Shown here: positions 1-64,000 of the stretch, piece after piece
How positions within the stretch are numbered: the first letter of the stretch is position 1
Layout of the letters: every line of letters starts with the position of its first letter
Virus record (IMG/VR): IMGVR_UViG_3300012642_000011
Span: 256,001 to 320,000 of that record
Direction: 5' to 3' (one strand)
Source of the DNA: a virus
Length of the DNA: 64,000 bases
Notes under the pieces: generated by a model
What the model was told of the DNA's origin: nothing
Seen by the model: only the letters and a program-made list of their open reading frames with translations
The model's database searches: none
Program-made: the position numbers and the translations under genes

Positions 1-156
1 TGGGTTTGTTTCCCTCTGCCGTGCTGATGGAATAAATCTAACACACCAGACGCTCCACGGTCAACCCGAAACGGCAGATTCGAGGAACTTTTTCTTGATG
101 TGCAGGGACGCTCCACTATGGCGACAAGTGAGAGTAAGAATCAGTTGCACATTCAA

Positions 157-165
157 GGGGACACA
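157..165 (+). repeat. GGGGACACA intergenic motif (one of about 75, all on the + strand)
   Basis: Exact 9-mer followed by an A/T-rich tail. Confidence 0.8.
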
Positions 166-202
166 GGATTCGTATTTTATAGTGACGCTGGATACACAAA
201 GC

Positions 203-236
203 CGCCCCAGCGATCATCGTGACCACTGGGGCGGCG
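203..236 (-). terminator. GC-rich hairpin (GCCGCCCCAG...CTGGGGCGGC) at the stop of 246..413
   Basis: 10-bp perfect stem. Confidence 0.5.
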
Positions 237-245
237 AGGTGGATC

Positions 246-413
246 ACCAACCGGCGTTGATCGCCTGTCGCTTGTTGGCGGAGCGGGTGCCCTTGCGCGA
301 CTTCACCGTGTGGCGCTGGGCGGCGGAGGAACGTCGCAGTTCCATCATCGCGTCGTAGCAGGCGCGGTTGCCGTTGTTGGCCGCGTTCTTGATCTTCTTG
401 TTCTTCGCCATGA
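246..413 (-). CDS. small basic protein, 55 aa (MAKNKKIKNAANNGNRACYDAMMELRRSS...)
   Basis: Manual translation. Below the 60-aa ORF-track cutoff. RBS CTCAAGGAGAGAAC 7 nt before ATG, conserved promoter/leader upstream (414-500), GC hairpin 203-236 at stop. Confidence 0.5.
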
Positions 414-597
414 TGTTCTCTCCTTGAGAGTTGTGGGGTTTGGCTCTTCCTCGCCCCTGTTGTCTCCTACTCTACACGATGAGACGCTCCATGTCAAATC
501 ATTCTCGGAACTTCTTTGGTTGAGGAGAAGACGTAGCGTTTATTGCGCTCTGGGGGTTCAGTGCGTGCTTCTGTCACATGCTGACGGGGCAACTTGA

Positions 598-606
598 GGG
601 GACACA
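598..606 (+). repeat. GGGGACACA intergenic motif
   Basis: GGGGACACAATGATAC. Downstream of a leftward gene. Confidence 0.8.
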
Positions 607-671
607 ATGATACTGCATTGTCAAACAACAAGCCCGACACCCTGATGAGTGCCGGGCTTGTTGTTGTGGAT

Positions 672-938
672 TCAGAGCAGGCCCATGAGCATGTAGTTCT
701 CGATGTGGCGGCGCACGTTGAGCGCGTGCTTCAGATCGTTTCGCGCGGCCTCATGGTCGAACCCCACGCTCATTGCGAGCATGCCGTAGAACGTGCGGAT
801 GACATCATTGACGTGCCCCAGCATCTCGTTCATCTGCTTGACCGTGAGATTATCGAGGATGCTGGTGGCGTCCTCATCATCGGTGAAAGAACCGAGATCG
901 TAGTAGGCGTTCAAGTTCTCGCCGGTCAGTTGCATCAT
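672..938 (-). CDS. hypothetical protein 88 aa
   Basis: ORF track. RBS GAAGGAGAGTCACC before ATGATG. Hairpin terminator 620-660 downstream. Confidence 0.6.
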   Translation of the reverse strand: MMQLTGENLNAYYDLGSFTDDEDATSILDNLTVKQMNEMLGHVNDVIRTFYGMLAMSVGFDHEAARNDLKHALNVRRHIENYMLMGLL

Positions 939-1124
939 GGTGACTCTCCTTCAGAGTGAGTGAAGACTTGGTTGTCTTCGTTGTTGATTTGATCCTAAGG
1001 CATGCAGCATCAGCGCGTCAAGCCCAGTGGAAGATTTTTTCGCATGATGTTACAAGCGGCAGGAGAGGGACACAAGTCTGCTGTATGCCGCATTCTCCCT
1101 GAAGTCAGAGATCTGCGGTACCTA

Positions 1125-1457
1125 TCACTTGATGGTCACGATGAAATCGCTTCCGTACTCATCCTTGCCCTCAAGCGTCTTAGCGTCGATCAGGCCGTTG
1201 AACTCCTTGATGCGATCAACGATGCCTGCCGTGCCCTTGCTTTCAGGCGTCCATCCCAGATGCAGACGGAGAGCGGGCGCATAGTCCTCGTAGTCAACGA
1301 AGACCGTGATCCCCTCGTGCTCCTTCTCGAACTGACGAGCAATCTGCTCAATGTTGGAATGCTTCGCCTTACCAGCACCGATGCTGTAGCCATAGGCGTC
1401 CAGTCGGGCACCACTCAGCGTAGGGGTGTTCTGGGTGAAGTGGTAGTGGTAGGACAT
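1125..1457 (-). CDS. hypothetical protein 110 aa
   Basis: ORF track. Conserved leader CTCAAGGAGAGAAAC-ATG and conserved promoter (1512-1541). Confidence 0.7.
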   Translation of the reverse strand: MSYHYHFTQNTPTLSGARLDAYGYSIGAGKAKHSNIEQIARQFEKEHEGITVFVDYEDYAPALRLHLGWTPESKGTAGIVDRIKEFNGLIDAKTLEGKDEYGSDFIVTIK

Positions 1458-1511
1458 GTTTCTCTCCTTGAGAGTTGTGGTCTTGGGCTGTTCCCTCGAC
1501 CTGATGAATTA

Positions 1512-1541
1512 ATAGTACCACAGGGGACGCTCCATACGCAA
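1512..1541 (-). promoter_or_regulatory. conserved early-type promoter (TTGCGT - aTGGAGCGTCCCCtgtgg - TACTAT) followed by the conserved leader
   Basis: -10 reverse complement at 1512-1517, -35 at 1536-1541. Invariant spacer TGGAGCGTCCCC. Same architecture seen at about 40 sites. Confidence 0.7.
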
Positions 1542-1704
1542 CACGATTGAGGGAACTTGCAGAATTGTTCAAAAGGGACACAGAAGTAGCGCTGGGTGGG
1601 ATTGGAAGCATGCAGCCCCGTTATCCTCTGGGTAGGGAGGATAGCGGAGCATGTGTAAGAGGGGAGTAGTGGTCAATACGCTTGACCACTACTTCCCCCT
1701 CCAT

Positions 1705-2019
1705 TCACTTGCGTCGCGCAATGCCAACGAGGAACTCGCTGAACTTTGTGCTCGTGAACACGGAATCATAGGGCACGTACAGCGTCCGATGAACGTCGTC
1801 GTACACACGGAAACGTACCTCAATGTCGTAGTTACGGTACGATACATCAACGGATGCGATGTAGCCCACGTGCCACGCCAGATCACCCATAACCACAGCG
1901 CGCAGATGCTCAACGTCCATTCGGTGCAGCGGGACGTACTCGCCCACAAGACACTCCGTGCAACCGCAGTCGTAGGGGTTGATAGCGTAAACTTTCCTGC
2001 CGTCAATGACCTTCGCCAT
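1705..2019 (-). CDS. hypothetical protein 104 aa (start trimmed to MAKVIDGRK...)
   Basis: ORF 1705..2103 trimmed to the ATG after the conserved leader CACAAGGAGCACATC. Hairpin 1662-1701 at the stop. Confidence 0.7.
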   Translation of the reverse strand: MAKVIDGRKVYAINPYDCGCTECLVGEYVPLHRMDVEHLRAVVMGDLAWHVGYIASVDVSYRNYDIEVRFRVYDDVHRTLYVPYDSVFTSTKFSEFLVGIARRK

Positions 2020-2153
2020 GATGTGCTCCTTGTGGAGTCGTGGTCTTGGGCTGTTCCCTCGACCTGATGACTCTACTCTACCACAAGGGACGCTCCATGT
2101 CAAAATGATTCAGAGCGTGGTGCCACCGTCAGGATGTGGCGCAGAAAGCATAA

Positions 2154-2162
2154 GGGGACACA
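2154..2162 (+). repeat. GGGGACACA intergenic motif
   Basis: GGGGACACAAGTCATC. Confidence 0.8.
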
Positions 2163-2297
2163 AGTCATCACCCTGATCACCAAGGTGCTGCTGTACCCAT
2201 TGGCACCTACAAGATGCTTCATGCTCACTGCCAAGATTGAGACACATTGGTGACACTGCCGCCCACTTGTGTGTCCAGACAGGCGGCAGTGTCATCA

Positions 2298-2756
2298 TCA
2301 GACCTTCACATCATACTGGGAGGTATGAGCAGAGACAGGAACGGGTTCGTAGCGCTTAGTCTTTGCGTTGCAAGACACTGTGGAGATGCTGACGTGCTGG
2401 AATGGCGTGGACGCTCCATCCCAGATAGCGTTGCCGTAAGCCGTCACCGCGCGAAGATGGTCCAGCATCTCCGACTCGTCTTCAGGGGCGGCGATCACCA
2501 TGCGATCCACCTGATTCATCCACTTCACCCAACGGTAGGTGTCCTCTTCAGCGCACCACGTGATCGTGTAATACGTGTCGTCATCAAAGAAGACGGACGC
2601 ATTGGCGTGGTGGTGGCCCTCGTGCTCGGGAGAACAAAGTGGGTTGTCAGCGTAATGGGCAGCAAGCATGGGGTTGTGGGTGAAGCGGAAGTGCCGCTCC
2701 TCATAGTGGGCATTCGTCTTCGTAGCGATAGTGCGCTTGATCTGGTTCAGGTTCAT
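2298..2756 (-). CDS. hypothetical His-rich protein 152 aa
   Basis: ORF 2298..2912 trimmed to ATG at 2756 with RBS GAGGGAG. Hairpin 2259-2296 at the stop. Sigma70-like promoter about 2795-2825. Confidence 0.65.
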   Translation of the reverse strand: MNLNQIKRTIATKTNAHYEERHFRFTHNPMLAAHYADNPLCSPEHEGHHHANASVFFDDDTYYTITWCAEEDTYRWVKWMNQVDRMVIAAPEDESEMLDHLRAVTAYGNAIWDGASTPFQHVSISTVSCNAKTKRYEPVPVSAHTSQYDVKV

Positions 2757-2978
2757 GGTGGTGACTCCCTCGTTATTATCTGTGCCTCCATCATAAGCAT
2801 GATGAAACCGTTGCGTCAAGGAAAAACTAAGGAAGTTAAAAGTCCTTAGTGCCACAGTCTCATGCTTGCGAGAGGTCAAATAAGAACGTTGCCGGTGGCT
2901 CTGGGGACACAATTACACTCCCGTAGATCATCGATGTGGATTATTGATTTCCCTCCTAGTCTGTGATACGATGTCACC

Positions 2979-3497
2979 ATGAGCACGAAGAAATCAAAGC
3001 GACTGGCGTACATTCTGCGTCACGATCCGGCATCTGCGAACACCACTGCCAGTGAGCAGGGTTGGGTCAGTGTGTCGGATATCATGCGTGCTCTCAACGT
3101 CACCATGTCTCAGTTGCAGGTCATCGTGAGCGAGGACAACAAGGGTCGCTACGAGTTCTCTGCAGACAATGAGATGATCAGAGCAACTCAGGGCCACTCC
3201 TACCCTGTCAACTTGGGATGGGAGAGCGTGCTTCCTCCTGCTATCCTCTACCACGGCACGGCTACGCGATTCGTTGAGTCCATCATGCGTGAGGGTCTGG
3301 TCAAGGGGTCGCGTCAGTGGGTCCACCTGTCTGCTGACACTGCTACAGCCTCGATGGTTGGTTCTCGTCATGGCGAGTTGGTCATCCTTGAGGTGGCAGC
3401 ATCTCGCATGGCAGCGGATGGTCGCTCCTTCTACCGCTCTTCCAACGGCGTGTGGATGGCTGAACATGTCCCTGTGGAGTACATCACCACCCTCTGA
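2979..3497 (+). CDS. kptA: RNA 2'-phosphotransferase, Tpt1/KptA family
   Basis: Motifs LAYILRHDP, RATQGHS, LYHGTA, VHLSAD...RHG..VIL, NGVWM match the KptA/Tpt1 signature along the whole length. Promoter TTGATT-17-TACGAT upstream. Confidence 0.9.
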   Translation: MSTKKSKRLAYILRHDPASANTTASEQGWVSVSDIMRALNVTMSQLQVIVSEDNKGRYEFSADNEMIRATQGHSYPVNLGWESVLPPAILYHGTATRFVESIMREGLVKGSRQWVHLSADTATASMVGSRHGELVILEVAASRMAADGRSFYRSSNGVWMAEHVPVEYITTL

Positions 3498-3580
3498 TAG
3501 CAGAGAATCTTGTGGCACACAGTTGTCACAGGATTCTCTCATGACGGACAGGGGACACAAAAACAGAACAACACCAACCA

Positions 3581-3632
3581 AACACTACGGCCCGCCGTTC
3601 CCTCGTGTGAGGTACTGGGCGGGCCGTAGTGT
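3581..3632. terminator. bidirectional hairpin terminator with conserved loop (GGCCCGCC-GTTCCCTCGTGTGAGGTACT-GGCGGGCC)
   Basis: Between convergent genes 2979..3497 (+) and 3638..3940 (-). Inner CCTC-GTGT-GAGG palindrome. Confidence 0.7.
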
Positions 3633-3637
3633 GGAGG

Positions 3638-3940
3638 TCACAGACCAGAGAGTTCAGACTTGACAGAACACATCCACGACGGGGTGATCTCGTTGATGCT
3701 CTCAACCATGAACTCCTTCTCGTTGAAGGCGTTGATGAAGTTGATCACGTTGTTGAACTTGAAGTAGGTGATGTAGTCATCACCAGAGAGTTCGCCGTTC
3801 TCGATCTTCACGGTCAGACCATTCACCTCGAAGGTGAAGTAGAAGACAGTCATCTCACCAGTGTGCATGCAGAAGTCACAGGTGCCCCAAGTGATGTCCT
3901 CCTGGCTGCTGTCAACGTTCACGATCTTCACGGGGTACAT
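3638..3940 (-). CDS. hypothetical protein 100 aa
   Basis: ORF track. Conserved promoter/leader 3941-4020. Confidence 0.7.
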   Translation of the reverse strand: MYPVKIVNVDSSQEDITWGTCDFCMHTGEMTVFYFTFEVNGLTVKIENGELSGDDYITYFKFNNVINFINAFNEKEFMVESINEITPSWMCSVKSELSGL

Positions 3941-4060
3941 GGTATCTCCTTGTGGAGTAATGGTCTCGGGCTGTTCCCTCGACCTGATGAATCAATAGTA
4001 GCACAGGGGACGCTCCATACGCAACTCCACAACGCGAATAATTTGAGTAGAGTCGTAGCC

Positions 4061-4522
4061 TCACCCCATACGGTAGGAGAAAAGCGTCTCGAAACCCTGT
4101 ACGCCCTCATCATCCACTGTCCCACGGCTTACATGAATCCAGTTAAAAGGCTCATTCTCGCCCTCCATGCTTGCCCCTGTCACATGCGGCAGATAGCCGT
4201 CGCCGTGGTGCTCGGGAACAGCAAGGGACGCTCCACTATCGATAGCGGCGCGCAAAAGATGATCGTGCATAGTGCCGATCTGGTTGCTCTTCAAAACTTC
4301 AATGACGTGAATTGCTTCCCCATCGTCCCCCTGAAACACCTGCTCACCTTGATTAGAAGTGATCACAGGGCCAAAATAGAAACAAGCATTCTTTACTCTG
4401 TCAATGAACTTGTTGACCTGATCCTCTGTGTCAACACGGAAGGCAGGCATCAGTGTCAGATGGAAAACAGATCCTTCACCGTGATCAACAATCACATAGA
4501 TCTTCATGTCCTTATTGTGCAT
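4061..4522 (-). CDS. hypothetical protein about 153 aa (start at MHNKDMKIYVIV)
   Basis: ORF 4061..4660 trimmed to an ATG with RBS AAGGAA. Start uncertain, alternative at 4504. Confidence 0.5.
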   Translation of the reverse strand: MHNKDMKIYVIVDHGEGSVFHLTLMPAFRVDTEDQVNKFIDRVKNACFYFGPVITSNQGEQVFQGDDGEAIHVIEVLKSNQIGTMHDHLLRAAIDSGASLAVPEHHGDGYLPHVTGASMEGENEPFNWIHVSRGTVDDEGVQGFETLFSYRMG

Positions 4523-4656
4523 CTTGGATTCCTTGTCTGAATATGAGTTTGTCAACAATCTATCATGGATGAACGTATAAGACAACCTTGTTTTCAGGCG
4601 AGGTCTCCTTAGGGACACAGGATACTCGTAGATGATCCTTTCCGAAGTCTTGGGGA

Positions 4657-4866
4657 TCACTCATTCCATGAAGCGAAATCTCCCCATGTGGACGTACCGG
4701 AATGATCGGTAACGGAATGATCTGCAGAACCGTTATGATCTGTGGTGTCCTTCTGATCGCCTTCGCGGATGAGTCGATGCGCTTCCTCGAAGACGCGACG
4801 ATGGTACTCCGCTTCGGTCTCACCTTCCTCGTAGGTAACGGCAGCGTGCTTCATTGCGTGCTTCAT
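4657..4866 (-). CDS. hypothetical protein 69 aa
   Basis: RBS AAAGGAGAGCATC before ATG. Confidence 0.6.
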   Translation of the reverse strand: MKHAMKHAAVTYEEGETEAEYHRRVFEEAHRLIREGDQKDTTDHNGSADHSVTDHSGTSTWGDFASWNE

Positions 4867-5164
4867 GATGCTCTCCTTTTCGTGTTGTCCTTGCCACTAT
4901 GGTAACAGGTTTAAAGGTATTACGGTAGGGGGTACATTCTTTGATTACTGGTAGGTTGCATGAGGGTGAGTCGCCTCTGGATTGTCTGACCTCGACAGAG
5001 GCTCTGTGTGCCCTTCTGACGCCTTCTAACACCCCCATCCCACTGTGAGGCATCAACGGTTGGAACGTTCTTCTACGAGCCGCACAGCCTCGTAGAGCAT
5101 ATATTCTCACTCGTGCGTGCTCACATGAGTGGCTTTGGGTGTCTGATGTTCTCGTGGACCCTTG

Positions 5165-5173
5165 GGGACACAA
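5165..5173 (+). repeat. GGGGACACA intergenic motif
   Basis: GGGGACACAAAATGGTG. Confidence 0.8.
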
Positions 5174-5187
5174 AATGGTGTGAGACG

Positions 5188-5228
5188 AAAAAGGCCCTGC
5201 CGTCCTCCCGTGTGGGATTCTGGCAGGG
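5188..5228 (-). terminator. hairpin terminator of the conserved-loop family (loop CGTCCTCCCGTGTGGGATTCTGG) followed by a U-run on the - strand
   Basis: Same internal sequence at 5655-5698, 16572-16618, 26683-26728. Confidence 0.7.
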
Positions 5229-5235
5229 CCTCGTA

Positions 5236-5475
5236 TCAGGCGAGGTTATCCGGCAGGTCTCCGGTCTCTCGCAGGGAACGCTTCACCGCCGACTTGGCGT
5301 TACGGATGCCAGAGGCGGACTTGGAAGTGGAGGGGCCGACGAACATGCGACCGTTGATGAGGCGGTAGCGGATGTGACCGGAACCCGTCTTGCCCTCCAC
5401 TTCGCCTAGGTTGTTCTTCACGATCCAATCGTGAAGTTCCTTGGCGATCCCCGTTGCTCCGATTCGCTTCCCCAT
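5236..5475 (-). CDS. hypothetical protein 79 aa
   Basis: ORF trimmed to the ATG after the conserved leader CTCAAGGAGAGATC. Conserved-loop terminator hairpin 5188-5228 downstream. Weak, unverified resemblance to HicA/YcfA-like small proteins. Confidence 0.6.
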   Translation of the reverse strand: MGKRIGATGIAKELHDWIVKNNLGEVEGKTGSGHIRYRLINGRMFVGPSTSKSASGIRNAKSAVKRSLRETGDLPDNLA

Positions 5476-5703
5476 GATCTCTCCTTGAGAGTTGCGGTCT
5501 CGGGCTGTTCCCTCGACCTGATGAATCAATAGTACCACAGGGGACGCTCCATCGTCTACTCCGCAGAGAATTTATTTTCAGCACTCTTGGAGGCAGATGG
5601 ACAAGGGGACACAATAATCGTATCCCTCTTGACTAAGAGGACAGGATACAGTTCGGCCCACCATCCTCCCGTGTGTGGGATTCTGGTGGGCCGAACTGTC
5701 TCA

Positions 5704-5913
5704 TCACGCCTTGACGGACTCCCACGTGTTCTCGGAAGTCTTCACCATGGTCATGTCCGTCACGTCCACACCGATGTGCTTGAGGCGATGCACAGCGGCC
5801 TTCTTGGCGATCTCGCGCGGGACGTAGGGGTAGATTGTGGACTCCACGAACTGAGTGCCGTTGTAGACGGTCACGATGTAGTCAACGCCGTTCTTGGTCA
5901 GGACTGCCTTCAT
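5704..5913 (-). CDS. hypothetical protein 69 aa
   Basis: Conserved leader and promoter (5975-6004). Terminator hairpin 5655-5698. Confidence 0.7.
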   Translation of the reverse strand: MKAVLTKNGVDYIVTVYNGTQFVESTIYPYVPREIAKKAAVHRLKHIGVDVTDMTMVKTSENTWESVKA

Positions 5914-5974
5914 GATGCTCTCTCCTTGAGAGTAGTAGGGATTACTCTGTGTGCTCTCCCTTGCTGATGAATTA

Positions 5975-6004
5975 ATAGTAGCACAGGGGGACGCTCCATG
6001 TCAA
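5975..6004 (-). promoter_or_regulatory. conserved promoter TTGACA-TGGAGCGTCCCCCTGTGC-TACTAT, leader variant 2
   Basis: Perfect -35 and a near-consensus -10 with an 18-nt conserved spacer. Drives 5704..5913. Confidence 0.7.
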
Positions 6005-6183
6005 TCCGAAGAAGCGTCGATCTTCTGCTTTTCGTTTGAGCGATTGCGGATCATCAAGGTGAAAGCATGGAAGAAGCACGCGGTGGCTACAGTGATCCCT
6101 GCCATCAGCGTTCTAATGGGAGAGGGGTCCGTGACAGCAGTGAATACATTAAAGACCGCAAATAATATGATGATATCCTTCAT
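6001..6183 (-). CDS. small hydrophobic (membrane) protein 60 aa
   Basis: RBS AAGGAAATC before ATG. Hydrophobic core. Confidence 0.5.
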   Translation of the reverse strand: MKDIIILFAVFNVFTAVTDPSPIRTLMAGITVATACFFHAFTLMIRNRSNEKQKIDASSD

Positions 6184-6377
6184 GATTTCCTTAGATTAGA
6201 TGACAATGTACTGTGAGAGATGGTAGCACGTGTGGGCATCGAGATCAACTTGTGACACAAGATGACATGGATAAAAATGATCCTCCCAAAGATTTGCAAT
6301 CAACGAGATGATGCTGTAGCGTGGACATCAGTTGGTGAGGGAGCCGCCCGAACCGCTTACTCCGAAAGGGAGTCGCC

Positions 6378-6707
6378 ATGTCGCTTCTTATCGAGAACAT
6401 GATCAACAGCCGCGAACTGTCGCCTGCTGCGCGGGACATGTCTGCTGCTGATGTCCTTCAGGCTTGGGTTGAGGCCAATGCAGCGGAGACTGTGAAGTTG
6501 GAGACCCTCGGAGTCGAGGAGGAGTCCCTGATTGGTGTGCTGGCTTTCGAGCGTGATGGGGACGCTCTGAGCGTCCTCCTGAACACTTTCGACAACCCTG
6601 TGGAGTCGAGCATGGAGATCTTCCTGATCGATCCCATGATGAAGGGCAAGGGTCAGTATGACTCGCAGGGTGTGTGGAAGGGTGCCAAGATGCTCGTGGC
6701 GCTGTGA
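6378..6707 (+). CDS. hypothetical protein 109 aa
   Basis: RBS AAAGGGAGTCGCC before ATG. Strong intrinsic terminator 6712-6760 (hairpin plus TTTTTG). Confidence 0.65.
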   Translation: MSLLIENMINSRELSPAARDMSAADVLQAWVEANAAETVKLETLGVEEESLIGVLAFERDGDALSVLLNTFDNPVESSMEIFLIDPMMKGKGQYDSQGVWKGAKMLVAL

Positions 6708-6878
6708 TCATAGGGTGAGGGTGATGGGAGGAATCCTGTCACCCTCACTTTTTGAGTGAGTATGGGGACACAATATACATGACATGGTTGTGATGTATGT
6801 CTGATGTGTTGTCGTATGTGTAACACTCAACCCCCTGCCGTTCTGTACTGATGCTGGCAGGGGGTTGAGTGGATCATC

Positions 6879-7136
6879 TCACTCCCAGTAGATGCTGTTC
6901 ATGTAGTCAATGGCTTCATCTGCCGTGCTGAAGGTCTTTTCGAACTCGTAGTTCTCATCATTCCACACGCTCACATCACCATTGGGATGGACGACGTAGA
7001 AGTGAAGCACATGCGCGTAGATGGTCACTTCCCCACTGTCCTCGTAGAGCACGGCAGGTTCCCCATCGGGGCCGGTCTCCTTGCTGATGAGGTAGTCAAC
7101 AACGCTCTGTGCGGTGGTGGTCTTGACGTTTGACAC
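6879..7136 (-). CDS. hypothetical protein 85 aa (GTG start)
   Basis: RBS AGGAGAGTATC before GTG. Hairpin 6828-6868 downstream. Confidence 0.6.
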   Translation of the reverse strand: MSNVKTTTAQSVVDYLISKETGPDGEPAVLYEDSGEVTIYAHVLHFYVVHPNGDVSVWNDENYEFEKTFSTADEAIDYMNSIYWE

Positions 7137-7255
7137 GATACTCTCCTAAGGTTGAGTGTTTAGGATTGATTACTGGACTTCATAGTGAAACCATAGCAGA
7201 GGGACGTGACAGGTGCAACACGTAATCCCGATTTCGGTGTTGCGCCTGTTGAGAT

Positions 7256-7522
7256 TCAGCGTCCGTTGAGCATGGCGTTTCGATCTTGCACAATGTCTTT
7301 GATGACACGATGAGTGAGTTCGTAACCAGTTGCCTCGAAAACGTCATCTGCCATGGCATGCATGACGTTGTGGCGGGCGTTCTGGCGTTGCATGCTGGCT
7401 GTCACGATGTTGCCCGTAGCGTTGCCTCGACGTGATTTCTGCAATGCTCGCTTGATCTTTGCGCGTTCCATCTTGTACGCATTGAATACGCGCGCATCCA
7501 CGTTGTCGCTGATGATTGTCAT
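7256..7522 (-). CDS. hypothetical basic protein 88 aa
   Basis: RBS CAGGAGACC before ATG. Confidence 0.65.
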   Translation of the reverse strand: MTIISDNVDARVFNAYKMERAKIKRALQKSRRGNATGNIVTASMQRQNARHNVMHAMADDVFEATGYELTHRVIKDIVQDRNAMLNGR

Positions 7523-7555
7523 TTCATGGTCTCCTGAATCCGTTATGGGGACGTG

Positions 7556-7711
7556 TCACTCTGCGATCAGAGCGTACATGAGAGCGTACATCATGACAGC
7601 ACAGAAGAAACTCAGGACAGCGCCCGTCACAACGTCGAAGCCGTTCTGAGTGGTCACGCACATTGCCATGAAGGCAACCATGGCGCTGAAGACAAGGTTG
7701 AAGACTCGCAT
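7556..7711 (-). CDS. small hydrophobic membrane protein 51 aa
   Basis: ORF 7556..7795 trimmed to the ATG after the conserved leader. Very hydrophobic sequence. Confidence 0.5.
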   Translation of the reverse strand: MRVFNLVFSAMVAFMAMCVTTQNGFDVVTGAVLSFFCAVMMYALMYALIAE

Positions 7712-8061
7712 GATGCTCTCCTTGTGGAGTAGTGGTCTTGGGCTGTTCCCTCGACCTGATGGGATCATCCTATCACAGTGGATTGTCCAGTTCAAGTCAG
7801 GGGTCAGGGGTGGTTAGGGGACACAGGAATCATGTGATGCCCATGCAGCAAGATGCAGTGCTACCTCATGCTGATTGGCTCGTGTTCCATGTGAGCGCAT
7901 AGGTGGATGGTGCTACCGTAGAGTTTCCCTGTGTGGCATGGAGAGGAGGTCAAAAGGGTAGTACCATGACTTGCTTGCCGGTGATTGAAAAAGTCTGATG
8001 TATAGTCATTATTTTTACGATATTTATAGGGACACGTATTGTCTTCAGCGCCAATAAAAGA

Positions 8062-8120
8062 AACCTGATTGATTTGTACTTATCACTCAATCAGGTTTCT
8101 TTTGTTTTGTCTGTAGTTAA
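8062..8120 (+). terminator. strong intrinsic terminator (AAAGAAACCTGATTGA...TCAATCAGGTTTCTTT plus TTGTTTTG) with no + CDS upstream
   Basis: 16-bp stem and T-run on the + strand. Lies in the 380-bp non-coding AT-rich region 7800-8180. Confidence 0.6.
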
Positions 8121-8182
8121 AAGAACAATGTGGCCCAGCCACCTGTACTATCAGGATTCACTGGGCCGCATTGCTATGTGGT

Positions 8183-8488
8183 TCATACGTTCACGATGGT
8201 GGCGTTCTTCATGTGCTGGTCGTAGGCGTCCACGATGATAGCGGCCAGCTGACCACGCTCGCTCACGTCGTAGCCGTTCTTGATGGCCCACGCTCGGATG
8301 GTGGCCGTGGTGGTCTTGGGGCGGTAGGAGGGGTTCTCGTCACGGAACTGGGCCACGAGATCCTTGGACAGACGACCACGGACGCTGACCTCGATGCCCT
8401 TGGACTTGGCCCACTGGCGGATGTCAGCGGCAGCCGAACGGCCAGCGATGAGGGTCTTGTCCTCGTTGTACTTGCGCTTGGTGGTCAT
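8183..8488 (-). CDS. Lsr2-like DNA-binding protein, two tandem C-terminal-type domains
   Basis: Two copies of the Lsr2 C-terminal motif (IRQWAKSKGIEVSVRGRLSKDLVAQF and IRAWAIKNGYDVSERGQLAAIIVDAY) with the RGR AT-hook-like core. Conserved leader/promoter. Confidence 0.75.
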   Translation of the reverse strand: MTTKRKYNEDKTLIAGRSAAADIRQWAKSKGIEVSVRGRLSKDLVAQFRDENPSYRPKTTTATIRAWAIKNGYDVSERGQLAAIIVDAYDQHMKNATIVNV

Positions 8489-8713
8489 GGTCTCTCCTAG
8501 GAGTAGTGGTTGGTGTTGAGATTGGCCCCTGTGGCCTCGCTGTTTGCTCTCAACCTGATGAATCAATAGTAGCACGGGGGACGCTCCATGTGCAACATGT
8601 GCAGCACGAATAATCTCGGGATAGTCGCAGCCCTCTATTGGATCACGTAAACTCGTGATAGTATGCTCACACATACCTATGGGGACACATAACTTGCTGT
8701 AAATAGTCAGGTA

Positions 8714-8751
8714 GCACAGTAGTGGTTTTCCTACTGTGCTACCTGACTTTA
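8714..8751. terminator. conserved hairpin AGTCAGGTAGCACAGTAG-N8-CTACTGTGCTACCTGACT after hexapeptide gene 1
   Basis: Near-identical copies at 10978-11018, 12510-12550, 13215-13258, each just 3' of a hexapeptide-repeat paralog. Confidence 0.65.
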
Positions 8752-8762
8752 TTTATTCGGAA

Positions 8763-9488
8763 TCAGGTCGCACAATCGTTTCCGGTCAACTTTGCATAAT
8801 CACACACTTGTGCGTTGCCAGACACTTGTGCATTTCCGGCCACAAATGCACAATCGTACACTTGTGCGTTACCGGACACTTGTGCGCTGTCTGTTACTTC
8901 TGCATCGTCAGATACCTGTGTATTACCAGTCACTTGAGCGTTGTCATAAATAAATGCTTCACCGGATACTCGTGCTTTACCAGACACCCGTGCGTTACCT
9001 GCCACGCGCGAGTTGCCATAAATTCGCGTGTTACCAGACACTCGCGCATTATCGTACACCTCTGCGTTGCCATATACTCGTGCGTTGTCATGCACAAGAG
9101 CGTCATCAAACACGTAAGCGTCGCCGGACACACAAGCGCTACCGTACACCGAAGCATTGCCAAATACCCAAGCGTTCTCGAACACTCGCGCGTTGCCGTA
9201 AACCCGCGAGTCCTCAGTGACGTATATGTTACCAAGCAACTCTGCGTTATCATACGCCTGAGCGTTCTCGTACACCCGAGCGTTATCAGTCACGTGCGCA
9301 TTGCCGTACACCTTCGCCTCATCATTGACCCATGCATTATCTGAGAGATTGTCCATGCTCTCCACATAACCGCCCAGATCCCCAGATTTCACCTCATGAT
9401 CGGGCAGGTCGCGTGTGGCTCGAATACGGTGGAGCGTTCGACCGTTGTAGTGAATCGTTTCATCTGTCAGTTCGTAATTCTTATTCAT
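8763..9488 (-). CDS. hexapeptide-repeat (beta-helix-like) protein with conserved N-terminal domain, paralog 1 of 6
   Basis: N-terminus MNKNYELTDETIHYNGRTLHRIRATRDLP...GDLGG, then about 30 consecutive V-x-[GDE]-[ND]-A-x hexapeptides. RBS CAAGGAGAAATC. Confidence 0.8.
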   Translation of the reverse strand: MNKNYELTDETIHYNGRTLHRIRATRDLPDHEVKSGDLGGYVESMDNLSDNAWVNDEAKVYGNAHVTDNARVYENAQAYDNAELLGNIYVTEDSRVYGNARVFENAWVFGNASVYGSACVSGDAYVFDDALVHDNARVYGNAEVYDNARVSGNTRIYGNSRVAGNARVSGKARVSGEAFIYDNAQVTGNTQVSDDAEVTDSAQVSGNAQVYDCAFVAGNAQVSGNAQVCDYAKLTGNDCAT

Positions 9489-9502
9489 GATTTCTCCTTG
9501 TA

Positions 9503-10258
9503 TTATTTAGTCCAGCGTGCGACACGGGCGCGGCACTGATCAATGACGGATTGGTACTCGGGACGTGCGTCACGAATGATTTCAGGGTCAGTGGTTTCAA
9601 CCCATGAATCCGAGTCGCAGAGGATCTGGTGATCATCAAGAGTGCCTGACTTGCAACCGATATGGAGAACATGATCATCCGTGGTGCGGTGCAGGGTCCA
9701 ATTGAATTGCCGATTGGTGCAGAGTGTGCCGATCATAATATGCTTTTCTTCAGCCACTCGCGCGTACCCAAACACGTGTGCGTTACCAAAAACTCGCGCG
9801 TACCCAAACACCCGTGCGTTACCACACACCCGTGCCCAATTGTACACTTGTGCGTCATCGGACACTTGTGCGTTGTCTGTTACTTCTGCATTCTCAAATA
9901 TGTGTGCCTTACCAGCCACTTGAGCTTTGTCATAAATAAATGCGTCATCGGACACTAGTGCGTCCCCGAACACTTGTGCGTCCCCGAACACTTGTGCGTT
10001 ACCGGACACGCGTGCGTTGCCATATACACGCGCGTCATCGTACACCAAAGCGTTCCCTGACACTCGTGCGTCATCGTACACCATCGCCTCATCAGCGACC
10101 CATGCGCTATCGGAGAGGTTGTCCAGATGTTCCACGAAGCCGCCCAGATCGCCGGGCTTTACAGCGTGGTAGGGTAGTTCTCGTGTTGCACGAATGCGGT
10201 GGAGCGTTCGACCGTCGTAGTGAATCGTTTCATCTGTCAGTTCGAAATGCTTATTCAT
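9503..10258 (-). CDS. hexapeptide-repeat protein paralog 2 (non-repeat C-terminal extension)
   Basis: Same N-terminal domain and hexapeptide repeats. Own promoter TTGCGC-18-TAGGGT. Only 14 nt from the downstream paralog. Confidence 0.8.
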   Translation of the reverse strand: MNKHFELTDETIHYDGRTLHRIRATRELPYHAVKPGDLGGFVEHLDNLSDSAWVADEAMVYDDARVSGNALVYDDARVYGNARVSGNAQVFGDAQVFGDALVSDDAFIYDKAQVAGKAHIFENAEVTDNAQVSDDAQVYNWARVCGNARVFGYARVFGNAHVFGYARVAEEKHIMIGTLCTNRQFNWTLHRTTDDHVLHIGCKSGTLDDHQILCDSDSWVETTDPEIIRDARPEYQSVIDQCRARVARWTK

Positions 10259-10467
10259 GGCGTCTCCTTGAAAATGGTAGGGATTATCTTATCAACGATC
10301 CTATGCTGCCCTTACCCTATCATATGGGACGCTCTATGCGCAACCTATTTCTTGTACTAATTGGGCTATATTGCGACAAGTGATGCCGAAGTTTACACAA
10401 GGGGACACAGTAGCGAAAACAGAGAACGGACAAGGCGACAGTCGATGCCACCTTGTCCGTTCTCTGA

Positions 10468-10779
10468 TCAGGCTGCGAGGTTGTAGTAATCCTTGAGGTC
10501 AGTGTTCTTGAACCCACCCATAGCGTGAGCGTTTCGCTCCGACATGGCCCACGTGCGGATCTTCTTGTTCTGGGTGCGGTGGAAGTAGTTCCGGTTCCGC
10601 TGGACTCGCGTTCCGAAGTTGACGATATCCTCGTAGTTCGCGTAGGTGGTGTTGTCCTTCTTGTTCTTGACACGATTGATGGTGCTCTCATCGGCGGGGA
10701 AAAGGTAGATGCCCTTGCCGGGAACGCGGATCTCGACATGACCCTTGACATCGGAAGCGAAGACCTGGAAGTTCTGCAT
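10468..10779 (-). CDS. divergent Lsr2-like protein 103 aa (RGR motif replaced by MGG)
   Basis: N-terminal HVEIRVPGKGIYLFP resembles the Lsr2 N-terminal domain. C-terminal KKIRTWAMSERNAHAMGGFKNTDLKDYY is an Lsr2-like DNA-binding motif without the Arg-Gly-Arg core. Conserved leader. Confidence 0.6.
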   Translation of the reverse strand: MQNFQVFASDVKGHVEIRVPGKGIYLFPADESTINRVKNKKDNTTYANYEDIVNFGTRVQRNRNYFHRTQNKKIRTWAMSERNAHAMGGFKNTDLKDYYNLAA

Positions 10780-11022
10780 AATCTCTCCTTGAGAGTGGTA
10801 AGGGTCGCTCTGTGTTGCTCTCCCTTGCTGATGAGTCAATAGTAACACGGGGGACGCTCCATGCGCAACCTGACAGCAGAAATAATCTAGGGAGGCTCAC
10901 AACCTCTCGATTGGATCACTTCAATTCGTGATAGTATGCTCACACATACCTATGGGGACACATAACTTGCTGTAAACAGTCAAGTAGCACAGTAGGGATA
11001 CAACTACTGTGCTACTTGGGTT

Positions 11023-11724
11023 TTACCACCTGCAATCAAACCAATTAATTTCATCAGTAACTATTGCATTACCGGACACCCGCGAGTTACCAATCACCCG
11101 CGCATATTCGCAAACCCTCGAACAACCAGTCACTATTGCATTACCTGACACCAATGCTCTGTCTGTCACTTGTGCATTACCATTCACCATTGCTCTTTCA
11201 GAGACCAGTGAATTACCAAATACCTGTGCGTCACCCCTCACTATCGCGTCATCGATAACCCTTGTTTTGCCGTGTACACGAGCATTGCCAGACACATGCG
11301 CATGACCGAACACCCACGCTTCATCGAATACTCGTGCAGAGATATATACATATGCGTAACCGAACACCCGTGCGTCACCATAGACCCACGCTTCACCGGA
11401 CACTGATGAATTACCACTCACCAATGCGTTGCCGAAAACCCGCGCACTATTGTACACATGTGCAGTACCAGTCACCAATGCATTACCGGACACCATTGCC
11501 TTACCATTCACTTTTGCGCCCCCTGATACCCGCGCGTCCCCGTACACCATAGCCTCGCCACCGACCCATGCGATATCTGAAAGGTTATCCAAACGCTCCA
11601 CAAAACCACCCAGATCACCTGACTTTACGCGGTGCTCGGGCAAGTCTTGCGTGGCGCAGATACGATGGAGCGTGTGTCCTTCATAGCGGATCGTCTCATT
11701 TGTTAGTTCAAAGTGTTTAGTCAT
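11023..11724 (-). CDS. hexapeptide-repeat protein paralog 3
   Basis: Conserved N-terminal domain plus hexapeptide repeats. RBS GAGGAAAACC. Confidence 0.8.
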   Translation of the reverse strand: MTKHFELTNETIRYEGHTLHRICATQDLPEHRVKSGDLGGFVERLDNLSDIAWVGGEAMVYGDARVSGGAKVNGKAMVSGNALVTGTAHVYNSARVFGNALVSGNSSVSGEAWVYGDARVFGYAYVYISARVFDEAWVFGHAHVSGNARVHGKTRVIDDAIVRGDAQVFGNSLVSERAMVNGNAQVTDRALVSGNAIVTGCSRVCEYARVIGNSRVSGNAIVTDEINWFDCRW

Positions 11725-11825
11725 GGTTTTCCTCGTGAAGTAATGATCTTTGTTTATTTCCTATAGTAGATTTTTAGATTTTCCATCGGATTATTTCATT
11801 TCTTGATCAGGTTACTCACAGACGC

Positions 11826-12347
11826 TCACCTGTGCATCACGGTCACTTCTGCGTCGCCAGACACTCGCACGTCACCTGTCATCCATGCTTCTCCAAACAC
11901 GCGTGCGTTACCAATCACATTCACGCTGTCGGCCACAACCGCTTCCCCATACACGTGAGCATTCTCAGCCACGTATGCATTACCGGACACTCGCGTGTCG
12001 CCATGCACTCGCGCGTCACCTGTCACCCATGCTTCGCCGTACACTCGCGCATTACCGAACACCCGCGCGCGACCATCCACCAGTGCGTTACCGGCCACCT
12101 GTGCATTACCAGACACCTCTGCATTGCTGTACACCTGCGCGTTATCATATACTCGCGCGTCATCGTACACCTTGGCCTCATCAGCAACCCATGCGTTACC
12201 TGAAAGGTTGTCCATGCCCTCCACAAAACCGCCCAGATCACCGGCCTTCACGTCATGAATAGGCAGGTTTCGTGTTGCACGGATGCGGTAGAGCGTGCGG
12301 CCCTCATGATTGATGGTCTCGTCAGTCAGTTCGAAGTGCTTATTCAT
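11826..12347 (-). CDS. hexapeptide-repeat protein paralog 4
   Basis: Conserved N-terminal domain plus repeats. Own promoter TTGCGT-17-TAGGGT. Confidence 0.8.
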   Translation of the reverse strand: MNKHFELTDETINHEGRTLYRIRATRNLPIHDVKAGDLGGFVEGMDNLSGNAWVADEAKVYDDARVYDNAQVYSNAEVSGNAQVAGNALVDGRARVFGNARVYGEAWVTGDARVHGDTRVSGNAYVAENAHVYGEAVVADSVNVIGNARVFGEAWMTGDVRVSGDAEVTVMHR

Positions 12348-12573
12348 AGTTTCTCCTTGAAATGGTAGGTGATGACCTTACCCTATCATGGAGACGACCC
12401 ATACGCAACATGTGCAGCATGAATGATCTATGGAGACTCACGGTATCTCAATTGGGTCATTTCAACTCATGAGACTACTAAAGGGACACAAAACGTGGTA
12501 CAAACAAGGCAATCAGCACAGTAGGAATCCCACTACTGTGCTGATTGCCTTTTATTGCTTGGAATCAGGCCGC

Positions 12574-13038
12574 TCAATCAGTGCCGATTACCGACATCTC
12601 ATCGAACACTCGCGCGTCGCCGGACACTCGTGCGTTACCGGACACCCATGCGTTACCGAACACGTTCGCATCACCGGACACCCATGCGCTACCGGAGACA
12701 TATGCCCCTTCGTACACCCACGCATTGCCATAGACCCATGCATCGTCGTACACACGCGCATTGCCAAACACTCGTGCGTTACCGGACACTCGGGCGTAAC
12801 CGAACACTCGCGCGTTGTCATACACTCGCGCGTTATCAGTCACGTGTGCATTGCCGTACACCTTCGCCATATCAGCGACCCACGCGTTATGTGAGAGATT
12901 GTCCGTGCCCTCCACGAAACCACCCAGATCACCCTGCAGCACGTTGTGCTCTGGCAGGTCGCGTGTGGCACGGATGCGATAGAGCGTGCGACCCTCATGG
13001 TTGATGGTCTCGTCAGTCAGTTCGAAGTGGTTGCTCAT
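12574..13038 (-). CDS. hexapeptide-repeat protein paralog 5
   Basis: Conserved N-terminal domain plus repeats. Confidence 0.8.
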   Translation of the reverse strand: MSNHFELTDETINHEGRTLYRIRATRDLPEHNVLQGDLGGFVEGTDNLSHNAWVADMAKVYGNAHVTDNARVYDNARVFGYARVSGNARVFGNARVYDDAWVYGNAWVYEGAYVSGSAWVSGDANVFGNAWVSGNARVSGDARVFDEMSVIGTD

Positions 13039-13268
13039 AGCGTCTCCTTGAGAGTGGTAGGGTGTTGTCCTATTGACGTTCCCGTGATTCCCTTATCCTA
13101 TCATGGGAGACGCTCCACATGCAACACTAGTGATCTAGGGAGGCTCACGACATCTCAATTGGATCACTTCAACTCGTAAGAATGCTAAAGGGACACAAAG
13201 TATTAAGTAAACAATCAGGTAGCACAGTAGTGGTATTCCTACTGTACTACCTGACTTTTGTTGCTTGA

Positions 13269-14084
13269 TCAGGTCGCTCGTTCGTTACCTAACACTCGTG
13301 CGTAACCATACACCAGCGCGTTGTCGGTCACCCATGCATCACCCTGCACCTGAGCGTTGTCTTCCACTCGCGCATAGGTGAGCACGCATGCGTTACCAAA
13401 CACTCGCGCGTTACCGGACACTCGCGCATAGTCAGTCACTTGCGCGTTATCGTACACCATTGCACCACCGAACACCTGAGCGTTACCGGACACCTGTGCC
13501 TCACCGAACACTTGGGCGTTACGAGATACCCACGCGTTACCGGACACCACTGCATCGCCGTACACTTGTGCGTCTTCATCAATATATGCACCACCGAACA
13601 CCTGAGCGTTACCGTACACTCGGGCGCAATCGGACACTCGTGCGTTATCGTACACTCGCGCGTCGCAAAGCACTAGCGCGTTACCCGTCACTCGCGCGTT
13701 ACCGGACACTCGCGCATAGTCAGTCACTTGCGCGTTATCGTACACCATTGCACCACCGAACACCTGAGCGTTACCGGACACCTGTGCCTCACCGAACACC
13801 CAAGCGTAACCGAACACTCGCGCGTCGTCGCCAATATATGCCTTACCGAACACCCATGCATCATTGGATACCCGTGCGTTACCAGATACCAGCGCGTTAC
13901 CAAACACATACGCCTCATCAGCAACCCATGCATCATCTGAAAGGTTGTCCAGACGCTCCACGTAACCACCCAGATCCCCAGCCTTCACATCATGATCGGG
14001 CAGATCTCGTGTCGCACGGATACGATAGAGCGTTCGACCGTAGCGGATGATGGTATCGTTTGTCAGTTCGAAGTGCTTGCTCAT
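13269..14084 (-). CDS. hexapeptide-repeat protein paralog 6 (longest, internal duplication)
   Basis: Conserved N-terminal domain plus repeats. Internal near-identical segment duplication (GNAQVFGGAMVYDNAQVTDYARVSGNARV twice). Confidence 0.8.
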   Translation of the reverse strand: MSKHFELTNDTIIRYGRTLYRIRATRDLPDHDVKAGDLGGYVERLDNLSDDAWVADEAYVFGNALVSGNARVSNDAWVFGKAYIGDDARVFGYAWVFGEAQVSGNAQVFGGAMVYDNAQVTDYARVSGNARVTGNALVLCDARVYDNARVSDCARVYGNAQVFGGAYIDEDAQVYGDAVVSGNAWVSRNAQVFGEAQVSGNAQVFGGAMVYDNAQVTDYARVSGNARVFGNACVLTYARVEDNAQVQGDAWVTDNALVYGYARVLGNERAT

Positions 14085-14337
14085 GATTTCTCCTTATGAA
14101 TGAGGGGCGATTCGTGTTTGCTGCCTTCGTCGCTAACGCAACTCTACCATAGGAAACACTCCACTATCAACTCTGAAACGAAACTTCAAGGTCAATTCTT
14201 ACCATCCTTTGAGTATAGGGGACACAAGTTGCGAGGGTGTTTCCTACAAGTCCTCATGGTCTCCCCATGTTGACAATGAGTTACCCATGTGTTAGATTTA
14301 AGTCATCAACAGGTTCATTGGTACAGGAGAGTGAAAC

Positions 14338-14709
14338 ATGAAGCAGGGATTGATCGTACTCATTGATGATCTGAGGTCATTCAAGGATGCTCAGATGATG
14401 GAGAATGCTGTAGTGATCCGCACAATCAAAGATGCGCTGACGTGGCTGGATGCTTCCAGTGGTGTTCATGTTGCCCAGTTGTGGCTTGACCATGATCTTG
14501 GCGAGGTGGATGGTGTTGCTACAGACGTGATGCCGTTCGTGAACTTGCTGGAAGAGCGACTTGCCTTGGGAGAGGACGCTCCGTATATTGACGATGTGAT
14601 CGTCCACACTTCGAACACTGTGGGTCGCTCTCGCATGATTGCTGCCTTGTCGGGCCGTGTGGGTCGCGTGGTGGTTGTGGACGCTGGCGCGTACTTCACC
14701 GCTCAGTAA
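14338..14709 (+). CDS. CheY-like receiver (REC) domain-like protein
   Basis: LIVLIDD (beta1 acidic pair) and LWLDHDLGEVDG (beta3 phospho-acceptor-like) then VIVHTSN. RBS CAGGAGAGTGAAAC. Bidirectional terminator 14712-14765. Confidence 0.65.
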   Translation: MKQGLIVLIDDLRSFKDAQMMENAVVIRTIKDALTWLDASSGVHVAQLWLDHDLGEVDGVATDVMPFVNLLEERLALGEDAPYIDDVIVHTSNTVGRSRMIAALSGRVGRVVVVDAGAYFTAQ

Positions 14710-14711
14710 GT

Positions 14712-14765
14712 CGCCCATACGGCGCAAGAAGGCCGATCAGTAATCACTACTACTGATCGGCCTTC
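14712..14765. terminator. bidirectional hairpin (GAAGGCCGATCAGTA...TACTGATCGGCCTTC)
   Basis: Between convergent genes. Confidence 0.65.
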
Positions 14766-14799
14766 TTGTCGCTGATGATCACTCCTTGAGGAGAACGGG

Positions 14800-15315
14800 T
14801 CAGATAGTCATGACTTTGTAGAATTCAACTTCCTCACCAGGCTCATGCCGACGTGAATTAATCAGGTCAATGCACAGGTACTGACCCTTGTCATTCTTCA
14901 GAGACCATCCGTTCTCATCAGAATCAAGCACACGAGACAAACCATTATAAAAATCCCTGTTTTTGATGTACTGGTACTCGATTTCAAGGGTCTTCTGGGC
15001 GTATTCACCTCGTGCGATTTCAGCAAGCATACGGATGGGTTCAGGCAGAGACTTCACCTCATCCTCAGAGAGATCCACGAAAGCATGCTCCTGAGTGGTC
15101 ATGGCAGCGTGGAACTCCTGCAACTTCTGTGACTTCTGTCGCTCTGGATTTGTGCTCATGACGTGCCAATACCTATTTTTCTGTACTCTCGTAATGAGCA
15201 TCTTATAGCAGATCTTGGCAATGTCCTCATCAGAGTGAGCGAGGTATCGGAGGTCTCCTGATGATTTGTTTGGGAAGGTGACAATCATAGGGTAATTCGT
15301 GTATCTCTGTTTCAT
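14800..15315 (-). CDS. hypothetical protein 171 aa (paralog pair A)
   Basis: ORF trimmed to the ATG with RBS AAAGGAGAAAACC. Shares FVDLSEDEVKSLPEP and DENGWSLKNDKGQYL with the next gene. Confidence 0.7.
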   Translation of the reverse strand: MKQRYTNYPMIVTFPNKSSGDLRYLAHSDEDIAKICYKMLITRVQKNRYWHVMSTNPERQKSQKLQEFHAAMTTQEHAFVDLSEDEVKSLPEPIRMLAEIARGEYAQKTLEIEYQYIKNRDFYNGLSRVLDSDENGWSLKNDKGQYLCIDLINSRRHEPGEEVEFYKVMTI

Positions 15316-15465
15316 GGTTTTCTCCTTTGATGGACATGTTTTCATTACAACATTACAAGACAATGTGTTCATTGTCAACACAGAAAACACAAGGTTTACT
15401 GATAATCAAGGGACACAAGACGTGAAGCGCCCCTGTAGAGACTGTTCTACAGGGAGGCTACACGA

Positions 15466-15978
15466 TCAGAAAGATTCACTGTGCTCTACGTAACACTCTT
15501 CGTACTGATGCGTTACCCGATGAGAGATCAAGATGTGGCTAAGATACCGATCACCCTTATTCCCTTTCAGAGACCAACCATCCTCGCCCATGTTCTTGAT
15601 CGAAAGGACGCCCTGCGCGAATGCCAAATCCTCCGAAAGATATGAATTCTCTCGCTTAACGGCCTCACGATAGGAACGACGAGCAGCGAGAGCGTTCTTC
15701 TTTACAGGATCAGGGAGGGAAAGCACTTCCTCCTCAGACAGATCAATAAAACTCTTTTCGCTTTCCTTCAGACGAGAGCGAAGACGCGATTCAGTCTCGC
15801 GCATTTCTTTTCGCGTTCGGTCGTAGTCGGGATACCAACCGTCCTCATCACGCTCAAGGAGGATCTTGCGGCATACCTTAGCCGTGTCCTCAGGGGAGTT
15901 GACGATAAAGAATCGATCAGCGTGCTTCTCATGGAAGACAAGGATGGCAGGGTATTCGATCTTCGAGGTGATCAGCAT
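15466..15978 (-). CDS. hypothetical protein 170 aa (paralog pair A)
   Basis: RBS GAAGGAGAAGTAATA before ATG. Paralog of 14800..15315. Confidence 0.7.
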   Translation of the reverse strand: MLITSKIEYPAILVFHEKHADRFFIVNSPEDTAKVCRKILLERDEDGWYPDYDRTRKEMRETESRLRSRLKESEKSFIDLSEEEVLSLPDPVKKNALAARRSYREAVKRENSYLSEDLAFAQGVLSIKNMGEDGWSLKGNKGDRYLSHILISHRVTHQYEECYVEHSESF

Positions 15979-15980
15979 TA

Positions 15981-16190
15981 TTACTTCTCCTTCTCGGAAA
16001 CAGTCAACAGTGGAGCGCCGCATGGAGAAACCACGGTGTAGTCGTCCAGAGAGCGATCAGAGGTGAGCAGGGTATCCCCTGCATCCTCGGCTGCCTTCAG
16101 GGTCTTGAACTCGCCTACGGTACGGCCAGAGACCTTCAGCGTGTACACCAGAGGGGACGTGACAGCATCAGTGATCAGAGCGTGCTTCAT
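15981..16190 (-). CDS. hypothetical protein 69 aa
   Basis: ATG 2 nt after the stop of the upstream gene. Likely translationally coupled. Confidence 0.55.
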   Translation of the reverse strand: MKHALITDAVTSPLVYTLKVSGRTVGEFKTLKAAEDAGDTLLTSDRSLDDYTVVSPCGAPLLTVSEKEK

Positions 16191-16192
16191 GC

Positions 16193-16402
16193 TCACACCT
16201 GCTCGATCTTGATGATCTGGAAGTTCATGTCCTCCTCAGTCTCCAGGAACGTGGCATCGGTGAGCAGGTTAATGGCTTCAGAAAGACCATTCGCCTGCAC
16301 GGTGACCGTTGCGTCCTTGGCGATGAAACCGTTGTCTTCCTCACGCGCAGCCGTGAAATTATCACCCTTGCGGAGCAGGAAGCGGGCGGTGTACTTGAAC
16401 AT
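16193..16402 (-). CDS. hypothetical protein 69 aa
   Basis: RBS AAAGGGAACACC. Promoter TTGCAA-17-TACGAT at about 16456-16485. Confidence 0.65.
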   Translation of the reverse strand: MFKYTARFLLRKGDNFTAAREEDNGFIAKDATVTVQANGLSEAINLLTDATFLETEEDMNFQIIKIEQV

Positions 16403-16624
16403 GGTGTTCCCTTTCGTTGGAATGGTTCAGGAAGTCTTACTTGATGGAATCATCGTATCACAGGTTTCTTCTTGTTGCAAACGTAACTGTGTCATTCAGG
16501 CAGCAGCGCCGCTTGGGACACAGTTTGAGTATGTTGTATGCTGCATATAAATGCTGCAGTTTTTAAACGGGGAAACGCCCGCCGTCCTCCCTGTGTGGGA
16601 TTCTGGCGGGCCGTTAGCCTTGGA

Positions 16625-17038
16625 TCAGAGGTTGCCGTTCATGTCAACGACGAACACGTAGGCGAGCACCTGACCATCTTCTCCGATCTCGGTGCTGACG
16701 ACACCCTTGTGGACGAGGCTGGCGAGGACGCCACCACGCTGGTTCTTGGACTCCCAGTTGTCCATCGGCATGATGTCGAAGTCGCCCCAGAAGTCGAACT
16801 CGCCGGAGGCTTCCAGAGCATCCTGGATGATCTCGGTGACCAGCAGGGTCTCCTTCTCGGTCAGGTTGTACTTCGCCTTCACCTCAGCGGCAACGGAAGC
16901 GGCGGTCTTGGTCTCGGTCTCGGTGCTCTCACCGGAGGCATCCAGAACAGCCTCAGTCATCTCGGCCATCAGCAGGGACTCCTTCTCGGTCATCTTGAAC
17001 TGAGTCTTCAGGTCAGCGGCGGTCTTGTTCTCGGTCAT
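16625..17038 (-). CDS. hypothetical acidic protein 137 aa with internal repeat (paralog pair B)
   Basis: Internal duplication (TEKESLLMAEMTEAVLDASGE and TEKETLLVTEIIQDALEASGE). Conserved leader/promoter. Conserved-loop terminator 16572-16618. Confidence 0.7.
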   Translation of the reverse strand: MTENKTAADLKTQFKMTEKESLLMAEMTEAVLDASGESTETETKTAASVAAEVKAKYNLTEKETLLVTEIIQDALEASGEFDFWGDFDIMPMDNWESKNQRGGVLASLVHKGVVSTEIGEDGQVLAYVFVVDMNGNL

Positions 17039-17211
17039 GATGCTCTCCTTGGGGAGTGGTAGGGATTGCTCTGTTTTGCTCTCCCTGTTGATGACTCAAC
17101 TCTAACATGTGGGGACGCTCCATGTCAACTGGTTTGAGCAATAATTTTTAGGCAGCCGAAACGCACAGTGTTATCACAGGAAACAGAAAGGGACACAGAA
17201 CTTCTCGCAGT

Positions 17212-17312
17212 ATCAAAAAGTGGACTGATTGCATAGGCAGCATGCAACCAGTCCACTCAAGTGAGGTTCTCTTGTTGGTATCACTCTACAACAGGGGACG
17301 CTCCGTTGTCAA
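17212..17312 (-). ncRNA. candidate small RNA: conserved promoter (TTGACA-18-TAGAGT, 17283-17312) firing directly into a hairpin plus U-run (17212-17258), no ORF
   Basis: Predicted transcript about 65 nt: ACCAACAAGAGAACCUCACUUGAGUGGACUGGUUGCAUGCUGCCUAUGCAAUCAGUCCACUUUUUG. Confidence 0.4.
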
Positions 17313-17437
17313 CTCGATCTCGGGACAATCTGCAGCCTTTTGGTCAGATAGGCATTAGGGACACAAGATACGAGTGCCACCTAAAAAGGAAGGGGAGAGC
17401 ACAGCGCCTTGTGGTCTCCCCTTCCTGTGGCAGTGTG

Positions 17438-17722
17438 TCAGACTCTGCAACCATCCGAAGTGACCGCGATCACTCGAACAGTGTCATCATCCATAGACAC
17501 AATGCCATCCTCAACCAGGTGCTCAATAATCATCATTTGACGTTCACGGCTATCCCAGTCCAGCAACGGCAGGGAGTCGATCTCCACAGAAGCGTCGTAA
17601 CGTCCAGTAGACGACAGCGCTTGGTGCATGATGTCAGTAAGCATGAAGCCCTCAGAAGTGCTCAGTCCCAGATCGTGTTCGATAGACAGGGCCAAGTCTT
17701 CAGCGTCCATGTGTGCAGTCAT
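17438..17722 (-). CDS. hypothetical protein 94 aa (paralog pair B)
   Basis: Similar to the C-terminal half of 16625..17038. RBS TAGGAGAACATC. Terminator 17385-17435. Confidence 0.7.
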   Translation of the reverse strand: MTAHMDAEDLALSIEHDLGLSTSEGFMLTDIMHQALSSTGRYDASVEIDSLPLLDWDSRERQMMIIEHLVEDGIVSMDDDTVRVIAVTSDGCRV

Positions 17723-17898
17723 GATGTTCTCCTATGAGTAGTGATGTTGCTTCTTGCAACATTTCGTATGTACAGAAATAATCTTACATGAGTAATTGGA
17801 ACATGTCAACCTACACCATGATCAGAACAGATGCAAGGAGGTAACGAGTTCGTCGTTTCGGTCTAGCACGGGGACGCTCCACGATCTTCGGAAATCAT

Positions 17899-17927
17899 GT
17901 TGCACATGAAGCGTCCCCGTGGTAGAG
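17899..17927 (+). promoter_or_regulatory. conserved promoter on the + strand (TTGCAC-ATGAAGCGTCCCCGTGG-TAGAGT) plus leader variant 2
   Basis: Same spacer motif, here in the orientation of a + gene (17993..18268). Confidence 0.65.
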
Positions 17928-17992
17928 TTGAGTCATCAACAAGGGAGAGCAACACAGAGCAATCCCGCACTACTCTCATCAAGGAGAACATC

Positions 17993-18268
17993 ATGAGCAA
18001 GCGTCGTGATGACATGGTTATCGCAGAACTGTCTTTTGAACTGGGTCGCATGGGATATGACCCGTATGGCACCTCTGAGCAGATCAAGATGCTGCCTCTT
18101 CGGGGTGGTCATCGGCTCTTCATTGACGGTCAGGAAGCCATGCAGGTCATGCAGTACATGGGGATGGCTGATCTTGCCTACTACGATTGTGGTCGGGGTG
18201 TGATCGAGACGGATAAGGGCGTAGATGATCTTCACGATCTGTTCCGCTCCATCCTGAAGGTCCAGTGA
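17993..18268 (+). CDS. hypothetical protein 91 aa
   Basis: Conserved + oriented promoter (17899-17927) and leader. RBS CAAGGAGAACATC. Confidence 0.7.
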   Translation: MSKRRDDMVIAELSFELGRMGYDPYGTSEQIKMLPLRGGHRLFIDGQEAMQVMQYMGMADLAYYDCGRGVIETDKGVDDLHDLFRSILKVQ

Positions 18269-18342
18269 TCCTGATGCCGCCCGTGAGGGTGGTGTCATAG
18301 GGGACACAATTCCTGAATTACCATACTGAGATCTGTTCTCAA

Positions 18343-18400
18343 CATGAACAACGTCCCGCTATCGTCTCTTTCGTGAGATTCTAGCGGGACGTTGTTCTTT
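18343..18400. terminator. bidirectional hairpin plus TTTTGCTTC
   Basis: GAACAACGTCCCGCTA...TAGCGGGACGTTGTTC. Confidence 0.7.
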
Positions 18401-18404
18401 TGCT

Positions 18405-18809
18405 TCAGATGCGGGTGTCAGGGAAGGTGTAGGAGGGGTCAACAAGGGCCTTCATGATCAGTTCCTTAGCAACTCCACCATGATCCTCACCCACAACAGG
18501 GGTCTGATGAAGGATACATTCCGCAATGCCGCGAACGTACTCATCGTAGGCGTTAGTAGGAGCGCCATAAGGGTCTTCGCAAAGACTACCCATCATGTAG
18601 ATCAGACGCTTGCGCTCTGCAAAATCGTCAACGATCTGAATCTTCTCATTGGGGATTCGCAGCGTGCCGATCTTGATGGGAACCTCCACCATGTCGCCAA
18701 TCACCTCCACCTCACCAGTGACAGTGATTTCCTCGCCATTATTCTGGACGATCTTCATGCCGTATCGAAGATCCTTGGGGGAAACAGTAGTCAGATTCCT
18801 GGTCATCAT
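18405..18809 (-). CDS. hypothetical protein 134 aa
   Basis: RBS CAAGGAGTAC before ATGATG. Bidirectional terminator 18343-18400. Confidence 0.7.
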   Translation of the reverse strand: MMTRNLTTVSPKDLRYGMKIVQNNGEEITVTGEVEVIGDMVEVPIKIGTLRIPNEKIQIVDDFAERKRLIYMMGSLCEDPYGAPTNAYDEYVRGIAECILHQTPVVGEDHGGVAKELIMKALVDPSYTFPDTRI

Positions 18810-18995
18810 GTACTCCTTGTCGTGGGGTAGTATTCATTTCCTATCACCATCAGGATACATGATGGAGAGGTGAAAGGCAACCTGCACGAGTTCTTATTTG
18901 TAGAGATGAAGTGGGGACACAGAATTATAACGTGAGGAAAAGCAAACGACCCGCTCTCATCCTCTCGGGAATCAAGCGGGCCGTTTGCTTTTGGA

Positions 18996-19337
18996 TCAGG
19001 CGTGAGCGGCCTTGTAGGCGTCGATCACGTCCTTGGGGAAGCGGCCACGGGTGCCGACCTTGTAGCCGTTCGCCTTGGCCCACTCGCGGACCTTGGCGGC
19101 GTCCTGACCCACCTTCAGGTCGGGGTTGACCTTGTAGGAGCGGACGACGCGGCGGACGGAGTTCTCGATGATCTTGTCGGACTTCTCGATCAGGAACGTC
19201 TCGTCCTTGATCTTCTCCACGGACTTGGAGTTCAGGGGAACCTCGTACACACCCTTGTTGGGGATGCGCACCTGAACCAGCTTGGCACCCATCTGCTTGG
19301 TGATCGCGTCCTGCAGGAAAGCCTGGGTCTTCGTCAT
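18996..19337 (-). CDS. lsr2: Lsr2-like nucleoid-associated protein
   Basis: C-terminal [32 protein letters not shown] is the canonical Lsr2 DNA-binding motif. N-terminal oligomerisation-like domain. Conserved leader/promoter. Confidence 0.85.
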
Positions 19338-19580
19338 GATTTTCTCCTTGATGAGAGTATTTCGGGATTGCTCTGTGTTGCTCTCCCTTGCTGATGAATC
19401 AAATGTACCACAGGGGACGCTCCATGTGCAACATGATTTCCGAAGATCGTGGAACTTTTCTACCCGTGAGAACAAAAGGCAGCATGAAGACCACACACAG
19501 ACAACCCACAGGGGACACAAGATGAGAGCAACAAGAAAGGGTGTGGACGTTTGTATGCGGCCACACCCCTCTTTGATCAA

Positions 19581-20012
19581 TCAAGCCATAGCGATTGGAC
19601 CCCAATTGTCAGGAAGGCGAACCCCTCCACCGATCACCCCGAACGGCTTGCCAAGTTCGGGGATGTGCTCCACGGCAACCAGCGCAATGCAGGCATTTGT
19701 ATACCCATCGAAAGGCTCATCACCGTAAGACGTGCCACCCATGGAGTAGTGAACATAGCCTGTGTCCGCAATCGGACTCTCAGCGCAATCATAAGGGTCT
19801 GCAAGAATAAACAGGCCATCGCTCACAATGTCCACCACAGCATCCCTGTCCTCAGGATCATCAAAAAACTCATCATAATCCCACACATCGAGATCACTCA
19901 TAAGATCATATGAGTGCCGCTCCACAAGAATGCGAACGTCCTCTCGTGTCAGGTCGCTGTTATCCACAGCGGAGTCCAGCGTCCACCCAACACTCACAAA
20001 CGATGCCGACAT
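19581..20012 (-). CDS. hypothetical acidic protein 143 aa
   Basis: RBS AGAGGAGAACC before ATG. Confidence 0.65.
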   Translation of the reverse strand: MSASFVSVGWTLDSAVDNSDLTREDVRILVERHSYDLMSDLDVWDYDEFFDDPEDRDAVVDIVSDGLFILADPYDCAESPIADTGYVHYSMGGTSYGDEPFDGYTNACIALVAVEHIPELGKPFGVIGGGVRLPDNWGPIAMA

Positions 20013-20274
20013 GGTTCTCCTCTTTCTCACAATTTAAACAATAGGGACGTGACACCATGCAGTATCGACGTAAAACAAGGTCTGCATTAGCGCCTCTTGC
20101 ACACAGTACCACGTTCTTCACACATGATCAACTCGAACGTGACACAACATGGGACGCTCCGCAGACCAGCCTCTCGGACAGACGAGAGCAGAGGAATTAT
20201 TTGACAGCAGACATGCACCCCTGATAACGTTCATCCTGTCAACAAGGAACCACGACACAGAGAGGGAAACGATC

Positions 20275-20508
20275 ATGAAGACCATCACGTCGCAGCATGA
20301 CCCCCGTATCACCTACATCGTCGTGGAGGAACCGTTCAAGATCACCCTGATCGACCACAAGCGTCGTCATCACACCGGACTCACCCTGAACATGGCGATC
20401 AAGGCCGCTGAAGATATGCTGTCCTCCGAGCCTATGCTGGCAGCATCTGATGTGCAGTGGTGGATGGATGCGCGAGAAGCCTACATGGACTACGATCTCA
20501 CCGCATGA
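20275..20508 (+). CDS. hypothetical protein 77 aa
   Basis: RBS GAGAGGGAAACGATC. Promoter TTGACA-18-TAACGT upstream. Confidence 0.65.
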   Translation: MKTITSQHDPRITYIVVEEPFKITLIDHKRRHHTGLTLNMAIKAAEDMLSSEPMLAASDVQWWMDAREAYMDYDLTA

Positions 20509-20674
20509 TCAGAGTGTGAGGTGAGATCGTAGTGGTCTGTGGCGAGGGGACACAATTATGCTAACAAAATAGTGGCGTTTTGGTAGATCGGGGACGTGAC
20601 ATGAAGATCATCCGGTGAGATGAACAGGGGGAGGGAGATGGGATCACTCCCATCTCCCTCCCCAGATCACGTTG

Positions 20675-21832
20675 TCAGCGACGGTTCAAGTACGCATTGA
20701 AGGCAAGAGACAGCGGCTTGATGAGAGGACGTGACCACTCGCCGTGAGTCTGCACCACGTCAGCGCCCACAGCCGTCTTGAACATGGTCAGGCCAGAAGT
20801 CTTGCCGTTCGCCTTCAATGATCCCGGCACGCCGATCAGGTCATACCACTTGCACCCATACTTCACGGCGTCAGAGATCATCTCCCACTGAACAGCGCGG
20901 GAAGCGTACATCTTACGATGCTCAGCACTGGAACCGCCGTACAGGTACCACAGAAAATCGCCCTGACGGATCGTGAGCGCTGCAGCAAGCGGAATGTCCT
21001 CGTGGTAAGCGACAATGACCTCAGCGTGGGCGATCTCCGAGCGATCAAAAACTTCAAGGAGACGCTCAAAGTAGGAGACAGGTCGGGGAGTGAACTGCTC
21101 ACGCTCTGCCGTCATCACATAGAGTGCGTGGAAATCATGCACGAGGGACGCTCCACGCTTGATGATCAGACCCTGCTTCAGAGACTTGCGCGTTTCGGAT
21201 CGAGAGGTCTGGTTCATGCGCATGAGGACGCTCTCGGCATCTGACTCAATCGGAATGCGTGCTTGAAACATGGGCTGACCATTACCGAAGTCCTCTTCGA
21301 TAGAAGGCTCCTTGAATCCAGCGCGAACCATGTCTGATTCAATGGAGATCTGGCGATAATCCACATCTGCCTGAAGTTCCATCAGGTGCTCGTACTGGTC
21401 GTCCTTGAGTGCCTTGCGTACCACGTCAGCATCCCAACGTCGGACAGTCTCAGGAAGACCCAGACGGAGTTCGAACGCACCAGTCTTCTTCACGTAGGAA
21501 GTCAGGGCAGGGAGCACATCAGAGATATGCACATCTGCGTTTACTACAGGACCTTCACTGATGTAGGCCAGAGACAGGTTGCCGATCACAGGGATCTTGT
21601 TCACGACAGGAAGCGGGCGGTAGAGGATCAGGGACGCTCCAACCAGAACGTCCTCATGGTAGATGCCTACGGACTCGTTGCGCCACTCGCTCTTGACCTC
21701 ACCCCAGTGTGGGTTCTGCAGGAAGGATGCAGCAGGACGGGTAGACAGATATGCCTCATGCTGATCTGCGGTGATAGCGCGGATCGTGTAGTCCTTGTTT
21801 GCCTTGATTGGCTTGGTTGCGGTAGCGGTCAT
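20675..21832 (-). CDS. FemAB-family / GNAT-fold aminoacyltransferase-like protein 385 aa
   Basis: Length and overall pattern resemble FemABX-type (Acetyltransf_6) proteins. The assignment is not verified. RBS TGAGGAAACT. Hairpin 20624-20664 at the stop. Confidence 0.8.
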   Translation of the reverse strand: MTATATKPIKANKDYTIRAITADQHEAYLSTRPAASFLQNPHWGEVKSEWRNESVGIYHEDVLVGASLILYRPLPVVNKIPVIGNLSLAYISEGPVVNADVHISDVLPALTSYVKKTGAFELRLGLPETVRRWDADVVRKALKDDQYEHLMELQADVDYRQISIESDMVRAGFKEPSIEEDFGNGQPMFQARIPIESDAESVLMRMNQTSRSETRKSLKQGLIIKRGASLVHDFHALYVMTAEREQFTPRPVSYFERLLEVFDRSEIAHAEVIVAYHEDIPLAAALTIRQGDFLWYLYGGSSAEHRKMYASRAVQWEMISDAVKYGCKWYDLIGVPGSLKANGKTSGLTMFKTAVGADVVQTHGEWSRPLIKPLSLAFNAYLNRR

Positions 21833-22029
21833 AGTTTCCTCATGGTTTAATTGTAGAAATGAATAGTTCTTGCCATGATCTTAGCACAATGCTTGCTACG
21901 AGAACAAATGCAAGCGCGTCTTTGTGACAGATTGTTTCGTACTATCCGCTTGGGGACACAAAATAATGTTGCGAGGGAATGAAAAACCCCTGCTGATCTC
22001 CACTCGGGAACCCAGCAGGGGGAGGAGGG

Positions 22030-22187
22030 TCAGTGACCCTGCGCCGCGTTGGCGGCGGCCACGACGGCGAATGGCTCGCCCTCGAAGGAGGTGTGGGTCT
22101 CACCCACCTTCACCGCCACGGCGGCGGAGGCAAGGGCCTCCACGTTGCCGATGGTGATGGCCTTGTTGTTGAGGATGATCTCCATGA
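22030..22187 (-). CDS. small protein 52 aa (MEIILNNKAITIGNVEALASAAVAVKVGETHTSFEGEPFAVVAAANAAQGH)
   Basis: Manual translation. Below the ORF-track cutoff. Conserved promoter/leader 22190-22270. Hairpin 21990-22028. Confidence 0.5.
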
Positions 22188-22445
22188 TGTTCTCCTTGTG
22201 GAGTAGTAGGGATTGCTCTGTGTTGCTCTCCCTGTTGATGACTCAACTCTACCATGGGGGACGCTCCACGTGCAAGTCTCGGCAAGATTATTTTTGAGGA
22301 TGTGTAAGCCGGCATGATGTGTGCAGTTCCGCAGGGGACACAAGAGAGGGCGAAATAATCTTCTGCCCTCATGTTGACTTTCGCCTCTCCTTGCCCTAGG
22401 CTTAGAGAAGAAGCAAGGAAACATTCGACTCACGAAAGAGAGACC

Positions 22446-22742
22446 ATGAAGCGTTCTAAGATGGATCTGGTTGCTGAACTCATCCTGTTCAGGGAAGAGA
22501 ACGGGTTTGAGGAAGATGTGATGTGGAAGCATTACGCTCCCATCCTCCTGAAGCACCTTGCTCTCGGCAATGACCGTGAGTTCCTTACCGCCATGCAGGA
22601 CGCTGTGGAGGCACATCGCTTGCAGTACGGTGTGGGTATCGTCCCGAAGCGACTTGTCGATCTTGAGACTTCCCTGTGGGAGAAGGAAGAGGCTATGCCG
22701 CGTGAGATCGGCCCGCGTGCTCGGCGTATGCAGCGTCAGTGA
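22446..22742 (+). CDS. hypothetical protein 98 aa
   Basis: RBS AAAGAGAGACC. Promoter TTGACT-17-TAGGCT. Confidence 0.7.
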   Translation: MKRSKMDLVAELILFREENGFEEDVMWKHYAPILLKHLALGNDREFLTAMQDAVEAHRLQYGVGIVPKRLVDLETSLWEKEEAMPREIGPRARRMQRQ

Positions 22743-22816
22743 GCATAGACGCTGAAGACCTGACACTAAAACGTCAGGTCTTCAGCGTTTCTGTGTCTCC
22801 CATCATGACGGGACGA

Positions 22817-22825
22817 GGGGACACA
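22817..22825 (+). repeat. GGGGACACA intergenic motif
   Basis: GGGGACACAGTATTCG. Upstream of a rightward gene. Confidence 0.8.
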
Positions 22826-22916
22826 GTATTCGAGAAGAACGCACTTGCTGTTGGGCTTGCTTATGCGCATGATGCCCTGTAGGCTGGGAGCATCCCCGAC
22901 AGCAAGGAATGGAATC

Positions 22917-23120
22917 ATGGCAGTTCAGACGATCACACGTTCGGGCACGATCACCATTGAGCACATTGTCCGAGTGGTCACGAGCGGATCGAACCACGCC
23001 TTTACCACGCCCCCGATGGAAGCATCCCGTGCTCTCCTGTGGGCCGAAGCGGAAAAGCGCGAGTATGGCTATGACAACGTGAAGATCACCTGTGATACGC
23101 ATTGCTGGTGTAAGCACTAA
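22917..23120 (+). CDS. small CxxCWC-motif protein 67 aa
   Basis: RBS GCAAGGAATGGAATC. C-terminal ITCDTHCWCKH shared with 34079..34255. Terminator 23136-23172. Confidence 0.6.
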   Translation: MAVQTITRSGTITIEHIVRVVTSGSNHAFTTPPMEASRALLWAEAEKREYGYDNVKITCDTHCWCKH

Positions 23121-23296
23121 AGGCAAGAAGGGATCAGCGATAGTAGGTAATCCTACTATCGCTGTTTTAATCTCTAGGGGAGGGGACACAACATGAGAGC
23201 AGCACGTATTCGTGTACCAAGTTGCTTTCAGGATGTCGCTGTGATAGTCTGATTCCAGTTGTTCACCAGTACACATCTCACTAAGGAGAGAGAACC

Positions 23297-23770
23297 ATGA
23301 AGATCAATGCCGAGACTCTTGCCAAGATCGATGCTATCGTGAAGGAAGGCATCCCGAAGATCGGCTACGAGGCTGTCATCCCTCTTGATCAGAAAGAGGC
23401 CGTGAACGCCGCTGCTCTGAACCACTGGGAGGATCTGGTCGAGATGCGGCCTGCGTACTTCGACGCTCTGAGCGACGGGTACGAGATCGAGGGATACCTG
23501 AACGGTAACGGTGTGGATCTCAAGAAGGTGATGGACGCGAGCGAGGACGTTGAGTTCGAGTCTGAGATTCTGGGCTGGGCTGGTGAACTGCAGGGTAACG
23601 CCGCTTCCATGACGTTCGCTCAGATGCGCGAGGGCTATTTCCGCGCCATCGTCATGGACTTCGCTCGTGCATGGGAGGCCCTGTACCGCGATGCTGTGGA
23701 GCAGGTCACGGGTGAAGATCACATGGGCGCGGGGGACGGCCTGACGTGGTGGGATGAGGAGCAGGACTGA
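23297..23770 (+). CDS. hypothetical protein 157 aa
   Basis: RBS CTAAGGAGAGAGAACC. Terminator 23783-23818. Confidence 0.75.
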   Translation: MKINAETLAKIDAIVKEGIPKIGYEAVIPLDQKEAVNAAALNHWEDLVEMRPAYFDALSDGYEIEGYLNGNGVDLKKVMDASEDVEFESEILGWAGELQGNAASMTFAQMREGYFRAIVMDFARAWEALYRDAVEQVTGEDHMGAGDGLTWWDEEQD

Positions 23771-23984
23771 TCTTCTGACGTAAGGGAGACGGGAGCAATC
23801 CTGTCTCCCTTACTCTTTGTCGCCATTGGGGACACAAAAATCCTCACACTACCTCTCATTGCTCTTGCCCAACGGGGACGCTCTACCACACAACGATATG
23901 CTGACTGGTGTGCAGTATCTGTTCGCTTTGACATCTGATGGAGAAGGTGTAGAGTAGAAGAAAACGACGATGAGAGGATGGATC

Positions 23985-24230
23985 ATGCGAGAGGTGCTGA
24001 GTGATAAGCCGCGTGTGACGCTCAAGGAAGCGCTGCTGACCACGCCGGGTATCGCTGAAGACATTGTTGAGTCTGTGCGAGATTATGATGATCCCCGCAC
24101 GAGTGATGAGACTCTAGAGGAGATTCAGGCATGGTGGGATCGGATTGGCATTCGAAACGTGATGCATGCACGAGCCGCCAAGGCTGAATTTGAATACCTG
24201 TGGAAGTATGAGCCGGATATGGCGTGGTGA
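23985..24230 (+). CDS. hypothetical protein 81 aa
   Basis: Start chosen at the ATG with GAGAGGA upstream. Alternative ATG at 23970. Confidence 0.6.
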   Translation: MREVLSDKPRVTLKEALLTTPGIAEDIVESVRDYDDPRTSDETLEEIQAWWDRIGIRNVMHARAAKAEFEYLWKYEPDMAW

Positions 24231-24414
24231 TCGGTCGCCCTTCGGGGCTTCGCCGCAAGGGACACAGAAAATAATCTGGTGCGGAAGCAAAAAAATTCCA
24301 CCAAGGGCTTGCATCATGCCGTCAGTTATGCCTATGATGGTTTCAGCAAGCAGCCCACATCCACGAACTCACCATTGATTTGGTGGAGACCATCAGCACT
24401 GAAAGGGACTTCCC

Positions 24415-24660
24415 ATGACGATTGACAAGATGCTCGCCAGCGACCTCTACGAGATGGCCGACGAGGACAACGGCCACGTTGAGGCTCCCACGGGATTCTT
24501 CGCCACTGTGCACATCGATGAGGAGATGCCCGGTCTCAAGCCCGGCCGCTACCTGTTGGTGACGGACAACTACGGTTTCGATTCGATCTACGAGGACTCG
24601 GACGGCCTCCTGTGGGATGAGAGGCTGAAGCAGTACTGCGAGTGGTACGACGAGGACTGA
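24415..24660 (+). CDS. hypothetical acidic protein 81 aa
   Basis: RBS AAAGGGACTTCC. Promoter TTGCAT-18-TATGAT. Terminator 24668-24706. Confidence 0.7.
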   Translation: MTIDKMLASDLYEMADEDNGHVEAPTGFFATVHIDEEMPGLKPGRYLLVTDNYGFDSIYEDSDGLLWDERLKQYCEWYDED

Positions 24661-24841
24661 TCCCGACATGCGCCCACCGATGATGACTCGGTGGGCGCAT
24701 GTTATCGACCAGCGTTCTCTGTAGGCAAAGACCACGATCTATTCCGAGATCGTGAACGCATGTTGAGGCAAGAGGACATAGGGGACACAGAATGCCATAC
24801 AGAGCGGGGAGTGAGTAGCCTGAAAGTTTTCCTTGCACGGC

Positions 24842-24870
24842 TTGACATGATCACCGCCATGTGTAATGAT
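24842..24870 (+). promoter_or_regulatory. sigma70-like promoter TTGACA-17-TAATGA with the conserved leader but a non-conserved spacer
   Basis: Leader TGATTCATCAGGTCGAGGGAACAGCCTAAGACC...CTCAAGGAGAG follows it. Confidence 0.6.
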
Positions 24871-24926
24871 TGATTCATCAGGTCGAGGGAACAGCCTAAG
24901 ACCATCACTCTCAAGGAGAGACTATC

Positions 24927-25361
24927 GTGGATCTTTACGATCAGTACAAGGATGCAGCAGAGGCTATTGACGACGCCGAGTACGGTGTGGCATTCCTCGT
25001 GCAGCCGGATGGTCAGTTCGAGCAGATGGATGAGTCTGCTCACTACAGCCTCCACTGGCATGGTGTGGATGAGCAGGGACGTGACATCCTCAAGGATGAG
25101 GATGATGGTGATGTCACTGACTGGGAGATCGCCACTGGCATGACGGGTCAGTACGGCTACAACGATCCGCTCATGCACGAGTCGGAGTACTTCGGTGAGA
25201 ACCTCCTTGCCAGACTCATGGAAGACCGCACGGAGCCTTTGATGATCGCACTGGCTGTTGTGGGTGACTACTCGGAGGAAGCGTTCGAAAGTGAGGATTC
25301 TGAAGATCTGGGAGAGCCTTTCTCGTGGGTGATCCTCTACCGTGAGCCTGATTCCCTCTGA
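24927..25361 (+). CDS. hypothetical acidic protein 144 aa (GTG start)
   Basis: Conserved leader on the + strand (24868-24923) ending CTCAAGGAGAGACTATC. Promoter 24842-24870. Confidence 0.7.
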   Translation: MDLYDQYKDAAEAIDDAEYGVAFLVQPDGQFEQMDESAHYSLHWHGVDEQGRDILKDEDDGDVTDWEIATGMTGQYGYNDPLMHESEYFGENLLARLMEDRTEPLMIALAVVGDYSEEAFESEDSEDLGEPFSWVILYREPDSL

Positions 25362-25535
25362 TCCGAAGGCAGTTTGTTGACTTGGTGTGATTCAAGTCAA
25401 CAAACTGTCTTTTTGCGCATCGAGAGGGGACACAGTTTTTGTGTGCCTTTCATTCTTTTCCTCACGTTGACATCACGCTTGCTCTCCTGTAGATTTAGTT
25501 CCAACAGGGCAGGACAAATTCCACTCAAGGAGAAC

Positions 25536-25931
25536 ATGATGAGCACGATGACTCGCAAGCAGATGGATCAGAAGGTCTACGATCTTCAGGAGATGCTGAT
25601 CGAAGCAGGTGTCGAGTGTGAGGTGGATCATGTGGACTATGATCATGCCGAGTATGGTATGGCAGTCCTCTTCGGCACCTACACTGGTGAGGCGGAGGAC
25701 GAGGAAATCTACATCAACTTCGGTGGCTCTGATGAGGACGTGGCGAACGGCGACGATCCCACGTGGCAGTTCTACGCCCTGATGCCGCTTGGGGGCGGCA
25801 AGGTAAAGGAGATCTGCGACGTGACGCAGATGGGCGCTGACACCCCGATGAGCGAGGTTCGCGCGTGGGCTTTGAGGCATCTGTGGATCGACAGGGTTCC
25901 GGCGCTGACGGGTGAGTACATCCAGTACTGA
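25536..25931 (+). CDS. hypothetical protein 131 aa
   Basis: RBS CTCAAGGAGAAC. Terminator 25943-25982. Confidence 0.7.
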   Translation: MMSTMTRKQMDQKVYDLQEMLIEAGVECEVDHVDYDHAEYGMAVLFGTYTGEAEDEEIYINFGGSDEDVANGDDPTWQFYALMPLGGGKVKEICDVTQMGADTPMSEVRAWALRHLWIDRVPALTGEYIQY

Positions 25932-26284
25932 TCACGCATAACAGAGACCCTGTAGGGAGAGTTTCCTACAGGGTCTCTTGTGTGCGTAGTAGAGGGGACA
26001 CAAGATCGCCAGTGCCGCGTATGTTCCTGCGATTCAAGCAATGTAGACTGTTTAGACATTTTGTAACCTTAGAGATCATTTGAGTGCAATATGTCTTCAC
26101 CTAGAGGTGATTCTGTTGACACTTTGAAATTCTGACTCGAAGAGCGATTGGACAAATTGCAACCTGCTGCATCCTGTAAGCGAACAACATCTTGCATGCA
26201 TCACACCCATGCTTGCATTCAATGCACGGGTAGTGTACGGTAGGAACTACCAAGCAAGATAACTTCCGAGAAGGAGAGCATGAG

Positions 26285-26578
26285 ATGACTGAGAACATTA
26301 ACGGACTGAACATCAAGGTCTACGACAACGGCGGGCGTACCTTTGATCGGTACACCGTGATCTACGTGGATGAGATCGAGGATAACGGCATGGGCAAGCG
26401 CCTTCCGTTCGGCGTCTTCATGAGCGACGATCCGACGCATCCTCAGGGTGTCTTCATCCGCGATCAGATCGAGGACAGCCCCCGTTTGGGCGATGTGATC
26501 CCGTTTGCCTCACTGCCGAAGAAGTGCCAGAAGTCCGTGTTGGAGGATGTGGAGGAAATCCTCGCCTTCAGCAACTGA
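26285..26578 (+). CDS. hypothetical protein 97 aa
   Basis: RBS GAAGGAGAGCATGAG. Terminator 26587-26635. Confidence 0.7.
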   Translation: MTENINGLNIKVYDNGGRTFDRYTVIYVDEIEDNGMGKRLPFGVFMSDDPTHPQGVFIRDQIEDSPRLGDVIPFASLPKKCQKSVLEDVEEILAFSN

Positions 26579-26733
26579 TGCCACCTAGCAACGCCTGACT
26601 GATTCCCCTTGAGGATGATGTCAGGCGTTGCTGTAGGTCACTTAGGGGACACAATATTTCTCTAAATGCAAAGAGGTTGCAGAAAGCCCGCCGTCCTCCT
26701 GTGTGTGGGGATTCAAGCGGGCCACGTGTGTCA

Positions 26734-26991
26734 TCACATTCCGATGCGGTGATGATACTTGCGCACAGCAGTGATCAGGTGATCAGCGTTTTTCTGGTCG
26801 GACTCTACGATCACGGCGTTTCGCTTGTGATCGCGGAAGATCAGAATCAACTTGCCGTTCTCCTTTGCCTCCACCGTGTACATGCCGTTCTCCGTGACGA
26901 TCAGGCCCTTGTTCTTCCCGATAGTCACTACAGATGATGTCACGATATTGCTGTCGGCAATCTGTCGTGTGGTCTTAGCAATGAGGTTCAC
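26734..26991 (-). CDS. hypothetical protein 85 aa (GTG start)
   Basis: RBS AAGGAGAAC. Promoter TTGCAG-17-TAGAGT at about 27040-27075. Conserved-loop terminator 26683-26728. Confidence 0.6.
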   Translation of the reverse strand: MNLIAKTTRQIADSNIVTSSVVTIGKNKGLIVTENGMYTVEAKENGKLILIFRDHKRNAVIVESDQKNADHLITAVRKYHHRIGM

Positions 26992-27215
26992 TCATGTTCT
27001 CCTTGTTTAGCGGCGTAGAAGGTGTGCCGTGTGTTCAACTGACTACGTTACTCTACACGAAACCTGCTTTGACTGCAAAACTGTGAGAACGTTGAAGAAC
27101 TCACATGGTGATCACAGCGAACTGTTAGCCCCACGACTTGCACCATCATGACTATGTATGCAAGGATGTTGGTACAAGAACTACATAACCCTACTACTTC
27201 AAGGAGAAGAACCTT

Positions 27216-27554
27216 ATGGTTGACACCGTATCCACCAGAGCATTGATCACTTACGATCCCTCAATCGAGCGTGATGTCTACGATGCGTATAAGGAGCACC
27301 GTGCTGACATCAAGGCAGAGCTGCGTCAGGCTAAGTCCAAGGTGATCATGAAGGCTTCTGAACAGCGTAACGAGGCCAGAGAGCGCGTGATGGAGTACGA
27401 CTACCCGTTCCTCGATCACTACACGATCAAGCACATCGTGTCTAAGTTCGAGCCGCTGAAGTCCTCCTACCATGAGCGCATCGAACAGATGACCAAGAAG
27501 GATGAAGACACTGTTCTTCCTCATGATGACAGGCCCCTGTTCTCTGCAGCATGA
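27216..27554 (+). CDS. hypothetical protein 112 aa
   Basis: RBS TTCAAGGAGAAGAACC. Terminator 27567-27602. Confidence 0.7.
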   Translation: MVDTVSTRALITYDPSIERDVYDAYKEHRADIKAELRQAKSKVIMKASEQRNEARERVMEYDYPFLDHYTIKHIVSKFEPLKSSYHERIEQMTKKDEDTVLPHDDRPLFSAA

Positions 27555-27682
27555 TCAAATGAAAGAGACCTGAGATCTATAACCAGATCTCAGGTCTCTT
27601 TCGCTTAAGGGGACGTGACAATCACAACAGGCTGGCGACACGATAAGGGAGCGTCGAAGCCACTGCCTTCAGGCCGCATGCG

Positions 27683-27847
27683 TCAGGGGTTGGGATCACC
27701 GTCAAGAGCATCCATCACCCTGCAAGCAAACTTCCACCAAGTACAGTCAACGTCCTCATCACTAAGACGGGGATCATGACCAGAACGTGCAACAGATCGA
27801 ACGGCGGCAAGGATGCTTTCGTCGCTGGGCGCTTCGTATCTCTCCAT
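27683..27847 (-). CDS. small protein 54 aa (MERYEAPSDESILAAVRSV...)
   Basis: Manual translation. RBS AAAGGAGAGAAAGAAC. Promoter TTGAAT-17-TACAAT upstream. Confidence 0.45.
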   Translation of the reverse strand: MERYEAPSDESILAAVRSVARSGHDPRLSDEDVDCTWWKFACRVMDALDGDPNP

Positions 27848-28193
27848 GTTCTTTCTCTCCTTTGTGTAGAAATGATTCCTCTGCAGTTGATTAATTCAAT
27901 GCTTTTGCAGGTCACAATGATTGTATCATGTCAAGCGCCTGTATTCAATAGGGGACATGACACCAAACGACTTGACGACGCTGCTCTTAACGCGCTGGCA
28001 GTGGAACACCATGCGTATGCTCTCTTAGGCCGTACACGCGATTCTGACGCGATCTCGCAGTTAGACAGCGTAGTTGTGAGCGGGACTCCTGTGATCACCG
28101 GAGAAAGCAACGTGACACCGTGGAGACGAAAAAAGAGGAGTGACGGTACTTGACCATCACTCCTCTTCGAGATTTCTCGCTACTACTTCAGCA

Positions 28194-28622
28194 TCAATGT
28201 GCCTGTGCAGCAGCCTTCATGCGCGACTCCTCCTGACGCCTATGCATATCCTCAAGCGCCGCTGCCTTCTCCTGACGCCTCTGAGCGACTACAGCAGCCT
28301 CAGCATCAGCAGCAGCCTGCGCCTTAGCAACCTTACGATCTGCCTCATCTCTAGCGGCATCAGCGGCTGCGAAAACCTTCGGGAACATGCGACGCTGGAC
28401 GGCCTCCTGATTCGCGCTGAAGTCAGCACCATAACTGGACGCACGGAGGTTCTCGCTCATCACCCCATCAAGGTCAGGTCGGGACGTGGGGATGACCTTC
28501 TGCACGTTTCTCGTTGCGTGAACAAACGCGCTAACAATGATGACACCAACGACAGCCAGAAGGCCGAGGAAGACGTAGCCGACGTAGGGGTGCAGGGTGG
28601 TTCCTGATGCAAGTACAAACAT
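28194..28622 (-). CDS. membrane-anchored Ala-rich protein 142 aa
   Basis: N-terminal TM helix. RBS AGGAAAAACATC. Bidirectional hairpin 28125-28170. Confidence 0.65.
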   Translation of the reverse strand: MFVLASGTTLHPYVGYVFLGLLAVVGVIIVSAFVHATRNVQKVIPTSRPDLDGVMSENLRASSYGADFSANQEAVQRRMFPKVFAAADAARDEADRKVAKAQAAADAEAAVVAQRRQEKAAALEDMHRRQEESRMKAAAQAH

Positions 28623-28723
28623 GATGTTTTTCCTATCTATGCGATGTGTCTAGAACATTGTCATCATAACACACTCTGCATCGAAAAACAACCGATATTC
28701 TGAACTAATTTTCTGAAGCCGAG

Positions 28724-28900
28724 AGATCAGAGGACCAAGTACAGTCCACTTGAGAGCATGGCGAGCACACTGACCATCATCTTGAACATCGTGATCAATA
28801 CGCCAGACTTGTTGAACCCATCCTTCAGGGCGCGCTGAGGGATGGTGAAGATAGCGATCACAGATGCGATCAGGACAACGACAGCGATGAACGTACTCAT
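28724..28900 (-). CDS. small membrane protein 58 aa (MSTFIAVVVLIASVIAIF...)
   Basis: Manual translation. RBS AGAGGAGAGACC. Two hydrophobic segments. Confidence 0.55.
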
Positions 28901-29092
28901 GGTCTCTCCTCTGGGTCGGAAGTGGTCTTGAACTTCTCATGCTATCACACATGTGGGAAGATCACCTCATCCCAAGAACGTGTCGCCTTTAGCATGCGAG
29001 GGGGGACGTGACACTGCAGGTACACCCAACGTGTATCTGACCACTGGTGCGTTTGATAAGATATTCCACAGGAACGTGTTGACAATCAAGAC

Positions 29093-29588
29093 AATGGAGA
29101 TGATGGATATGAACTTGCTTACTTACGCTATGAATGCTGGAACGCTGACTACTGCAAAGGCCGCTGTCACTAACAACTTTTATACTGTTGATGAAGAGAA
29201 GAAGGCACGTGAGTTATTCATTGCTGCCAACGTGGTGGATGCGTCTCGTGTCCTCAAGATGAGTCGTGGTGTGATCAGCCCCAAGAGCGGATGGGTGACT
29301 CGTGTGCTGTGCGCTGTGGACGCATGGAATACCGGAAAGATTATCGCCGGAAATGTTGCTACTATCGCTTCATATGATGGCGATGATTTCGGGGAGAAAA
29401 CAGAAAAGTTCGTCAAGCATCTTCGATCCAACAAGGCAAGAGTGAAGAGTGCTCGATCATTGAGTAACAGGTTCCTCAAATTGAAGAACAACGTGATGAG
29501 CGATCCTTCAGAGGTCAAGTCCCACGTGAAGACCTTCTTGTTTGAGGATCATGTGGAAGATGCTTCCCCAAGCAATGCCCGTATCTGA
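29093..29588 (+). CDS. hypothetical protein about 165 aa
   Basis: ORF track. Start ambiguous among ATGs at 29093-29108. Terminator 29625-29672. Confidence 0.5.
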
Positions 29589-29685
29589 GGAAGGCATTGT
29601 GGTCCCTGTGGGGACACAGATCAGCATGATCGGAACATGATAAAGTCCGACTGAAATTGATCAGTCGGACTTTATGCTTTCCCTG

Positions 29686-29913
29686 TCAGTCGTACAGAAG
29701 GATTTCCTGCACGTCGTTGCGGAGGGAGTTCACGATCTTGTTGGCGACCTTGTTGCCACCCACCTCGGAGGGGTCAACGTTCAGGCGGATGGAGAAGGAA
29801 CGCCCCTCGGGGATGACCACGAAGGAACCACCGGCACGGGTGACGAGGTTATCGATGGCATCCTCCTGCTTCCACGAAAGACGCTCGGGGGAGGAAACGG
29901 TGATCGAAGACAT
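29686..29913 (-). CDS. hypothetical protein 75 aa
   Basis: RBS TAGGAGAGCATCAC. Conserved promoter TTGACA-18-TAGATT. Confidence 0.7.
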   Translation of the reverse strand: MSSITVSSPERLSWKQEDAIDNLVTRAGGSFVVIPEGRSFSIRLNVDPSEVGGNKVANKIVNSLRNDVQEILLYD

Positions 29914-30118
29914 GTGATGCTCTCCTACGGAGTAAGTGGGAATCGGCTCTTCCTCTTCCCTGCTTGATACTCATAATCTATCACAGGGGACGCTCCACTG
30001 TCAACCATGTTTTGCACGTTGCTTCCGTGAGTAAACGATAGGCATAGGGACACAAGATGAGCGATCAATGAATAGGGGCGGCAGAGATGTGTTCTCTGCC
30101 GCCCCTATCGCGTGTTGG

Positions 30119-30550
30119 TCAGGGCTTGAAGTAGTGCCCGTTCATCATCTCCACGTCGATGGTCGCCATCACTGTCTCGGCCATCTTCTCGTAGTTCCCG
30201 CCCAGCATCTGGTACAGCAGGTTGGACGAGTCAGCGGAAAGCGTCTTGTTCATGTGGTCCTCTACGAAGGCAGCGTCATCCTCGAAGTGACCGAAGTGCG
30301 CATCATCAGCCGAGCGCACCAGATCGTCCAGATCATAAGCGGTCTTCATCTTCATGTTGAACAGAGTGGTATAAGCGTCGTACTTTCCAGCGTCCTCATC
30401 GTTCTCGACAGAGAACAGAAGGGGGTTCTCGATAGTCTCGACAGTGCTACGCAGATTCTCGATAGCATGGTAGATGCTCCCCACCGTGCCATCATGCTCG
30501 ATCTCGTAAGCGTCGCCCTGTGCGCTGTAGACAGTCATCGTCTGGGTCAT
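30119..30550 (-). CDS. hypothetical acidic protein 143 aa
   Basis: RBS TGAGGAGAGATC. Promoter TTGACA-18-TAGAGT. Terminator 30072-30116. Confidence 0.7.
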   Translation of the reverse strand: MTQTMTVYSAQGDAYEIEHDGTVGSIYHAIENLRSTVETIENPLLFSVENDEDAGKYDAYTTLFNMKMKTAYDLDDLVRSADDAHFGHFEDDAAFVEDHMNKTLSADSSNLLYQMLGGNYEKMAETVMATIDVEMMNGHYFKP

Positions 30551-30642
30551 GATCTCTCCTCATGAGTGAATGGTCTCGGATGGCTTCCTTAACCTCTGTG
30601 ATTACTCTACACGAAGGGACGTTTCACTGTCAACACGAGCGA

Positions 30643-30918
30643 TCACACCTCAAAACGCATGGAATAGAGTGGGTTCGCGCCGATCTTGTTCTCAGTCACG
30701 GAATAGCGAAGTTGTGTCATCGTGTTTGGAATGTATTCAGATCCGTTCATCCCCACCTCGTGATCCTTGATCCCCAGATGCAAGAACTCCTTGCTCACCT
30801 GATCCATGGCATCTTGTGCCGTCTTGTGGGCAGAGACGAACATATCGCCGCTCACGTCAATTGAATCCCGTGTCACAACAAGTCGCATTATGGTCAAAAT
30901 GTACACAGTATCGATCAT
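30643..30918 (-). CDS. hypothetical protein 91 aa
   Basis: ORF trimmed to the ATG with RBS CAAGGAGAAGAAC. Confidence 0.65.
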   Translation of the reverse strand: MIDTVYILTIMRLVVTRDSIDVSGDMFVSAHKTAQDAMDQVSKEFLHLGIKDHEVGMNGSEYIPNTMTQLRYSVTENKIGANPLYSMRFEV

Positions 30919-31086
30919 GTTCTTCTCCTTGTTTGTTTTGATTATTGTCAATGACACACTATATTTTCAGAACCCTTTTGTCAACACAGTCCCCACATCG
31001 AAATAAGGGGACACAGATCATGTGATGGCTGTAGTGACGATAGTACAACTAGTAGCACGAACAGGATCACAGAAGGAGGGAAGCAC

Positions 31087-31281
31087 ATGAACCTCAGAAG
31101 AGACAGAACCATAGCAGGAATCATTGCCTTGCTTATGCTCGTTGCTGTAGGCATCTATGCCCTCTACTCGGACATCCCTCTCGTGAGCGTAGGTGTTCTC
31201 ATCCTCGTCATCCTAGGGATCAGGGAGGTCTGGAAAGTACGCAAGGAACCAGACGCTCACGACACAGCAAACGACGACTGA
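31087..31281 (+). CDS. small membrane protein 64 aa
   Basis: RBS GAAGGAGGGAAGCAC. Two hydrophobic helices. Confidence 0.7.
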   Translation: MNLRRDRTIAGIIALLMLVAVGIYALYSDIPLVSVGVLILVILGIREVWKVRKEPDAHDTANDD

Positions 31282-31421
31282 TTCATAAGGGACGCTCCAT
31301 CGTGGTCTCCGTCTGGAAAATGTTTTGACCCAGAGTTGACACGTGTACAGAACGTGTGCAATGATTGATTCATCAGGTCAAGGGAACAGCCCAAGACCAT
31401 AACTCTCAAGGAGAGAGCATC

Positions 31422-31622
31422 ATGAAGGAAACTTTCAACCAGCCCGCCGCCCAGTGGACCTGCGATTGCGGCACCCTGGTGGAGCGGTGGCGCGGGCAGT
31501 CGGATGTCCAGTGCTACAACTGCGGCCAGTGGTACAACGCCTTCGGTCAGCGTCTGGTGAGCAACTGGGCCAGCGCCGCCCGCATGGCCGAGTACGGCGA
31601 GGTGTGGGACGAGGACTACTGA
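31422..31622 (+). CDS. small zinc-ribbon-like protein 66 aa (CDC...CYNC)
   Basis: Conserved + leader 31350-31420 (CTCAAGGAGAGAGCATC). Promoter TTGACA-18-AATGAT. Confidence 0.7.
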   Translation: MKETFNQPAAQWTCDCGTLVERWRGQSDVQCYNCGQWYNAFGQRLVSNWASAARMAEYGEVWDEDY

Positions 31623-31776
31623 GCATAGCCTCAGTAGCAGCCCGCCTAGTACCTCACACGAGGGAACGGCGGGCCGCTCCATATTGATTACTTGCTGGAT
31701 TTTGCATTCATGGGGTTATCATGGTAAGATAGGTAGACCATGAAAATACTCTGCAAATCAGCAAGGAGAATGGCGC

Positions 31777-32019
31777 ATGAGTGAAATCTTTGGAAGTTGG
31801 AACATCTGGGTGATCCTCGCTGTGACTATCGTCAGTTTCGCTCTGTTCGCTAAGGCGATACGTATGCGAGGCGATCATGACAGCAAGGCGGGAGGCGTAG
31901 CAGTTAATTCCGGTCTCTGCATCCTCGGCGTAGGCGTGATCGTGATGTCCATGATTGGTATTGCCTACCTGTCCGCGTCTTACACCAGCCATGTGGCAAA
32001 AGTGATCTTCGGCGGTTAA
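31777..32019 (+). CDS. membrane protein 80 aa
   Basis: RBS CAAGGAGAATGGCGC. Terminator 32036-32078. Confidence 0.7.
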   Translation: MSEIFGSWNIWVILAVTIVSFALFAKAIRMRGDHDSKAGGVAVNSGLCILGVGVIVMSMIGIAYLSASYTSHVAKVIFGG

Positions 32020-32207
32020 GGATCTGGCAGTGATGAGTGCTTGTGGGCGTAGATTGTCTACGCCCACAAGCACGTTCTGGACAGAAGCACACAGGGGACA
32101 CAGAATGTGTTTCATTTTAAATCCGGCATGATTGATTTTCTCGTATTGACGATCATTGCTCAATGGTGTACTGTAGAAGACAAAGGCAACTTCCAACCGA
32201 GGAGAGC

Positions 32208-32924
32208 ATGATGACCAAGGACATGTCGCAGATCACCATCGATCTCATGACGGCTACCCCTTCCGAGTTCGACACCGCTTACAGCAAGGCCATTGAGGAA
32301 GCCTTGCGTGTGGGTCAGCGTGCTGAGAGTGACCGTGAGAGCATCTGTAGGAGTTTCTACCCGTCGTATCAGTACCCTGACATGACGGATGCGGAGAAGA
32401 TGGATGCTGCTCGTGTCTCAGAGGATTATTTCATCAAGCGGTTCTACGATAGCTTCGTTGATCACAAGTCGCAGTATTATGCCCTTCAGGACGCTCTGAA
32501 GCGGTACGAGAAGGCGTTTGATGATCGTGGTGGGTGGTCACGATTCTTCATTGTTCGTGCTTCCAACGGGCACATTCATTCCTCCATGGGGTGCTCTACT
32601 TGCAACAAGAATGGTAAGCCTACTAACTTTGGCTGGCTGCCTGATCTGTCTGGTCTGAATGAGAAGGATGCTGTGGATGCTCATGGGGCCATCCTGTGTA
32701 CTGTGTGCTTCCCTTCCGCGCCTGTGGAGTGGACGAACCACTATGAGGAGCAGGAGAAGAAGAAGGCTGCTGAGAAGTGCTCTGGGTCGGGCAAGAGTTA
32801 CGATCCCTCGCTTCCAAACCGAACTGGCTACTACTCGGGCAACTGGGCTACCTGCCCTGAGTGCAGCAAGAAGGTCACCCTGACTTCCACCATGAAGTTG
32901 CGTTCTCACAAGCCTGAGAAGTGA
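32208..32924 (+). CDS. hypothetical Cys-containing protein 238 aa
   Basis: RBS CCGAGGAGAGC before ATGATG. Terminator 32931-32978. Confidence 0.75.
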   Translation: MMTKDMSQITIDLMTATPSEFDTAYSKAIEEALRVGQRAESDRESICRSFYPSYQYPDMTDAEKMDAARVSEDYFIKRFYDSFVDHKSQYYALQDALKRYEKAFDDRGGWSRFFIVRASNGHIHSSMGCSTCNKNGKPTNFGWLPDLSGLNEKDAVDAHGAILCTVCFPSAPVEWTNHYEEQEKKKAAEKCSGSGKSYDPSLPNRTGYYSGNWATCPECSKKVTLTSTMKLRSHKPEK

Positions 32925-33074
32925 CCTGAGTCCATTCCATATAGTGATCATGTGGCATCACTATATGGAATGGACTGTAAGGGGACACAGGATCGACATG
33001 ATGGCCTAGTCAGAGATCATGTGTTTCGGTTGCTATCATACGTGTGATGGAACGCGCAATACTTAGGAGCACTC

Positions 33075-33398
33075 ATGAGCAACCAGATTCGATTCAGCAA
33101 GGGCGAGGGAACACGCATTCTCGCGGAAATTGACATTGACCTGCAGCAACATGACGTGATCATGGACGTAGAGGATGCTGTAGAATGCGTGTCTGATAGA
33201 TCTGACATAGGGTACTCGCTGATGGATGGGTATCTCGCTGTGGGGGACGTGACATGCTCCGATGTGGTCTTTGCCCACCATGAGTTCAGAGAATCTTTAG
33301 TGCAAGCCGTAGAGGACGTGTACGAGGAACGTATACTGCAGATTCAAGCCATACTGGATGAGTTGATGAACAATCCGCCAGAGCATCACCACGGCTGA
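33075..33398 (+). CDS. hypothetical acidic protein 107 aa
   Basis: RBS TAGGAGCACTC. Confidence 0.65.
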   Translation: MSNQIRFSKGEGTRILAEIDIDLQQHDVIMDVEDAVECVSDRSDIGYSLMDGYLAVGDVTCSDVVFAHHEFRESLVQAVEDVYEERILQIQAILDELMNNPPEHHHG

Positions 33399-33530
33399 GA
33401 AATCTGTTGTAGAGTGGAGGGCATGGAAGACGCTCAGCGTCTTGAGAACTCGAATCTTCCGTGAGAGTTGACAATCTGCTTGCTTTGTGAAATGATGCTG
33501 AGAGGATTCATATAACCGAGGAGAATATTT

Positions 33531-33887
33531 ATGTTTGGCAATCTTTCCTTCTATCAGAACGCTGATGATCTGTCTACAGTGTTCTTCTATGTCGAGCGTG
33601 ATGGCGAGGAGTACGAAACTGAGGTCACCCTTACTGACGCTATCGAGTACGCTGTGCATAAGCCTACCCTGTACTTCCATCCGTACAGTAGGGGTATGAA
33701 TAGCCGTCCTGGTAGTGCTTACATCTTTGATGTTGAGTATGAAATGCCTGATGGTTTTGACACCATCGCTGTGCCGTCCAGTCAATACGCAAATACGCTT
33801 CCTGAATTCGTGGATCGTGCGCGTCGAGAGTACATTGATCATTTGCGTGGTGTGGCTGATCATCTGGAAAAGATTCGTGTGATCTGA
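33531..33887 (+). CDS. hypothetical protein 118 aa
   Basis: RBS CGAGGAGAATATTT. Terminator 33908-33955. Confidence 0.7.
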   Translation: MFGNLSFYQNADDLSTVFFYVERDGEEYETEVTLTDAIEYAVHKPTLYFHPYSRGMNSRPGSAYIFDVEYEMPDGFDTIAVPSSQYANTLPEFVDRARREYIDHLRGVADHLEKIRVI

Positions 33888-34078
33888 TGTTGAGACAGAC
33901 GTTCTGATAGTCCCGTATAGTGAGAAATCAAGTTCTACTATACGGGATTTTCCATGTTGCCCGAAGGGACACAGTTTTTAATAAATCCTTCCTGTGAATC
34001 GCCTGTTGAGTTGCCAGAGTGGTCGCCAGAGCATCCCTGATGGGGTACAATAGAGGTATCCGGCAAGGGGAGGGAATC

Positions 34079-34255
34079 ATGAAGACCATGGTACGAGAGC
34101 ACGAGGTGAGGGTGACCTTCGTTGGTCGCAACACGGCGTTCCACTCTGGGATCATGCTGGAATCTGTGGCCGTGGAGTTCGCAGAGAGCGAGCGCATGAA
34201 TCCCGAGACCACGGAGATCATCATTGAGTGTGACCCGTACTGCTGGTGCCAGTGA
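34079..34255 (+). CDS. small CxxCWC-motif protein 58 aa
   Basis: RBS AAGGGGAGGGAATC. C-terminal IIECDPYCWCQ, paralog of 22917..23120. Confidence 0.6.
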   Translation: MKTMVREHEVRVTFVGRNTAFHSGIMLESVAVEFAESERMNPETTEIIIECDPYCWCQ

Positions 34256-34293
34256 GTTTACAGTATTCTCACAGTTATCGTACATGAATGCAG

Positions 34294-34302
34294 GGGACAC
34301 AG
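34294..34302 (+). repeat. GGGGACACA intergenic motif
   Basis: GGGGACACAGAAATAATCTT. Confidence 0.8.
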
Positions 34303-34403
34303 AAATAATCTTCAACGAATATTGCTTGTCGTGTTGACAAGCCGTTTCTCATCTGATAATATTCATCGTAGATAAGAATTCAACGACGCAGACGAGGTAC
34401 ACA

Positions 34404-35222
34404 ATGTCGAAGACGTTCAAGACTGATCCCACAGACGTGCAGATTCGCCGCCAGATGAAGGTTGATCCGTACCGTTCCACGGAGAAGAACGGGGTTCACT
34501 CCCGTAGGGTGTACAAGAACAAGCACTACTTCCAGTACGACGTGATCTTCCGCGCCAACGAGGTGTCGCAGATGGAGGCGTTCTTGTCCATGCTGGACAA
34601 CAACAAGGACACCACCAAGATTCAGCACTCCACCCGTAGTCGTAGCCTCATCACGTACACGGTCAAGGGCATGAACGGTTACCTTCAGACCGGCTCCGCC
34701 TACACCTACGGCTCTTACGGATCGGTCTACGGTCGCAAGATCCGCGTGAGGACTAAGTTCGATCACATGAAGGGGTACAGCCAGAGCGATTTCGATGACA
34801 TCGTGGCCCGTGTCGCTGTTCACAAGAACAACAACTCCAAGACTCGCGGCGCGACCTACGACGTGTTCAACGTGATCACCGTGAACGAGGAAGTCACCTT
34901 GAACAACCCCAAGGACGACGAGAAGTACGAGTACGCGATGGGCCACGAGTTCGACAAGATGTTCCCTCGCTACCGTGACGCTTGGGAGTCCAACGAGATG
35001 GCAGCAAAGAGGCGATCCCTCAGGTCCTACCGTGAGGACGACCTTGACATGGGGGATCACCAGAGCGACCCTGCTATGGCGAAGTACGAGGACAATCTTA
35101 CCATGTTGGATTACAACTACCAGATTCCCTTGTTGCTGGACGACTACGACTTTGACGAGGCGTTGTGCCCGCAGACCGCAGACGGGCACTCCACTCTGGT
35201 TTACACCACGGAGTCCCAGTGA
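34404..35222 (+). CDS. hypothetical protein 272 aa
   Basis: RBS GACGAGGTACACA. Strong terminator 35228-35280. Confidence 0.8.
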   Translation: MSKTFKTDPTDVQIRRQMKVDPYRSTEKNGVHSRRVYKNKHYFQYDVIFRANEVSQMEAFLSMLDNNKDTTKIQHSTRSRSLITYTVKGMNGYLQTGSAYTYGSYGSVYGRKIRVRTKFDHMKGYSQSDFDDIVARVAVHKNNNSKTRGATYDVFNVITVNEEVTLNNPKDDEKYEYAMGHEFDKMFPRYRDAWESNEMAAKRRSLRSYREDDLDMGDHQSDPAMAKYEDNLTMLDYNYQIPLLLDDYDFDEALCPQTADGHSTLVYTTESQ

Positions 35223-35227
35223 TCAGA

Positions 35228-35280
35228 TGAAAGAAGGGGTACGGGAATTAAGTTTCCCGTGCCCCTTCTTTGTTTTTAAT
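35228..35280 (+). terminator. intrinsic terminator (GAAGGGGTACGGGAA...TTCCCGTGCCCCTTC plus TTTGTTTTT)
   Basis: End of the rightward gene block. Confidence 0.75.
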
Positions 35281-35327
35281 TTCAATGGAAGATGACAATG
35301 ATTAGGGGACACAGATAACTGTGTCAC

Positions 35328-35648
35328 TCAATCCTTGCTCACCTGTGTAGCACGATCCGCCTGCGCCATAAGAGATGCAACACGAAGCGGTGTCTCCCTA
35401 GCGTGAAAGTCATCCCAGATTTCTTGGAGGACGCTGTTGCTCGTGGGACGCTCTGCCGCTACGAACTCTTCTAGCCGGTTTTCCTTCACAGGGGCGATCT
35501 CGCGTGCTGCCTCGGCGATCTGATCTGCGTCTCCCACGTAGTCAAGAGCAATTAATTCTTCCGTCTCTTTGACAAGACGTGCTTTTGATTCAGGCATCTG
35601 CCCTCCACCTGTGTTCAAGGCATCTGATCCTGTGCTTGCTTTGTCCAT
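35328..35648 (-). CDS. hypothetical protein 106 aa
   Basis: RBS TCAAGGAGTACAC. Confidence 0.7.
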   Translation of the reverse strand: MDKASTGSDALNTGGGQMPESKARLVKETEELIALDYVGDADQIAEAAREIAPVKENRLEEFVAAERPTSNSVLQEIWDDFHARETPLRVASLMAQADRATQVSKD

Positions 35649-35770
35649 GTGTACTCCTTGATTGATGTCTTTTTACCATTGTAACAAATGGGATTATAGG
35701 TCGTTTCAATCATGAAGACAGAGCGCACTAAAAAGCGGGGAGGGGGATTGTTCTCCCCTCCCCGCTCATG

Positions 35771-36037
35771 TCACGGGTAGCGTTCGCCGTGAGCCTTCTT
35801 CCAGCCCTCTGGCTCCGTGTCATCAGAGCCATCCCAGAGCATTGCTGCGTGCAGTGCAACGCCGCCCTTGTCGTAGCACCAGTAGCGGTCATAGGTGCTG
35901 GGGAGGGACTTGGGTGTGGTCACCACGCGGTCATTGTAGAGCATGCTGAGCACGTCGATGTAGTGCGTGGGCGTCTCCTTGATGCGCCAGCCGCCGTCGA
36001 TCTTCTGGAACTGGTCGGGGTGAGGGAACTGTGTCAT
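35771..36037 (-). CDS. hypothetical protein 88 aa
   Basis: RBS GCAAGGAGAGACC. Terminator 35722-35768. Confidence 0.7.
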   Translation of the reverse strand: MTQFPHPDQFQKIDGGWRIKETPTHYIDVLSMLYNDRVVTTPKSLPSTYDRYWCYDKGGVALHAAMLWDGSDDTEPEGWKKAHGERYP

Positions 36038-36224
36038 GGTCTCTCCTTGCGTAGAGGTGCGTTTCTGTTCTCAGTGTAGCCAATGCGCGTGTAGATTACA
36101 AGACGGGAAATGAGTACCTCTGGGGGACACGATTTCGACATATTTAAAACACGCTGTACGTCTTGTTTATAGGCAATAAAAATCCGGCCCTGTGGTATGG
36201 TCCACAGGGCCGGATCGTTACTGA

Positions 36225-37229
36225 TCACTCACCATGCTTGGCAAGGAACTTGTTGTTGATGGCCTTGAAGTTGGCACGGTCGCCGGTCTCAGCGAACTCC
36301 TTGCCCTCACGGTTCCACCACACCACGCCCTCAGCCTGCACCTTGGGGTTGATCGTGGAGGTCATGCCGTTCACCTGCTCCACGGCCTGCTCTACAGTCT
36401 CAGGGAGAACAAGGTCGAGGTGCGGGACGGAATGCTTCTCCACGAAGGCGTCGAATGCCTCATCGGCAACAGGGGAAGACGCGGAGAACACCAGAAGACG
36501 GTTACCCTGAATCTTCAGCTTGTTGCCCTGAATTCCCTCGCCCACAATCTCGCCCTGAATGATAGCACCCTCGGGCATGATCTCTGCAAGACCAAGACGC
36601 TCCGCCATCTTCGCCTGCATAGACTCCGTGGGGTGAAGCGTCCAGTTGCGCCCTGCCACCACGATCTCGCCCTCACGCTTGAGGAACGTGGAGGACGTAC
36701 CATCCACCTTCTCCGTAGCAAACCACTCGTTGCGGTCAAGGGAGGCAAGGAACTCATCGGAGAGGTTCTGCACGCGCTCAGAATCGGTCTTACGAACACC
36801 ATGAGGGAACGGGTCCACCATCTGACCACCCATGGGAATCGGAGGCTCGAACTTGAACACGCCCAGACGCTCCGCCACAGCATCCACTTCGGACTGTGTG
36901 GAGTCAGCGTTCAGACCGAATCCCAGCGGGAGGATAAGACCCTGAGAGAACACGCCGCGCAGCTTCATGGTGCGGAGGACATGCCCACGAACGGTCTGCC
37001 CGTTGGGGGACGTGGCATCCTTGGAGGACTTCGCAGACAGGAAGGAGAACTCCGGCACGTCAGCGGGAAGGAAGGCGTCGATCTCGAAATAGAGAACAGG
37101 CTGACCAGCCTTGAACTCACCCTTCTTCACGACAGACTTCCAGCCGCCGATGGTGGCGACCTCGATAGCGTCAGCGTTCTCGATGGGATCGATTCCATCG
37201 ATCTTCTTGATGCTCATCATCTTGCGCAT
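36225..37229 (-). CDS. ATP-dependent RNA ligase, Rnl5 family (NgrRnl/DraRnl-like)
   Basis: Nucleotidyltransferase motif I EKVDGTS (KxDG). N-terminal domain KKIDGIDPIENADAIEVATIGGWKSVVKKGEFKAG. EPPIP, KTDSERVQNL, GRNWTL, IQGEIVGEGIQGN, FKAINNKFLAKH all parallel NgrRnl-type ligases as I recall them. RBS AAGGAGAGTGGAAT. Confidence 0.9.
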   Translation of the reverse strand: MRKMMSIKKIDGIDPIENADAIEVATIGGWKSVVKKGEFKAGQPVLYFEIDAFLPADVPEFSFLSAKSSKDATSPNGQTVRGHVLRTMKLRGVFSQGLILPLGFGLNADSTQSEVDAVAERLGVFKFEPPIPMGGQMVDPFPHGVRKTDSERVQNLSDEFLASLDRNEWFATEKVDGTSSTFLKREGEIVVAGRNWTLHPTESMQAKMAERLGLAEIMPEGAIIQGEIVGEGIQGNKLKIQGNRLLVFSASSPVADEAFDAFVEKHSVPHLDLVLPETVEQAVEQVNGMTSTINPKVQAEGVVWWNREGKEFAETGDRANFKAINNKFLAKHGE

Positions 37230-37347
37230 ATTCCACTCTCCTTGTGGTTGTTGTGCTCTTTCTCAAATAATCGTACTACACATGAGTGCCCCCTGTCAAC
37301 ATGGGATCACGTTAACAGGGGGACGCTCCACTTTGATCAATCATGGT

Positions 37348-37505
37348 CAGGGAGTGTTAAGCATCTGCTCCGTGTGGGTGTACTGCTCCTTGAGCATGGC
37401 GGTAATCTCCTCATCCGTCATAGAACTGAATCATCCGTCATAGAACTGAAGGCGGTATTCAGAGCAGATTCCAGAGCAGCGTTTTCAGCAGTGGTCAGTT
37501 TCATT
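37348..37505 (-). pseudogene. small-protein paralog disrupted by a 20-bp tandem duplication
   Basis: ATG at 37505 (RBS GGAGAATACA) gives MKLTTAENAALESALNTAFSSMTD, then a frameshift. Removing one copy of tcatccgtcatagaactgaa (37411-37430 and 37431-37450) restores a 46-aa ORF paralogous to 37590..37751. Confidence 0.5.
37411..37450. repeat. perfect 20-bp tandem duplication tcatccgtcatagaactgaa x2
   Basis: Direct adjacent repeat. Frameshifts the small gene 37348..37505. Confidence 0.8.
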
Positions 37506-37589
37506 GTATTCTCCTTTGTATCAACAGTGTAGGGACACAGTTTATTAACGTGTGGTGTAGCCGTTGTTGACTATCACCATGTGATCATG

Positions 37590-37751
37590 TCAATCCTGAG
37601 CGTACACCTGTGATGCATAATCAGGATCGTTGAGCATCTTCTTTACGTCAGCGTTCTGCTCCTTGAGCATGCTGGTGATTTCAGCATCCGTCATGGCGCT
37701 GAAAGCCTCTTTGACGGCAGACTTCAGTGCATTGTATTCGTTCGGTGTCAT
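37590..37751 (-). CDS. small protein 53 aa (MTPNEYNALKSAVKEAFSAMTDAEITSMLKEQ...)
   Basis: RBS CACAAGGAGAAAAACA. Paralog of the disrupted gene at 37348..37505. Confidence 0.6.
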   Translation of the reverse strand: MTPNEYNALKSAVKEAFSAMTDAEITSMLKEQNADVKKMLNDPDYASQVYAQD

Positions 37752-37937
37752 TGTTTTTCTCCTTGTGCGTAAAGGCATTCTATGGGGTGAGCATATCACA
37801 GGGAATACTCATATGTCAATGAGAAAGGGGCTGTGGTAGCAATAACCACCACAGCCCCAAACGAGATCACGTTAACTGTACAGCATGTACGCAACGCGGT
37901 CAACAACAGAACCATGGGGGACACAGGTAGTCTGAGA

Positions 37938-38423
37938 TCACCACCACATGTGCGGATAGACCTCTGCCCATATGCGCCACATCAGATGAGCGGCATCATC
38001 ACGCTCGCGCTCCTTGAGCACTTCCTTGTCATACATGTGGTCTCGATTGGACTCCCACTCTTCAAGATCCTTCTCGTCCACATCAGGTTCAGGTGTGAGG
38101 TAGAAAGCGCCCAGCGAGATCATGCGGTCTACGGCTTCCTTTACGGTGTACGTCACACCATCAACCTCGACCTTGTAGACCTCCATATCAATCACAGAGG
38201 AAGCCTTCTCTCTGTACATGCAGAGGCGTTCGTACAGGATCTCCGCCATGGTGTATTCCATGTTCCATGTCTGGGAAGCGTTGAATCCGTAGATAGCCTC
38301 TTCCTTCTTGAATTGACGCTTGTGCCTCTTGTTGATCTCTGCCTTTTCTTTGATCCTGCTCTTGACCTGCTTCTTATCCATCAGGTCGTAGATGTACTTG
38401 CGGCCCATGCGCTTCTTTACCAT
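37938..38423 (-). CDS. hypothetical protein 161 aa, basic N-terminus
   Basis: RBS TAAGGGAGACCATTC. Confidence 0.75.
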   Translation of the reverse strand: MVKKRMGRKYIYDLMDKKQVKSRIKEKAEINKRHKRQFKKEEAIYGFNASQTWNMEYTMAEILYERLCMYREKASSVIDMEVYKVEVDGVTYTVKEAVDRMISLGAFYLTPEPDVDEKDLEEWESNRDHMYDKEVLKERERDDAAHLMWRIWAEVYPHMWW

Positions 38424-38573
38424 GAATGGTCTCCCTTACGCCCTATAAGACTTACTTCTAGTGTAATCTATGATAGCAGAAAAATCAACGTTCAGATATA
38501 GGGGACACATAATTCGGCAGCATAAGGAAAGGGGAGGGATCGTGTTATTGATCCCTCCCCTTCTGAAATCAGA

Positions 38574-39416
38574 TCACCACGCGGGAGCACCCACGGGGAG
38601 GTTGGTGATGCCACACGTGCTCACAGCATCCGACAGAGCGGCCCGCTCAGCGTTGGTCACAGCGAGATCGTACTTGGACTTCACAGCGATCTGATGGGCG
38701 GCGATCAGGCAGCTACCGGAAGCGGAAGGAGCCTGCCACTCATCGAAAGAGTCATCGGACTTATCCTGATTCACCTTGGACGCCGTGGGAGCAAGGTTCA
38801 GAGGATCGTTGGCGATCTGGTAGCGCATGTCAGGGGAAGCCCATGCGTGAGCGCCGGAGTCCCACGCGTTGGAGAGAGCAACAATGTGGTCGATCTGAAT
38901 GCTCTTGGACACCTCATCTGCCGTGGTGGCAGAGATAGTCTTTCCCGTGTAGGGGTCAACCATCGTGCCGGAGAGCACACGGCACTTCGCGTTCACCTCA
39001 GCATCCGGCATGGCGGCGATCAGGGTCTCATCACGGGTATCACAGCCGTCCTTGTCGAAATCCATCCACGATCCGAACAGAGCCTCACGCTCGCCAGAGT
39101 AACCAGCGGCCTTGGCACCGTCGTAAGTGTCCAGAGCGTTCAGGGCCTCCATGGCATCCATCCCCGTGTAGGAGGAACCATCGAAGGAGGCATCAGAAGA
39201 GGACTCTCCACCAACCGCCTCAGACAGAGCATCCTTGCCCTTGTCCAGCATGGAGTCGATCTTCGCCTTGCCCTCGTCAAGCAGGGCGTCCGTGGCAGAG
39301 GAAGCAGCCTCAGTGGCCGTGCTCTCCACGGTGCTCTGAATGGTCTGGCAACCAGTGGCCGTCATGGCGGCGAGGGTGAGGGTGATGCCAGCGGTGATCT
39401 TCTTGAGCGTCTTCAT
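38574..39416 (-). CDS. lipoprotein with C-terminal DUF1524/HNH-type nuclease domain
   Basis: Signal peptide plus lipobox-like LAAMTATGC. C-terminal GCDTRDETL...DPYTG...IDHIVALSNAWDSGAHAW...NDPLNLAPTASKVNQDKSD matches the DUF1524 (GmrSD-C-like HNH) pattern. RBS CAGGAGAGACC. Confidence 0.8.
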   Translation of the reverse strand: MKTLKKITAGITLTLAAMTATGCQTIQSTVESTATEAASSATDALLDEGKAKIDSMLDKGKDALSEAVGGESSSDASFDGSSYTGMDAMEALNALDTYDGAKAAGYSGEREALFGSWMDFDKDGCDTRDETLIAAMPDAEVNAKCRVLSGTMVDPYTGKTISATTADEVSKSIQIDHIVALSNAWDSGAHAWASPDMRYQIANDPLNLAPTASKVNQDKSDDSFDEWQAPSASGSCLIAAHQIAVKSKYDLAVTNAERAALSDAVSTCGITNLPVGAPAW

Positions 39417-39632
39417 GGTCTCTCCTGAGTTGGGGAAGTGCTTCTTGTTGACCCCAGTATAGGCACATGGAGGCTTGGATTGCAAATCAACAGGACGCTC
39501 CATACTTCATGATGTCGTGGTGCTCTGCGTTTTCAGGGAGAAAAGAGCGACACCAGACGCGAGGGGACACTGTTTGATCGAAAACGCACAACAGGGGAGG
39601 AACAGGTTTCCCCGTCCCTCCCCTGCCGATCA

Positions 39633-40226
39633 TCAGTTGGACAAATCATCCAGCAGAGAAAGCGTCCTCATGAGTTCACCCACGCTCATTTCCAGACGGA
39701 AACGACGCGCCGTGCCATCAGAGTACGCCACCACACCAGTCACTCCTTCATGGCGGCTATTCTCCACGAAAGTCCCCTCGAACTCGCTCCACGTGTCATC
39801 CTTGACGTTCAGGACAGCCACCGCGCTACCGCGCTTGTTCCTAGTGAAGTCGTAGTCCTTCCAACCGTATTCAGAAACCAGCACATCTTCTGCCGTACCC
39901 TTCTTCGCCAGAACCTCTGCAAGAAGAGCCTTGAAACGGTCAGCGGAATGCAGTTCGTTGTCAGGACGCTCCGCCACCGCATCGACGGACACGTAGTGCT
40001 TCCAGAACTCATGCACAGCACGCTTGCCCATGTGGCCGGGATCGTAGTGCTCTTCCTCATAGAGATCTGCCACTTCCACGGCAGTCAGAGAAGAGTCAGC
40101 GTTCTTCATGACCTCATAGACGTTATCCGCCAAGTCATCGGTGAGGTAACATCCATACCCGTACAACAGGTTTTCTTCTTCCTCACACATGCTCATCAGG
40201 CGATCCTTGAATTCCTGCTTGTCCAT
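39633..40226 (-). CDS. hypothetical protein 197 aa
   Basis: RBS GTAGGAACCATC. Terminator 39588-39630. Confidence 0.7.
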   Translation of the reverse strand: MDKQEFKDRLMSMCEEEENLLYGYGCYLTDDLADNVYEVMKNADSSLTAVEVADLYEEEHYDPGHMGKRAVHEFWKHYVSVDAVAERPDNELHSADRFKALLAEVLAKKGTAEDVLVSEYGWKDYDFTRNKRGSAVAVLNVKDDTWSEFEGTFVENSRHEGVTGVVAYSDGTARRFRLEMSVGELMRTLSLLDDLSN

Positions 40227-40337
40227 GATGGTTCCTACTTTCGTTTAAAAGGGGATCTTGATTTCAGAAGTAATGCTACAGCCTGATGCAGCGTATGTCA
40301 ACTCGTGGTGTCATCTCTAAGGGGACGCTCCATATGA

Positions 40338-40724
40338 TCACAGCACAGCAAACGCTCCCTGTACCTCGACCAGCATCATGGGGGCAAGATCAACCTGTTC
40401 AGTTGCGCGTGCCACGTCCTCATGCATGTGTGCAGGGATGGTGTCATGCTCTCCCATGCGATCAGCCATGAGAGCGTAACCTGCCCGCATGAAGTCCTGT
40501 GCGCCGTTCTGAGAGACGGTCAGCGCAAGCATGTCGATCTGTGCCGGATGATCCTCTACGACGCTCTGAAAGGCGTTGGTGGCCGTCTGGAAGTTGCTCA
40601 CGTCAACGTCATGGAGAACATCTGCGTCCTCGCTCATTGCGTAACCCATCAGGCTCATGAGGGCACCCATGCTCATCTCATCCACGATCTGCTCGGCGTT
40701 CATGGTCTTCTCTGCGAAAGTCAT
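40338..40724 (-). CDS. hypothetical protein 128 aa
   Basis: ORF track. Weak RBS at the first ATG. Alternative start at 40703. Confidence 0.55.
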   Translation of the reverse strand: MTFAEKTMNAEQIVDEMSMGALMSLMGYAMSEDADVLHDVDVSNFQTATNAFQSVVEDHPAQIDMLALTVSQNGAQDFMRAGYALMADRMGEHDTIPAHMHEDVARATEQVDLAPMMLVEVQGAFAVL

Positions 40725-40861
40725 GGTGGAAGGATACCCTAGTGTCTGTCTGTTGTCAACATGTTACGGTCATGGGGACACAGGAATGGTTGTGCTGAAA
40801 GATCAAATCGAGGAGGGAGAGCGTCGATACTCTCCCTCCCCGATTCTTGACTTACACCTTG

Positions 40862-41392
40862 TCAGAAACTGTCTGTGATGCGATCTACGATCTTCTTGCA
40901 GGCAAGATCAAGCTGACGCTGCATGTTCTCGGAAAACGTTCCCACAGACTCGTCCTCATAGTCGTAATCGGGATTCACCAGAGCAATGTACTCATTGATC
41001 TCGTCATCAGTGATTCCGTTCACGATCCACTCACAGACCTCAGGAGAAAAATCCTCATCATTCATTTTCTCAGACGCGAACTTCCTGAAAAGCGAAGGGG
41101 TGATCGACTGAGCGAGGGTAGTCGGCTCACGAATAGCATCAGTCATAGCGTTCAGAGCACCACTGAAGTGAACAGCCATGATGTCGTCCACATACTCAAG
41201 GTACTCGGCGTCATCGCGGTAGGAAGAGAGGAACATGTGTACGCCCACGTTCTCGTCAAATCCCATGCTCTGTGTTGCACGGATGCGCTTCTTGGCGGAG
41301 GTCACCACAGCATGATCACGATCGTCATCGTACTTCTGGCTGTACTCGTCGAGAGCGTCGATCAATCGGTCGTACTTGTTCTTCGTCATCAT
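40862..41392 (-). CDS. hypothetical acidic protein about 176 aa
   Basis: Start at the ATGATG with TGGAGAAC upstream. Confidence 0.65.
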   Translation of the reverse strand: MMTKNKYDRLIDALDEYSQKYDDDRDHAVVTSAKKRIRATQSMGFDENVGVHMFLSSYRDDAEYLEYVDDIMAVHFSGALNAMTDAIREPTTLAQSITPSLFRKFASEKMNDEDFSPEVCEWIVNGITDDEINEYIALVNPDYDYEDESVGTFSENMQRQLDLACKKIVDRITDSF

Positions 41393-41465
41393 GTTCTCCA
41401 TTTCAATTCTGTGCAGTGGGAATCAATCTATTGCCAGAGTAGCCCATATGCGTTCTGATTGCAAG

Positions 41466-41747
41466 TCACTTCTGGATCAGGTGTCCGAAACGATTGTTCG
41501 CTTCAGCCAAAGCACGTTCGATCAGGTCAAGATCGTAGAACTCGCTCGCGTCCTCCCCGTTGACGATGCGATCCACATGAGAACGGAAAGCGGCATAGCC
41601 CTCATCGATGGGAGCACCCTTCATCATGTGGCGATCCACAAGGTCAGCCAAGTACTCAGCAGTGGAATTGGCGATCATGGAAGCATGATCATGTGCCTCC
41701 ACCTGAAGACCATACAGCCACTGGAAGTAATCGTAGGGGCGTGACAT
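41466..41747 (-). CDS. hypothetical protein 93 aa
   Basis: ORF track. Weak RBS. Confidence 0.55.
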   Translation of the reverse strand: MSRPYDYFQWLYGLQVEAHDHASMIANSTAEYLADLVDRHMMKGAPIDEGYAAFRSHVDRIVNGEDASEFYDLDLIERALAEANNRFGHLIQK

Positions 41748-41950
41748 CGTGAGATCCTGTCTGTTGGAAAGATGGTTGCAAAGAAAGTCAGTATCGAAGT
41801 AGTCCTGATGTGATCATAGCAGATGAGCAGCATGGATCACAACACCCTTCTTTCGTAATCTTTCTCTGCCCGAAGGGACACAATTTTATTCCTCATTGCG
41901 ACTATTTTGATATCATAGAATATGACCATTAATACAGAGGGGAATAGAAG

Positions 41951-42139
41951 ATGTCAGGTCTTTCAATGTTGAGCGCTATCATGCATATCATTGCCATTGT
42001 TGTCTTCGTGCTCTCTACCTTCAGTGTGATTCCTATGAACACAGGCAACCTTATTGGGATGTGTTTCTTCCTCGCAGGTGTTACTTTCTTTGTGATGAGT
42101 AGAGAGAAAAAGAACACAGGTCAGGTGTTGTCTGATTGA
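41951..42139 (+). CDS. small membrane protein 62 aa
   Basis: RBS AGAGGGGAATAGAAG. Bidirectional terminator 42150-42187. Confidence 0.65.
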   Translation: MSGLSMLSAIMHIIAIVVFVLSTFSVIPMNTGNLIGMCFFLAGVTFFVMSREKKNTGQVLSD

Positions 42140-42187
42140 CCACGAAAAACAAAGGGCCGCTGATTGATTTCAGCGGCCCTTTGTGCA

Positions 42188-42628
42188 TCACTTCAATCGC
42201 ACTACAGCATCATTGATGGGCATTTCCGTCTTACTGAAGTGAGCGTATTCCTTTACTCCATGGTCCGCGCCATAAACGCCCATCATTTTATACATGCCGG
42301 GACGCTCAAGAATGCTGATTGCCATGATTTCCCACATGAGATCAATCTCTGCATCATGTGCATTGTCTGCCTGCAAGAACAACACGTTCTCGTTACGAGT
42401 GACCATGCTCCACTCGGAATGCTCTGTGTGGGACGCTCCATCAATGTAGACAAGACCAGAAGAGTCCATAGTGACCACAGGGCCAGAAGGAATCATCATG
42501 TCAGAAGGGTCAAGGATGGCTTCACGCTCGCCGTTCTCATACACCACGAACAACTGGTTGTAGTGCAGGTTCTCCAAGTCCTCCACCATAGAAGGTACAT
42601 GCTTCAAACGTTCGTCTACAGCGATCAC
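42188..42628 (-). CDS. hypothetical protein 146 aa (GTG start)
   Basis: RBS GAAAGGAGTGACCA before GTG. Confidence 0.7.
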   Translation of the reverse strand: MIAVDERLKHVPSMVEDLENLHYNQLFVVYENGEREAILDPSDMMIPSGPVVTMDSSGLVYIDGASHTEHSEWSMVTRNENVLFLQADNAHDAEIDLMWEIMAISILERPGMYKMMGVYGADHGVKEYAHFSKTEMPINDAVVRLK

Positions 42629-42804
42629 TGGTCACTCCTTTCTGCATCTGTGCTCATTACTCATCCCATCCTCTCACATGGTGGAGGAAACGTCAAGCAC
42701 GGAACGAAGAATTAAAAGGGGACACAGAAGACTGACGACAAAGAGTACGATCACGTACCCTTTGCCTACGAAAGCATCATGCTACCATGTGCCGATAGGG
42801 ATCA

Positions 42805-43128
42805 TCAGCGGTTGTTGAGATAAGCACCCATCTGGGCCATCGTGGGCAGAGCCTTGCTCATGATCGTATTGCGAACGTGCTCGGGAGCGTCATCGACAGT
42901 CATCCCGAACTGCTTCAGGACACCATCGAGGATCTCATCCTGCAGCGACTGAGATGGCATCTGCATGCACACCTCATTCACGTTCATGCTCATCTCAAGA
43001 GTACGATAAGCAACCTTAGGGTCGCCTCCGAACTGGGGGAGCGACCAGCGCTCAGCCTGATTGCGCATCAGTGCCTCAGACGTGGCAGCAATGATGGCGT
43101 TGAACTCATCCATCGTGACCTTCTTCAT
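42805..43128 (-). CDS. hypothetical protein 107 aa
   Basis: RBS GAAGGAGAGTCATC. Confidence 0.7.
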   Translation of the reverse strand: MKKVTMDEFNAIIAATSEALMRNQAERWSLPQFGGDPKVAYRTLEMSMNVNEVCMQMPSQSLQDEILDGVLKQFGMTVDDAPEHVRNTIMSKALPTMAQMGAYLNNR

Positions 43129-43425
43129 GATGACTCTCCTTCATGGAGTTTATTGGCTGTGGGCTTCTCCCGTTGCCGTTTCATATTGAATGCTACTGGA
43201 CGATCAAGTGTATGTCAACCAGAGTTTTTGTTGAGTACAGGGGACACAATAATTATCACTCCGTGCTTGTTCGACACGCCCGAGCGCGTTGCTTACAAGA
43301 TCCGCTTGATATCAACGGTTTTGGAAGCGACACGCCGATGGTGTTGACATACTTTCCAACGTCTGCAATGATAGTCATATCAAGTCAGCAACCGGCTACT
43401 TGAGAAACTTCTGAAAGGAAGCACC

Positions 43426-43953
43426 ATGACTGAGACCACGAACACCATTGAGTCCACGTTCACCCTGACCAACGCCTGCCAATGCGCGTACTGCACGGAT
43501 TGCGAGCAGGGTATGGTCGTTGAGTACGGTGAGCCGTGCGTGGAGTGTGAGTCCAAGGATCACATGAACTACGACATCGAGTGCTACGGGTCGTGCGTGG
43601 ATAACATGGACTTCCTCAAGGACGACATCAAGGCGTGGCAGCGCATGCATCGCAACAAGTACGTGCTGGCGACGTGCAATGATACGCACCCGTTTCTCGG
43701 TCACCCTCGCACGGGGTACAAGGTCATGAAGATGAACTCCGATTTCTCGGACATGATCGCGCCGCACACTACGGATTGGTCGCAGCATTGGACCGTGGAG
43801 ATCAAGCGTGGCGGGACGCTCAAGTGTGTTCAGTCTCACCACGATCACCCGACCGGACAGTTCATCACGTTCGAGCCGCTGAAGCCCCACGAGCGCAAGA
43901 TGCTGGATGAGCAGGGTTACATCGAGCGCGACGACATGGAAATCTTCCTCTGA
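43426..43953 (+). CDS. Cys-rich (probable zinc-binding) protein 175 aa
   Basis: RBS GAAAGGAAGCACC. N-terminal CQCAYCTDC...CVECE...C..C cluster. Terminator 43963-44012. Confidence 0.75.
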   Translation: MTETTNTIESTFTLTNACQCAYCTDCEQGMVVEYGEPCVECESKDHMNYDIECYGSCVDNMDFLKDDIKAWQRMHRNKYVLATCNDTHPFLGHPRTGYKVMKMNSDFSDMIAPHTTDWSQHWTVEIKRGGTLKCVQSHHDHPTGQFITFEPLKPHERKMLDEQGYIERDDMEIFL

Positions 43954-43962
43954 CAGACAAAG

Positions 43963-44012
43963 AATAGCGTCCGCACAGAATGTGAGTGTTCTGTGCGGAC
44001 GCTATTCTATTG
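43963..44012 (+). terminator. hairpin terminator (AATAGCGTCCGCACAGAA...TTCTGTGCGGACGCTATT)
   Basis: 18-bp stem after 43426..43953. Confidence 0.7.
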
Positions 44013-44019
44013 TTGGTAA

Positions 44020-44028
44020 GGGGACACA
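44020..44028 (+). repeat. GGGGACACA intergenic motif
   Basis: GGGGACACAGAATGTGA. Confidence 0.8.
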
Positions 44029-44164
44029 GAATGTGATATACAGCCACTCATACTTCCGAAGAAATAACCCCTAGACCAACTTGACTTCCCAATTCGCTCA
44101 TGCAATGATGGTGCTAATAGGTCAGGGCAACGGGCGCTGACCACTACTATACAAGGAGAGCATC

Positions 44165-44557
44165 ATGATCACTCTCACCGCTGATAACGACTACCGCTTC
44201 CATGACGGACTCATCACTTCTGACAACGTTCCCGGCCCTGTTGCCGTTGCCCTCCATGATGACACCCGCGTTGACTGCGGAGGCATCTCCTACGCCGGTC
44301 TTGGAGACTGCGTTTCCGATGATCGCCATGCTGACGCTGGTCACATCGGCCCGAACGCTCATCACCTGATCCGTAACCTGAACGCCGTACCGGCTCTTCG
44401 TCCCACTGGCCGTCGCTACTACCTGATCCAGTATCGCTACAATGGGAACCTGTACGTTCTGCGTTGCCATGATCGTGCGCACTGCCGCTACGCGCTCTCC
44501 CACCTCGGTCACCTGTATGACAATGGCGTGCTTGACGACATTCTGATCATTAACTGA
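44165..44557 (+). CDS. hypothetical protein 130 aa
   Basis: RBS ACAAGGAGAGCATC. Terminator 44566-44607. Confidence 0.75.
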   Translation: MITLTADNDYRFHDGLITSDNVPGPVAVALHDDTRVDCGGISYAGLGDCVSDDRHADAGHIGPNAHHLIRNLNAVPALRPTGRRYYLIQYRYNGNLYVLRCHDRAHCRYALSHLGHLYDNGVLDDILIIN

Positions 44558-44630
44558 CTGAATGGAGGGGAAGGGATTTTATTCCCCTCCATTCACTCGT
44601 GTTAACAAGGGGACACAAGATTCGTGTTAA

Positions 44631-45029
44631 TCAGAACAACGTAGGATGCTCGTAGAACTCGTGGACGATCACAGGAACCTTCTTGCTCAATGCAATCTTC
44701 ATGCAGTTGCGAGTACCATAGGAGTCGCCATAAGGGAAGGCAACGCACAAGTCAACGCCGGTATCAACCATCTTGGCATTCCTGATGTAGCCTGCTGACT
44801 TGCCATACTCATCCCACTGTGCAGGATGAGCCTCAACAACCCAACCACGCTCGACAGCCCACTGCGCACCTATCGCATCTGCGCCACGCGCGTTGCCATG
44901 CACGAACACGTTCTCCTTGTCCTCGCCGTGCTGTAACACCCACTTGTCGTAAGCGTCATCAAGCGCTTCATATACCTCTGCAGCATGGTCATCCGTGAGA
45001 TTACGGCTTCCTGTGATCAGCATTCTCAT
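44631..45029 (-). CDS. DUF2493 (SLOG/YpsA-like) family protein
   Basis: MRMLITGSR...VHGNARGADAIGAQWAVERG...AQWDEYGKSAGYIRNAKMV...LCVAFP fits the DUF2493 pattern common in actinophages. RBS AAGGAGGAATCATT. Confidence 0.75.
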   Translation of the reverse strand: MRMLITGSRNLTDDHAAEVYEALDDAYDKWVLQHGEDKENVFVHGNARGADAIGAQWAVERGWVVEAHPAQWDEYGKSAGYIRNAKMVDTGVDLCVAFPYGDSYGTRNCMKIALSKKVPVIVHEFYEHPTLF

Positions 45030-45141
45030 AATGATTCCTCCTTGTTGTTCTCTGAGAATCATTCTATCAAGATAGAGAAACACGAGCAGAAGGGACACAA
45101 GAAGAAGCCCCAACAGGGGAACACCCTGTCAGGACTCGACC

Positions 45142-45537
45142 TCACATGCGGGACTTGATCATCTCAATGATCCCGTGTCGCTCAGCGTGAGCAATAGCGT
45201 CATCCATGGCATCATTCCACTCATGATCCAAACCAAACGAGTCAAGATCGTGGTCACGCTCACTATAGTTGAAATCCCCATGAGCACCGTTGTACTCGCT
45301 CAGAAGGTGGCGTCCTGTACTGTCGTACATGTAGGTGTCATCGTGGGCCGCGTAGTGACGCTCACTCCATCCGAACTCTCCCCAATCCTCCTCATACGAC
45401 TCGCCGTAGACGATGAGAGACAGGTGGGGGTACGTCTTGATCAATGCAGCAGCGTAAAAATCACACTCACCTTGCTGCCACCGCTCCCATTCGTCAATGA
45501 TGTAGCCTTGCTTATTCAAATCAGAAAGAGTTTTCAT
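45142..45537 (-). CDS. hypothetical acidic protein 131 aa
   Basis: ORF trimmed to the ATG with RBS GAAGGCGAC. Confidence 0.65.
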   Translation of the reverse strand: MKTLSDLNKQGYIIDEWERWQQGECDFYAAALIKTYPHLSLIVYGESYEEDWGEFGWSERHYAAHDDTYMYDSTGRHLLSEYNGAHGDFNYSERDHDLDSFGLDHEWNDAMDDAIAHAERHGIIEMIKSRM

Positions 45538-45761
45538 GTCGCCTTCGATTGTTCGGTGATGTGTACTTGGTGAACAGCCTACCATGTGTACTCCTCGCTA
45601 TCAAACAGATTGAAAGGTGATCGTGATGGTGGCAGGAGGTGAGAATGTGCCTAAAGGGGGACGTGACACACTTGCTTGGCAAATAATCTTCTGTTGGTTT
45701 GACACCTGTGGTCTTATCGTGTAAAGTCATCTCTGTCATCACCAAGCAATGAGAAGGAGGA

Positions 45762-46595
45762 ATGATGATGCAGGCTGAGATCTTCAAGACCGTGGAGACC
45801 ACGAAGAAGGTTGCTATCTCTGGCGATTGGCACGGTGATACCACGTGGGCGCTGGATATGATCAGGGCTGTCCATGATCGTGGCATCAAGGTCATCCTCC
45901 ACGTTGGTGACTTCGGGATCTGGCCGGGCAAGTCGGGTGCATCGTATCTGCGCAAGGTGAACAATGCTCTTGCTGATCGTGGTATGATCCTTCTGCTGAC
46001 TGCTGGCAACCATGAGGACTACACTCAGATCGGCAAGGCTGAGCAGGTGGAGGGCATGCCCGATGGGTTCAAGGCGCGTGCTCATGCTCCCCATGTGATC
46101 ATCCTTGATCGTCCGACTCGTTGGATGATGGGGGGACGCTCTTTCATCTCCGTGGGCGGTGCGAACAGCATTGACTTTCAGGGTGGCACCTTAGGCAAGG
46201 ATTACTGGCTGGACGAGCAGATCACGGATGAGCAGGTGGATCTTGCCCGTGAGGGTGGTCACGCTGAAATCATGATCTCTCATGATACTGCTACAGGCGT
46301 CATGGACGGCATCGTGGATTCTGCCTCCGAGTGGACGGAAGAGGGCTTTAAGTACGCTCAGAAGTCCTCTGACCAGTTGAAGCGCATCACGGACGATGTT
46401 CGCCCCGTGGTGAACTTCTTCGGGCACTACCACAGGTTCATTAACCGCACTGTGACGCTGCGCGTTCCGTTCATGGGCGATTACGCTATGCGTGCTGTGT
46501 GCTTGGACATGCAGAGGCGTGCTGGCAACACTGTCATCTTCGACATTGAGGCCATGCGCATTGATGAGGTCTCCATCTGGGGGCTGCGAGTGTGA
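45762..46595 (+). CDS. calcineurin-like metallophosphoesterase (lambda-phosphatase / Pnkp phosphoesterase-like)
   Basis: Motifs GDWHGD, VGDFGIW, GNHE, GHYH. RBS AGAAGGAGGA before ATGATGATG. Terminator 46599-46642. Confidence 0.85.
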   Translation: MMMQAEIFKTVETTKKVAISGDWHGDTTWALDMIRAVHDRGIKVILHVGDFGIWPGKSGASYLRKVNNALADRGMILLLTAGNHEDYTQIGKAEQVEGMPDGFKARAHAPHVIILDRPTRWMMGGRSFISVGGANSIDFQGGTLGKDYWLDEQITDEQVDLAREGGHAEIMISHDTATGVMDGIVDSASEWTEEGFKYAQKSSDQLKRITDDVRPVVNFFGHYHRFINRTVTLRVPFMGDYAMRAVCLDMQRRAGNTVIFDIEAMRIDEVSIWGLRV

Positions 46596-46760
46596 TGCTG
46601 TGGGGTGTGGTTGGTTACTGCTGATCACACCCCACAGTGTTACTTTAATCTTGAAGTTGTTGTTCTGCATTGTGACTGTAGGGACACAGAATACTCTTCC
46701 CCCAGAAAGCAAGAAGGGAGAGAGGGTAATTCCTCTCTCCCGTATGTGTTCTTGCTGTAG

Positions 46761-47006
46761 TCAGGAGACCACAGTGAAGGTAGCGACATGAGGGCCGAAC
46801 GTCTCGGTGACCTCCTTCATGCCCATCACCTCGATCTTGGTGCGCACATCTTCCATGCCGTTAGCAGTCAGCAGGGGCAGCGCCTCAGACATGGGGCCGG
46901 TGCTACGCTCGATCTCGTGGCCGTTGGAGTCACGAACCACAACCAGCAGGGTATCCTCCTTGATGGTGAGTCCGTCCTTGGTGGCCTTGATCTTGGTGTC
47001 CATCAT
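46761..47006 (-). CDS. hypothetical protein 81 aa
   Basis: Conserved promoter (47069-47098) and leader CTCAAGGAGAGAGACC. Confidence 0.7.
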   Translation of the reverse strand: MMDTKIKATKDGLTIKEDTLLVVVRDSNGHEIERSTGPMSEALPLLTANGMEDVRTKIEVMGMKEVTETFGPHVATFTVVS

Positions 47007-47068
47007 GGTCTCTCTCCTTGAGAGTCAGTAGGAATCGCTCTGTGTTGCTCTTCCTGTTGATGACTCAA

Positions 47069-47098
47069 CTCTAACATGCAGGGACGCTCCATGTCAAC
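47069..47098 (-). promoter_or_regulatory. conserved promoter TTGACA-TGGAGCGTCCCTGCATG-TTAGAGT
   Basis: Drives 46761..47006. Leader variant 2. Confidence 0.65.
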
Positions 47099-47171
47099 AC
47101 GGAAGAATAATTTCTTAGTCCATAGGTACGATGAGCATGCTGTTATGTGATGGTACATAGATCATGGATGA

Positions 47172-47180
47172 GGGGACACA
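47172..47180 (+). repeat. GGGGACACA intergenic motif
   Basis: GGGGACACAGTATTGATC. Confidence 0.8.
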
Positions 47181-47242
47181 GTATTGATCGCATAGAAATA
47201 GCGAGAGGGAATGGTGATAATCCATCCCCTCTCGCTATTGAA

Positions 47243-47755
47243 TCAGTTCATGTGGTAGGTGGACTTGTAGCCGTCCTCGTTGTTCTTTCCACCCTCGATC
47301 AGATCCTTGACCTTGACCTGCTCCCAATGAACTTCACCATCAACCCAACCGAACAGGATGTGCTCAGGGTCTCGCTGATCAATGATCACGGAGAGCCCAT
47401 CGGAAGTGTGATAGCCCTCGATCAGAGCCATGTAACCACCGGCCTTCTCTGCCTGAAAAGCCGTGTATCGGGACCGGAGATCGTCCGTCTTTGGCACACC
47501 ACGGGTAACGTAGAGTCCATATCCCATATGATCATTGTCATCACCCGCGTAGTTCTTTGCCTCCATATCCAACGAACTGATGTGGTCGTAGGAGGTAGTG
47601 ACCTTCTTGAAGATACGGGAGAGAGCCTTCTCAGGTGCCTTGTGGTCCTTGAGGGCGAGGGACAGGTTCTGATCGATCATGGTAGACCACTGGACAGACA
47701 CCATGTTCAGAGTGCCCTGCAGATCGATATGTGCGAAAGTAGCGCGCATTCCCAT
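47243..47755 (-). CDS. hypothetical protein 170 aa
   Basis: RBS TAGGAGACAATCAC. Terminator 47197-47240. Confidence 0.75.
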   Translation of the reverse strand: MGMRATFAHIDLQGTLNMVSVQWSTMIDQNLSLALKDHKAPEKALSRIFKKVTTSYDHISSLDMEAKNYAGDDNDHMGYGLYVTRGVPKTDDLRSRYTAFQAEKAGGYMALIEGYHTSDGLSVIIDQRDPEHILFGWVDGEVHWEQVKVKDLIEGGKNNEDGYKSTYHMN

Positions 47756-47958
47756 GTGATTGTCTCCTAATCAAGAGTGATGGTCTTAGGCTGTTCCTTC
47801 GACCTTGTGAGAACAATCTATCATGCAGGGAAGATCCATGTCAACACGTTAGCCAGAAACATCTATAAAGCGTTTCTGCTACTTTGAATCGTTCTCGTTA
47901 CATAGGGGACACAAAATATTCATAAGCAACTTACGGGTTCAGTAAGCGCATCAGAGGA

Positions 47959-48348
47959 TCAGGATTCTACCTCGAAATTGCTCACATAGGCATCAGGGTA
48001 GACGTTCTTGACGGCGTTGTTGGCCCACTGCACCCATTCATCAAGTCCGAGAACAAGAGGGAACGGTGCAGCGGGATCGTACTGGCGAGCAGTGTAGTCC
48101 ACTACGTGAGAGCAGTCGCTGTTGGCATAATGCACAGTGCCGTTGCTGAAATCGACGCGGACCATCGGGACTTCCGTGAACATGTAGAGTTCGCTTGACA
48201 CAGCATGGCAGTTGTTGTAGGCAACATCAGGATCAGAGCATGCATGAATCTGGATGAAGTCATCACTCACATGTGGACTGTGGTTGTACACTTCAACGTC
48301 AACGTACTCATTGAGCACATCAGTGATGCAGTCTGATCCCTTTGCCAT
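47959..48348 (-). CDS. hypothetical protein 129 aa
   Basis: ORF track. RBS TAGGATGAGCAC. Confidence 0.7.
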   Translation of the reverse strand: MAKGSDCITDVLNEYVDVEVYNHSPHVSDDFIQIHACSDPDVAYNNCHAVSSELYMFTEVPMVRVDFSNGTVHYANSDCSHVVDYTARQYDPAAPFPLVLGLDEWVQWANNAVKNVYPDAYVSNFEVES

Positions 48349-48477
48349 GTGCTCATCCTACAGGAAGATGATCTTGATGTCCAGAGTGAGAATCACGGGC
48401 AAGGGGACACGAAGCATGAGGGAACAGGAAGGGAGAGCACAACGCCCTGTGACCTCCCTTGCTCCCCTGCTAGTAGG

Positions 48478-48750
48478 TCACTGATCGTCTTCGGCAACCT
48501 CGATGTTGAAATCTCCACGGATAGCCATGTTCACCAGATCAGTGAAGAGGAAAACGGTGTTGCTCCCAGCAGCACGAACTTCCTCCACAGTCGCGTACTC
48601 ATGCGTCACCAGAGCAACATCTGCCTCGGTGAACTTGTCATCACCGTACTCGGGGTTCTTGGCCTCAACCTGTGCGTTGACGTGCTCCACGATGGGCGCA
48701 AGGTCAACAACGTCACCAGCGACCAGTTCAGCAATCGTCTTGATGGTCAT
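48478..48750 (-). CDS. hypothetical protein 90 aa
   Basis: ORF trimmed to the ATG with RBS TGAGGAGACCATT. Confidence 0.7.
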   Translation of the reverse strand: MTIKTIAELVAGDVVDLAPIVEHVNAQVEAKNPEYGDDKFTEADVALVTHEYATVEEVRAAGSNTVFLFTDLVNMAIRGDFNIEVAEDDQ

Positions 48751-48925
48751 AATGGTCTCCTCAGTATGAGTTCTTGAGTTGAACGGGTTTGTATCTTTCA
48801 GGTTCCAGACTACACTATGGGTGTCCTTTGTGCAAGTAGGTCTGTCTGCGTATAGTGTAGGGGACACAAGATAACTAAACCGCAGAGAGGGAGAGTACAG
48901 CATCTTGTACTCTCCCTCTCTCGTA

Positions 48926-49762
48926 TCAACTTGCTTCCAGCCATCCGATCTCTCGAAGAGCCTCGTTATCATTGTTCTGACGGAGGAGGAAGTTGCTGGC
49001 GATGGGCTTGACCTGAATGTTGTTCACCTGCTCCCACTCCATCAGGGCGTTCCATGCAGTGCAGACCTCACGGCGATTGGTCTTCTTGCTGGCGAAGTTC
49101 ATGTTCATGAAGGGGGACGTGACAGGGGCGAGAGTGTTGAACAGAGTGCGTCCAGATGAATGCCGAGCAATCGCCCACAACTCAAATCCATCAGGCTCAA
49201 AGCCGTTGTTGGAGACCTCCTTGATGAAATTACGCTGACCAATCACGCTGAACGTCTTCTTTGCCATCGACTTCCGCCCCTCCCACGTCGGGTAATCAGG
49301 AATGGGCGTAGGCATGAGCGTGAGGGAATCGGACTCAATGTAAGCATGGATCAGACGACGGCATGCTGCATTGGGCGGATAGCCCTTGACCTTGTTTCGA
49401 GGGGCGCGATCAAAGATCAGTGCGTTCTCCCACGCATCAAGCGTGTTGACCTGCAGAATGAACAGGTTGTCATCCTCACCGTTCACAATGCGGACATCAT
49501 CAGGAAGCATAGCAGAGTACTTCTCCACAGCCTTGACGACAGTCTTACGAGCGTTGGACTTGCGCTTGTTCTCCTTCGCGCGATCAATGATTCGCTGCGT
49601 GCTCTTCTTGCTCTGGTACACGTCCTTGTGCTTCTTGCTGGTGATCTGACGCTTCGTAGACGGCATCAGATCTTTCACAAAAGCAAAACAGCAGTAAGCG
49701 AGAGGAATGATAAGAGGGATGAGTACCGCTACGATCACGATGGTGAGGAATGACGGTTCCAT
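48926..49762 (-). CDS. membrane-anchored basic protein 278 aa
   Basis: N-terminal TM helix then a Lys/Arg-rich region. RBS TAGGAGAACATC. Terminator 48878-48925. Confidence 0.8.
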   Translation of the reverse strand: MEPSFLTIVIVAVLIPLIIPLAYCCFAFVKDLMPSTKRQITSKKHKDVYQSKKSTQRIIDRAKENKRKSNARKTVVKAVEKYSAMLPDDVRIVNGEDDNLFILQVNTLDAWENALIFDRAPRNKVKGYPPNAACRRLIHAYIESDSLTLMPTPIPDYPTWEGRKSMAKKTFSVIGQRNFIKEVSNNGFEPDGFELWAIARHSSGRTLFNTLAPVTSPFMNMNFASKKTNRREVCTAWNALMEWEQVNNIQVKPIASNFLLRQNNDNEALREIGWLEAS

Positions 49763-49945
49763 GATGTTCTCCTAAGAGTTATTGCCTTGGTCTGTTCTAT
49801 AGACCTGATACCTCTACTCTACCACAAGGGACGCTCCAGTATCAAGCGATACCCCCTGTTGCTGATCTCTGATCTTCATGCTATAGTAGACGAGTAGCCT
49901 TCAGTTGGTGGCTATGAACATCACACGAAAAAGGGAGTAGTGACC

Positions 49946-50080
49946 ATGGATCGCATCGATTTTCTCATCGCAGCAGGTTTGGATCAGATGGAGCGTGACC
50001 AGATCAAGCGAGATGCTGTGAACTTCATGAACGCCACGGGGATTGGCTTGGGAGCGTCGGAAGACTCAGACGACAAGTGA
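49946..50080 (+). CDS. small protein 44 aa (MDRIDFLIAAGLDQMERDQIKRDAVNFMNATGIGLGASEDSDDK)
   Basis: Manual translation. RBS AAAGGGAGTAGTGACC. Confidence 0.5.
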   Translation: MDRIDFLIAAGLDQMERDQIKRDAVNFMNATGIGLGASEDSDDK

Positions 50081-50197
50081 GCAGGGTGGGCAGGTGCTTT
50101 ATGCACCTGTTCATCACTTGAGGGGACACAAGTTACTATCCATAAAAAGTAGGGAGAGCATGATGATCATGCTCTCCCTACTTCGTTCTCAGGAAGG

Positions 50198-50635
50198 TCA
50201 CGGGAGCACGATTCCCACGCCCTTGAACCCCACCTGATCCTTGATCTCATCAATGGCACCAATGACATCGAGAGCAAACTGGACATACAGATCAGACTCA
50301 TGATTCATGTACGTACCACGCCCCAAGAGGGTGACGAAGACGTAATCGGAATCACCGATCACGTACTCGGTGCTGTGAGAACTACCAGTACCGTAAGTAT
50401 CCACAAGTGCATACAGAATGGCATCCACAGTCTTATGCACAATGGAAGGGAAGTGAGCGTCGAAGTCAATGGGATTGTAATCACCACCGATGTTCTCCAT
50501 GCGATCCTTGATGAAGGACTCATCGAAAACAGCCTTCACAGTGTCCTTGTGCTTGATCAGGATCGAGGTGAAGTCGATCTTCTCGGTCTCGTAGAACCCG
50601 ATGGCCTTGCTGGTGTCAATAGTGTATCCGTACAT
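50198..50635 (-). CDS. hypothetical protein 145 aa
   Basis: RBS CTCAAGGAGAAAAC. Bidirectional hairpin 50150-50190. Confidence 0.75.
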   Translation of the reverse strand: MYGYTIDTSKAIGFYETEKIDFTSILIKHKDTVKAVFDESFIKDRMENIGGDYNPIDFDAHFPSIVHKTVDAILYALVDTYGTGSSHSTEYVIGDSDYVFVTLLGRGTYMNHESDLYVQFALDVIGAIDEIKDQVGFKGVGIVLP

Positions 50636-50769
50636 GTTTTCTCCTTGAGAAATGTGCCTGATGGATTTTTGCTTCTACGAACACACTACAGGAGACAAGT
50701 GATCATGTCAACCTGTCTCCTGTAGTGCGTTACAGATCAGGGACGCTCCACCAACGTTTACAGGTGTTT

Positions 50770-50995
50770 TAATTCTGTGGATAACCCTGTGGATAAAATT
50801 GTGGATACTCAAGTACCCCCGAAGTGTCCATAAGTAAACCCTGTGGATACGCTTGTACGCAAGCGTTTTATCGAGCAGTTATCCACAGGTAGTGATCAGC
50901 ATGTGAGCAATAGTTATCCACAGCCTGTTGAGAACTGAAGAACACCTCGCAAACTCCTTGCATATCGCTGTGGATAACATACTTGTGGCGAGGAT
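50770..50995. promoter_or_regulatory. cluster of at least 7 DnaA-box 9-mers (TTATCCACA/TGTGGATAA, TGTGGATAC): candidate origin or DnaA-titration region
   Basis: TGTGGATAA at about 50775, 50787, 50968. TGTGGATAC at about 50799, 50841. TTATCCACA at about 50878, 50913. Weak TTGTGGCGA at about 50982. Non-coding, with an AT-rich stretch at about 51030-51045. Confidence 0.6.
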
Positions 50996-51079
50996 CGGGG
51001 ACACAAAATGATGTCATGCAAAAGTCGAGGGCAAGCACTCATATAAAAATCAATGGTGCTTGCCCTCGAACTCTCTTGA

Positions 51080-51253
51080 TCAGCGCGTCTCGATCAGCAG
51101 TGGGACGCTCCACTCCTGCTTGACATGGACAGGGGCGGGATCAGATGCTTCCACGTCTTCCATTCGCCCCCGAAGGATGCGCTGCGAATCTGCGCTCAGG
51201 GCCATCTTGTTGGGGTCGATCTTGACCAGACGGACGTTCTTGATGTTCTCCAT
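51080..51253 (-). CDS. small protein 57 aa (MENIKNVRLVKIDPNKMALSADSQRILRGRMED...)
   Basis: ORF trimmed to the ATG with RBS GAGGAGAAGTGATTCC. Faint, unverified AbrB/MazE-like pattern. Confidence 0.5.
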   Translation of the reverse strand: MENIKNVRLVKIDPNKMALSADSQRILRGRMEDVEASDPAPVHVKQEWSVPLLIETR

Positions 51254-51509
51254 GATGGAATCACTTCTCCTCATTGTTCACTGTTAGCAACGTGTTCATG
51301 TTACAGACCTTGCGTATCGTCGTCAACTTGGTGTAGAGAAGATGACCGGCAAGCATGCTCAACACGGATTGTCTCACACCTATCATAGATGACGATCTAC
51401 CGTTTGCATCATGGGACGCTCCATGTGTGTGAATCGGATTGACAACGCAGTGACCATGCTCTACTGTTTCTCATGTCGGCAAAAATCCTCAATCGAAGAA
51501 GGAACCATC

Positions 51510-51974
51510 ATGATCGATTACATCAACAAGACTCGCCCGCGTCTCACGCTTTCCGAGGAGACAACCAAGATCATCTCTCGTTGCATGGGTTTCGAGTACA
51601 ATGATGACTCTATGACCCCTGCCGCCGAACTGATGGATTACTACGAGGAGATGGATGGTGTTCACGTTCTGAACCACTACCGTCATACGCATACGGAGAG
51701 CATCAATTTCCGTCACATCGTGATCGATGGTGATATGGATGAGGCCACGTGGAATAGTATTGCTTACGGCAGCCTCTTCCGACTGTTCGCCAGTGGCATG
51801 GTGAAGTTCTCCGATGATCCTCGTGGCGGTGGTGTCATCCTGAAGGAATTTGACAAGACGATTTACTCGGTCCGTCTGACTGGTCACATCGCGGTTGACT
51901 TGGCGATTGCTAAGAACCCTGAGATGAGTTACGTGATCGCTGGTGCATTCGAGGCTGGCATGATGAGCGCCTGA
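51510..51974 (+). CDS. hypothetical protein 154 aa
   Basis: RBS GAAGGAACCATC. Promoter TTGACA-17-TACTGT. Terminator 51978-52012. Confidence 0.7.
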   Translation: MIDYINKTRPRLTLSEETTKIISRCMGFEYNDDSMTPAAELMDYYEEMDGVHVLNHYRHTHTESINFRHIVIDGDMDEATWNSIAYGSLFRLFASGMVKFSDDPRGGGVILKEFDKTIYSVRLTGHIAVDLAIAKNPEMSYVIAGAFEAGMMSA

Positions 51975-52135
51975 TAGCAGAGGGGGATGTTTGATTACGT
52001 CCCCCTCTGTCTTGCTGTTCTAAGGGGACACAGATTTAAATAACACTCTGCGAGCATGATCCAAGTTGACGTGTGTACTGATTGTGTGATACTCTTGATA
52101 CAGCACTACTGACAGACAGAGAAGGGAGAGGATGC

Positions 52136-52720
52136 ATGAAGCCGTTATTGTACATGGACATTGATGGCGTCCTCAACCCCTTGCGTTCTCGATCCAAAGG
52201 ACGCCCTGAAGGGTGGAACGCAGCGTATATGGACAATTCTGGCGATGAACCCATTGTCTTCCCATCAAAGAGGTTCTACAGGTACAAGAATCATGGGCAC
52301 ATCATCGTCTGGTACCCTGTGGACGCGCGTGAGTGGTTCGACGCTCTCAAGGATGTCTACGATGTCTGCTGGGCAAGCAAGTGGGGACGCTCCGCAAGCA
52401 CTGTCTACGCTGGACTTTTCGGTATGGAAGGCGAGATCCCGTTCCTCGACATTCCTAACATTCCAGAGGCGCAATGCCCCCTCTCGCGTTACACTGGCCG
52501 TCATGCCAAGGATTGCGACTGCCTGCACTCCAAGACGCTATTGCTGACCGATCACGCCGATGGTCGTCCGTTCGTGTGGGTGGATGATGAGGCGACCAAG
52601 AGGGACGTGACATGGTTGACCCAGAACGATCCACGTGGCCGTGCTTACATCGTGGACGGGTATCACGGATTGCGCCGTGGTGATGTCAACTCGTTGGTGG
52701 GCATGGCACAGGATCTCTAA
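52136..52720 (+). CDS. HAD-superfamily phosphatase-like protein
   Basis: Motif I LLYMDIDGVLNP (DxDGT-like). Later VWVDDEA. Terminator 52722-52772. Confidence 0.75.
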   Translation: MKPLLYMDIDGVLNPLRSRSKGRPEGWNAAYMDNSGDEPIVFPSKRFYRYKNHGHIIVWYPVDAREWFDALKDVYDVCWASKWGRSASTVYAGLFGMEGEIPFLDIPNIPEAQCPLSRYTGRHAKDCDCLHSKTLLLTDHADGRPFVWVDDEATKRDVTWLTQNDPRGRAYIVDGYHGLRRGDVNSLVGMAQDL

Positions 52721-52777
52721 AACAAGAACGGCGGCTACTCTGATTGATTACAGAGTAGCCGCCGTTCTTATGATTCA

Positions 52778-53050
52778 TCAGACGATGGCCTGCTGGTTCA
52801 AGGTGTCCGTGTTGATCAGCCCGCTCTCCACGGACGCCTTGAACGCCTCTGAGAGCGGGAAGACCCCGTTCTGGGCCATCCTCAGGCCGGAGACGTAATC
52901 GCTGATCTCGTTGGAGTGACGGACGATCACGGTCGGGGAGGTGATGTTCTTCTCGCAGAAGTACATGTCGGACTGGACGCCGTTCACGGCCACGTTGCCG
53001 ACGAAGATGCAGTTGTGGCAGTCGTGCTGGAAGCGGGGGTGGATGCTCAT
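52778..53050 (-). CDS. hypothetical protein 90 aa
   Basis: Conserved leader CTCAAGGAGAGAAC and promoter. Confidence 0.75.
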   Translation of the reverse strand: MSIHPRFQHDCHNCIFVGNVAVNGVQSDMYFCEKNITSPTVIVRHSNEISDYVSGLRMAQNGVFPLSEAFKASVESGLINTDTLNQQAIV

Positions 53051-53195
53051 GTTCTCTCCTTGAGAGTGGTGGTCTTGGGCGGTTCCCTTGACCTGATGCT
53101 CTTACTCTACCACGGGGGACGCTCTACGCGCAAGTGAAAGATTGTGGCCCGCTGATCTCTGAGTCAGCGGGCCACAATCTTTCGTGCTCTTGGGA

Positions 53196-53642
53196 TCAAT
53201 CTGAGTAATACCAAGAGATATCTTCTTCGATCTCGATACGGTAAGCGCCCTCAGAAATGATCAGATTAAGGCCGTGTTCCTTGAGAAAACTCTTCGGAAT
53301 GCCAATCACCTCTTCGAGCGCATCAAGCGCAATGTCAGTGAGGAGATCAGTGATGTGAATCACAACTGCCTTGTGAAGACGGTTACGATTGGTCACCTTG
53401 GTTACGCTGTCATCGTACTGGTAACCAACGCTATCTGAGACAGACTCCACGTAATCCTTGAACTTGTCTTTGTTGGATTTAAGAGCCATCTGAGTGAAGT
53501 GGTACTGGAAAGTTTTACCATTATCGATGCGATCCCAGATATCGTGAGGGTCATCGAACAGATCAGGGAACTGTTCATTCACCTTCTTCTCAAAGATGCC
53601 GTAGGCAGCATCGGACTCATTCTGGTTAATGATGATCTTCAT
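53196..53642 (-). CDS. hypothetical protein 148 aa (paralog pair C)
   Basis: RBS TCAGGGAGAAACATC. N-terminal MKIIINQNESDAAYGIFEKK similar to 53864..54361. Confidence 0.75.
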   Translation of the reverse strand: MKIIINQNESDAAYGIFEKKVNEQFPDLFDDPHDIWDRIDNGKTFQYHFTQMALKSNKDKFKDYVESVSDSVGYQYDDSVTKVTNRNRLHKAVVIHITDLLTDIALDALEEVIGIPKSFLKEHGLNLIISEGAYRIEIEEDISWYYSD

Positions 53643-53863
53643 GATGTTTCTCCCTGAAAGTAAGTGATTCGCTTGAACCTTTACATGACCTTACTACAGT
53701 GGACGCTCCATTGTCAACTCGATTCTCCATATGGATGATGAATCCGTTGTCGTACCCCCTGTACCGTATGTCCCAGTTCTCATTCTTAAGCAAGGGACAC
53801 GGATTATCGTGCAAGCAGATGGGGGACTGACAGGCGCTACCCATCAATCCCCCGTCTTTTCCA

Positions 53864-54361
53864 TTAATCGCGGCAATTACAACCGCAGTAGTGGATGTCA
53901 CGCTCAGCAGTACGCGCCGCGTACTCGATGTCATCGATGTAACTCGGAGCATTCACAAAATCGTTTCCAGAGAACGCGCTTGCCGGAACATCATCACGAC
54001 CCATCGCCTCGAAGAAGGACTCAACAACCATCGTGTCAATCGTCTCATGCATGTGATGCATGTACGCCTTTTTCAGACGGATCGTGCGGCTACGCTTGGA
54101 CTCGCCCGCCTCCTCGATGAAGCCGATCATCTTGGCGCTGGACTCCATCATCTCCTTGAAAGCAGCCTTGTTGGTATCCATGGTGGACATGATGATGTTC
54201 AAGATGTTATTGCGCAAGTCGCAGTCGCAAAAGTACACCATGAAGGACACGCTATCCCTGATCTCATCGAGGTTCCACAGCGCGCCACGCAGGGACTCCA
54301 TCTTCTTCTCGAAGATGTCCATTGCCTTCTTGGTCTCATCGGTGGTAACGAGGATCTTCAT
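53864..54361 (-). CDS. hypothetical protein 165 aa (paralog pair C)
   Basis: RBS CCAAGGAGAGACC. N-terminal MKILVTTDETKKAMDIFEKKM. Confidence 0.75.
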   Translation of the reverse strand: MKILVTTDETKKAMDIFEKKMESLRGALWNLDEIRDSVSFMVYFCDCDLRNNILNIIMSTMDTNKAAFKEMMESSAKMIGFIEEAGESKRSRTIRLKKAYMHHMHETIDTMVVESFFEAMGRDDVPASAFSGNDFVNAPSYIDDIEYAARTAERDIHYCGCNCRD

Positions 54362-54447
54362 GGTCTCTCCTTGGGAGTTATGCTCTCAATTGCTCTGATG
54401 CTCCGATTCTACCATGGGGGACGCTCCATGTGCAAACCATTCCTTCA

Positions 54448-54762
54448 TCACTTTTTGAAGCTCACACTGGTTCCACGTCGGGGGAAGACCACGTAGAAGC
54501 CGTCATGGACAGTATTCTGCCCATTCTCGATCACCTTGATCCTCTCCCCATCAAGCGTCTGAATGTAGATGGTGTTCCCCTCATCTTCGATCACAACCGA
54601 TGCATCCACCATGCCATCCCCTGCCTTGATCTCTACAGGCTCACCGTGATAACGCTTCAGGAAGTCCTGTAGAGATCTTTCGCTTTCGTCCACTTCTGTT
54701 CTCACAGGATTCAACTTCAGAAATCGGGTAGATGGATCGGATGTAATAGTGATTTTTCCCAT
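54448..54762 (-). CDS. hypothetical protein 104 aa
   Basis: RBS AAGAGAAAGAACTC. Confidence 0.7.
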   Translation of the reverse strand: MGKITITSDPSTRFLKLNPVRTEVDESERSLQDFLKRYHGEPVEIKAGDGMVDASVVIEDEGNTIYIQTLDGERIKVIENGQNTVHDGFYVVFPRRGTSVSFKK

Positions 54763-54799
54763 GAGTTCTTTCTCTTAATCGGTAGTGAACATGAATGAT

Positions 54800-54943
54800 T
54801 TATCGCACGTCGTAATCTTCGTCGTCGTCTACGGGTATGATCACGTCATCCCCATAAGCACGCTCTTCTTCCTCGTACTGCAGGTAGAATGGATCATCCA
54901 CAATGTGCTCGTTAACGTCAAAGTTCTCAGAATTGATTGCCAT
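54800..54943 (-). CDS. small acidic protein 47 aa (MAINSENFDVNEHIVDDPFYLQYEEEERAYGDDVIIPVDDDEDYDVR)
   Basis: Manual translation. RBS AAGGAGTAAGAA. Confidence 0.45.
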   Translation of the reverse strand: MAINSENFDVNEHIVDDPFYLQYEEEERAYGDDVIIPVDDDEDYDVR

Positions 54944-55102
54944 TTCTTACTCCTTGCCTTGGAAGATGGAATAGTTACACGGCTATTATGCCATATGAGG
55001 CCACAATATTCAACAATAGTATTGGGGACACAAAAATACACTACAGAAAAAGTATAGCAGGGAGACAGGATCACCCGTCTCCCCGCTATGCGATCCCTTA
55101 GA

Positions 55103-55345
55103 TCACCAGCCCAGTTCCTCACGCGCGGCGGAGGAAAGGTACTCGTCACCGCCCATTCCCTCCTCAGCGATGTACACCGCGCCCTCAGCCAGCGCCATGT
55201 CACCAATGGCGTGCTGAATGGGGTAGGAAGGCTGCACAGCAAGGCGAACAGGGGCCTCATACGCCGCGTCCTCGCCGTGCTCTTCCTCGATCTGATCCTT
55301 CAGGGACTGCAGAGTTTCGATCATCTCACCAAGGGTCATTGCCAT
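55103..55345 (-). CDS. hypothetical acidic protein 80 aa
   Basis: Second ATG chosen (RBS TGGAGAAGAAC). Conserved promoter/leader 55358-55440. Confidence 0.7.
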   Translation of the reverse strand: MAMTLGEMIETLQSLKDQIEEEHGEDAAYEAPVRLAVQPSYPIQHAIGDMALAEGAVYIAEEGMGGDEYLSSAAREELGW

Positions 55346-55437
55346 GTTCTTCTCCATTCAAAGTGATGGGGTCAAGTTCTTCTCAACCCCTGTTGATGGT
55401 CCTACTCTACCACGGGGGACGCTCCATCTACAAGAGA

Positions 55438-56160
55438 TCAGTTCGACTTTCTATTATTCTCCTTAGCCTCCATGATCTCATTGAAGACCACAGCCACCCA
55501 CACAGCATCCATAGCATCCACCTCATCTGCATTCTGGCGAGTGATCACGACCTCGTTGCCTGCAAAGTACCCGTAGTTACGGTCAACGTCCCACTCAACG
55601 TCCCCGTTACCATCCTTGAGACTGATCTTGCCAGCATCAAAAAGGGCGATCTGCTGCTCAGCCTTGCCCACGCTTTCCCCGTCCTTGATGACCTTCAAAG
55701 TCATGAGGAACGGGTTGAACTCCTGATCAATGAATCCGTTCTTGTTCCCCTCGTGATCAAACGTGCTCAACGAACGGGTGACGAATGGGATGGACTCTTC
55801 CTCAGCACCCATCACGTTGCCGTCCAGATCACGCATCACGTAAGTATCAGTGATCATTCTGAAGTACTCACCCTTGATGTGTGCAACCTCCACACCGTCA
55901 ACGGTGATATCCCACTGGTCATAGAACGTGAACGGACGCTTGTGAGCCACGATTCGATCAGCGTCTTCCAAGACCTGAATGGACTTCAGCGCCTGAGTAG
56001 AATCGCCCATTTCATTTTCCTGAGTGGAGACGGAAGAGAAGGAGGGCAGGGGTGCTCCGGTCACCAGAGCGCCACCGACACCCACGGTGGAGACAGCGAG
56101 GACGCTTGCGATTCCGAGCGCAGCCGTCTTCTTGGGCGTCATCATCTTGAACATGTTCAT
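55438..56160 (-). CDS. secreted/membrane-anchored protein 240 aa
   Basis: N-terminal signal/anchor MTPKKTAALGIASVLAVSTVGVGGALVTGA. RBS TGAAGGAAGTTC. Confidence 0.8.
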   Translation of the reverse strand: MNMFKMMTPKKTAALGIASVLAVSTVGVGGALVTGAPLPSFSSVSTQENEMGDSTQALKSIQVLEDADRIVAHKRPFTFYDQWDITVDGVEVAHIKGEYFRMITDTYVMRDLDGNVMGAEEESIPFVTRSLSTFDHEGNKNGFIDQEFNPFLMTLKVIKDGESVGKAEQQIALFDAGKISLKDGNGDVEWDVDRNYGYFAGNEVVITRQNADEVDAMDAVWVAVVFNEIMEAKENNRKSN

Positions 56161-56259
56161 GAACTTCCTTCAGTGGAATGGTCTTCTTTGGCTCCATAGT
56201 AAGCATACATCTCTTGTGTTGTCAACGATCACTCATGCTTGACATGCGAACCACAGAAA

Positions 56260-56268
56260 GGGGACACA
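56260..56268 (+). repeat. GGGGACACA intergenic motif
   Basis: GGGGACACAGAAATAATCTG. Confidence 0.8.
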
Positions 56269-56370
56269 GAAATAATCTGATCATCCTCTTGCTATCCGTG
56301 TTGACCTCTCGTGAAAGATCGTGTAGAGTCGTTCTTGTCAGCAAGACAGAATCACATCTCAAGGAGAATC

Positions 56371-57138
56371 ATGAGCATTTACGAGTGGGAGAGCGGGAAG
56401 ATCGTGCTTCCGACCAAGGACGTTGCGCCCCTGAAGAAGATTCTTCGGGATCAGGTGAACACGTTCCATTCGGATGTTCGCGCCAAGGCTGTGGAGATGC
56501 ACAAGTCTGCAAAGACCACTTCCACTAAGAAGTATGGCGAATTCTTCGGTTTCGACAAGCACTACTATGACGACTCCAAGAACACGATGGTAGAGAACGT
56601 CGCCCGTGACATTCTGAAGGGCATGTGGGAGAACGCGAACGCTGGGCGAGGGACGCTCCATGTTCCCACTGTGGCTGACGTTTCGCGTCATGCTCCCAAG
56701 ATGACGACCAAGGACAATCATTTCCGTGTTCTTGACAATCAGGGTTTTGATGCGGCTCTGATTCACTTCAATGGCCGCATTGTGGAGTGGGCTGTGGAGG
56801 AGAACAACCATGCTGTCGATCATGCGTACAGCGCTCCTCTTGCGCGGTCGCTCTTCAAGTACCTGCATCAGATCGAGTGGACGCGCGGCACTGGTGGTCA
56901 TGGTGTGGGCAACAACGAGATGAATACGGATAGCGATTACGTGGGCGGCGGGGCTAACTACGTTGCCTTCAGTTACGGCCCGCTTGGTGTCGAGGTGCTT
57001 GCACAGGGCGCGCAGATGAGCAAGAAGAAGTACCTCAGCACTCATCTGGACATTGACGAGAAGAAGCACGCTGACAACTCAGGCTACGAGCGCAGTCTGC
57101 CCCTTAACACTCGTCGTCCCTACAACTTCATCTGGTAA
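56371..57138 (+). CDS. hypothetical protein 255 aa
   Basis: RBS CTCAAGGAGAATC. Terminator 57146-57197. Confidence 0.8.
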   Translation: MSIYEWESGKIVLPTKDVAPLKKILRDQVNTFHSDVRAKAVEMHKSAKTTSTKKYGEFFGFDKHYYDDSKNTMVENVARDILKGMWENANAGRGTLHVPTVADVSRHAPKMTTKDNHFRVLDNQGFDAALIHFNGRIVEWAVEENNHAVDHAYSAPLARSLFKYLHQIEWTRGTGGHGVGNNEMNTDSDYVGGGANYVAFSYGPLGVEVLAQGAQMSKKKYLSTHLDIDEKKHADNSGYERSLPLNTRRPYNFIW

Positions 57139-57145
57139 TGTCGCA

Positions 57146-57197
57146 GTAAGAAGGGAGGGGGAGGAAATAATCCTCCCCCTCCCTTCTGGTATTGCTT
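57146..57197 (+). terminator. hairpin terminator (GAAGGGAGGGGGAGGA...TCCTCCCCCTCCCTTC)
   Basis: After 56371..57138. Confidence 0.7.
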
Positions 57198-57211
57198 AGG
57201 GACACAGAATG

Positions 57212-57688
57212 TCATATAGGTTTGAGAACACCTGTTACCATTGCCATGAGGGAGAAATCCGCATCCTCTTGGTCCTGCTTCATTAAATCTTGCACTGCAA
57301 GGTCGTATTTCTCAATGGCGGCTGAAGTGAGCATGTGATCAATGAAGACGCACTGAGCGTCAAATATCTCATCTCTGTCCGTGAAGAATGCTTTACTCTC
57401 CAAGGCATGCCTCATCAGGTTTTCATCAACCATGTCCAAGTGATTGTGATGTGCAAGGTCAGCCACAAGGTCTGGACGCTCTGTGAGCAGACGGTAGGTT
57501 GCTGGGGGTAGAGTGATCGCGTGAGCAGCTACGTCCGCCCCTAGTCTCTCCACTACGTGATTCAGGTCAGACGGGATTCTGAAAGCAAGTGTGGTCAAGT
57601 CGATGACGTACTTAGGGTCTTCCTGCATAACGAGATGAACTCGCCTGTGAAAATGCTGAGAGTGAGAAGAAGTATATGATTGACTCAC
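57212..57688 (-). CDS. hypothetical protein about 158 aa (GTG start proposed)
   Basis: No RBS at the track start 57712. GTG at 57688 is preceded by GGAAGGGAGG. Confidence 0.55.
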   Translation of the reverse strand: MSQSYTSSHSQHFHRRVHLVMQEDPKYVIDLTTLAFRIPSDLNHVVERLGADVAAHAITLPPATYRLLTERPDLVADLAHHNHLDMVDENLMRHALESKAFFTDRDEIFDAQCVFIDHMLTSAAIEKYDLAVQDLMKQDQEDADFSLMAMVTGVLKPI

Positions 57689-57818
57689 TGCGCCTCCCTT
57701 CCGTGCTAACATGTCGGCAGGTTAAATATCCGCAGAGCATGAAAAGGGACACAGTATGAGTGCATTCTTAGTACTGCAGATGGGAGTGCCTCCTCCATAG
57801 AGACACTCCCATCAATGA

Positions 57819-57956
57819 TCAACGACGGCGGCGGCGACGCTTCTGGTAAACAGAGGTGGTGCGGCGATCCTTGAAGAATGAGATGACTGCGAAAAACAGC
57901 GCCAGCGTCAAGACTGCAGCAACTGCCAGCATAACGAAAAGCATCTGTCCAAGCAT
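57819..57956 (-). CDS. small membrane protein 45 aa with poly-Arg tail
   Basis: RBS AAAAGGAAATATT. Hydrophobic helix plus RRRRRR C-terminus. Confidence 0.5.
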   Translation of the reverse strand: MLGQMLFVMLAVAAVLTLALFFAVISFFKDRRTTSVYQKRRRRRR

Positions 57957-58093
57957 AATATTTCCTTTTGTATTCGGGATGGGTTCTGAAGATAAAAAGT
58001 TGTAGGGGGTGAGCGATGACACACCACTCACCCCCATTGCTTCACACGCGAGATGCTCTCAGCCTACAGCATCTGGGTGCAGTGGTCAATCCA

Positions 58094-58261
58094 TCATCGG
58101 ATCACGATATCGAACTTCTTCCCATACTCGGTCATGATCTCAGAGCTCTCATACTCAATGAGATCATCCAAGGTCTCGCCGTCAAGGTCGTTGGACTCGA
58201 TGACCAGACACTCATTAAGATCGACAATGGTACCAGTGCCGGGGTGAACGATGAGCTTCAT
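58094..58261 (-). CDS. hypothetical protein 55 aa
   Basis: RBS GAAGGAGTACAAC. Confidence 0.6.
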   Translation of the reverse strand: MKLIVHPGTGTIVDLNECLVIESNDLDGETLDDLIEYESSEIMTEYGKKFDIVIR

Positions 58262-58336
58262 GTTGTACTCCTTCTGCTGATTGTTGAAAGTGTTCTGTGC
58301 TCTCGTGTTCAAGTGTACTCTACGTTGTCCTTCTTG

Positions 58337-58445
58337 TCAAAGCGAGATCTGGGAGATCTTCTCCTGAAGCGAAGCAACCATGGCAAGCGTCCGCTCCGCA
58401 GAATCCTCCATGTCAGTGATGACCTGATCAACAACAGCGGTCATG
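58337..58445 (-). CDS. small protein 35 aa (MTAVVDQVITDMEDSAERTLAMVASLQEKISQISL)
   Basis: Manual translation. RBS AGAAGGAGCATC. Confidence 0.4.
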
Positions 58446-58710
58446 ATGCTCCTTCTTGACGGATTGATCTTGTTGACACCATCATCTCACATGATCAGCA
58501 GCATGTCAACAGTGAAGATTTATTTCACGACACAAGCAGGTCATGAGGCCAATGCGTGCTGTAGGCACTCATTGGGGACACAAGATTTGAAAGAGGAGAT
58601 TCAACCTCAACCTCAACGATGATGCGGGGTACTGTTGTACGATCTGCACATCTGATACTTCAGGGGCCGTGACATTTGAAATCCGTCCCCCTTTCTGCTA
58701 TTCTGACCAC

Positions 58711-59325
58711 ATGAAGAAGACGATCATGCTCGTAGACATTGATGGCACGCTTGCCATCAACAATACGGCAGAGAGCAAGCCTCTCAACGGATTCAATAGC
58801 GAATGGGCAGAGATGACCATTTCCCGACTGGATCACCCTGAGATGTTCACAGGCGCAGTAGAGCAGTTGGCAAGCATCAATCGCGTCCTTGCCGACGATG
58901 CCAAGATCGAGGTGGCTGTGGACCTGACCATGCTCTCTGCCTTCTCGCAGATCGCTTCCCGCCCCCATGTGGAGTGTAAGTGGCTGACCATGTGGGAAGA
59001 CAAGGCTGTGGACTTGTTCGCTCCGTTCACGGGACTTGGTGAGGAATGGGACGTGCTGAAGAAGGGGGACGCTCCAAGAGATTGGAAACTGAGCGTTCTG
59101 GATCAGGTGGCTGGTAAGAACCCCGATACTCAGATCATCTTCCTTGACGATGACGTAGCCGTGCTCCCCTCTCATTTCGCCGCTTTGGAGGAGATCGTGG
59201 AGTCCCGTGAGAACGTGTTCGTGGTGGTTCCTACTCCTCACGTGGGCTTGACGGCTGTAGAGGTAGGATGGATTGGTTCTGTCGTGGACAATCCGAATAT
59301 GGTGAATGCACTGCTGTGTGAATGA
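58711..59325 (+). CDS. HAD-superfamily phosphatase-like protein
   Basis: Motif I MLVDIDGTLA. Later IIFLDDD. Start uncertain (track 58669, weak RBS). Confidence 0.65.
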   Translation: MKKTIMLVDIDGTLAINNTAESKPLNGFNSEWAEMTISRLDHPEMFTGAVEQLASINRVLADDAKIEVAVDLTMLSAFSQIASRPHVECKWLTMWEDKAVDLFAPFTGLGEEWDVLKKGDAPRDWKLSVLDQVAGKNPDTQIIFLDDDVAVLPSHFAALEEIVESRENVFVVVPTPHVGLTAVEVGWIGSVVDNPNMVNALLCE

Positions 59326-59445
59326 TGCTGGTGAGGTGGGACCAGATCTAAAAGGTCATACCTATCGTGAATGAGGGACACAAGTTTTCATGTAAACAGA
59401 AAGCGGGAGTGAGCGTTGTTCTCACTCCCGCTTTCTAAACCACTG

Positions 59446-59757
59446 TCAGGATGCCTTCAGGGCCTTTGCCTCAGCATGAGCGACGTTGATGCCTGCCACG
59501 TAACCGTTGATGGCGGCGTTCAGGATGGTATCCACCTGCTCGTAGTTGCTTTCAGTACGAGGCGTGGGGCACTCCACGAAGAACTCACCACGCCATTCGA
59601 GGTAGACGTTGTAGCCAGAGCCGTTCTCCACGGACTCTGCCCAGCCTTCGACATCGGAAGCGAAGGCTCCTGAGTAGATGCCGAGGTTATCCGTGTTCTT
59701 GCCGTTGTTTCGGGCTTCCTCGTTCGCGTAGTAATCCGTGGCAATCGCGTAGCGCAT
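59446..59757 (-). CDS. hypothetical protein 103 aa
   Basis: RBS CAAGGGAGAGAAAA. Terminator 59402-59444. Confidence 0.7.
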   Translation of the reverse strand: MRYAIATDYYANEEARNNGKNTDNLGIYSGAFASDVEGWAESVENGSGYNVYLEWRGEFFVECPTPRTESNYEQVDTILNAAINGYVAGINVAHAEAKALKAS

Positions 59758-59845
59758 TTTTCTCTCCCTTGAAAGATGTGGTGTTGCTTTCAGTAGTAAG
59801 CATACCTCATGCAAGGGTGCTTTGCAAGCAGAGGGGACGCTCCAT

Positions 59846-60091
59846 TCACTTCAGGAAGACGATGACCTCTTCCTTCTTCGTGATTGCCTTGTCTGGTTCG
59901 AGGGTCACGAGGCTTTCAGATGCCTTCTTCACCATCTTGAATGCAAGGGCAATCCCTCCGAGTACCATGATGACCAAGGAGATCAGCAGCCCTGCCTGAA
60001 GAGAGTCAGGCCAGCAAATCGCGTTCACGGCACAAGTGAGGAAGAGGGCTACAGTGGTGATGATGTATGCTTCAGGGGCGTAGCGGAGCAT
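59846..60091 (-). CDS. membrane protein about 81 aa
   Basis: Two hydrophobic helices. Start set at the ATG (MLRYAPEA) rather than the TTG track start. Confidence 0.6.
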   Translation of the reverse strand: MLRYAPEAYIITTVALFLTCAVNAICWPDSLQAGLLISLVIMVLGGIALAFKMVKKASESLVTLEPDKAITKKEEVIVFLK

Positions 60092-60280
60092 GGAGGTGCC
60101 TTTCAATGAGGAGTCTCTTCTATCGTTATCAGTCTATGCTACCATAACGGCCAAGCATCTTTGCGAGAACGCGGCATGGGGAATAGGGGGACACAGGATT
60201 GATCAGTGTTTCATGTCTGGGATGCTGAAGGGGGCAGGAGAGGTGTTCTACTCTCCTGCCCCTTCGCCGCAGACGACTAC

Positions 60281-60637
60281 TCAGAGTTCGGTGGAAAGAG
60301 CGCGGGCTACTCCCTTGCTGATATCCTCCATGAGATCACCATGGCGAGTGTACAGATCGTCCCAGATACGATCGTTCAGCGCACCGAAAGAACTCTGAAG
60401 AGATGTGAGATGATTGATCTGGGCACCACTCATATCGTTCAAGATATAATGAGCAGCCCTACAATCCTCATCATCAGGGTAGACCTGATCGATGGCATCG
60501 TGGACATCATCAGCACTCAGAGGCGTGAAACCCTCTTCAGAGCCGATCTTATATGCAGAAATCAGGGCCGATTCGGCATCGGGGTTCTCCCTGATCAGCG
60601 CGTCAAGGCCAGGGTGTCCAGTGGGCTTACTCGTCAT
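60281..60637 (-). CDS. hypothetical acidic protein 118 aa
   Basis: ORF 60281..61030 trimmed to the ATG with RBS CAGGAGAGAAA. Terminator 60228-60278. Confidence 0.7.
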   Translation of the reverse strand: MTSKPTGHPGLDALIRENPDAESALISAYKIGSEEGFTPLSADDVHDAIDQVYPDDEDCRAAHYILNDMSGAQINHLTSLQSSFGALNDRIWDDLYTRHGDLMEDISKGVARALSTEL

Positions 60638-60817
60638 TTTCTCTCCTGTGGGAATCGGATCTTTACTAACAGGATCTACTATACACCAGATCACTGCACT
60701 TAACAACCTATAGGGACGCTCCGCATGAAGACGAATCACTATCGTCATGATGGTTGACAATATGGAGCCTATGTGAGATATTGAAAGTGTCCTGACAACG
60801 AAAGCAAAGGGAAGACC

Positions 60818-61024
60818 ATGAAGATCAACGATGCCTCTGTCGAGGAGTTCCGTAACAAGTTCTGGCATGCCAACCACATCAATCCTCGCTCGTGGGAGGT
60901 GCTGACTGAGGATGACCATGATCTGTGGCGTGATCGCTACCAGAAGTTCATCAACGGGGAGTCCTTCACGATGCCCAACGGATTCAAGACGAAGGGGATC
61001 ACCCTCACCAGCGTGAGCAACTGA
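60818..61024 (+). CDS. hypothetical protein 68 aa
   Basis: RBS AAAGGGAAGACC. Terminator 61040-61082. Confidence 0.7.
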   Translation: MKINDASVEEFRNKFWHANHINPRSWEVLTEDDHDLWRDRYQKFINGESFTMPNGFKTKGITLTSVSN

Positions 61025-61093
61025 CCACACCTGAACTCACAAGCGGGATACGATGGAGTGTTTCATCGTATCCCGCTTTCTTTCCTACTCATA

Positions 61094-61102
61094 GGGGACA
61101 CA
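61094..61102 (+). repeat. GGGGACACA intergenic motif
   Basis: GGGGACACAATATTCAG. Confidence 0.8.
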
Positions 61103-61170
61103 ATATTCAGAACTAAAGCAAAAAGGAGAGGGAGACCATGATGCTATGGTCTCCCTCTCGCGTTTAGCGA

Positions 61171-61830
61171 TCACACAGCGGTCAGAAGGGACTGCACAAC
61201 GTCAGCGTTCGTGATCACGGGGGCAGGGGTGACAGGGAAGGGCTTCACCTTAGTCTTGGTGTGTGCCGACTGGTAGGCGAGGATCACCTGATTACGCAGC
61301 CGCCCAGTGTCAGCCACGGTGTACCCGTTGTCCTTGGCCCATGCGCGAATCTTGGCGGCGTTACGGTTCTTCCCCTTCTTGCTGGGCGACTTGATGAAGC
61401 GATCATCCTTGAAACCGTAAGCCTGAGCGTAGGCGATCAAGAGATCATTGGACAGGCGACCACGATCAGCGGTGGTGTAACCGTTCTCCTTGCCCCATTC
61501 ACGAATCAGAACGGAGTCAGGGACATGCTTGGTCTTGGTGGTCTTGACCTTCTCTTCCTTGGTGTTCAGGACATGGATGCGACCACCAGTGATGCTCTCG
61601 TCAACGGGGCAACCGTGAGCGACGTAGGACTCGACCACGGAGCGGTGCAGACGGCCACGGGTGCCGGTCTGGATACCCTGAGACTTGGCCCATGCCCGCA
61701 CCTGAACGGCGTTGTACGCGACGCCCTCCTTGTCTGCATACGTGGTGATCTGGGAGATCAGGTTGTGGAACTTGGCATCCACCTTCTCATCGGAAATGGA
61801 GTAGGTGGTGTTGTTGATGGTGATGTTCAC
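61171..61830 (-). CDS. Lsr2-like protein with three tandem DNA-binding domains (GTG start)
   Basis: Three repeats: VQVRAWAKSQGIQTGTRGRL, LIREWGKENGYTTADRGRL, AKIRAWAKDNGYTVADTGRL. RBS AAAGGATCATC before GTG. Terminator 61118-61160. Confidence 0.8.
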   Translation of the reverse strand: MNITINNTTYSISDEKVDAKFHNLISQITTYADKEGVAYNAVQVRAWAKSQGIQTGTRGRLHRSVVESYVAHGCPVDESITGGRIHVLNTKEEKVKTTKTKHVPDSVLIREWGKENGYTTADRGRLSNDLLIAYAQAYGFKDDRFIKSPSKKGKNRNAAKIRAWAKDNGYTVADTGRLRNQVILAYQSAHTKTKVKPFPVTPAPVITNADVVQSLLTAV

Positions 61831-61995
61831 GATGATCCTTTGTTCGTGTGCTCTGTTGTGTACTGATCCCATCCTATAACACCGGAGAAGTCAATGCAAC
61901 ATGTGATTCCATTGGTGCGTCATCTGTCGTCATATTTAATGGGGACACAGAATGAGAGCATGCGAGCACTTGGTGAGAGTGCTTGCTCATGGTGG

Positions 61996-62157
61996 TTACG
62001 TGTTGGCAACTACCATCATGCGCCCCACAAGGAATGCCCCGATGATAGCGGAGACAATAAGCATCATGGGGTTGAAGGCATTCAGATAGAAAAATGCGGC
62101 CACACCGATGGCGTTCAAGGTGACGAAGAGAATGTAAAGGAGGGAAATAAATCGCAT
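61996..62157 (-). CDS. small membrane protein 53 aa
   Basis: ORF trimmed to the ATG with RBS AAGAAAGATCATC. Confidence 0.5.
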   Translation of the reverse strand: MRFISLLYILFVTLNAIGVAAFFYLNAFNPMMLIVSAIIGAFLVGRMMVVANT

Positions 62158-62248
62158 GATGATCTTTCTTACAAGCAATGGAAGTGTACTTCCACAGTAT
62201 AGCACAAAACTCCCCTCCGTGTACAAACGGAGGGGAGTTTTTAGCGGG

Positions 62249-62476
62249 TCAGTGATCTGCGATCTGCATTACCACGGCCCAATGGTCGCCAGCATCCTGT
62301 GCTGACCACGACTGGACGTACTGGTTGAGCTTTCGCTTGGGGAGGTTGGGGATCTGGTTGTTGGTGAACATGTCAGTGGCAATCTTTGCTGCCTCATGCT
62401 TGTTCGCCACGTCCATGGGCGAACCGTTCTTTCGAATGGTCTTGCCCACGTTGTGCTTGATGATGATGTTCGTCAT
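62249..62476 (-). CDS. hypothetical protein 75 aa
   Basis: RBS AAAGGAGGACATC. Hairpin 62207-62244. Confidence 0.75.
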   Translation of the reverse strand: MTNIIIKHNVGKTIRKNGSPMDVANKHEAAKIATDMFTNNQIPNLPKRKLNQYVQSWSAQDAGDHWAVVMQIADH

Positions 62477-62622
62477 GATGTCCTCCTTTGACTTCTATAT
62501 TATACCATGTGGACGCTCCATACACAAGTGCCGACTCCACATGTATAATCTTGCAATGGTGTACATATAACGAGAAAGAGTGATCCCCCTACACCATTCA
62601 GGCGAGGGGGATCACTCAGGAC

Positions 62623-62970
62623 TCACTTGTTGTGAGCGGCGCGGTAACGCTTCACGGTGTCACGGGACAGACGGCCACGCTTGCCCTTCTCGATCAGGCC
62701 CTTCTCCTCAGCCCACGCGCGGATCTCGGCGGCGGAGTCGGAGACCACAACGGTATCCTTATCGGTGAACTGGTACTTCTTGCGGATCTTGTTCTTCAGG
62801 ATCTTCTCGGCGTTCTCAGCCACGAACTTGGGGTCCTGGACCTTGGTGGCGGACTTGGCGTTCAGCGGGACGATGTAGATACCCTTGTTCGGGATCAGCA
62901 CCTCCACGGGCTTGGCACCCATCTGCTTGGTGATCGCGTCCTGCAGGAACTTCTTCTGGGTCTTGGTCAT
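62623..62970 (-). CDS. lsr2: Lsr2-like nucleoid-associated protein
   Basis: N-terminus [37 protein letters not shown]-terminus AAEIRAWAEEKGLIEKGKRGRLSRDTVKRYRAAHNK. Paralog of 18996..19337. RBS GAAAGGAAGCATC. Confidence 0.85.
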   Translation of the reverse strand: MTKTQKKFLQDAITKQMGAKPVEVLIPNKGIYIVPLNAKSATKVQDPKFVAENAEKILKNKIRKKYQFTDKDTVVVSDSAAEIRAWAEEKGLIEKGKRGRLSRDTVKRYRAAHNK

Positions 62971-63683
62971 GATGCTTCCTTTCAAAGTGATCATTGTGAT
63001 CAGGATGTGTGTTCTTCTGTCTTGCTGGTATCCATGTTGCCACATTATTTCTTCCGTGTCAACTATGGATCTGCATTTTTCTCAAGGTTCCTTCTGCTTC
63101 TCTGTCGGCTTCCGTTGCCTTGATGAGTACATCATGGCACACCTTTAATCCCCGTGTCAACACTTTTGCCAAAATTTTCTCAAAAATCCTCTGACATGGG
63201 TGTTTACAAGAGAATCAGGGGGCTGAACAAAGGGACGCTCCACGAACTCACACCTGCTGCCTGTTGTAATAATTCTTATATAAGCCTTATATAAGCAAAA
63301 AGAAAGCATACAGGGACGCTCCACATACATAGCCTACAGGTCTGCAATCCTTCCTCTGCGACAAGAGAAGAGCGTTCAGAACACCTCTGCATGGGGACGC
63401 TCCACACATGCGGGATGAGGAGGTCACATCAGTGTGCTTGCTGGACACGCTGTACGCCGTTCTGAGGGCATGAAGGAGTGGCAAGCCATCAATGTTCGTA
63501 CCAGACCTAGAAACGCCCCACAGGGGCACACAGCCTCTCGTGGAAGGGCGTACAGCCGCCTAAGGTGACTTGTGAATCACTCCACGGTCATGGTTTCCCT
63601 GTAGGGACACAGAATGACGAAACATAGACAAAGCACCCTGTGTTCTCCCCGTCAAGAGAGCACAGGGTGCTTCAATGTGTCTA

Positions 63684-64000
63684 TCAGAAATCAGCCTGAT
63701 TCAGAACAGCCTTGACGTTGGCCCGATCCTTCTCAAAAGTGAGAGTACGATCAGCGTTATCGATCAGGGACTGGATCACGTCCTGCTTGGTTTCGTACCC
63801 GTCCTCGATCTCATCCTCGTCCACGTCGTCAAAGAACGTCCACGCATAACCGTTCTTGGTGCTCAGGATAGCATAGCGGCCCATGCCGTCGAAATCGTGC
63901 TCCCACAGAAGAGTGCCCTCAATCTGCTCCCACTTGTGCTTGCGCAGAGTATCCATGACAGGCGTGTAGAGCGCGGTGAAGGCATCCCCGTCAATGACCT
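63684..64000 (-). CDS. hypothetical protein, possibly 5'-truncated at the window edge
   Basis: ORF track gives 63684..63956. The frame stays open upstream to the window end and no RBS precedes the 63956 ATG. Terminator 63625-63680. Confidence 0.5.
   Translation of the reverse strand, partial: VIDGDAFTALYTPVMDTLRKHKWEQIEGTLLWEHDFDGMGRYAILSTKNGYAWTFFDDVDEDEIEDGYETKQDVIQSLIDNADRTLTFEKDRANVKAVLNQADF

What the first reader, a model, noticed from the sequence alone, without database searches (positions are those of the whole stretch)
8183..62970. Five Lsr2-like paralogs, including a triple-DNA-binding-domain form and a two-domain form
18996..19337 and 62623..62970 are full Lsr2 homologs with an N-terminal oligomerisation-like domain and the C-terminal I-R-x-W-A...G.RGR motif. 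8183..8488 has two tandem C-terminal-type domains. 61171..61830 has three. Lsr2 is the actinobacterial H-NS analogue that silences AT-rich foreign DNA. So many phage copies with multiplied DNA-binding modules suggests the phage manipulates host xenogeneic silencing or coats its own AT-rich regulatory DNA. The A/T tails of the GGGGACACA motif and the UP-like AATAATCT elements are obvious candidate targets. This also argues for an actinobacterial host.
Basis: partly seen in the sequence, partly recalled or inferred. Interest (0 to 1): 0.6.

Follow-up and report, generated by a model that had tools for sequence, protein, structure and literature searches.

The report
Lsr2-type DNA-binder family, giant actinophage
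A stretch of a very large, uncultured virus of actinobacteria encodes a whole family of small proteins related to the bacterial DNA-coating silencer Lsr2, some with two or three DNA-binding modules. This is an unusually large set of a known protein type whose role in viruses is still unknown.

Summary
The observation largely holds. Four minus-strand genes at the stated coordinates carry seven copies of the Pfam Lsr2 DNA-binding domain (PF23359): A 8183-8488 has 2, B 18996-19337 has 1, C 61171-61830 has 3, and D 62623-62970 has 1.

Exhaustive six-frame profile scans find no fifth intact copy in the window. A degenerate relative, E (10468-10779), has a B/D-like N-terminus, a relic IRTWA and no RGR. 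A further gene, F (N-terminal domain plus 2 DNA-binding domains), starts about 50 bp outside the left edge.

The N-terminal domains of B, D and F fail Pfam's Lsr2 dimerisation model. They link to it only weakly through F (hhalign P 2.5e-5).

The element is a 332-437 kb metagenomic contig. It is probably a jumbo phage of an actinobacterium.

Tandem Lsr2 DNA-binding domains are not unique. At least 156 protein clusters in public data have 2-6 copies, including RefSeq Rhodococcus, Amycolatopsis and Streptomyces proteins. I found no paper describing them and no clear case in isolated phages.

My best reading is a phage-made, graded-valency Lsr2 chromatin set that coats the phage's own lower-GC DNA and pre-empts host Lsr2. 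That function is inferred, not shown. Interest is moderate.

The parts
8183..8488 (-). Gene A, 101 aa: two tandem Lsr2 DNA-binding domains and no N-terminal domain. Stop codon included.
   Evidence: ORF. PF23359 with two stretches, E 8e-26. RBS AGGAGAG before the ATG. The gene is conserved in other metagenomes: P0004 is 95% identical.
8333..8443 (-). A domain 1 (about aa 16-52), loop SVRGRL.
   Evidence: In strain variant P0004 the loop reads SVHGRL.
8207..8320 (-). A domain 2 (about aa 57-94), loop SERGQL. RGR has degenerated to RGQ.
8579..8595 (-). Conserved upstream box TTGCACATGGAGCGTCC, promoter-like, about 107 nt before the start of A.
   Evidence: Exact match. There are 21 matches in the window against 0.25 expected. 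Aligned with the other boxes.
10468..10779 (-). Gene E, 103 aa: candidate degenerate fifth paralog. It has a B/D-type N-terminal hairpin (aa 14-40) and a relic DNA-binding domain (KIRTWAM..., aa 68-103) that lacks RGR.
   Evidence: Sequence. hmmsearch E 8e-4. hhalign P 1e-5, probability 82%. PF23359 E 0.057, below threshold. It has the same upstream box at 10852-10868.
18996..19337 (-). Gene B, 113 aa: divergent Lsr2-like N-terminal domain (aa 1-70, nt 19128-19337) plus one DNA-binding domain.
   Evidence: tblastn aligns residues 1-112 with the cluster J mycobacteriophage Lsr2-like protein at 34.5% identity, E 3e-7. GC3 is 0.92, rank 2 of 70 genes.
18999..19109 (-). B DNA-binding domain (aa 77-113), loop GTRGRF. 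It is 60% identical to the M. tuberculosis Lsr2 domain.
19415..19431 (-). Conserved upstream box, an exact copy, 94 nt before the start of B.
61171..61830 (-). Gene C, 219 aa from the GTG at 61830 (233 aa if the ATG at 61872 is used): a short N-terminal segment of about 40 aa plus three Lsr2 DNA-binding domains joined by basic linkers.
   Evidence: PF23359 with three stretches, E 5e-30. RBS. Gene calls of 219 and 233 aa both occur in metagenomes. An intrinsic terminator lies at 61126-61159.
61609..61716 (-). C domain 1, loop GTRGRL.
61417..61518 (-). C domain 2, loop ADRGRL.
61258..61365 (-). C domain 3, loop ADTGRL. RGR has degenerated to TGR.
62623..62970 (-). Gene D, 115 aa: a paralog of B (49% identity) with the same MTKTQ-type N-terminal domain (nt 62761-62970) plus one DNA-binding domain (nt 62626-62739, loop GKRGRL with a one-residue insertion).
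   Evidence: RBS AAAGGAAG. A hairpin at 62580-62614 followed by a T-run is read directly. GC3 is 0.89.

Best explanation
SHOWN
- The window is part of a 332-437 kb uncultured element.
- It carries a diversified family of small Lsr2-type proteins, each a separate gene with its own ribosome-binding site and, for most, a visible hairpin terminator.
- The architectures form a series:
  - N-terminal domain + 1 DNA-binding domain (B, D).
  - N-terminal domain + 2 domains (F, about 50 bp outside the window).
  - Short N-terminal segment + 3 domains (C).
  - 2 domains only (A).
  - N-terminal-like segment + dead domain (E).
- The copies are old: 29-56% identical to each other.

INFERRED from what is established for Lsr2 (the RGR loop inserted in the minor groove of AT-rich DNA, and N-terminal oligomerisation giving filaments and bridges)
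- These are abundant phage-made nucleoid proteins. They bind the most AT-rich DNA available in the infected cell.
- In a high-GC actinobacterium, that DNA is above all the phage's own 52%-GC genome.
- B, D and F share a private N-terminal domain. They would polymerise with each other, not with host Lsr2, to coat and bridge phage DNA.
- A and C are single-chain multivalent clamps. They bind or bridge without polymerising.
- E would be a DNA-blind cap that modulates the filaments.
- The net effect would be that the phage replaces host Lsr2 on its DNA with its own chromatin. This would escape xenogeneic silencing while keeping the organising role that host Lsr2 plays in mycobacteriophage replication zones.

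CONFIDENCE
- Lsr2-family DNA binders of a probable jumbo actinophage: about 0.9.
- The biological role as stated: about 0.35.
For: Family assignment and domain counts:
-.

The N-terminal domain is shared by B, D and F and is distinct from the canonical one:
- B and D are 49% identical.
- F matches the B/D N-terminal profile at E 3.4e-6.
- PF11774 is missed in B, D and F but found in the control proteins Redno2 gp56 and Bongo gp3.
- There is a weak, collinear link to canonical Lsr2 N-terminal domains: P 1.5e-3 without F, P 2.5e-5 with F, and F alone P 1e-7.

Likely high expression:
- The Lsr2-like genes have higher GC3 than other genes (ranks 2, 5, 7, 13 and 22 of 70; Mann-Whitney P 0.0018).
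- A, B and E sit behind a conserved box-plus-leader shared by 17 high-GC3 genes.

Phage and host:
- Phage-type RNA-repair genes and PHROG matches are present.
- RNA ligase is closest to ~190 kb Arthrobacter and Microbacterium phages.
- FemAB relatives are Actinomycetota.
- Lsr2 matches occur only in actinophages.

Literature:
- Host Lsr2 relocates to phage replication zones and is needed for them (PMC10066036).
- Lsr2-encoding phages have lower GC (PMC8612146).
- In the CgpS study the C. amycolatum N-terminal domain induced the silenced prophage, while the C. diphtheriae and M. tuberculosis ones did not (PMC5137423). This argues that a divergent N-terminal domain makes a separate polymer.
Against: - There are no binding, expression or localisation data.
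- The window has no pronounced AT-rich islands, so preferred targets on the phage are not evident.
- Host GC content is unknown.
- The N-terminal homology is weak, and both AlphaFold models had low confidence, so oligomerisation is not demonstrated.
- Two of seven domains have lost one arginine of RGR, and a strain variant of A has HGR. Some modules may therefore bind weakly or do something else.
- Tested mycobacteriophage lsr2 genes did not compensate for loss of host lsr2 (PMC10066036).
- No virion gene was seen in the 84 kb examined, so 'phage' is probable, not proven.
Confidence: 0.5

Rival explanations
1. Host-directed or competitor-directed silencers. The proteins bind AT-rich, horizontally acquired regions of the host chromosome (defence islands, resident prophages) or incoming rival phage DNA. 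They would shut down host defences or exclude superinfection, rather than organise the phage's own DNA.
For: - Lsr2 and CgpS targets in cells are AT-rich islands and prophages (PMC5137423).
- Dulberger et al. suggest that phage lsr2 genes may act in inter-phage competition or exclusion (PMC10066036).
- The window itself lacks strong AT-rich tracts, so the best targets may lie elsewhere.
- Possible fast change at the DNA-contact loops of A (5 nonsynonymous and 0 synonymous differences) would fit an arms race.
Against: - The host genome and its islands are unknown.
- The 5:0 count is not significant (P about 0.27 under neutrality).
- A 52%-GC genome of more than 300 kb replicating to high copy number would titrate any AT-preferring binder.
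- Nothing in the sequence gives specificity for host DNA.
Confidence: 0.2
2. Pure anti-silencers acting on the host protein. The phage proteins hetero-oligomerise with host Lsr2 through the N-terminal domain (B, D, F, E) and poison its filaments, in the manner of H-NST or truncated CgpS. A and C simply out-compete it at its sites.
For: - Overproducing an Lsr2-type N-terminal domain counter-silences CgpS (PMC5137423).
- Truncated N-terminal-only Lsr2 forms in lytic actinophages are proposed to be dominant negatives (PMC10066036).
- E looks like an N-terminal domain with a dead DNA-binding domain.
Against: - The N-terminal domain of B, D and F is so divergent that Pfam PF11774 misses it.
- In the CgpS experiments the C. 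diphtheriae and M. tuberculosis N-terminal domains did not induce CGP3, while the C. amycolatum one did.
- A poison does not need intact DNA-binding domains, yet 5 of 7 in-window domains, and both domains in F, keep RGR.
- Several paralogs and up to three domains are not needed for a poison.
Confidence: 0.15
3. Not Lsr2 at all. The RGR-containing repeats would be a different helix-loop-helix module (SAP, HeH or AT-hook-like) or chance similarity, and the ORFs would not be real genes.
For: Weak sub-threshold Pfam hits to Slx4, Ish1 and DNA_pol_B_thumb, which are SAP/HeH-like, at E 0.02-0.2. I place those families in the SAP/HeH-like class from my own knowledge.
Against: - PF23359 scores run from E 1e-16 to 5e-30.
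- The solved Lsr2 domain matches at E 4e-9.
- PHROG families named Lsr2-like match all four proteins.
- The genes have RBSs and terminators, show high codon bias, and recur in many metagenomes.
Confidence: 0.02

Closest known systems
Lsr2 of Mycobacterium and Streptomyces, and CgpS of the Corynebacterium glutamicum CGP3 prophage (xenogeneic silencers)
   Same: [quoted passage not shown] B's domain is 60% identical to the M. tuberculosis domain.
- B and D have the same two-part layout and length, about 113 aa.
- B aligns end to end with canonical proteins at 30-35% identity.
   Different: - The N-terminal domain is not recognised by Pfam PF11774. It begins with a private [18 protein letters not shown] segment.
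- The genes sit on a huge lytic-looking element, not a chromosome or prophage.
- There are six family members rather than the few (I believe one or two) typical of a chromosome or prophage.
Lsr2-like proteins of actinobacteriophages (e.g. cluster J Redno2 gp56, cluster M Bongo gp3; PHROG 1223 and 6269)
   Same: - They are phage-encoded Lsr2 homologs.
- The best full-length phage match of B is cluster J gp56 (34.5% identity).
- More than one copy per phage genome is already known, in 76 of 354 Lsr2-encoding phages (PMC8612146).
   Different: - Published surveys colour their domain counts only as 1 or 2 per genome (PMC8612146). Here there are 4 genes and 7 domains in the window, plus E and F.
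- The described phage variants are full-length, N-terminal-only truncations, and a Ku-Lsr2 fusion. Tandem DNA-binding domains are not among them.
- The PHROG profiles match only one domain at a time.
- Bongo gp3, which seemed to cover both domains of A, is a canonical N-terminal domain plus one DNA-binding domain.
Multi-domain 'Lsr2 family DNA-binding proteins' in actinobacterial genomes (e.g. Amycolatopsis azurea WP_400835914, Streptomyces WP_078875325, Rhodococcus koreensis WP_450143801, R. oxybenzonivorans WP_335743606)
   Same: - They carry two to six tandem PF23359 domains in one chain, with or without an N-terminal dimerisation domain.
- The Amycolatopsis and Streptomyces proteins have an N-terminal domain plus 3 DNA-binding domains, like C in outline.
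- DNA-binding-domain-only tandems like A are the commonest multi-domain form: 96 of 130 two-domain proteins lack a canonical N-terminal domain.
   Different: - They are cellular proteins, uncharacterised, and not close in sequence.
- C's only word-index hit is itself.
- The N-terminal segment of C shows no significant similarity to the canonical N-terminal domain (P 0.04-0.2).
H-NS family antagonists and paralogs on mobile elements (H-NST, Sfh, Hha/YdgT, Ler). These names are recalled from the literature and were not tested here.
   Same: The concept is the same: mobile elements carry altered copies of the host's silencer to tune or evade silencing. E (N-terminal-like segment plus a dead DNA-binding domain) resembles H-NST in logic (H-NST is described in PMC5137423).
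   Different: The protein fold and family are unrelated, and the hosts are Gram-negative. No homology exists; this is an analogy only.

Membership tests
Lsr2 family (Pfam PF23359 Lsr2_DNA-bd) | [quoted passage not shown] | tested here: met
   A scores 89.6 bits, B 60.1 bits and C 103 bits against a cut-off of 26.9. D scores 26.7 bits (E 3.4e-6), 0.2 bit under the cut-off, but is 49% identical to B. E fails at E 0.057.
Lsr2 family | An RGR 'AT-hook-like' loop that enters the minor groove. | tested here: met
   RGR is present in A1, B, C1, C2 and D, and in F1 and F2. It has degenerated to RGQ in A2 and TGR in C3, and is absent in E. The sequence motif was tested; its function was not.
Lsr2 family (Pfam PF11774 Lsr2 dimerisation domain) | An N-terminal dimerisation/oligomerisation domain recognised by the family profile. 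| tested here: inconclusive
   - There is no PF11774 hit at E <= 1 for A, B, C, D, E or F, while the control phage proteins score E 2e-14 and 2e-15.
- Profile-profile comparison gives B/D against canonical domains P 0.0015-0.004, in register. With F added, P is 2.5e-5 (75% probability). F against the canonical HMM gives P 1e-7.
- A has no N-terminal domain.
- For C's N-terminal segment, P is 0.04-0.2.
Lsr2 family | Preferential binding to AT-rich DNA, oligomerisation and bridging, and transcriptional silencing. | not testable with these tools
   This needs EMSA or DAP-seq, cross-linking or SEC-MALS, and reporter assays.
Lsr2 family | Distribution restricted to Actinobacteria and their mobile elements. 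| tested here: met
   All 561 phage records matching B and all 182 matching A, where a host or organism genus is named, are actinophages. FemAB and RNA ligase independently point to an actinobacterial host or large actinophages.
Truncated 'dominant-negative' phage Lsr2 (N-terminal domain only, under 80 aa; clusters BD, BK, EE, EH) | An N-terminal oligomerisation domain with no DNA-binding domain. | tested here: not met
   A, B, C and D all keep at least one DNA-binding domain. E is the nearest case, but it is 103 aa long with a relic domain.
Ku-Lsr2 fusion of cluster J mycobacteriophages | A Ku core followed by an Lsr2 C-terminal domain. | tested here: not met
   There is no significant Ku domain. 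D gives only a PF02735 hit at E 0.03, below threshold.

The most novel reading that the evidence does not exclude
A jumbo actinophage builds its own chromatin from a graded-valency toolkit of Lsr2 derivatives: polymerising forms with a private oligomerisation domain, single-chain two- and three-headed clamps, and a DNA-blind cap. This chromatin would form a protein-DNA compartment that organises replication of a genome over 300 kb and shuts out host Lsr2 and perhaps DNA-targeting defences. It would be a DNA-coating counterpart of the proteinaceous phage nucleus.
Probability: 0.12. Interest if true: 0.8.

Novelty: new variant of a known kind. Interest (0 to 1): 0.45.

Why it matters
Phage-encoded Lsr2 homologs are found in about 11% of actinophages, yet their role is unknown. 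The tested mycobacteriophage copies do not substitute for host Lsr2.

A single genome that carries a natural series of variants offers a ready-made structure-function set. The series covers one, two and three DNA-binding heads, forms with and without the oligomerisation domain, and one form with a dead head. It could be used to ask how valency and polymerisation set silencing, bridging and counter-silencing.

It also flags a widespread but undescribed class of tandem-head Lsr2 proteins in actinobacteria. And it adds an independent host clue for an uncultured element of over 300 kb.

Tried and rejected
1. A fifth intact paralog was sought with two six-frame HMM scans. None was found, and the marginal hit at 40743-40847 dropped to E 3.1 with the broad model.
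2. Nucleotide relatives were sought by megablast of 56 kb of the window against phages and of 25 kb against plasmids. There were no matches.
3. tblastn of C against phages at E 1e-3 gave nothing.
4. IMG/VR was searched with B and with the promoter-box 15-mer. Only single chance hits turned up.
5. The metagenome contig scan with the N-terminal alignment found nothing. The scan with C returned only unrelated single-domain Lsr2 loci, and L090 is a canonical cellular Lsr2.
6. The word-index homolog searches for C and B found only themselves or a 95% variant.
7. Structure predictions gave mean pLDDT 59 for B (about 45 in the N-terminal domain) and 46 for C. They were too poor for fold search, so no structural test of the N-terminal domain was possible.
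8. Bongo gp3 looked like a tandem-domain phage protein in tblastn. Pfam shows an N-terminal domain plus one DNA-binding domain, so it was rejected.
9. dN/dS was computed against strain variants. A shows 5 nonsynonymous and 0 synonymous changes, and B gives 0.35-0.65 from about 8-10 changes. These are too few to interpret.
10. Consensus sigma-70 and terminator scans around the genes gave counts near the shuffled expectation. The conserved box is therefore called promoter-like only by inference.
11. Skin-metagenome provenance: the sample names resemble those of Shen et al. 2023. The link could not be verified.

Full report
**What is in the sequence**

Pfam assigns each to PF23359, the Lsr2 DNA-binding domain, and to no other family at a significant level.

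| Gene | Coordinates | Size | Domain stretches | Pfam score |
|---|---|---|---|---|
| A | 8183..8488 | 101 aa | 2 | E 8e-26 |
| B | 18996..19337 | 113 aa | 1 | E 1.2e-16 |
| C | 61171..61830 (GTG) or ..61872 (ATG) | 219 or 233 aa | 3 | E 5e-30 |
| D | 62623..62970 | 115 aa | 1 | E 3.4e-6, 26.7 bits vs cut-off 26.9 |

- D is 49% identical to B over its whole length, so it belongs to the set.
- B's domain matches the solved Lsr2 DNA-binding domains 2KNG, 6QKP and 6QKQ at E 4e-9. It is 60% identical to the M. tuberculosis domain.
- The seven copies share invariant R, W, G and G positions.
- RGR is intact in five copies. It reads RGQ in A2 and TGR in C3.

**How many paralogs**

- A six-frame scan with an HMM built from the seven copies finds exactly these four ORFs. 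So does a second scan with an HMM built from the domains of 268 public proteins. The next best hits have E 0.08-0.5. The title's 'five' is therefore not borne out by intact domains.
- Searching with the N-terminal halves found a candidate fifth gene, E (10468..10779, 103 aa).
  - Residues 14-40 (VEIRVPGKGIYLFPADESTINRVKN) match the B/D hairpin (hmmsearch E 8e-4; hhalign P 1e-5).
  - Residues 68-80 keep KIRTWAM (PF23359 E 0.057).
  - The RGR loop reads MGG.
- Reading 10 kb beyond each end of the window revealed a further gene, F. It is 165 aa and lies at L080:10989-11486, which is about 50 bp outside the left edge on the same strand. It has an MTKTQ-type N-terminal domain and two intact domains (PF23359 E 4.6e-19).
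- The 8.5 kb beyond the right edge holds none.
- The family therefore has at least six genes in about 65 kb.
- The domain copies are 29-56% identical to each other, so these are old paralogs or separate acquisitions, not recent duplicates. D and F1 share a one-residue insertion and are the closest pair.

**The N-terminal domains**

- Pfam's Lsr2 dimerisation model (PF11774) does not hit any of the six proteins. It does hit the control phage proteins Redno2 gp56 and Bongo gp3 at E 2e-15 and 2e-14.
- Even so, tblastn aligns B end to end (residues 1-112, 34.5% identity) with the cluster J Lsr2-like protein. Many canonical Lsr2 proteins cover 96-98% of B.
- Profile-profile comparison of the B/D N-terminal domain with canonical ones gives a collinear alignment in register, at P 0.0015-0.004.
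- Adding F improves this to P 2.5e-5. F alone scores P 1e-7 against the canonical HMM and E 3.4e-6 against the B/D profile.
- I conclude that B, D and F carry a strongly divergent Lsr2-type N-terminal domain. This is probable, not proven.
- C's 40-residue N-terminal segment shows no significant similarity (P 0.04-0.2).
- A has no N-terminal domain.
- The AlphaFold models were too poor to help. B had mean pLDDT 59, about 45 in the N-terminal domain. C had mean pLDDT 46.

**What the element is**

- The same genes occur on metagenomic contigs of 332,269 bp and up to 437,576 bp.
- The window maps to 59.7-123.7 kb of contig k141_11150, reversed.
- There is no nucleotide match in INPHARED or PLSDB, and no relative of B and only chance promoter-box 15-mer hits in IMG/VR.
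- The window is a run of roughly 100-130 small genes (126 in my crude GC3/RBS-based call), many with strong AAAGGAGG-like RBSs. The five Lsr2-like genes I read in detail look monocistronic, with hairpin terminators.
- Recognisable genes include an RNA ligase, a Tpt1 RNA 2'-phosphotransferase, a HAD 'RNA repair' domain, a metallophosphoesterase, FemAB, a GmrSD_C/HNH nuclease and four YdcK beta-solenoid proteins. Many have PHROG matches.
- The RNA ligase is closest to ~190 kb Arthrobacter and Microbacterium phages, at about 40% identity.
- Of 68 cellular relatives of FemAB, 66 are Actinomycetota, led by Propionibacteriales and Nocardioidaceae.
- All phage records matching B (561) or A (182) are actinophages wherever a host genus is named.
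- A jumbo phage of an actinobacterium is therefore the best reading. No virion gene lies in the 84 kb I could read, so 'phage' is not proven.

**Are multi-head Lsr2 proteins new?**

- A full HMMER search of 1.84 billion cluster representatives with the domain profile found 7,930 proteins at E <= 1e-3. The top ranks are dominated by proteins with 2, 3, 4 or 6 matched stretches.
- Among the 268 proteins I retrieved, 112 have one domain, 130 have two, 22 have three, 3 have four and 1 has six. Most multi-domain proteins lack a canonical N-terminal domain.
- Named examples are RefSeq proteins annotated as Lsr2 family:
  - Rhodococcus oxybenzonivorans: six domains.
  - R. koreensis: four domains.
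  - Amycolatopsis azurea and Streptomyces sp.: N-terminal domain plus three domains.
- The architecture is therefore widespread in databases.
- I found no paper describing it. The surveys of phage Lsr2 report counts of one or two per genome, N-terminal-only truncations and a Ku fusion (PMC8612146; PMC10066036).
- PHROG profiles match only one domain at a time. The one apparent tandem case in an isolated phage, Bongo gp3, is a canonical protein.

**Expression clues**

- A, B and E (and, with more mismatches, F) lie 89-107 nt downstream of a conserved box, TTGCAC-ATGGAGCGTCCCC-nGTGGTAnnnT, followed by a conserved leader.
- The box has 21 matches in the window against 0.25 expected, and 20 of them are on the minus strand.
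- Genes behind this box have higher GC3 (median 0.80 against 0.69, P 1e-4).
- The five Lsr2-like genes as a group rank high in GC3 (P 0.0018).
- I read this as a co-regulated, heavily expressed class, which fits abundant nucleoid proteins. Recent import from a high-GC genome is less likely, because no close cellular homolog exists.
- C and D lack the box.

**Targets**

- The window averages 48% AT. The maximum is 71% over 100 bp, and no 200 bp window reaches 65%.
- Under my approximate gene calls, non-coding DNA is only 51% AT against 45% for coding DNA.
- GGGGACACA is real and striking: 51 copies, all on the plus strand, against 0.9 expected. Its A/T tail is only about 5 nt.
- AATAATCT is enriched (9 copies against 0.95 expected) and lies next to promoters. 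Nothing links it to Lsr2.

**Mechanism**

The molecular activity is inferred from the family: minor-groove binding of AT-rich DNA through RGR, and filament or bridge formation through the N-terminal domain.

The series of architectures suggests a division of labour:
- B, D and F would be polymerising forms. They use an N-terminal domain that is private to the phage, and so are unlikely to co-polymerise with host Lsr2. In the CgpS work, the C. amycolatum N-terminal domain induced the silenced prophage, while the C. diphtheriae and M. tuberculosis ones did not.
- A and C would be non-polymerising, multivalent single-chain clamps.
- E would be a DNA-blind modulator.

The most economical role is that the phage coats its own comparatively AT-rich genome with its own Lsr2 set. 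This would pre-empt host silencing while providing the organising function that host Lsr2 supplies to mycobacteriophage replication zones.

The rivals are host- or competitor-directed silencing, and poisoning of host Lsr2. They cannot be excluded and are scored separately.

**Verdict**

The count of five is not confirmed as stated, but the true family is larger (six genes, counting E and F).
- This is a new architectural and copy-number variant of a known kind. It is of moderate interest.

Noticed in passing
window, 51 sites (e.g. 157, 8681, 18913, 19511, 34293, 56260, 61094, 61941): GGGGACACA occurs 51 times, always on the plus strand (0.9 expected), in intergenic DNA whatever the orientation of the flanking genes. 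Upstream of plus-strand genes it directly precedes AATAATCT and a TTGACA hexamer. The strand lock is unexplained.
   Followed up: partly
window, 21 sites, 20 on the minus strand (e.g. 8579-8595, 10852-10868, 19415-19431, 54419-54435): A conserved promoter-like box, TTGCAC-ATGGAGCGTCCCC-nGTGGTAnnnT, with a conserved leader (CATCA..GGGAGAGCAACACAGAGC) lies 51-109 nt (mostly 83-94 nt) before the starts of 17 small genes. These genes have markedly higher GC3 (median 0.80 against 0.69, P 1e-4).
   Followed up: partly
L080:10989-11486 (equivalent to window -50..-547, minus strand): A sixth Lsr2-like gene, F (165 aa), lies just outside the window's left edge. It has an MTKTQ-type N-terminal domain and two intact DNA-binding domains, and it is the best bridge between the phage N-terminal domain and canonical Lsr2.
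   Followed up: yes
window 8183-8488 compared with L006:737-1042: A strain variant of gene A differs by five nonsynonymous and no synonymous changes. These include RGR to HGR in domain 1 and E to N next to RGQ in domain 2. There are too few changes to test selection.
   Followed up: partly
window 8763-9488, 9503-10258, 13269-14084 (minus strand), plus one more member: Four YdcK beta-solenoid/hexapeptide-repeat proteins are present. They match PHROG 5070 and 7964 at up to E 1e-99, and their relatives are scattered across phages of many phyla.
   Followed up: partly
window 36225-37229(-), 45765-46595(+), 38574-39416(-), 20675-21832(-); Tpt1 gene at L080:7442-7960: An RNA-repair style gene set is present: RNA ligase with a PHA02142 OB fold, Tpt1/KptA 2'-phosphotransferase, a HAD_SAK_2 domain and a metallophosphoesterase. 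There is also a GmrSD_C/HNH nuclease and a FemAB peptidyl-transferase whose nearest cellular relatives are Propionibacteriales.
   Followed up: partly
L080:15891-17102 and L080:18735-18935 (5-8 kb beyond the left edge of the window): A TnpB/OrfB_IS605 (Cas12f1-like) gene and a small protein with the Pfam Phage_gp86 domain lie in the flank.
   Followed up: no
whole window: The element is absent from INPHARED and PLSDB by megablast, and searches of IMG/VR with gene B and the promoter box found nothing. It recurs in many metagenome assemblies (ERZ27289831, ERZ1030804, JGI 3300012464, 3300012292 and 3300013412, and SHEN23-1_SAMN353... scaffolds). The last set may be the early-life human skin metagenomes of Shen et al. 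2023, but this is not verified.
   Followed up: partly
window 52778-53050(-), 31422-31619(+), 244-411(-), 5704-5913(-), 22030-22185(-): Several other very small genes have extreme GC3 (0.87-0.96) and no family match. Those on the minus strand share the same upstream box as the Lsr2-like genes A, B and E. They may be further abundant early proteins.
   Followed up: no

Follow-up and report, generated by a model that had tools for sequence, protein, structure and literature searches.

What a dense group of DnaA boxes does in the genome of a giant phage is the question raised by a short intergenic region near 50.8 kb of the 64-kb stretch of viral DNA analyzed here (hereafter the window). DnaA is the universal bacterial initiator, and phage-borne clusters of its boxes are known from few cases, namely P1 oriR and the T5 iss region, the role of the latter being hypothetical. 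If the region were an origin, it would reveal a giant phage relying on the host initiator; if it were a sink or an anchor for DnaA, it would represent a new type of DNA-level host manipulation.

The box cluster and its intergenic gap

Our scan confirmed the dense cluster proposed in the preliminary description. Seven boxes are found within 202 bp (50776-50977), five of them matching TTATCCACA or its complement without mismatch (50776, 50788, 50879, 50914 and 50969) and two reading GTATCCACA (50800 and 50842). This segment contains seven of the nine copies of the 8-mer TGTGGATA present on both strands of the window and five of its six perfect 9-mers, and the TTGTCCACA type of box has no copy in the 64 kb. 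On the plus strand, the boxes are oriented < < < < > > < (< being TGTGGATAA), so two of the seven (B and C) are inverted and face right. The boxes at 50776, 50788 and 50800 form a tandem triple with 3-bp spacers and a 12-bp period, and hence show the spacing of at most 3 bp in non-coding DNA that characterizes the tandem pair of an oriC-type origin. A cytosine precedes TGTGGATA in six of the seven boxes, and the full unit cTGTGGATAAc is found in four (50776, 50879, 50914 and 50969). The seven sites named earlier all stood, each shifted by 1 nt from a position given too low, but the weak eighth box placed at ~50982 (TGTGGCGAG) has three mismatches and is not credible. Besides the seven boxes, the only sites with two mismatches or fewer in the cluster are those at 50825 and 50926, and the other one-mismatch boxes of the window are isolated and occur at background frequency.

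In 1000 sequences simulated with a first-order Markov model, the maximum number of boxes (at most one mismatch) per 250-bp window never exceeded three, against the seven observed, and a Poisson estimate for clustering of seven boxes anywhere in the window was ~5e-11. Chance was excluded by both calculations. No further box cluster was found in the ~83 kb scanned (the window plus ~20 kb of flanks), a quarter of the ~332-kb genome, when we checked for others as had been proposed.

The non-coding gap, first given as 230 bp, in fact measures 444 bp (50636-51079) and separates two minus-strand genes encoding 57 and 145 aa, both of which are called as genes in public assemblies. The features of the region are as follows:

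50198-50635, minus strand: downstream gene, 145 aa, no family match
50641-50646: ribosome-binding site AAGGAG of the 145-aa gene
50680-50700 and 50711-50731: 21-nt arms of an inverted repeat enclosing the promoter
50683-50711, minus strand: putative sigma-70-type promoter of the 145-aa gene, TTGACA-17 nt-TAGTGT, predicted from the consensus
50740-50750, minus strand: orphan copy of TGGAGCGTCCC, a motif specific to the lineage, located between the promoter and box G
50776-50784, minus strand: DnaA box G, perfect TTATCCACA, first of the tandem triple and nearest to the downstream promoter
50788-50796, minus strand: DnaA box F, perfect TTATCCACA
50800-50808, minus strand: DnaA box E, GTATCCACA, one mismatch at position 1
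50825-50833, minus strand: degenerate box TTATGGACA, two core mismatches, doubtful
50842-50850, minus strand: DnaA box D, GTATCCACA, one mismatch, abutting the 18-bp palindrome
50849-50866, no strand: palindrome ACGCTTG-TACG-CAAGCGT, followed by TTTTAT on the plus strand, flanked by boxes D and C, which face opposite ways
50879-50887, plus strand: DnaA box C, perfect TTATCCACA, opposite orientation, within the 12-nt repeat AGTTATCCACAG
50914-50922, plus strand: DnaA box B, perfect TTATCCACA, making up with box A a perfect inverted repeat of 12 nt
50926-50934: second weak site, TTCTCAACA, two mismatches
50969-50977, minus strand: DnaA box A, perfect TTATCCACA
51025-51069, minus strand: hairpin, perfect stem of 14 bp, AT-rich loop of 17 nt, then CTTTTG
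51080-51253, minus strand: upstream gene, 57 aa, public gene call
51102-51112 and 51413-51423: further copies of TGGAGCGTCCC

Read along the direction of transcription, the gap starts with the terminator hairpin and continues with box A, the inverted boxes B and C, the palindrome, box D, the triple E-F-G, a 12-nt AT patch, the TGGAGCGTCCC copy, the promoter, the ribosome-binding site and the ATG at 50635. The hairpin is likely the intrinsic terminator of the upstream 57-aa gene. The promoter was called from its consensus and is not among the sites listed by a simple promoter scan; it is of the host type, and the cluster lies 65-270 bp upstream of it. On either side of the cluster, genes and promoters face left. 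An AT-rich stretch had been noted next to the boxes and is present, but it consists merely of the 17-nt terminator loop and the 12-nt patch by the first box. The inverted repeats of the gap are the boxes themselves and local palindromes, and the only repeat families detected in 50600-51420 derive from the boxes or from TGGAGCGTCCC, an 11-mer that is the genome's own abundant motif.

Neither neighboring gene could be assigned to a family. The upstream ORF exists as described, with a public call of 57 aa, but its AbrB/MazE label is unsupported because the product matched no Pfam family even at E ≤ 5; it had no PHROG match either, and a 64-aa version of this ORF gave no Pfam match at E ≤ 0.01. 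The 145-aa product had no family match in Pfam and PHROGs profile searches, and its AlphaFold2 model was unusable (pLDDT 52). Three weak boxes in 12-bp register lie inside the 145-aa gene (50397-50441); it is doubtful that they are part of the element, as in two strains a synonymous change weakens one of them.

The replicon, its host and its strain variants

A contig of 332,269 bp (ENA ERZ27289831 k141_11150) encodes the 145-aa protein, as do many shorter contigs from other samples. The window corresponds to the reverse complement of ~59.7-123.7 kb of k141_11150, with the cluster located at ~72.8-73.0 kb of the contig. Our blastn and megablast searches with the locus and 50 kb of the window found no nucleotide similarity to any of 50,697 catalogued phages or to plasmids. 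Distant relatives of the 145-aa gene were absent from IMG/VR, and a search of 5.8 billion proteins with its product recovered only clusters at ≥90% identity. The lineage-specific promoter motif used as a probe gave 0 matches in IMG/VR, in which the lineage is likewise absent, and the lineage motif combined with the boxes gave 0 matches in the JGI metagenome collection.

The window is made up of small genes, nearly all leftward, and looks like a region with sigma-70-like promoters. Pfam and PHROGs profiles identified four Lsr2 DNA-binding domains, six beta-solenoid paralogues arranged in tandem, a FemAB protein and a GmrSD_C/HNH protein. RNA repair is represented by a set comprising Tpt1/KptA, RNA ligase, cREC_REC, HAD_SAK_2 and a metallophosphoesterase. 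With proteins of Nocardioidaceae, Propionibacteriales and Kitasatospora, the FemAB product shares 36-40% identity. Because of the four Lsr2 domains and the FemAB matches, the host is probably a member of the Actinomycetota, as had been thought from the Lsr2 paralogues, and is possibly Propionibacteriales-like; these markers give no closer host identity. The replicon is an unsampled, Lsr2-rich, giant (~332 kb) phage-like genome.

The gap is strongly conserved between strains. Across the locus, six assemblies show 99% identity. In the most diverged strain available (L127), whose 145-aa homologue is 90% identical, the 300 bp from 50742 to 51041 are 100% identical and the 400 bp from 50642 to 51041 contain two substitutions, compared with a divergence averaging roughly 7% over the surrounding 9 kb. 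In this 9-kb alignment most 100-bp bins are 88-99% identical and some 72-80%. Among other intergenic gaps, two fall to 60-64% identity with indels and a third (~49.8 kb) stands at 94%. The four strain variants differ at only ~12 positions of the gap, and all 63 box positions are invariant. This pattern indicates constraint, or a recent sweep, acting on the whole gap, the substitutions being too few for a comparison of boxes with spacers.

Structured RNA was considered as a cause of the conservation and rejected, as Rfam gave nothing beyond sub-threshold miRNA-like hairpins at the inverted repeat of the promoter. Pairing of the inverted boxes with each other accounts for the fold z-score of the gap (-2.4).

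Similar arrays in other genomes and the hallmarks of an origin

To place the cluster among other viral sequences, IMG/VR was scanned for three exact TGTGGATA cores at a 12-bp period. At least 120 contigs carry such a tandem triple, so the motif itself is not exotic, and the view that the cluster is unusual for a phage is weakened. Among the matches listed, the unit consensus is cTGTGGATAA[C/G][C/T]C at contig GC contents from 28% to 66%, and many of the listed contigs have 6-13 perfect boxes within 150-250 bp. About half of the listed contigs have the array within an ORF (~270-330 aa), in which it is translated as V-D-N/K repeats. The 33 array-bearing ORFs among the matches listed include HTH_36 (11), MarR_2 (9), HTH_11 (7), Phage_rep_O (1) and DnaA_N (1) proteins, and a homologue of one of these ORFs is annotated as replication protein O. 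The intergenic arrays among the matches listed adjoin genes for RusA (8), VapE (2), DUF5906 (2), Rep3, RepL and one Bac_DnaA_C protein. The usual context of such arrays in the viral contigs listed is a lambdoid-type replication module, which the present cluster lacks.

We also probed metagenomes with the architecture of the cluster, that is, a triple, a further box and then an inverted box. Eight loci (L197-L204) analogous in layout were recovered, none of them a relative of the present phage. At least two are genuine chromosomal oriCs, L202 being located between dnaA and dnaN and L198 upstream of dnaN. The cTGTGGATAAc unit is common to the viral contigs and to true dnaA/dnaN-linked oriCs, and its sharing by unrelated phages and cellular origins points to the universal DnaA as the binder rather than to a private phage regulator. 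On this sequence evidence, host DnaA very probably binds the cluster.

The box type had been singled out as noteworthy for an actinobacterial host. Part of this holds, since the high-affinity box listed for M. tuberculosis and S. coelicolor is TTGTCCACA (PMC4285127). However, a TGTGGATAA array is found on a 66%-GC actinophage-like contig (L091), the terminase of which resembles those of Streptomyces, Mycobacterium and Gordonia phages; the oriC of Bifidobacterium longum has been described with both TTATCCACA and TTGTCCACA boxes (PMC2430713); and the host is assigned no further than to probable Actinomycetota. Our literature search turned up neither a report of DnaA-box clusters in actinophages nor one of a phage-borne DnaA decoy.

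An origin opened by DnaA comprises boxes, a GC-rich spacer, DnaA-trios and an AT-rich DUE (PMC8287927). Trios were defined as three or more repeats of 3'-NAT-5' (typically GAT), at most 16 bp from a box and preceded by a GC-rich spacer. No (TAN)x3 run was present in 50600-51100, and the best relaxed NTN run in this interval had three units, which is the chance level. In the two positive controls, L198 and L202, (TAC)n trios of 6 and 4-5 units, respectively, follow GGCCC/GCCCC; in L198, TTATCCACAGTTTCCACAGGCCC is succeeded by TAT(TAC)4TAT and then by AT-rich DNA, and L202 is arranged equivalently. In the IMG/VR survey, 99 of 105 phage arrays (matches listed) are also without trios, so that missing trios are no bar to phage origin function and phage origins that use DnaA do not require a basal unwinding system (BUS).

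A duplex stability scan of the gap against the window found no AT-rich DUE beside the boxes. In the gap, the lowest stability of any 20-mer belongs to the terminator loop (0.5th percentile of the window) and that of any 30-mer or 50-mer to the boxes themselves, and many other loci of the window are less stable than the gap. The AT dip of the cluster is at the 10th percentile among the 105 phage arrays (matches listed). Cumulative GC skew rises smoothly from 46 to 53 kb without an extremum at 50.8 kb, so the inflection that had been suggested as a check was not seen in the 64-kb window; in a phage such skew evidence is weak, and 64 of 332 kb were covered. Iterons distinct from the DnaA boxes were absent from 50600-51420, and neither the 106 window ORFs nor the ~20-kb flanks yielded a match to a DnaA, Rep, helicase, primase or polymerase family, the gene searches covering the same ~83 kb as the box scan. 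Without DUE, trios, skew inflection or iterons in the regions scanned, and with no replication family in the window and flanks, a classical DnaA-dependent origin is not supported.

A strongly strand-biased 12-mer, GGGACGCTCCA[C/T], was considered as a Chi/KOPS-like replication-polarity motif. It is largely the spacer of leftward promoters instead, and therefore says nothing certain about replication.

Possible roles of the cluster and comparison with known systems

Our tentative preference is for a non-origin DnaA-box cluster, serving as a landing pad or sink for host DnaA and perhaps gating the adjacent promoter. The perfect boxes, their enrichment and recurrent flanks, the insulation of the cluster, its conservation, the lack of origin hallmarks and the occurrence of one cluster in ~83 kb all support this reading, and the dense, high-affinity, intergenic boxes without an unwinding element are what is found in clusters of the DBC or datA type. 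Host DnaA, in its ATP or ADP form, would occupy all seven consensus boxes; the 3-bp-spaced triple would nucleate a short DnaA oligomer, and a looped or bridged complex could form through B, C and A, the inverted boxes. Given the upstream terminator, the nearby promoter and the lack of an unwinding module, such a complex would be expected to act both locally and globally. Locally, expression of the 145-aa gene, or read-through into it, would be tied to DnaA availability. Globally, at least seven DnaA molecules would be sequestered per phage genome copy, and hundreds of replicated phage genomes would deplete the host oriC of DnaA. Chromosomal DnaA-box clusters drain DnaA from oriC when amplified, as with the B. 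subtilis DBCs, E. coli datA and the Streptomyces D78 cluster, the last reportedly a chromosomal cluster of the non-origin kind. By analogy, both the local and the global effect may operate here.

Several observations weigh against parts of this model. Seven sites per genome are a trivial sink before the phage DNA is amplified, and host initiation may no longer matter by then. Boxes located 65 bp or more upstream of the -35 element are far for direct control of the promoter. The spacers are conserved too, which a pure decoy does not require, and because the listed IMG/VR arrays are mostly in or beside replication-initiator genes, the base rate favors a role in replication.

A more specific form of the sink model is rather unlikely, in which a lytic giant actinophage carries a DNA decoy equivalent to the oligomerization region of oriC minus its unwinding module, and uses it to drain DnaA or to tether the entering genome. 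Should the decoy be real, the growing phage copy number would soak up DnaA and stop initiation on the host chromosome; as a decoy or an anchor alike, the element would take over the host through cis-acting DNA and not through a protein. DnaA-box clusters on mobile replicons are already known and are frequent in viral contigs. What distinguishes the present one is its giant, unsampled, probable actinophage genome, the absence of origin partners in ~83 kb and its conservation.

The main rival, almost as likely, is that the cluster is the DnaA-recruiting module of a phage origin, at which host DnaA would load the host helicase for early theta replication. Opening could then come from the adjacent promoter, which fires away from the boxes and would leave negative supercoiling behind it, with further help from the promoter inverted repeat, the hairpins or an unrecognized phage initiator. 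The architecture of a tandem triple with opposite boxes did retrieve genuine dnaA/dnaN-linked oriCs from metagenomes, and the listed viral arrays lie inside initiator-type genes (HTH_36, MarR-like and Phage_rep_O, with 11, 9 and 1 of 33) or adjoin RusA, VapE, Rep3 or RepL genes. The geometry of E. coli and of the BUS would place the opening 3' of TTATCCACA, which for the triple is exactly where the AT patch, the promoter and its inverted repeat are found. Conservation of the whole 300-400 bp, spacers included, and the lack of trios in most phage arrays fit this model as well. Yet the gap has no DUE, trios or iterons, its AT dip is at the 10th percentile of the phage-array survey, the GC skew does not turn at the cluster, genes and promoters point leftward on both sides, and the ~83 kb searched contain no replication genes. 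Moreover, we know of no lytic jumbo phage that depends on DnaA.

A signal of the early region as proposed for T5, where membrane-associated DnaA would pause, anchor or organize the incoming genome, is improbable. The T5 boxes (7-8, in pairs 3 bp apart) are untranslated, better conserved than coding DNA and not an origin (10.1101/866236), and the present boxes are likewise 3-bp spaced, untranslated, better conserved than their surroundings and associated with inverted repeats, in a window made of many small genes with sigma-70-like promoters. Against this, the T5 mechanism is itself a hypothesis, the locus lies ~73 kb into a 332-kb contig, and there is no sequence similarity to catalogued phages.

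Equally doubtful is the idea that the sites are iterons for a phage-encoded binder, for example one with a DnaA domain-IV-like fold or another regulator, and resemble the DnaA consensus by coincidence. One surveyed array does adjoin a phage ORF with a Bac_DnaA_C domain, the abundant 11-mer TGGAGCGTCCC shows that this genome has private DNA signals, and the gene searches covered ~83 kb of its ~332 kb. However, five of the seven sites match the universal DnaA box at all nine positions and four have the full recurrent flanks, the cTGTGGATAAc unit also occurs in unrelated phages and chromosomal origins, and the 106 window ORFs include no Bac_DnaA_C protein or other candidate. Chance or base composition without any function, to which the isolated one-mismatch boxes at background frequency might be taken to point, is statistically excluded, as none of the 1000 simulations passed three boxes per 250 bp and 63 of 63 box positions are invariant in four strain variants.

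Comparison with known systems places the favored non-origin cluster as follows. Bacterial oriCs with a basal unwinding system (PMC8287927; L198 and L202 here) likewise have tandem boxes at most 3 bp apart, opposite arrays and many perfect TTATCCACA boxes. True oriCs differ in having a GC-rich spacer, trios and an AT-rich DUE by the box pair, and flanking dnaA/dnaN genes, all of which the phage cluster lacks. The DnaA-assisted origins of plasmids and phages include P1 oriR, pSC101, F and RK2. Together with the in-gene arrays of IMG/VR, they share with the present cluster tandem consensus boxes on a mobile replicon, the 12-bp unit with cTGTGGATAAc being identical. In these origins, the boxes are combined with Rep iterons and/or an initiator gene and with an AT-rich region, whereas the 444-bp gap has none of the three and no initiator family was found in ~83 kb.

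The DBCs of B. subtilis (PMC2533591) and datA/DARS of E. coli (PMC5835720, PMC6868365) are non-origin DnaA-box clusters. The present cluster has in common with DBCs, datA and D78 its dense intergenic high-affinity boxes, the absence of an unwinding element and adjoining promoters. Stable DnaA binding that modulates initiation and/or neighboring genes is a feature of those systems and is predicted for this one. They differ in belonging to the host chromosome and its cell cycle, whereas our cluster is on a phage-like replicon with a copy number rising in infection; in addition, datA and DARS need IHF and a specific box geometry.

The closest phage precedent is the injection-stop (iss) boxes of T5, for which an anchoring or pausing role has been proposed as a hypothesis (Davison, bioRxiv 10.1101/866236). 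The two regions share no sequence homology. That of T5 has four pairs of boxes tied to large IRC/IRD repeats, with about half of the boxes variant, whereas the present cluster has a triple plus single boxes, five of the seven perfect; the T5 region is in the terminal repeat of a 121-kb coliphage, whereas ours is in a phage-like genome of probable actinobacterial host. Nevertheless, both are phage-borne and untranslated, with 7-8 boxes in T5 and seven here, and both combine a 3-bp box separation (12-bp period) and associated inverted repeats with a lack of association with replication genes and a conservation above that of the neighboring coding DNA.

DnaA boxes outside the main cluster and a contig end beside it

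DnaA boxes in the window besides the seven-box main cluster include:

50397-50441, plus strand: three weaker boxes, GTATCCACA, GCATCCACA and TTATGCACA, within the 145-aa gene downstream of the main cluster
19960-19968, plus strand: the sole perfect TTATCCACA in the window other than those of the main cluster

The three weaker boxes follow a 12-bp register and are oriented towards the main cluster. In strains L127 and L128, a synonymous change weakens the first of them (GTATCCACA). The isolated perfect box has the same flanks and sits in a small palindrome, GCTGTTATCCACAGC, apparently in coding DNA.

An independent assembly of the locus (L004, ERZ1031066 NODE_15) ends at about window position 50692. 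This point lies at the promoter inverted repeat adjoining the box cluster, 57 bp upstream of the ATG start codon of the 145-aa gene, and the contig end could reflect either a break induced by the repeat or some structural feature.

A minus-strand 11-mer motif

The 11-mer TGGAGCGTCCC was found in 38 exact copies across the whole window, all on the minus strand and none on the plus strand, and 66 matches were counted when up to two mismatches were allowed, versus 6 expected. In around half of its copies the motif is the spacer of a sigma-70-like promoter (TTGACA or TTGCACA - TGGAGCGTCCC - N6 - TAnnnT), and the remaining copies, termed orphans, have no -35 or -10 element. Examples of both are:

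497, 2103, 8594, 19430, 22274, 54434 and 55432, minus strand: canonical promoter copies
50756, 51118, 51429 and 63248/63329/63410, minus strand: orphan copies, the last three spaced 81 bp apart

The motif, which was not found in IMG/VR, is probably a promoter or operator signal specific to this lineage.

Host clues and other gene content

The genes that bear on the host are:

8183-8674, 18996-19580, 61171-61872 and 62623-63045, all minus strand: Lsr2-domain paralogues
17897-18268, plus strand: possible further Lsr2-domain paralogue
20675-21832, minus strand: FemAB-family peptidyl transferase (385 aa, Pfam E 4e-47)

With at least four or five paralogues per 64 kb, the dose of Lsr2, an actinobacterial nucleoid-associated silencer, is unusually high in the window, and another paralogue is present at 11508-12005 of L206, a contig reaching past the window's left end. 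The best indication of the host clade at hand comes from the predicted FemAB protein, which shares 36-40% identity with proteins of Nocardioidaceae, Propionibacteriales, Microlunatus and Kitasatospora.

Other predicted genes include:

2979-3497, plus strand: Tpt1/KptA
8763-14084, minus strand: six tandem YdcK-type beta-solenoid/bactofilin-like paralogues (PHROGs 5070 and 7964, E down to 1e-99)
38574-39503, minus strand: GmrSD_C/HNH_4 nuclease-like protein (309 aa)
44631-45029, minus strand: YAcAr
45768-46595, plus strand: Metallophos
52136-52720, plus strand: HAD_SAK_2
elsewhere in the window: RNA ligase/PHA02142 OB and cREC_REC ORFs

Homologues of the beta-solenoid paralogues are scattered among phages of many phyla. 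A predicted 2'-phosphotransferase, RNA ligase, cyclic-phosphate processing receiver domain and HAD phosphatase make up a dispersed RNA-repair toolkit, which suggests that the phage defends itself against host tRNA or anticodon nucleases. The GmrSD_C/HNH_4 protein, being carried by a phage, might be a sign of DNA modification or of a part in anti-defence. About 6 kb past the window's left end, an IS605 OrfB/TnpB (Cas12f-like) gene lies within the phage-like contig L206 (16410-17621).

Control origins and arrays in other viral contigs

As positive controls for origin hallmarks we used two textbook oriCs from metagenomes:

L198, 11287-11520: oriC adjoining dnaN
L202, 3600-3860: oriC between dnaA and dnaN

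At either origin, 10 perfect TTATCCACA-type boxes form converging arrays, accompanied by a GGCCC/GCCCC spacer, DnaA-trios of the form (TAC)n and AT-rich DNA; the boxes of L198 are A-type despite a GC content of 66%.

Arrays of three or more DnaA boxes with a 12-bp period are present in at least 120 viral contigs of IMG/VR (L007-L126), whose GC contents range from 28% to 66%. The unit of these listed arrays is cTGTGGATAA[C/G][C/T]C, and in many contigs the perfect boxes number 6-13. About half of the arrays are located within genes resembling initiators (HTH_36, MarR-like or Rep_O) and, among the matches listed, such intragenic arrays translate as V-D-N/K-S repeats. Putative DnaA-box origins within phage initiator genes look like a widespread, little-described class.
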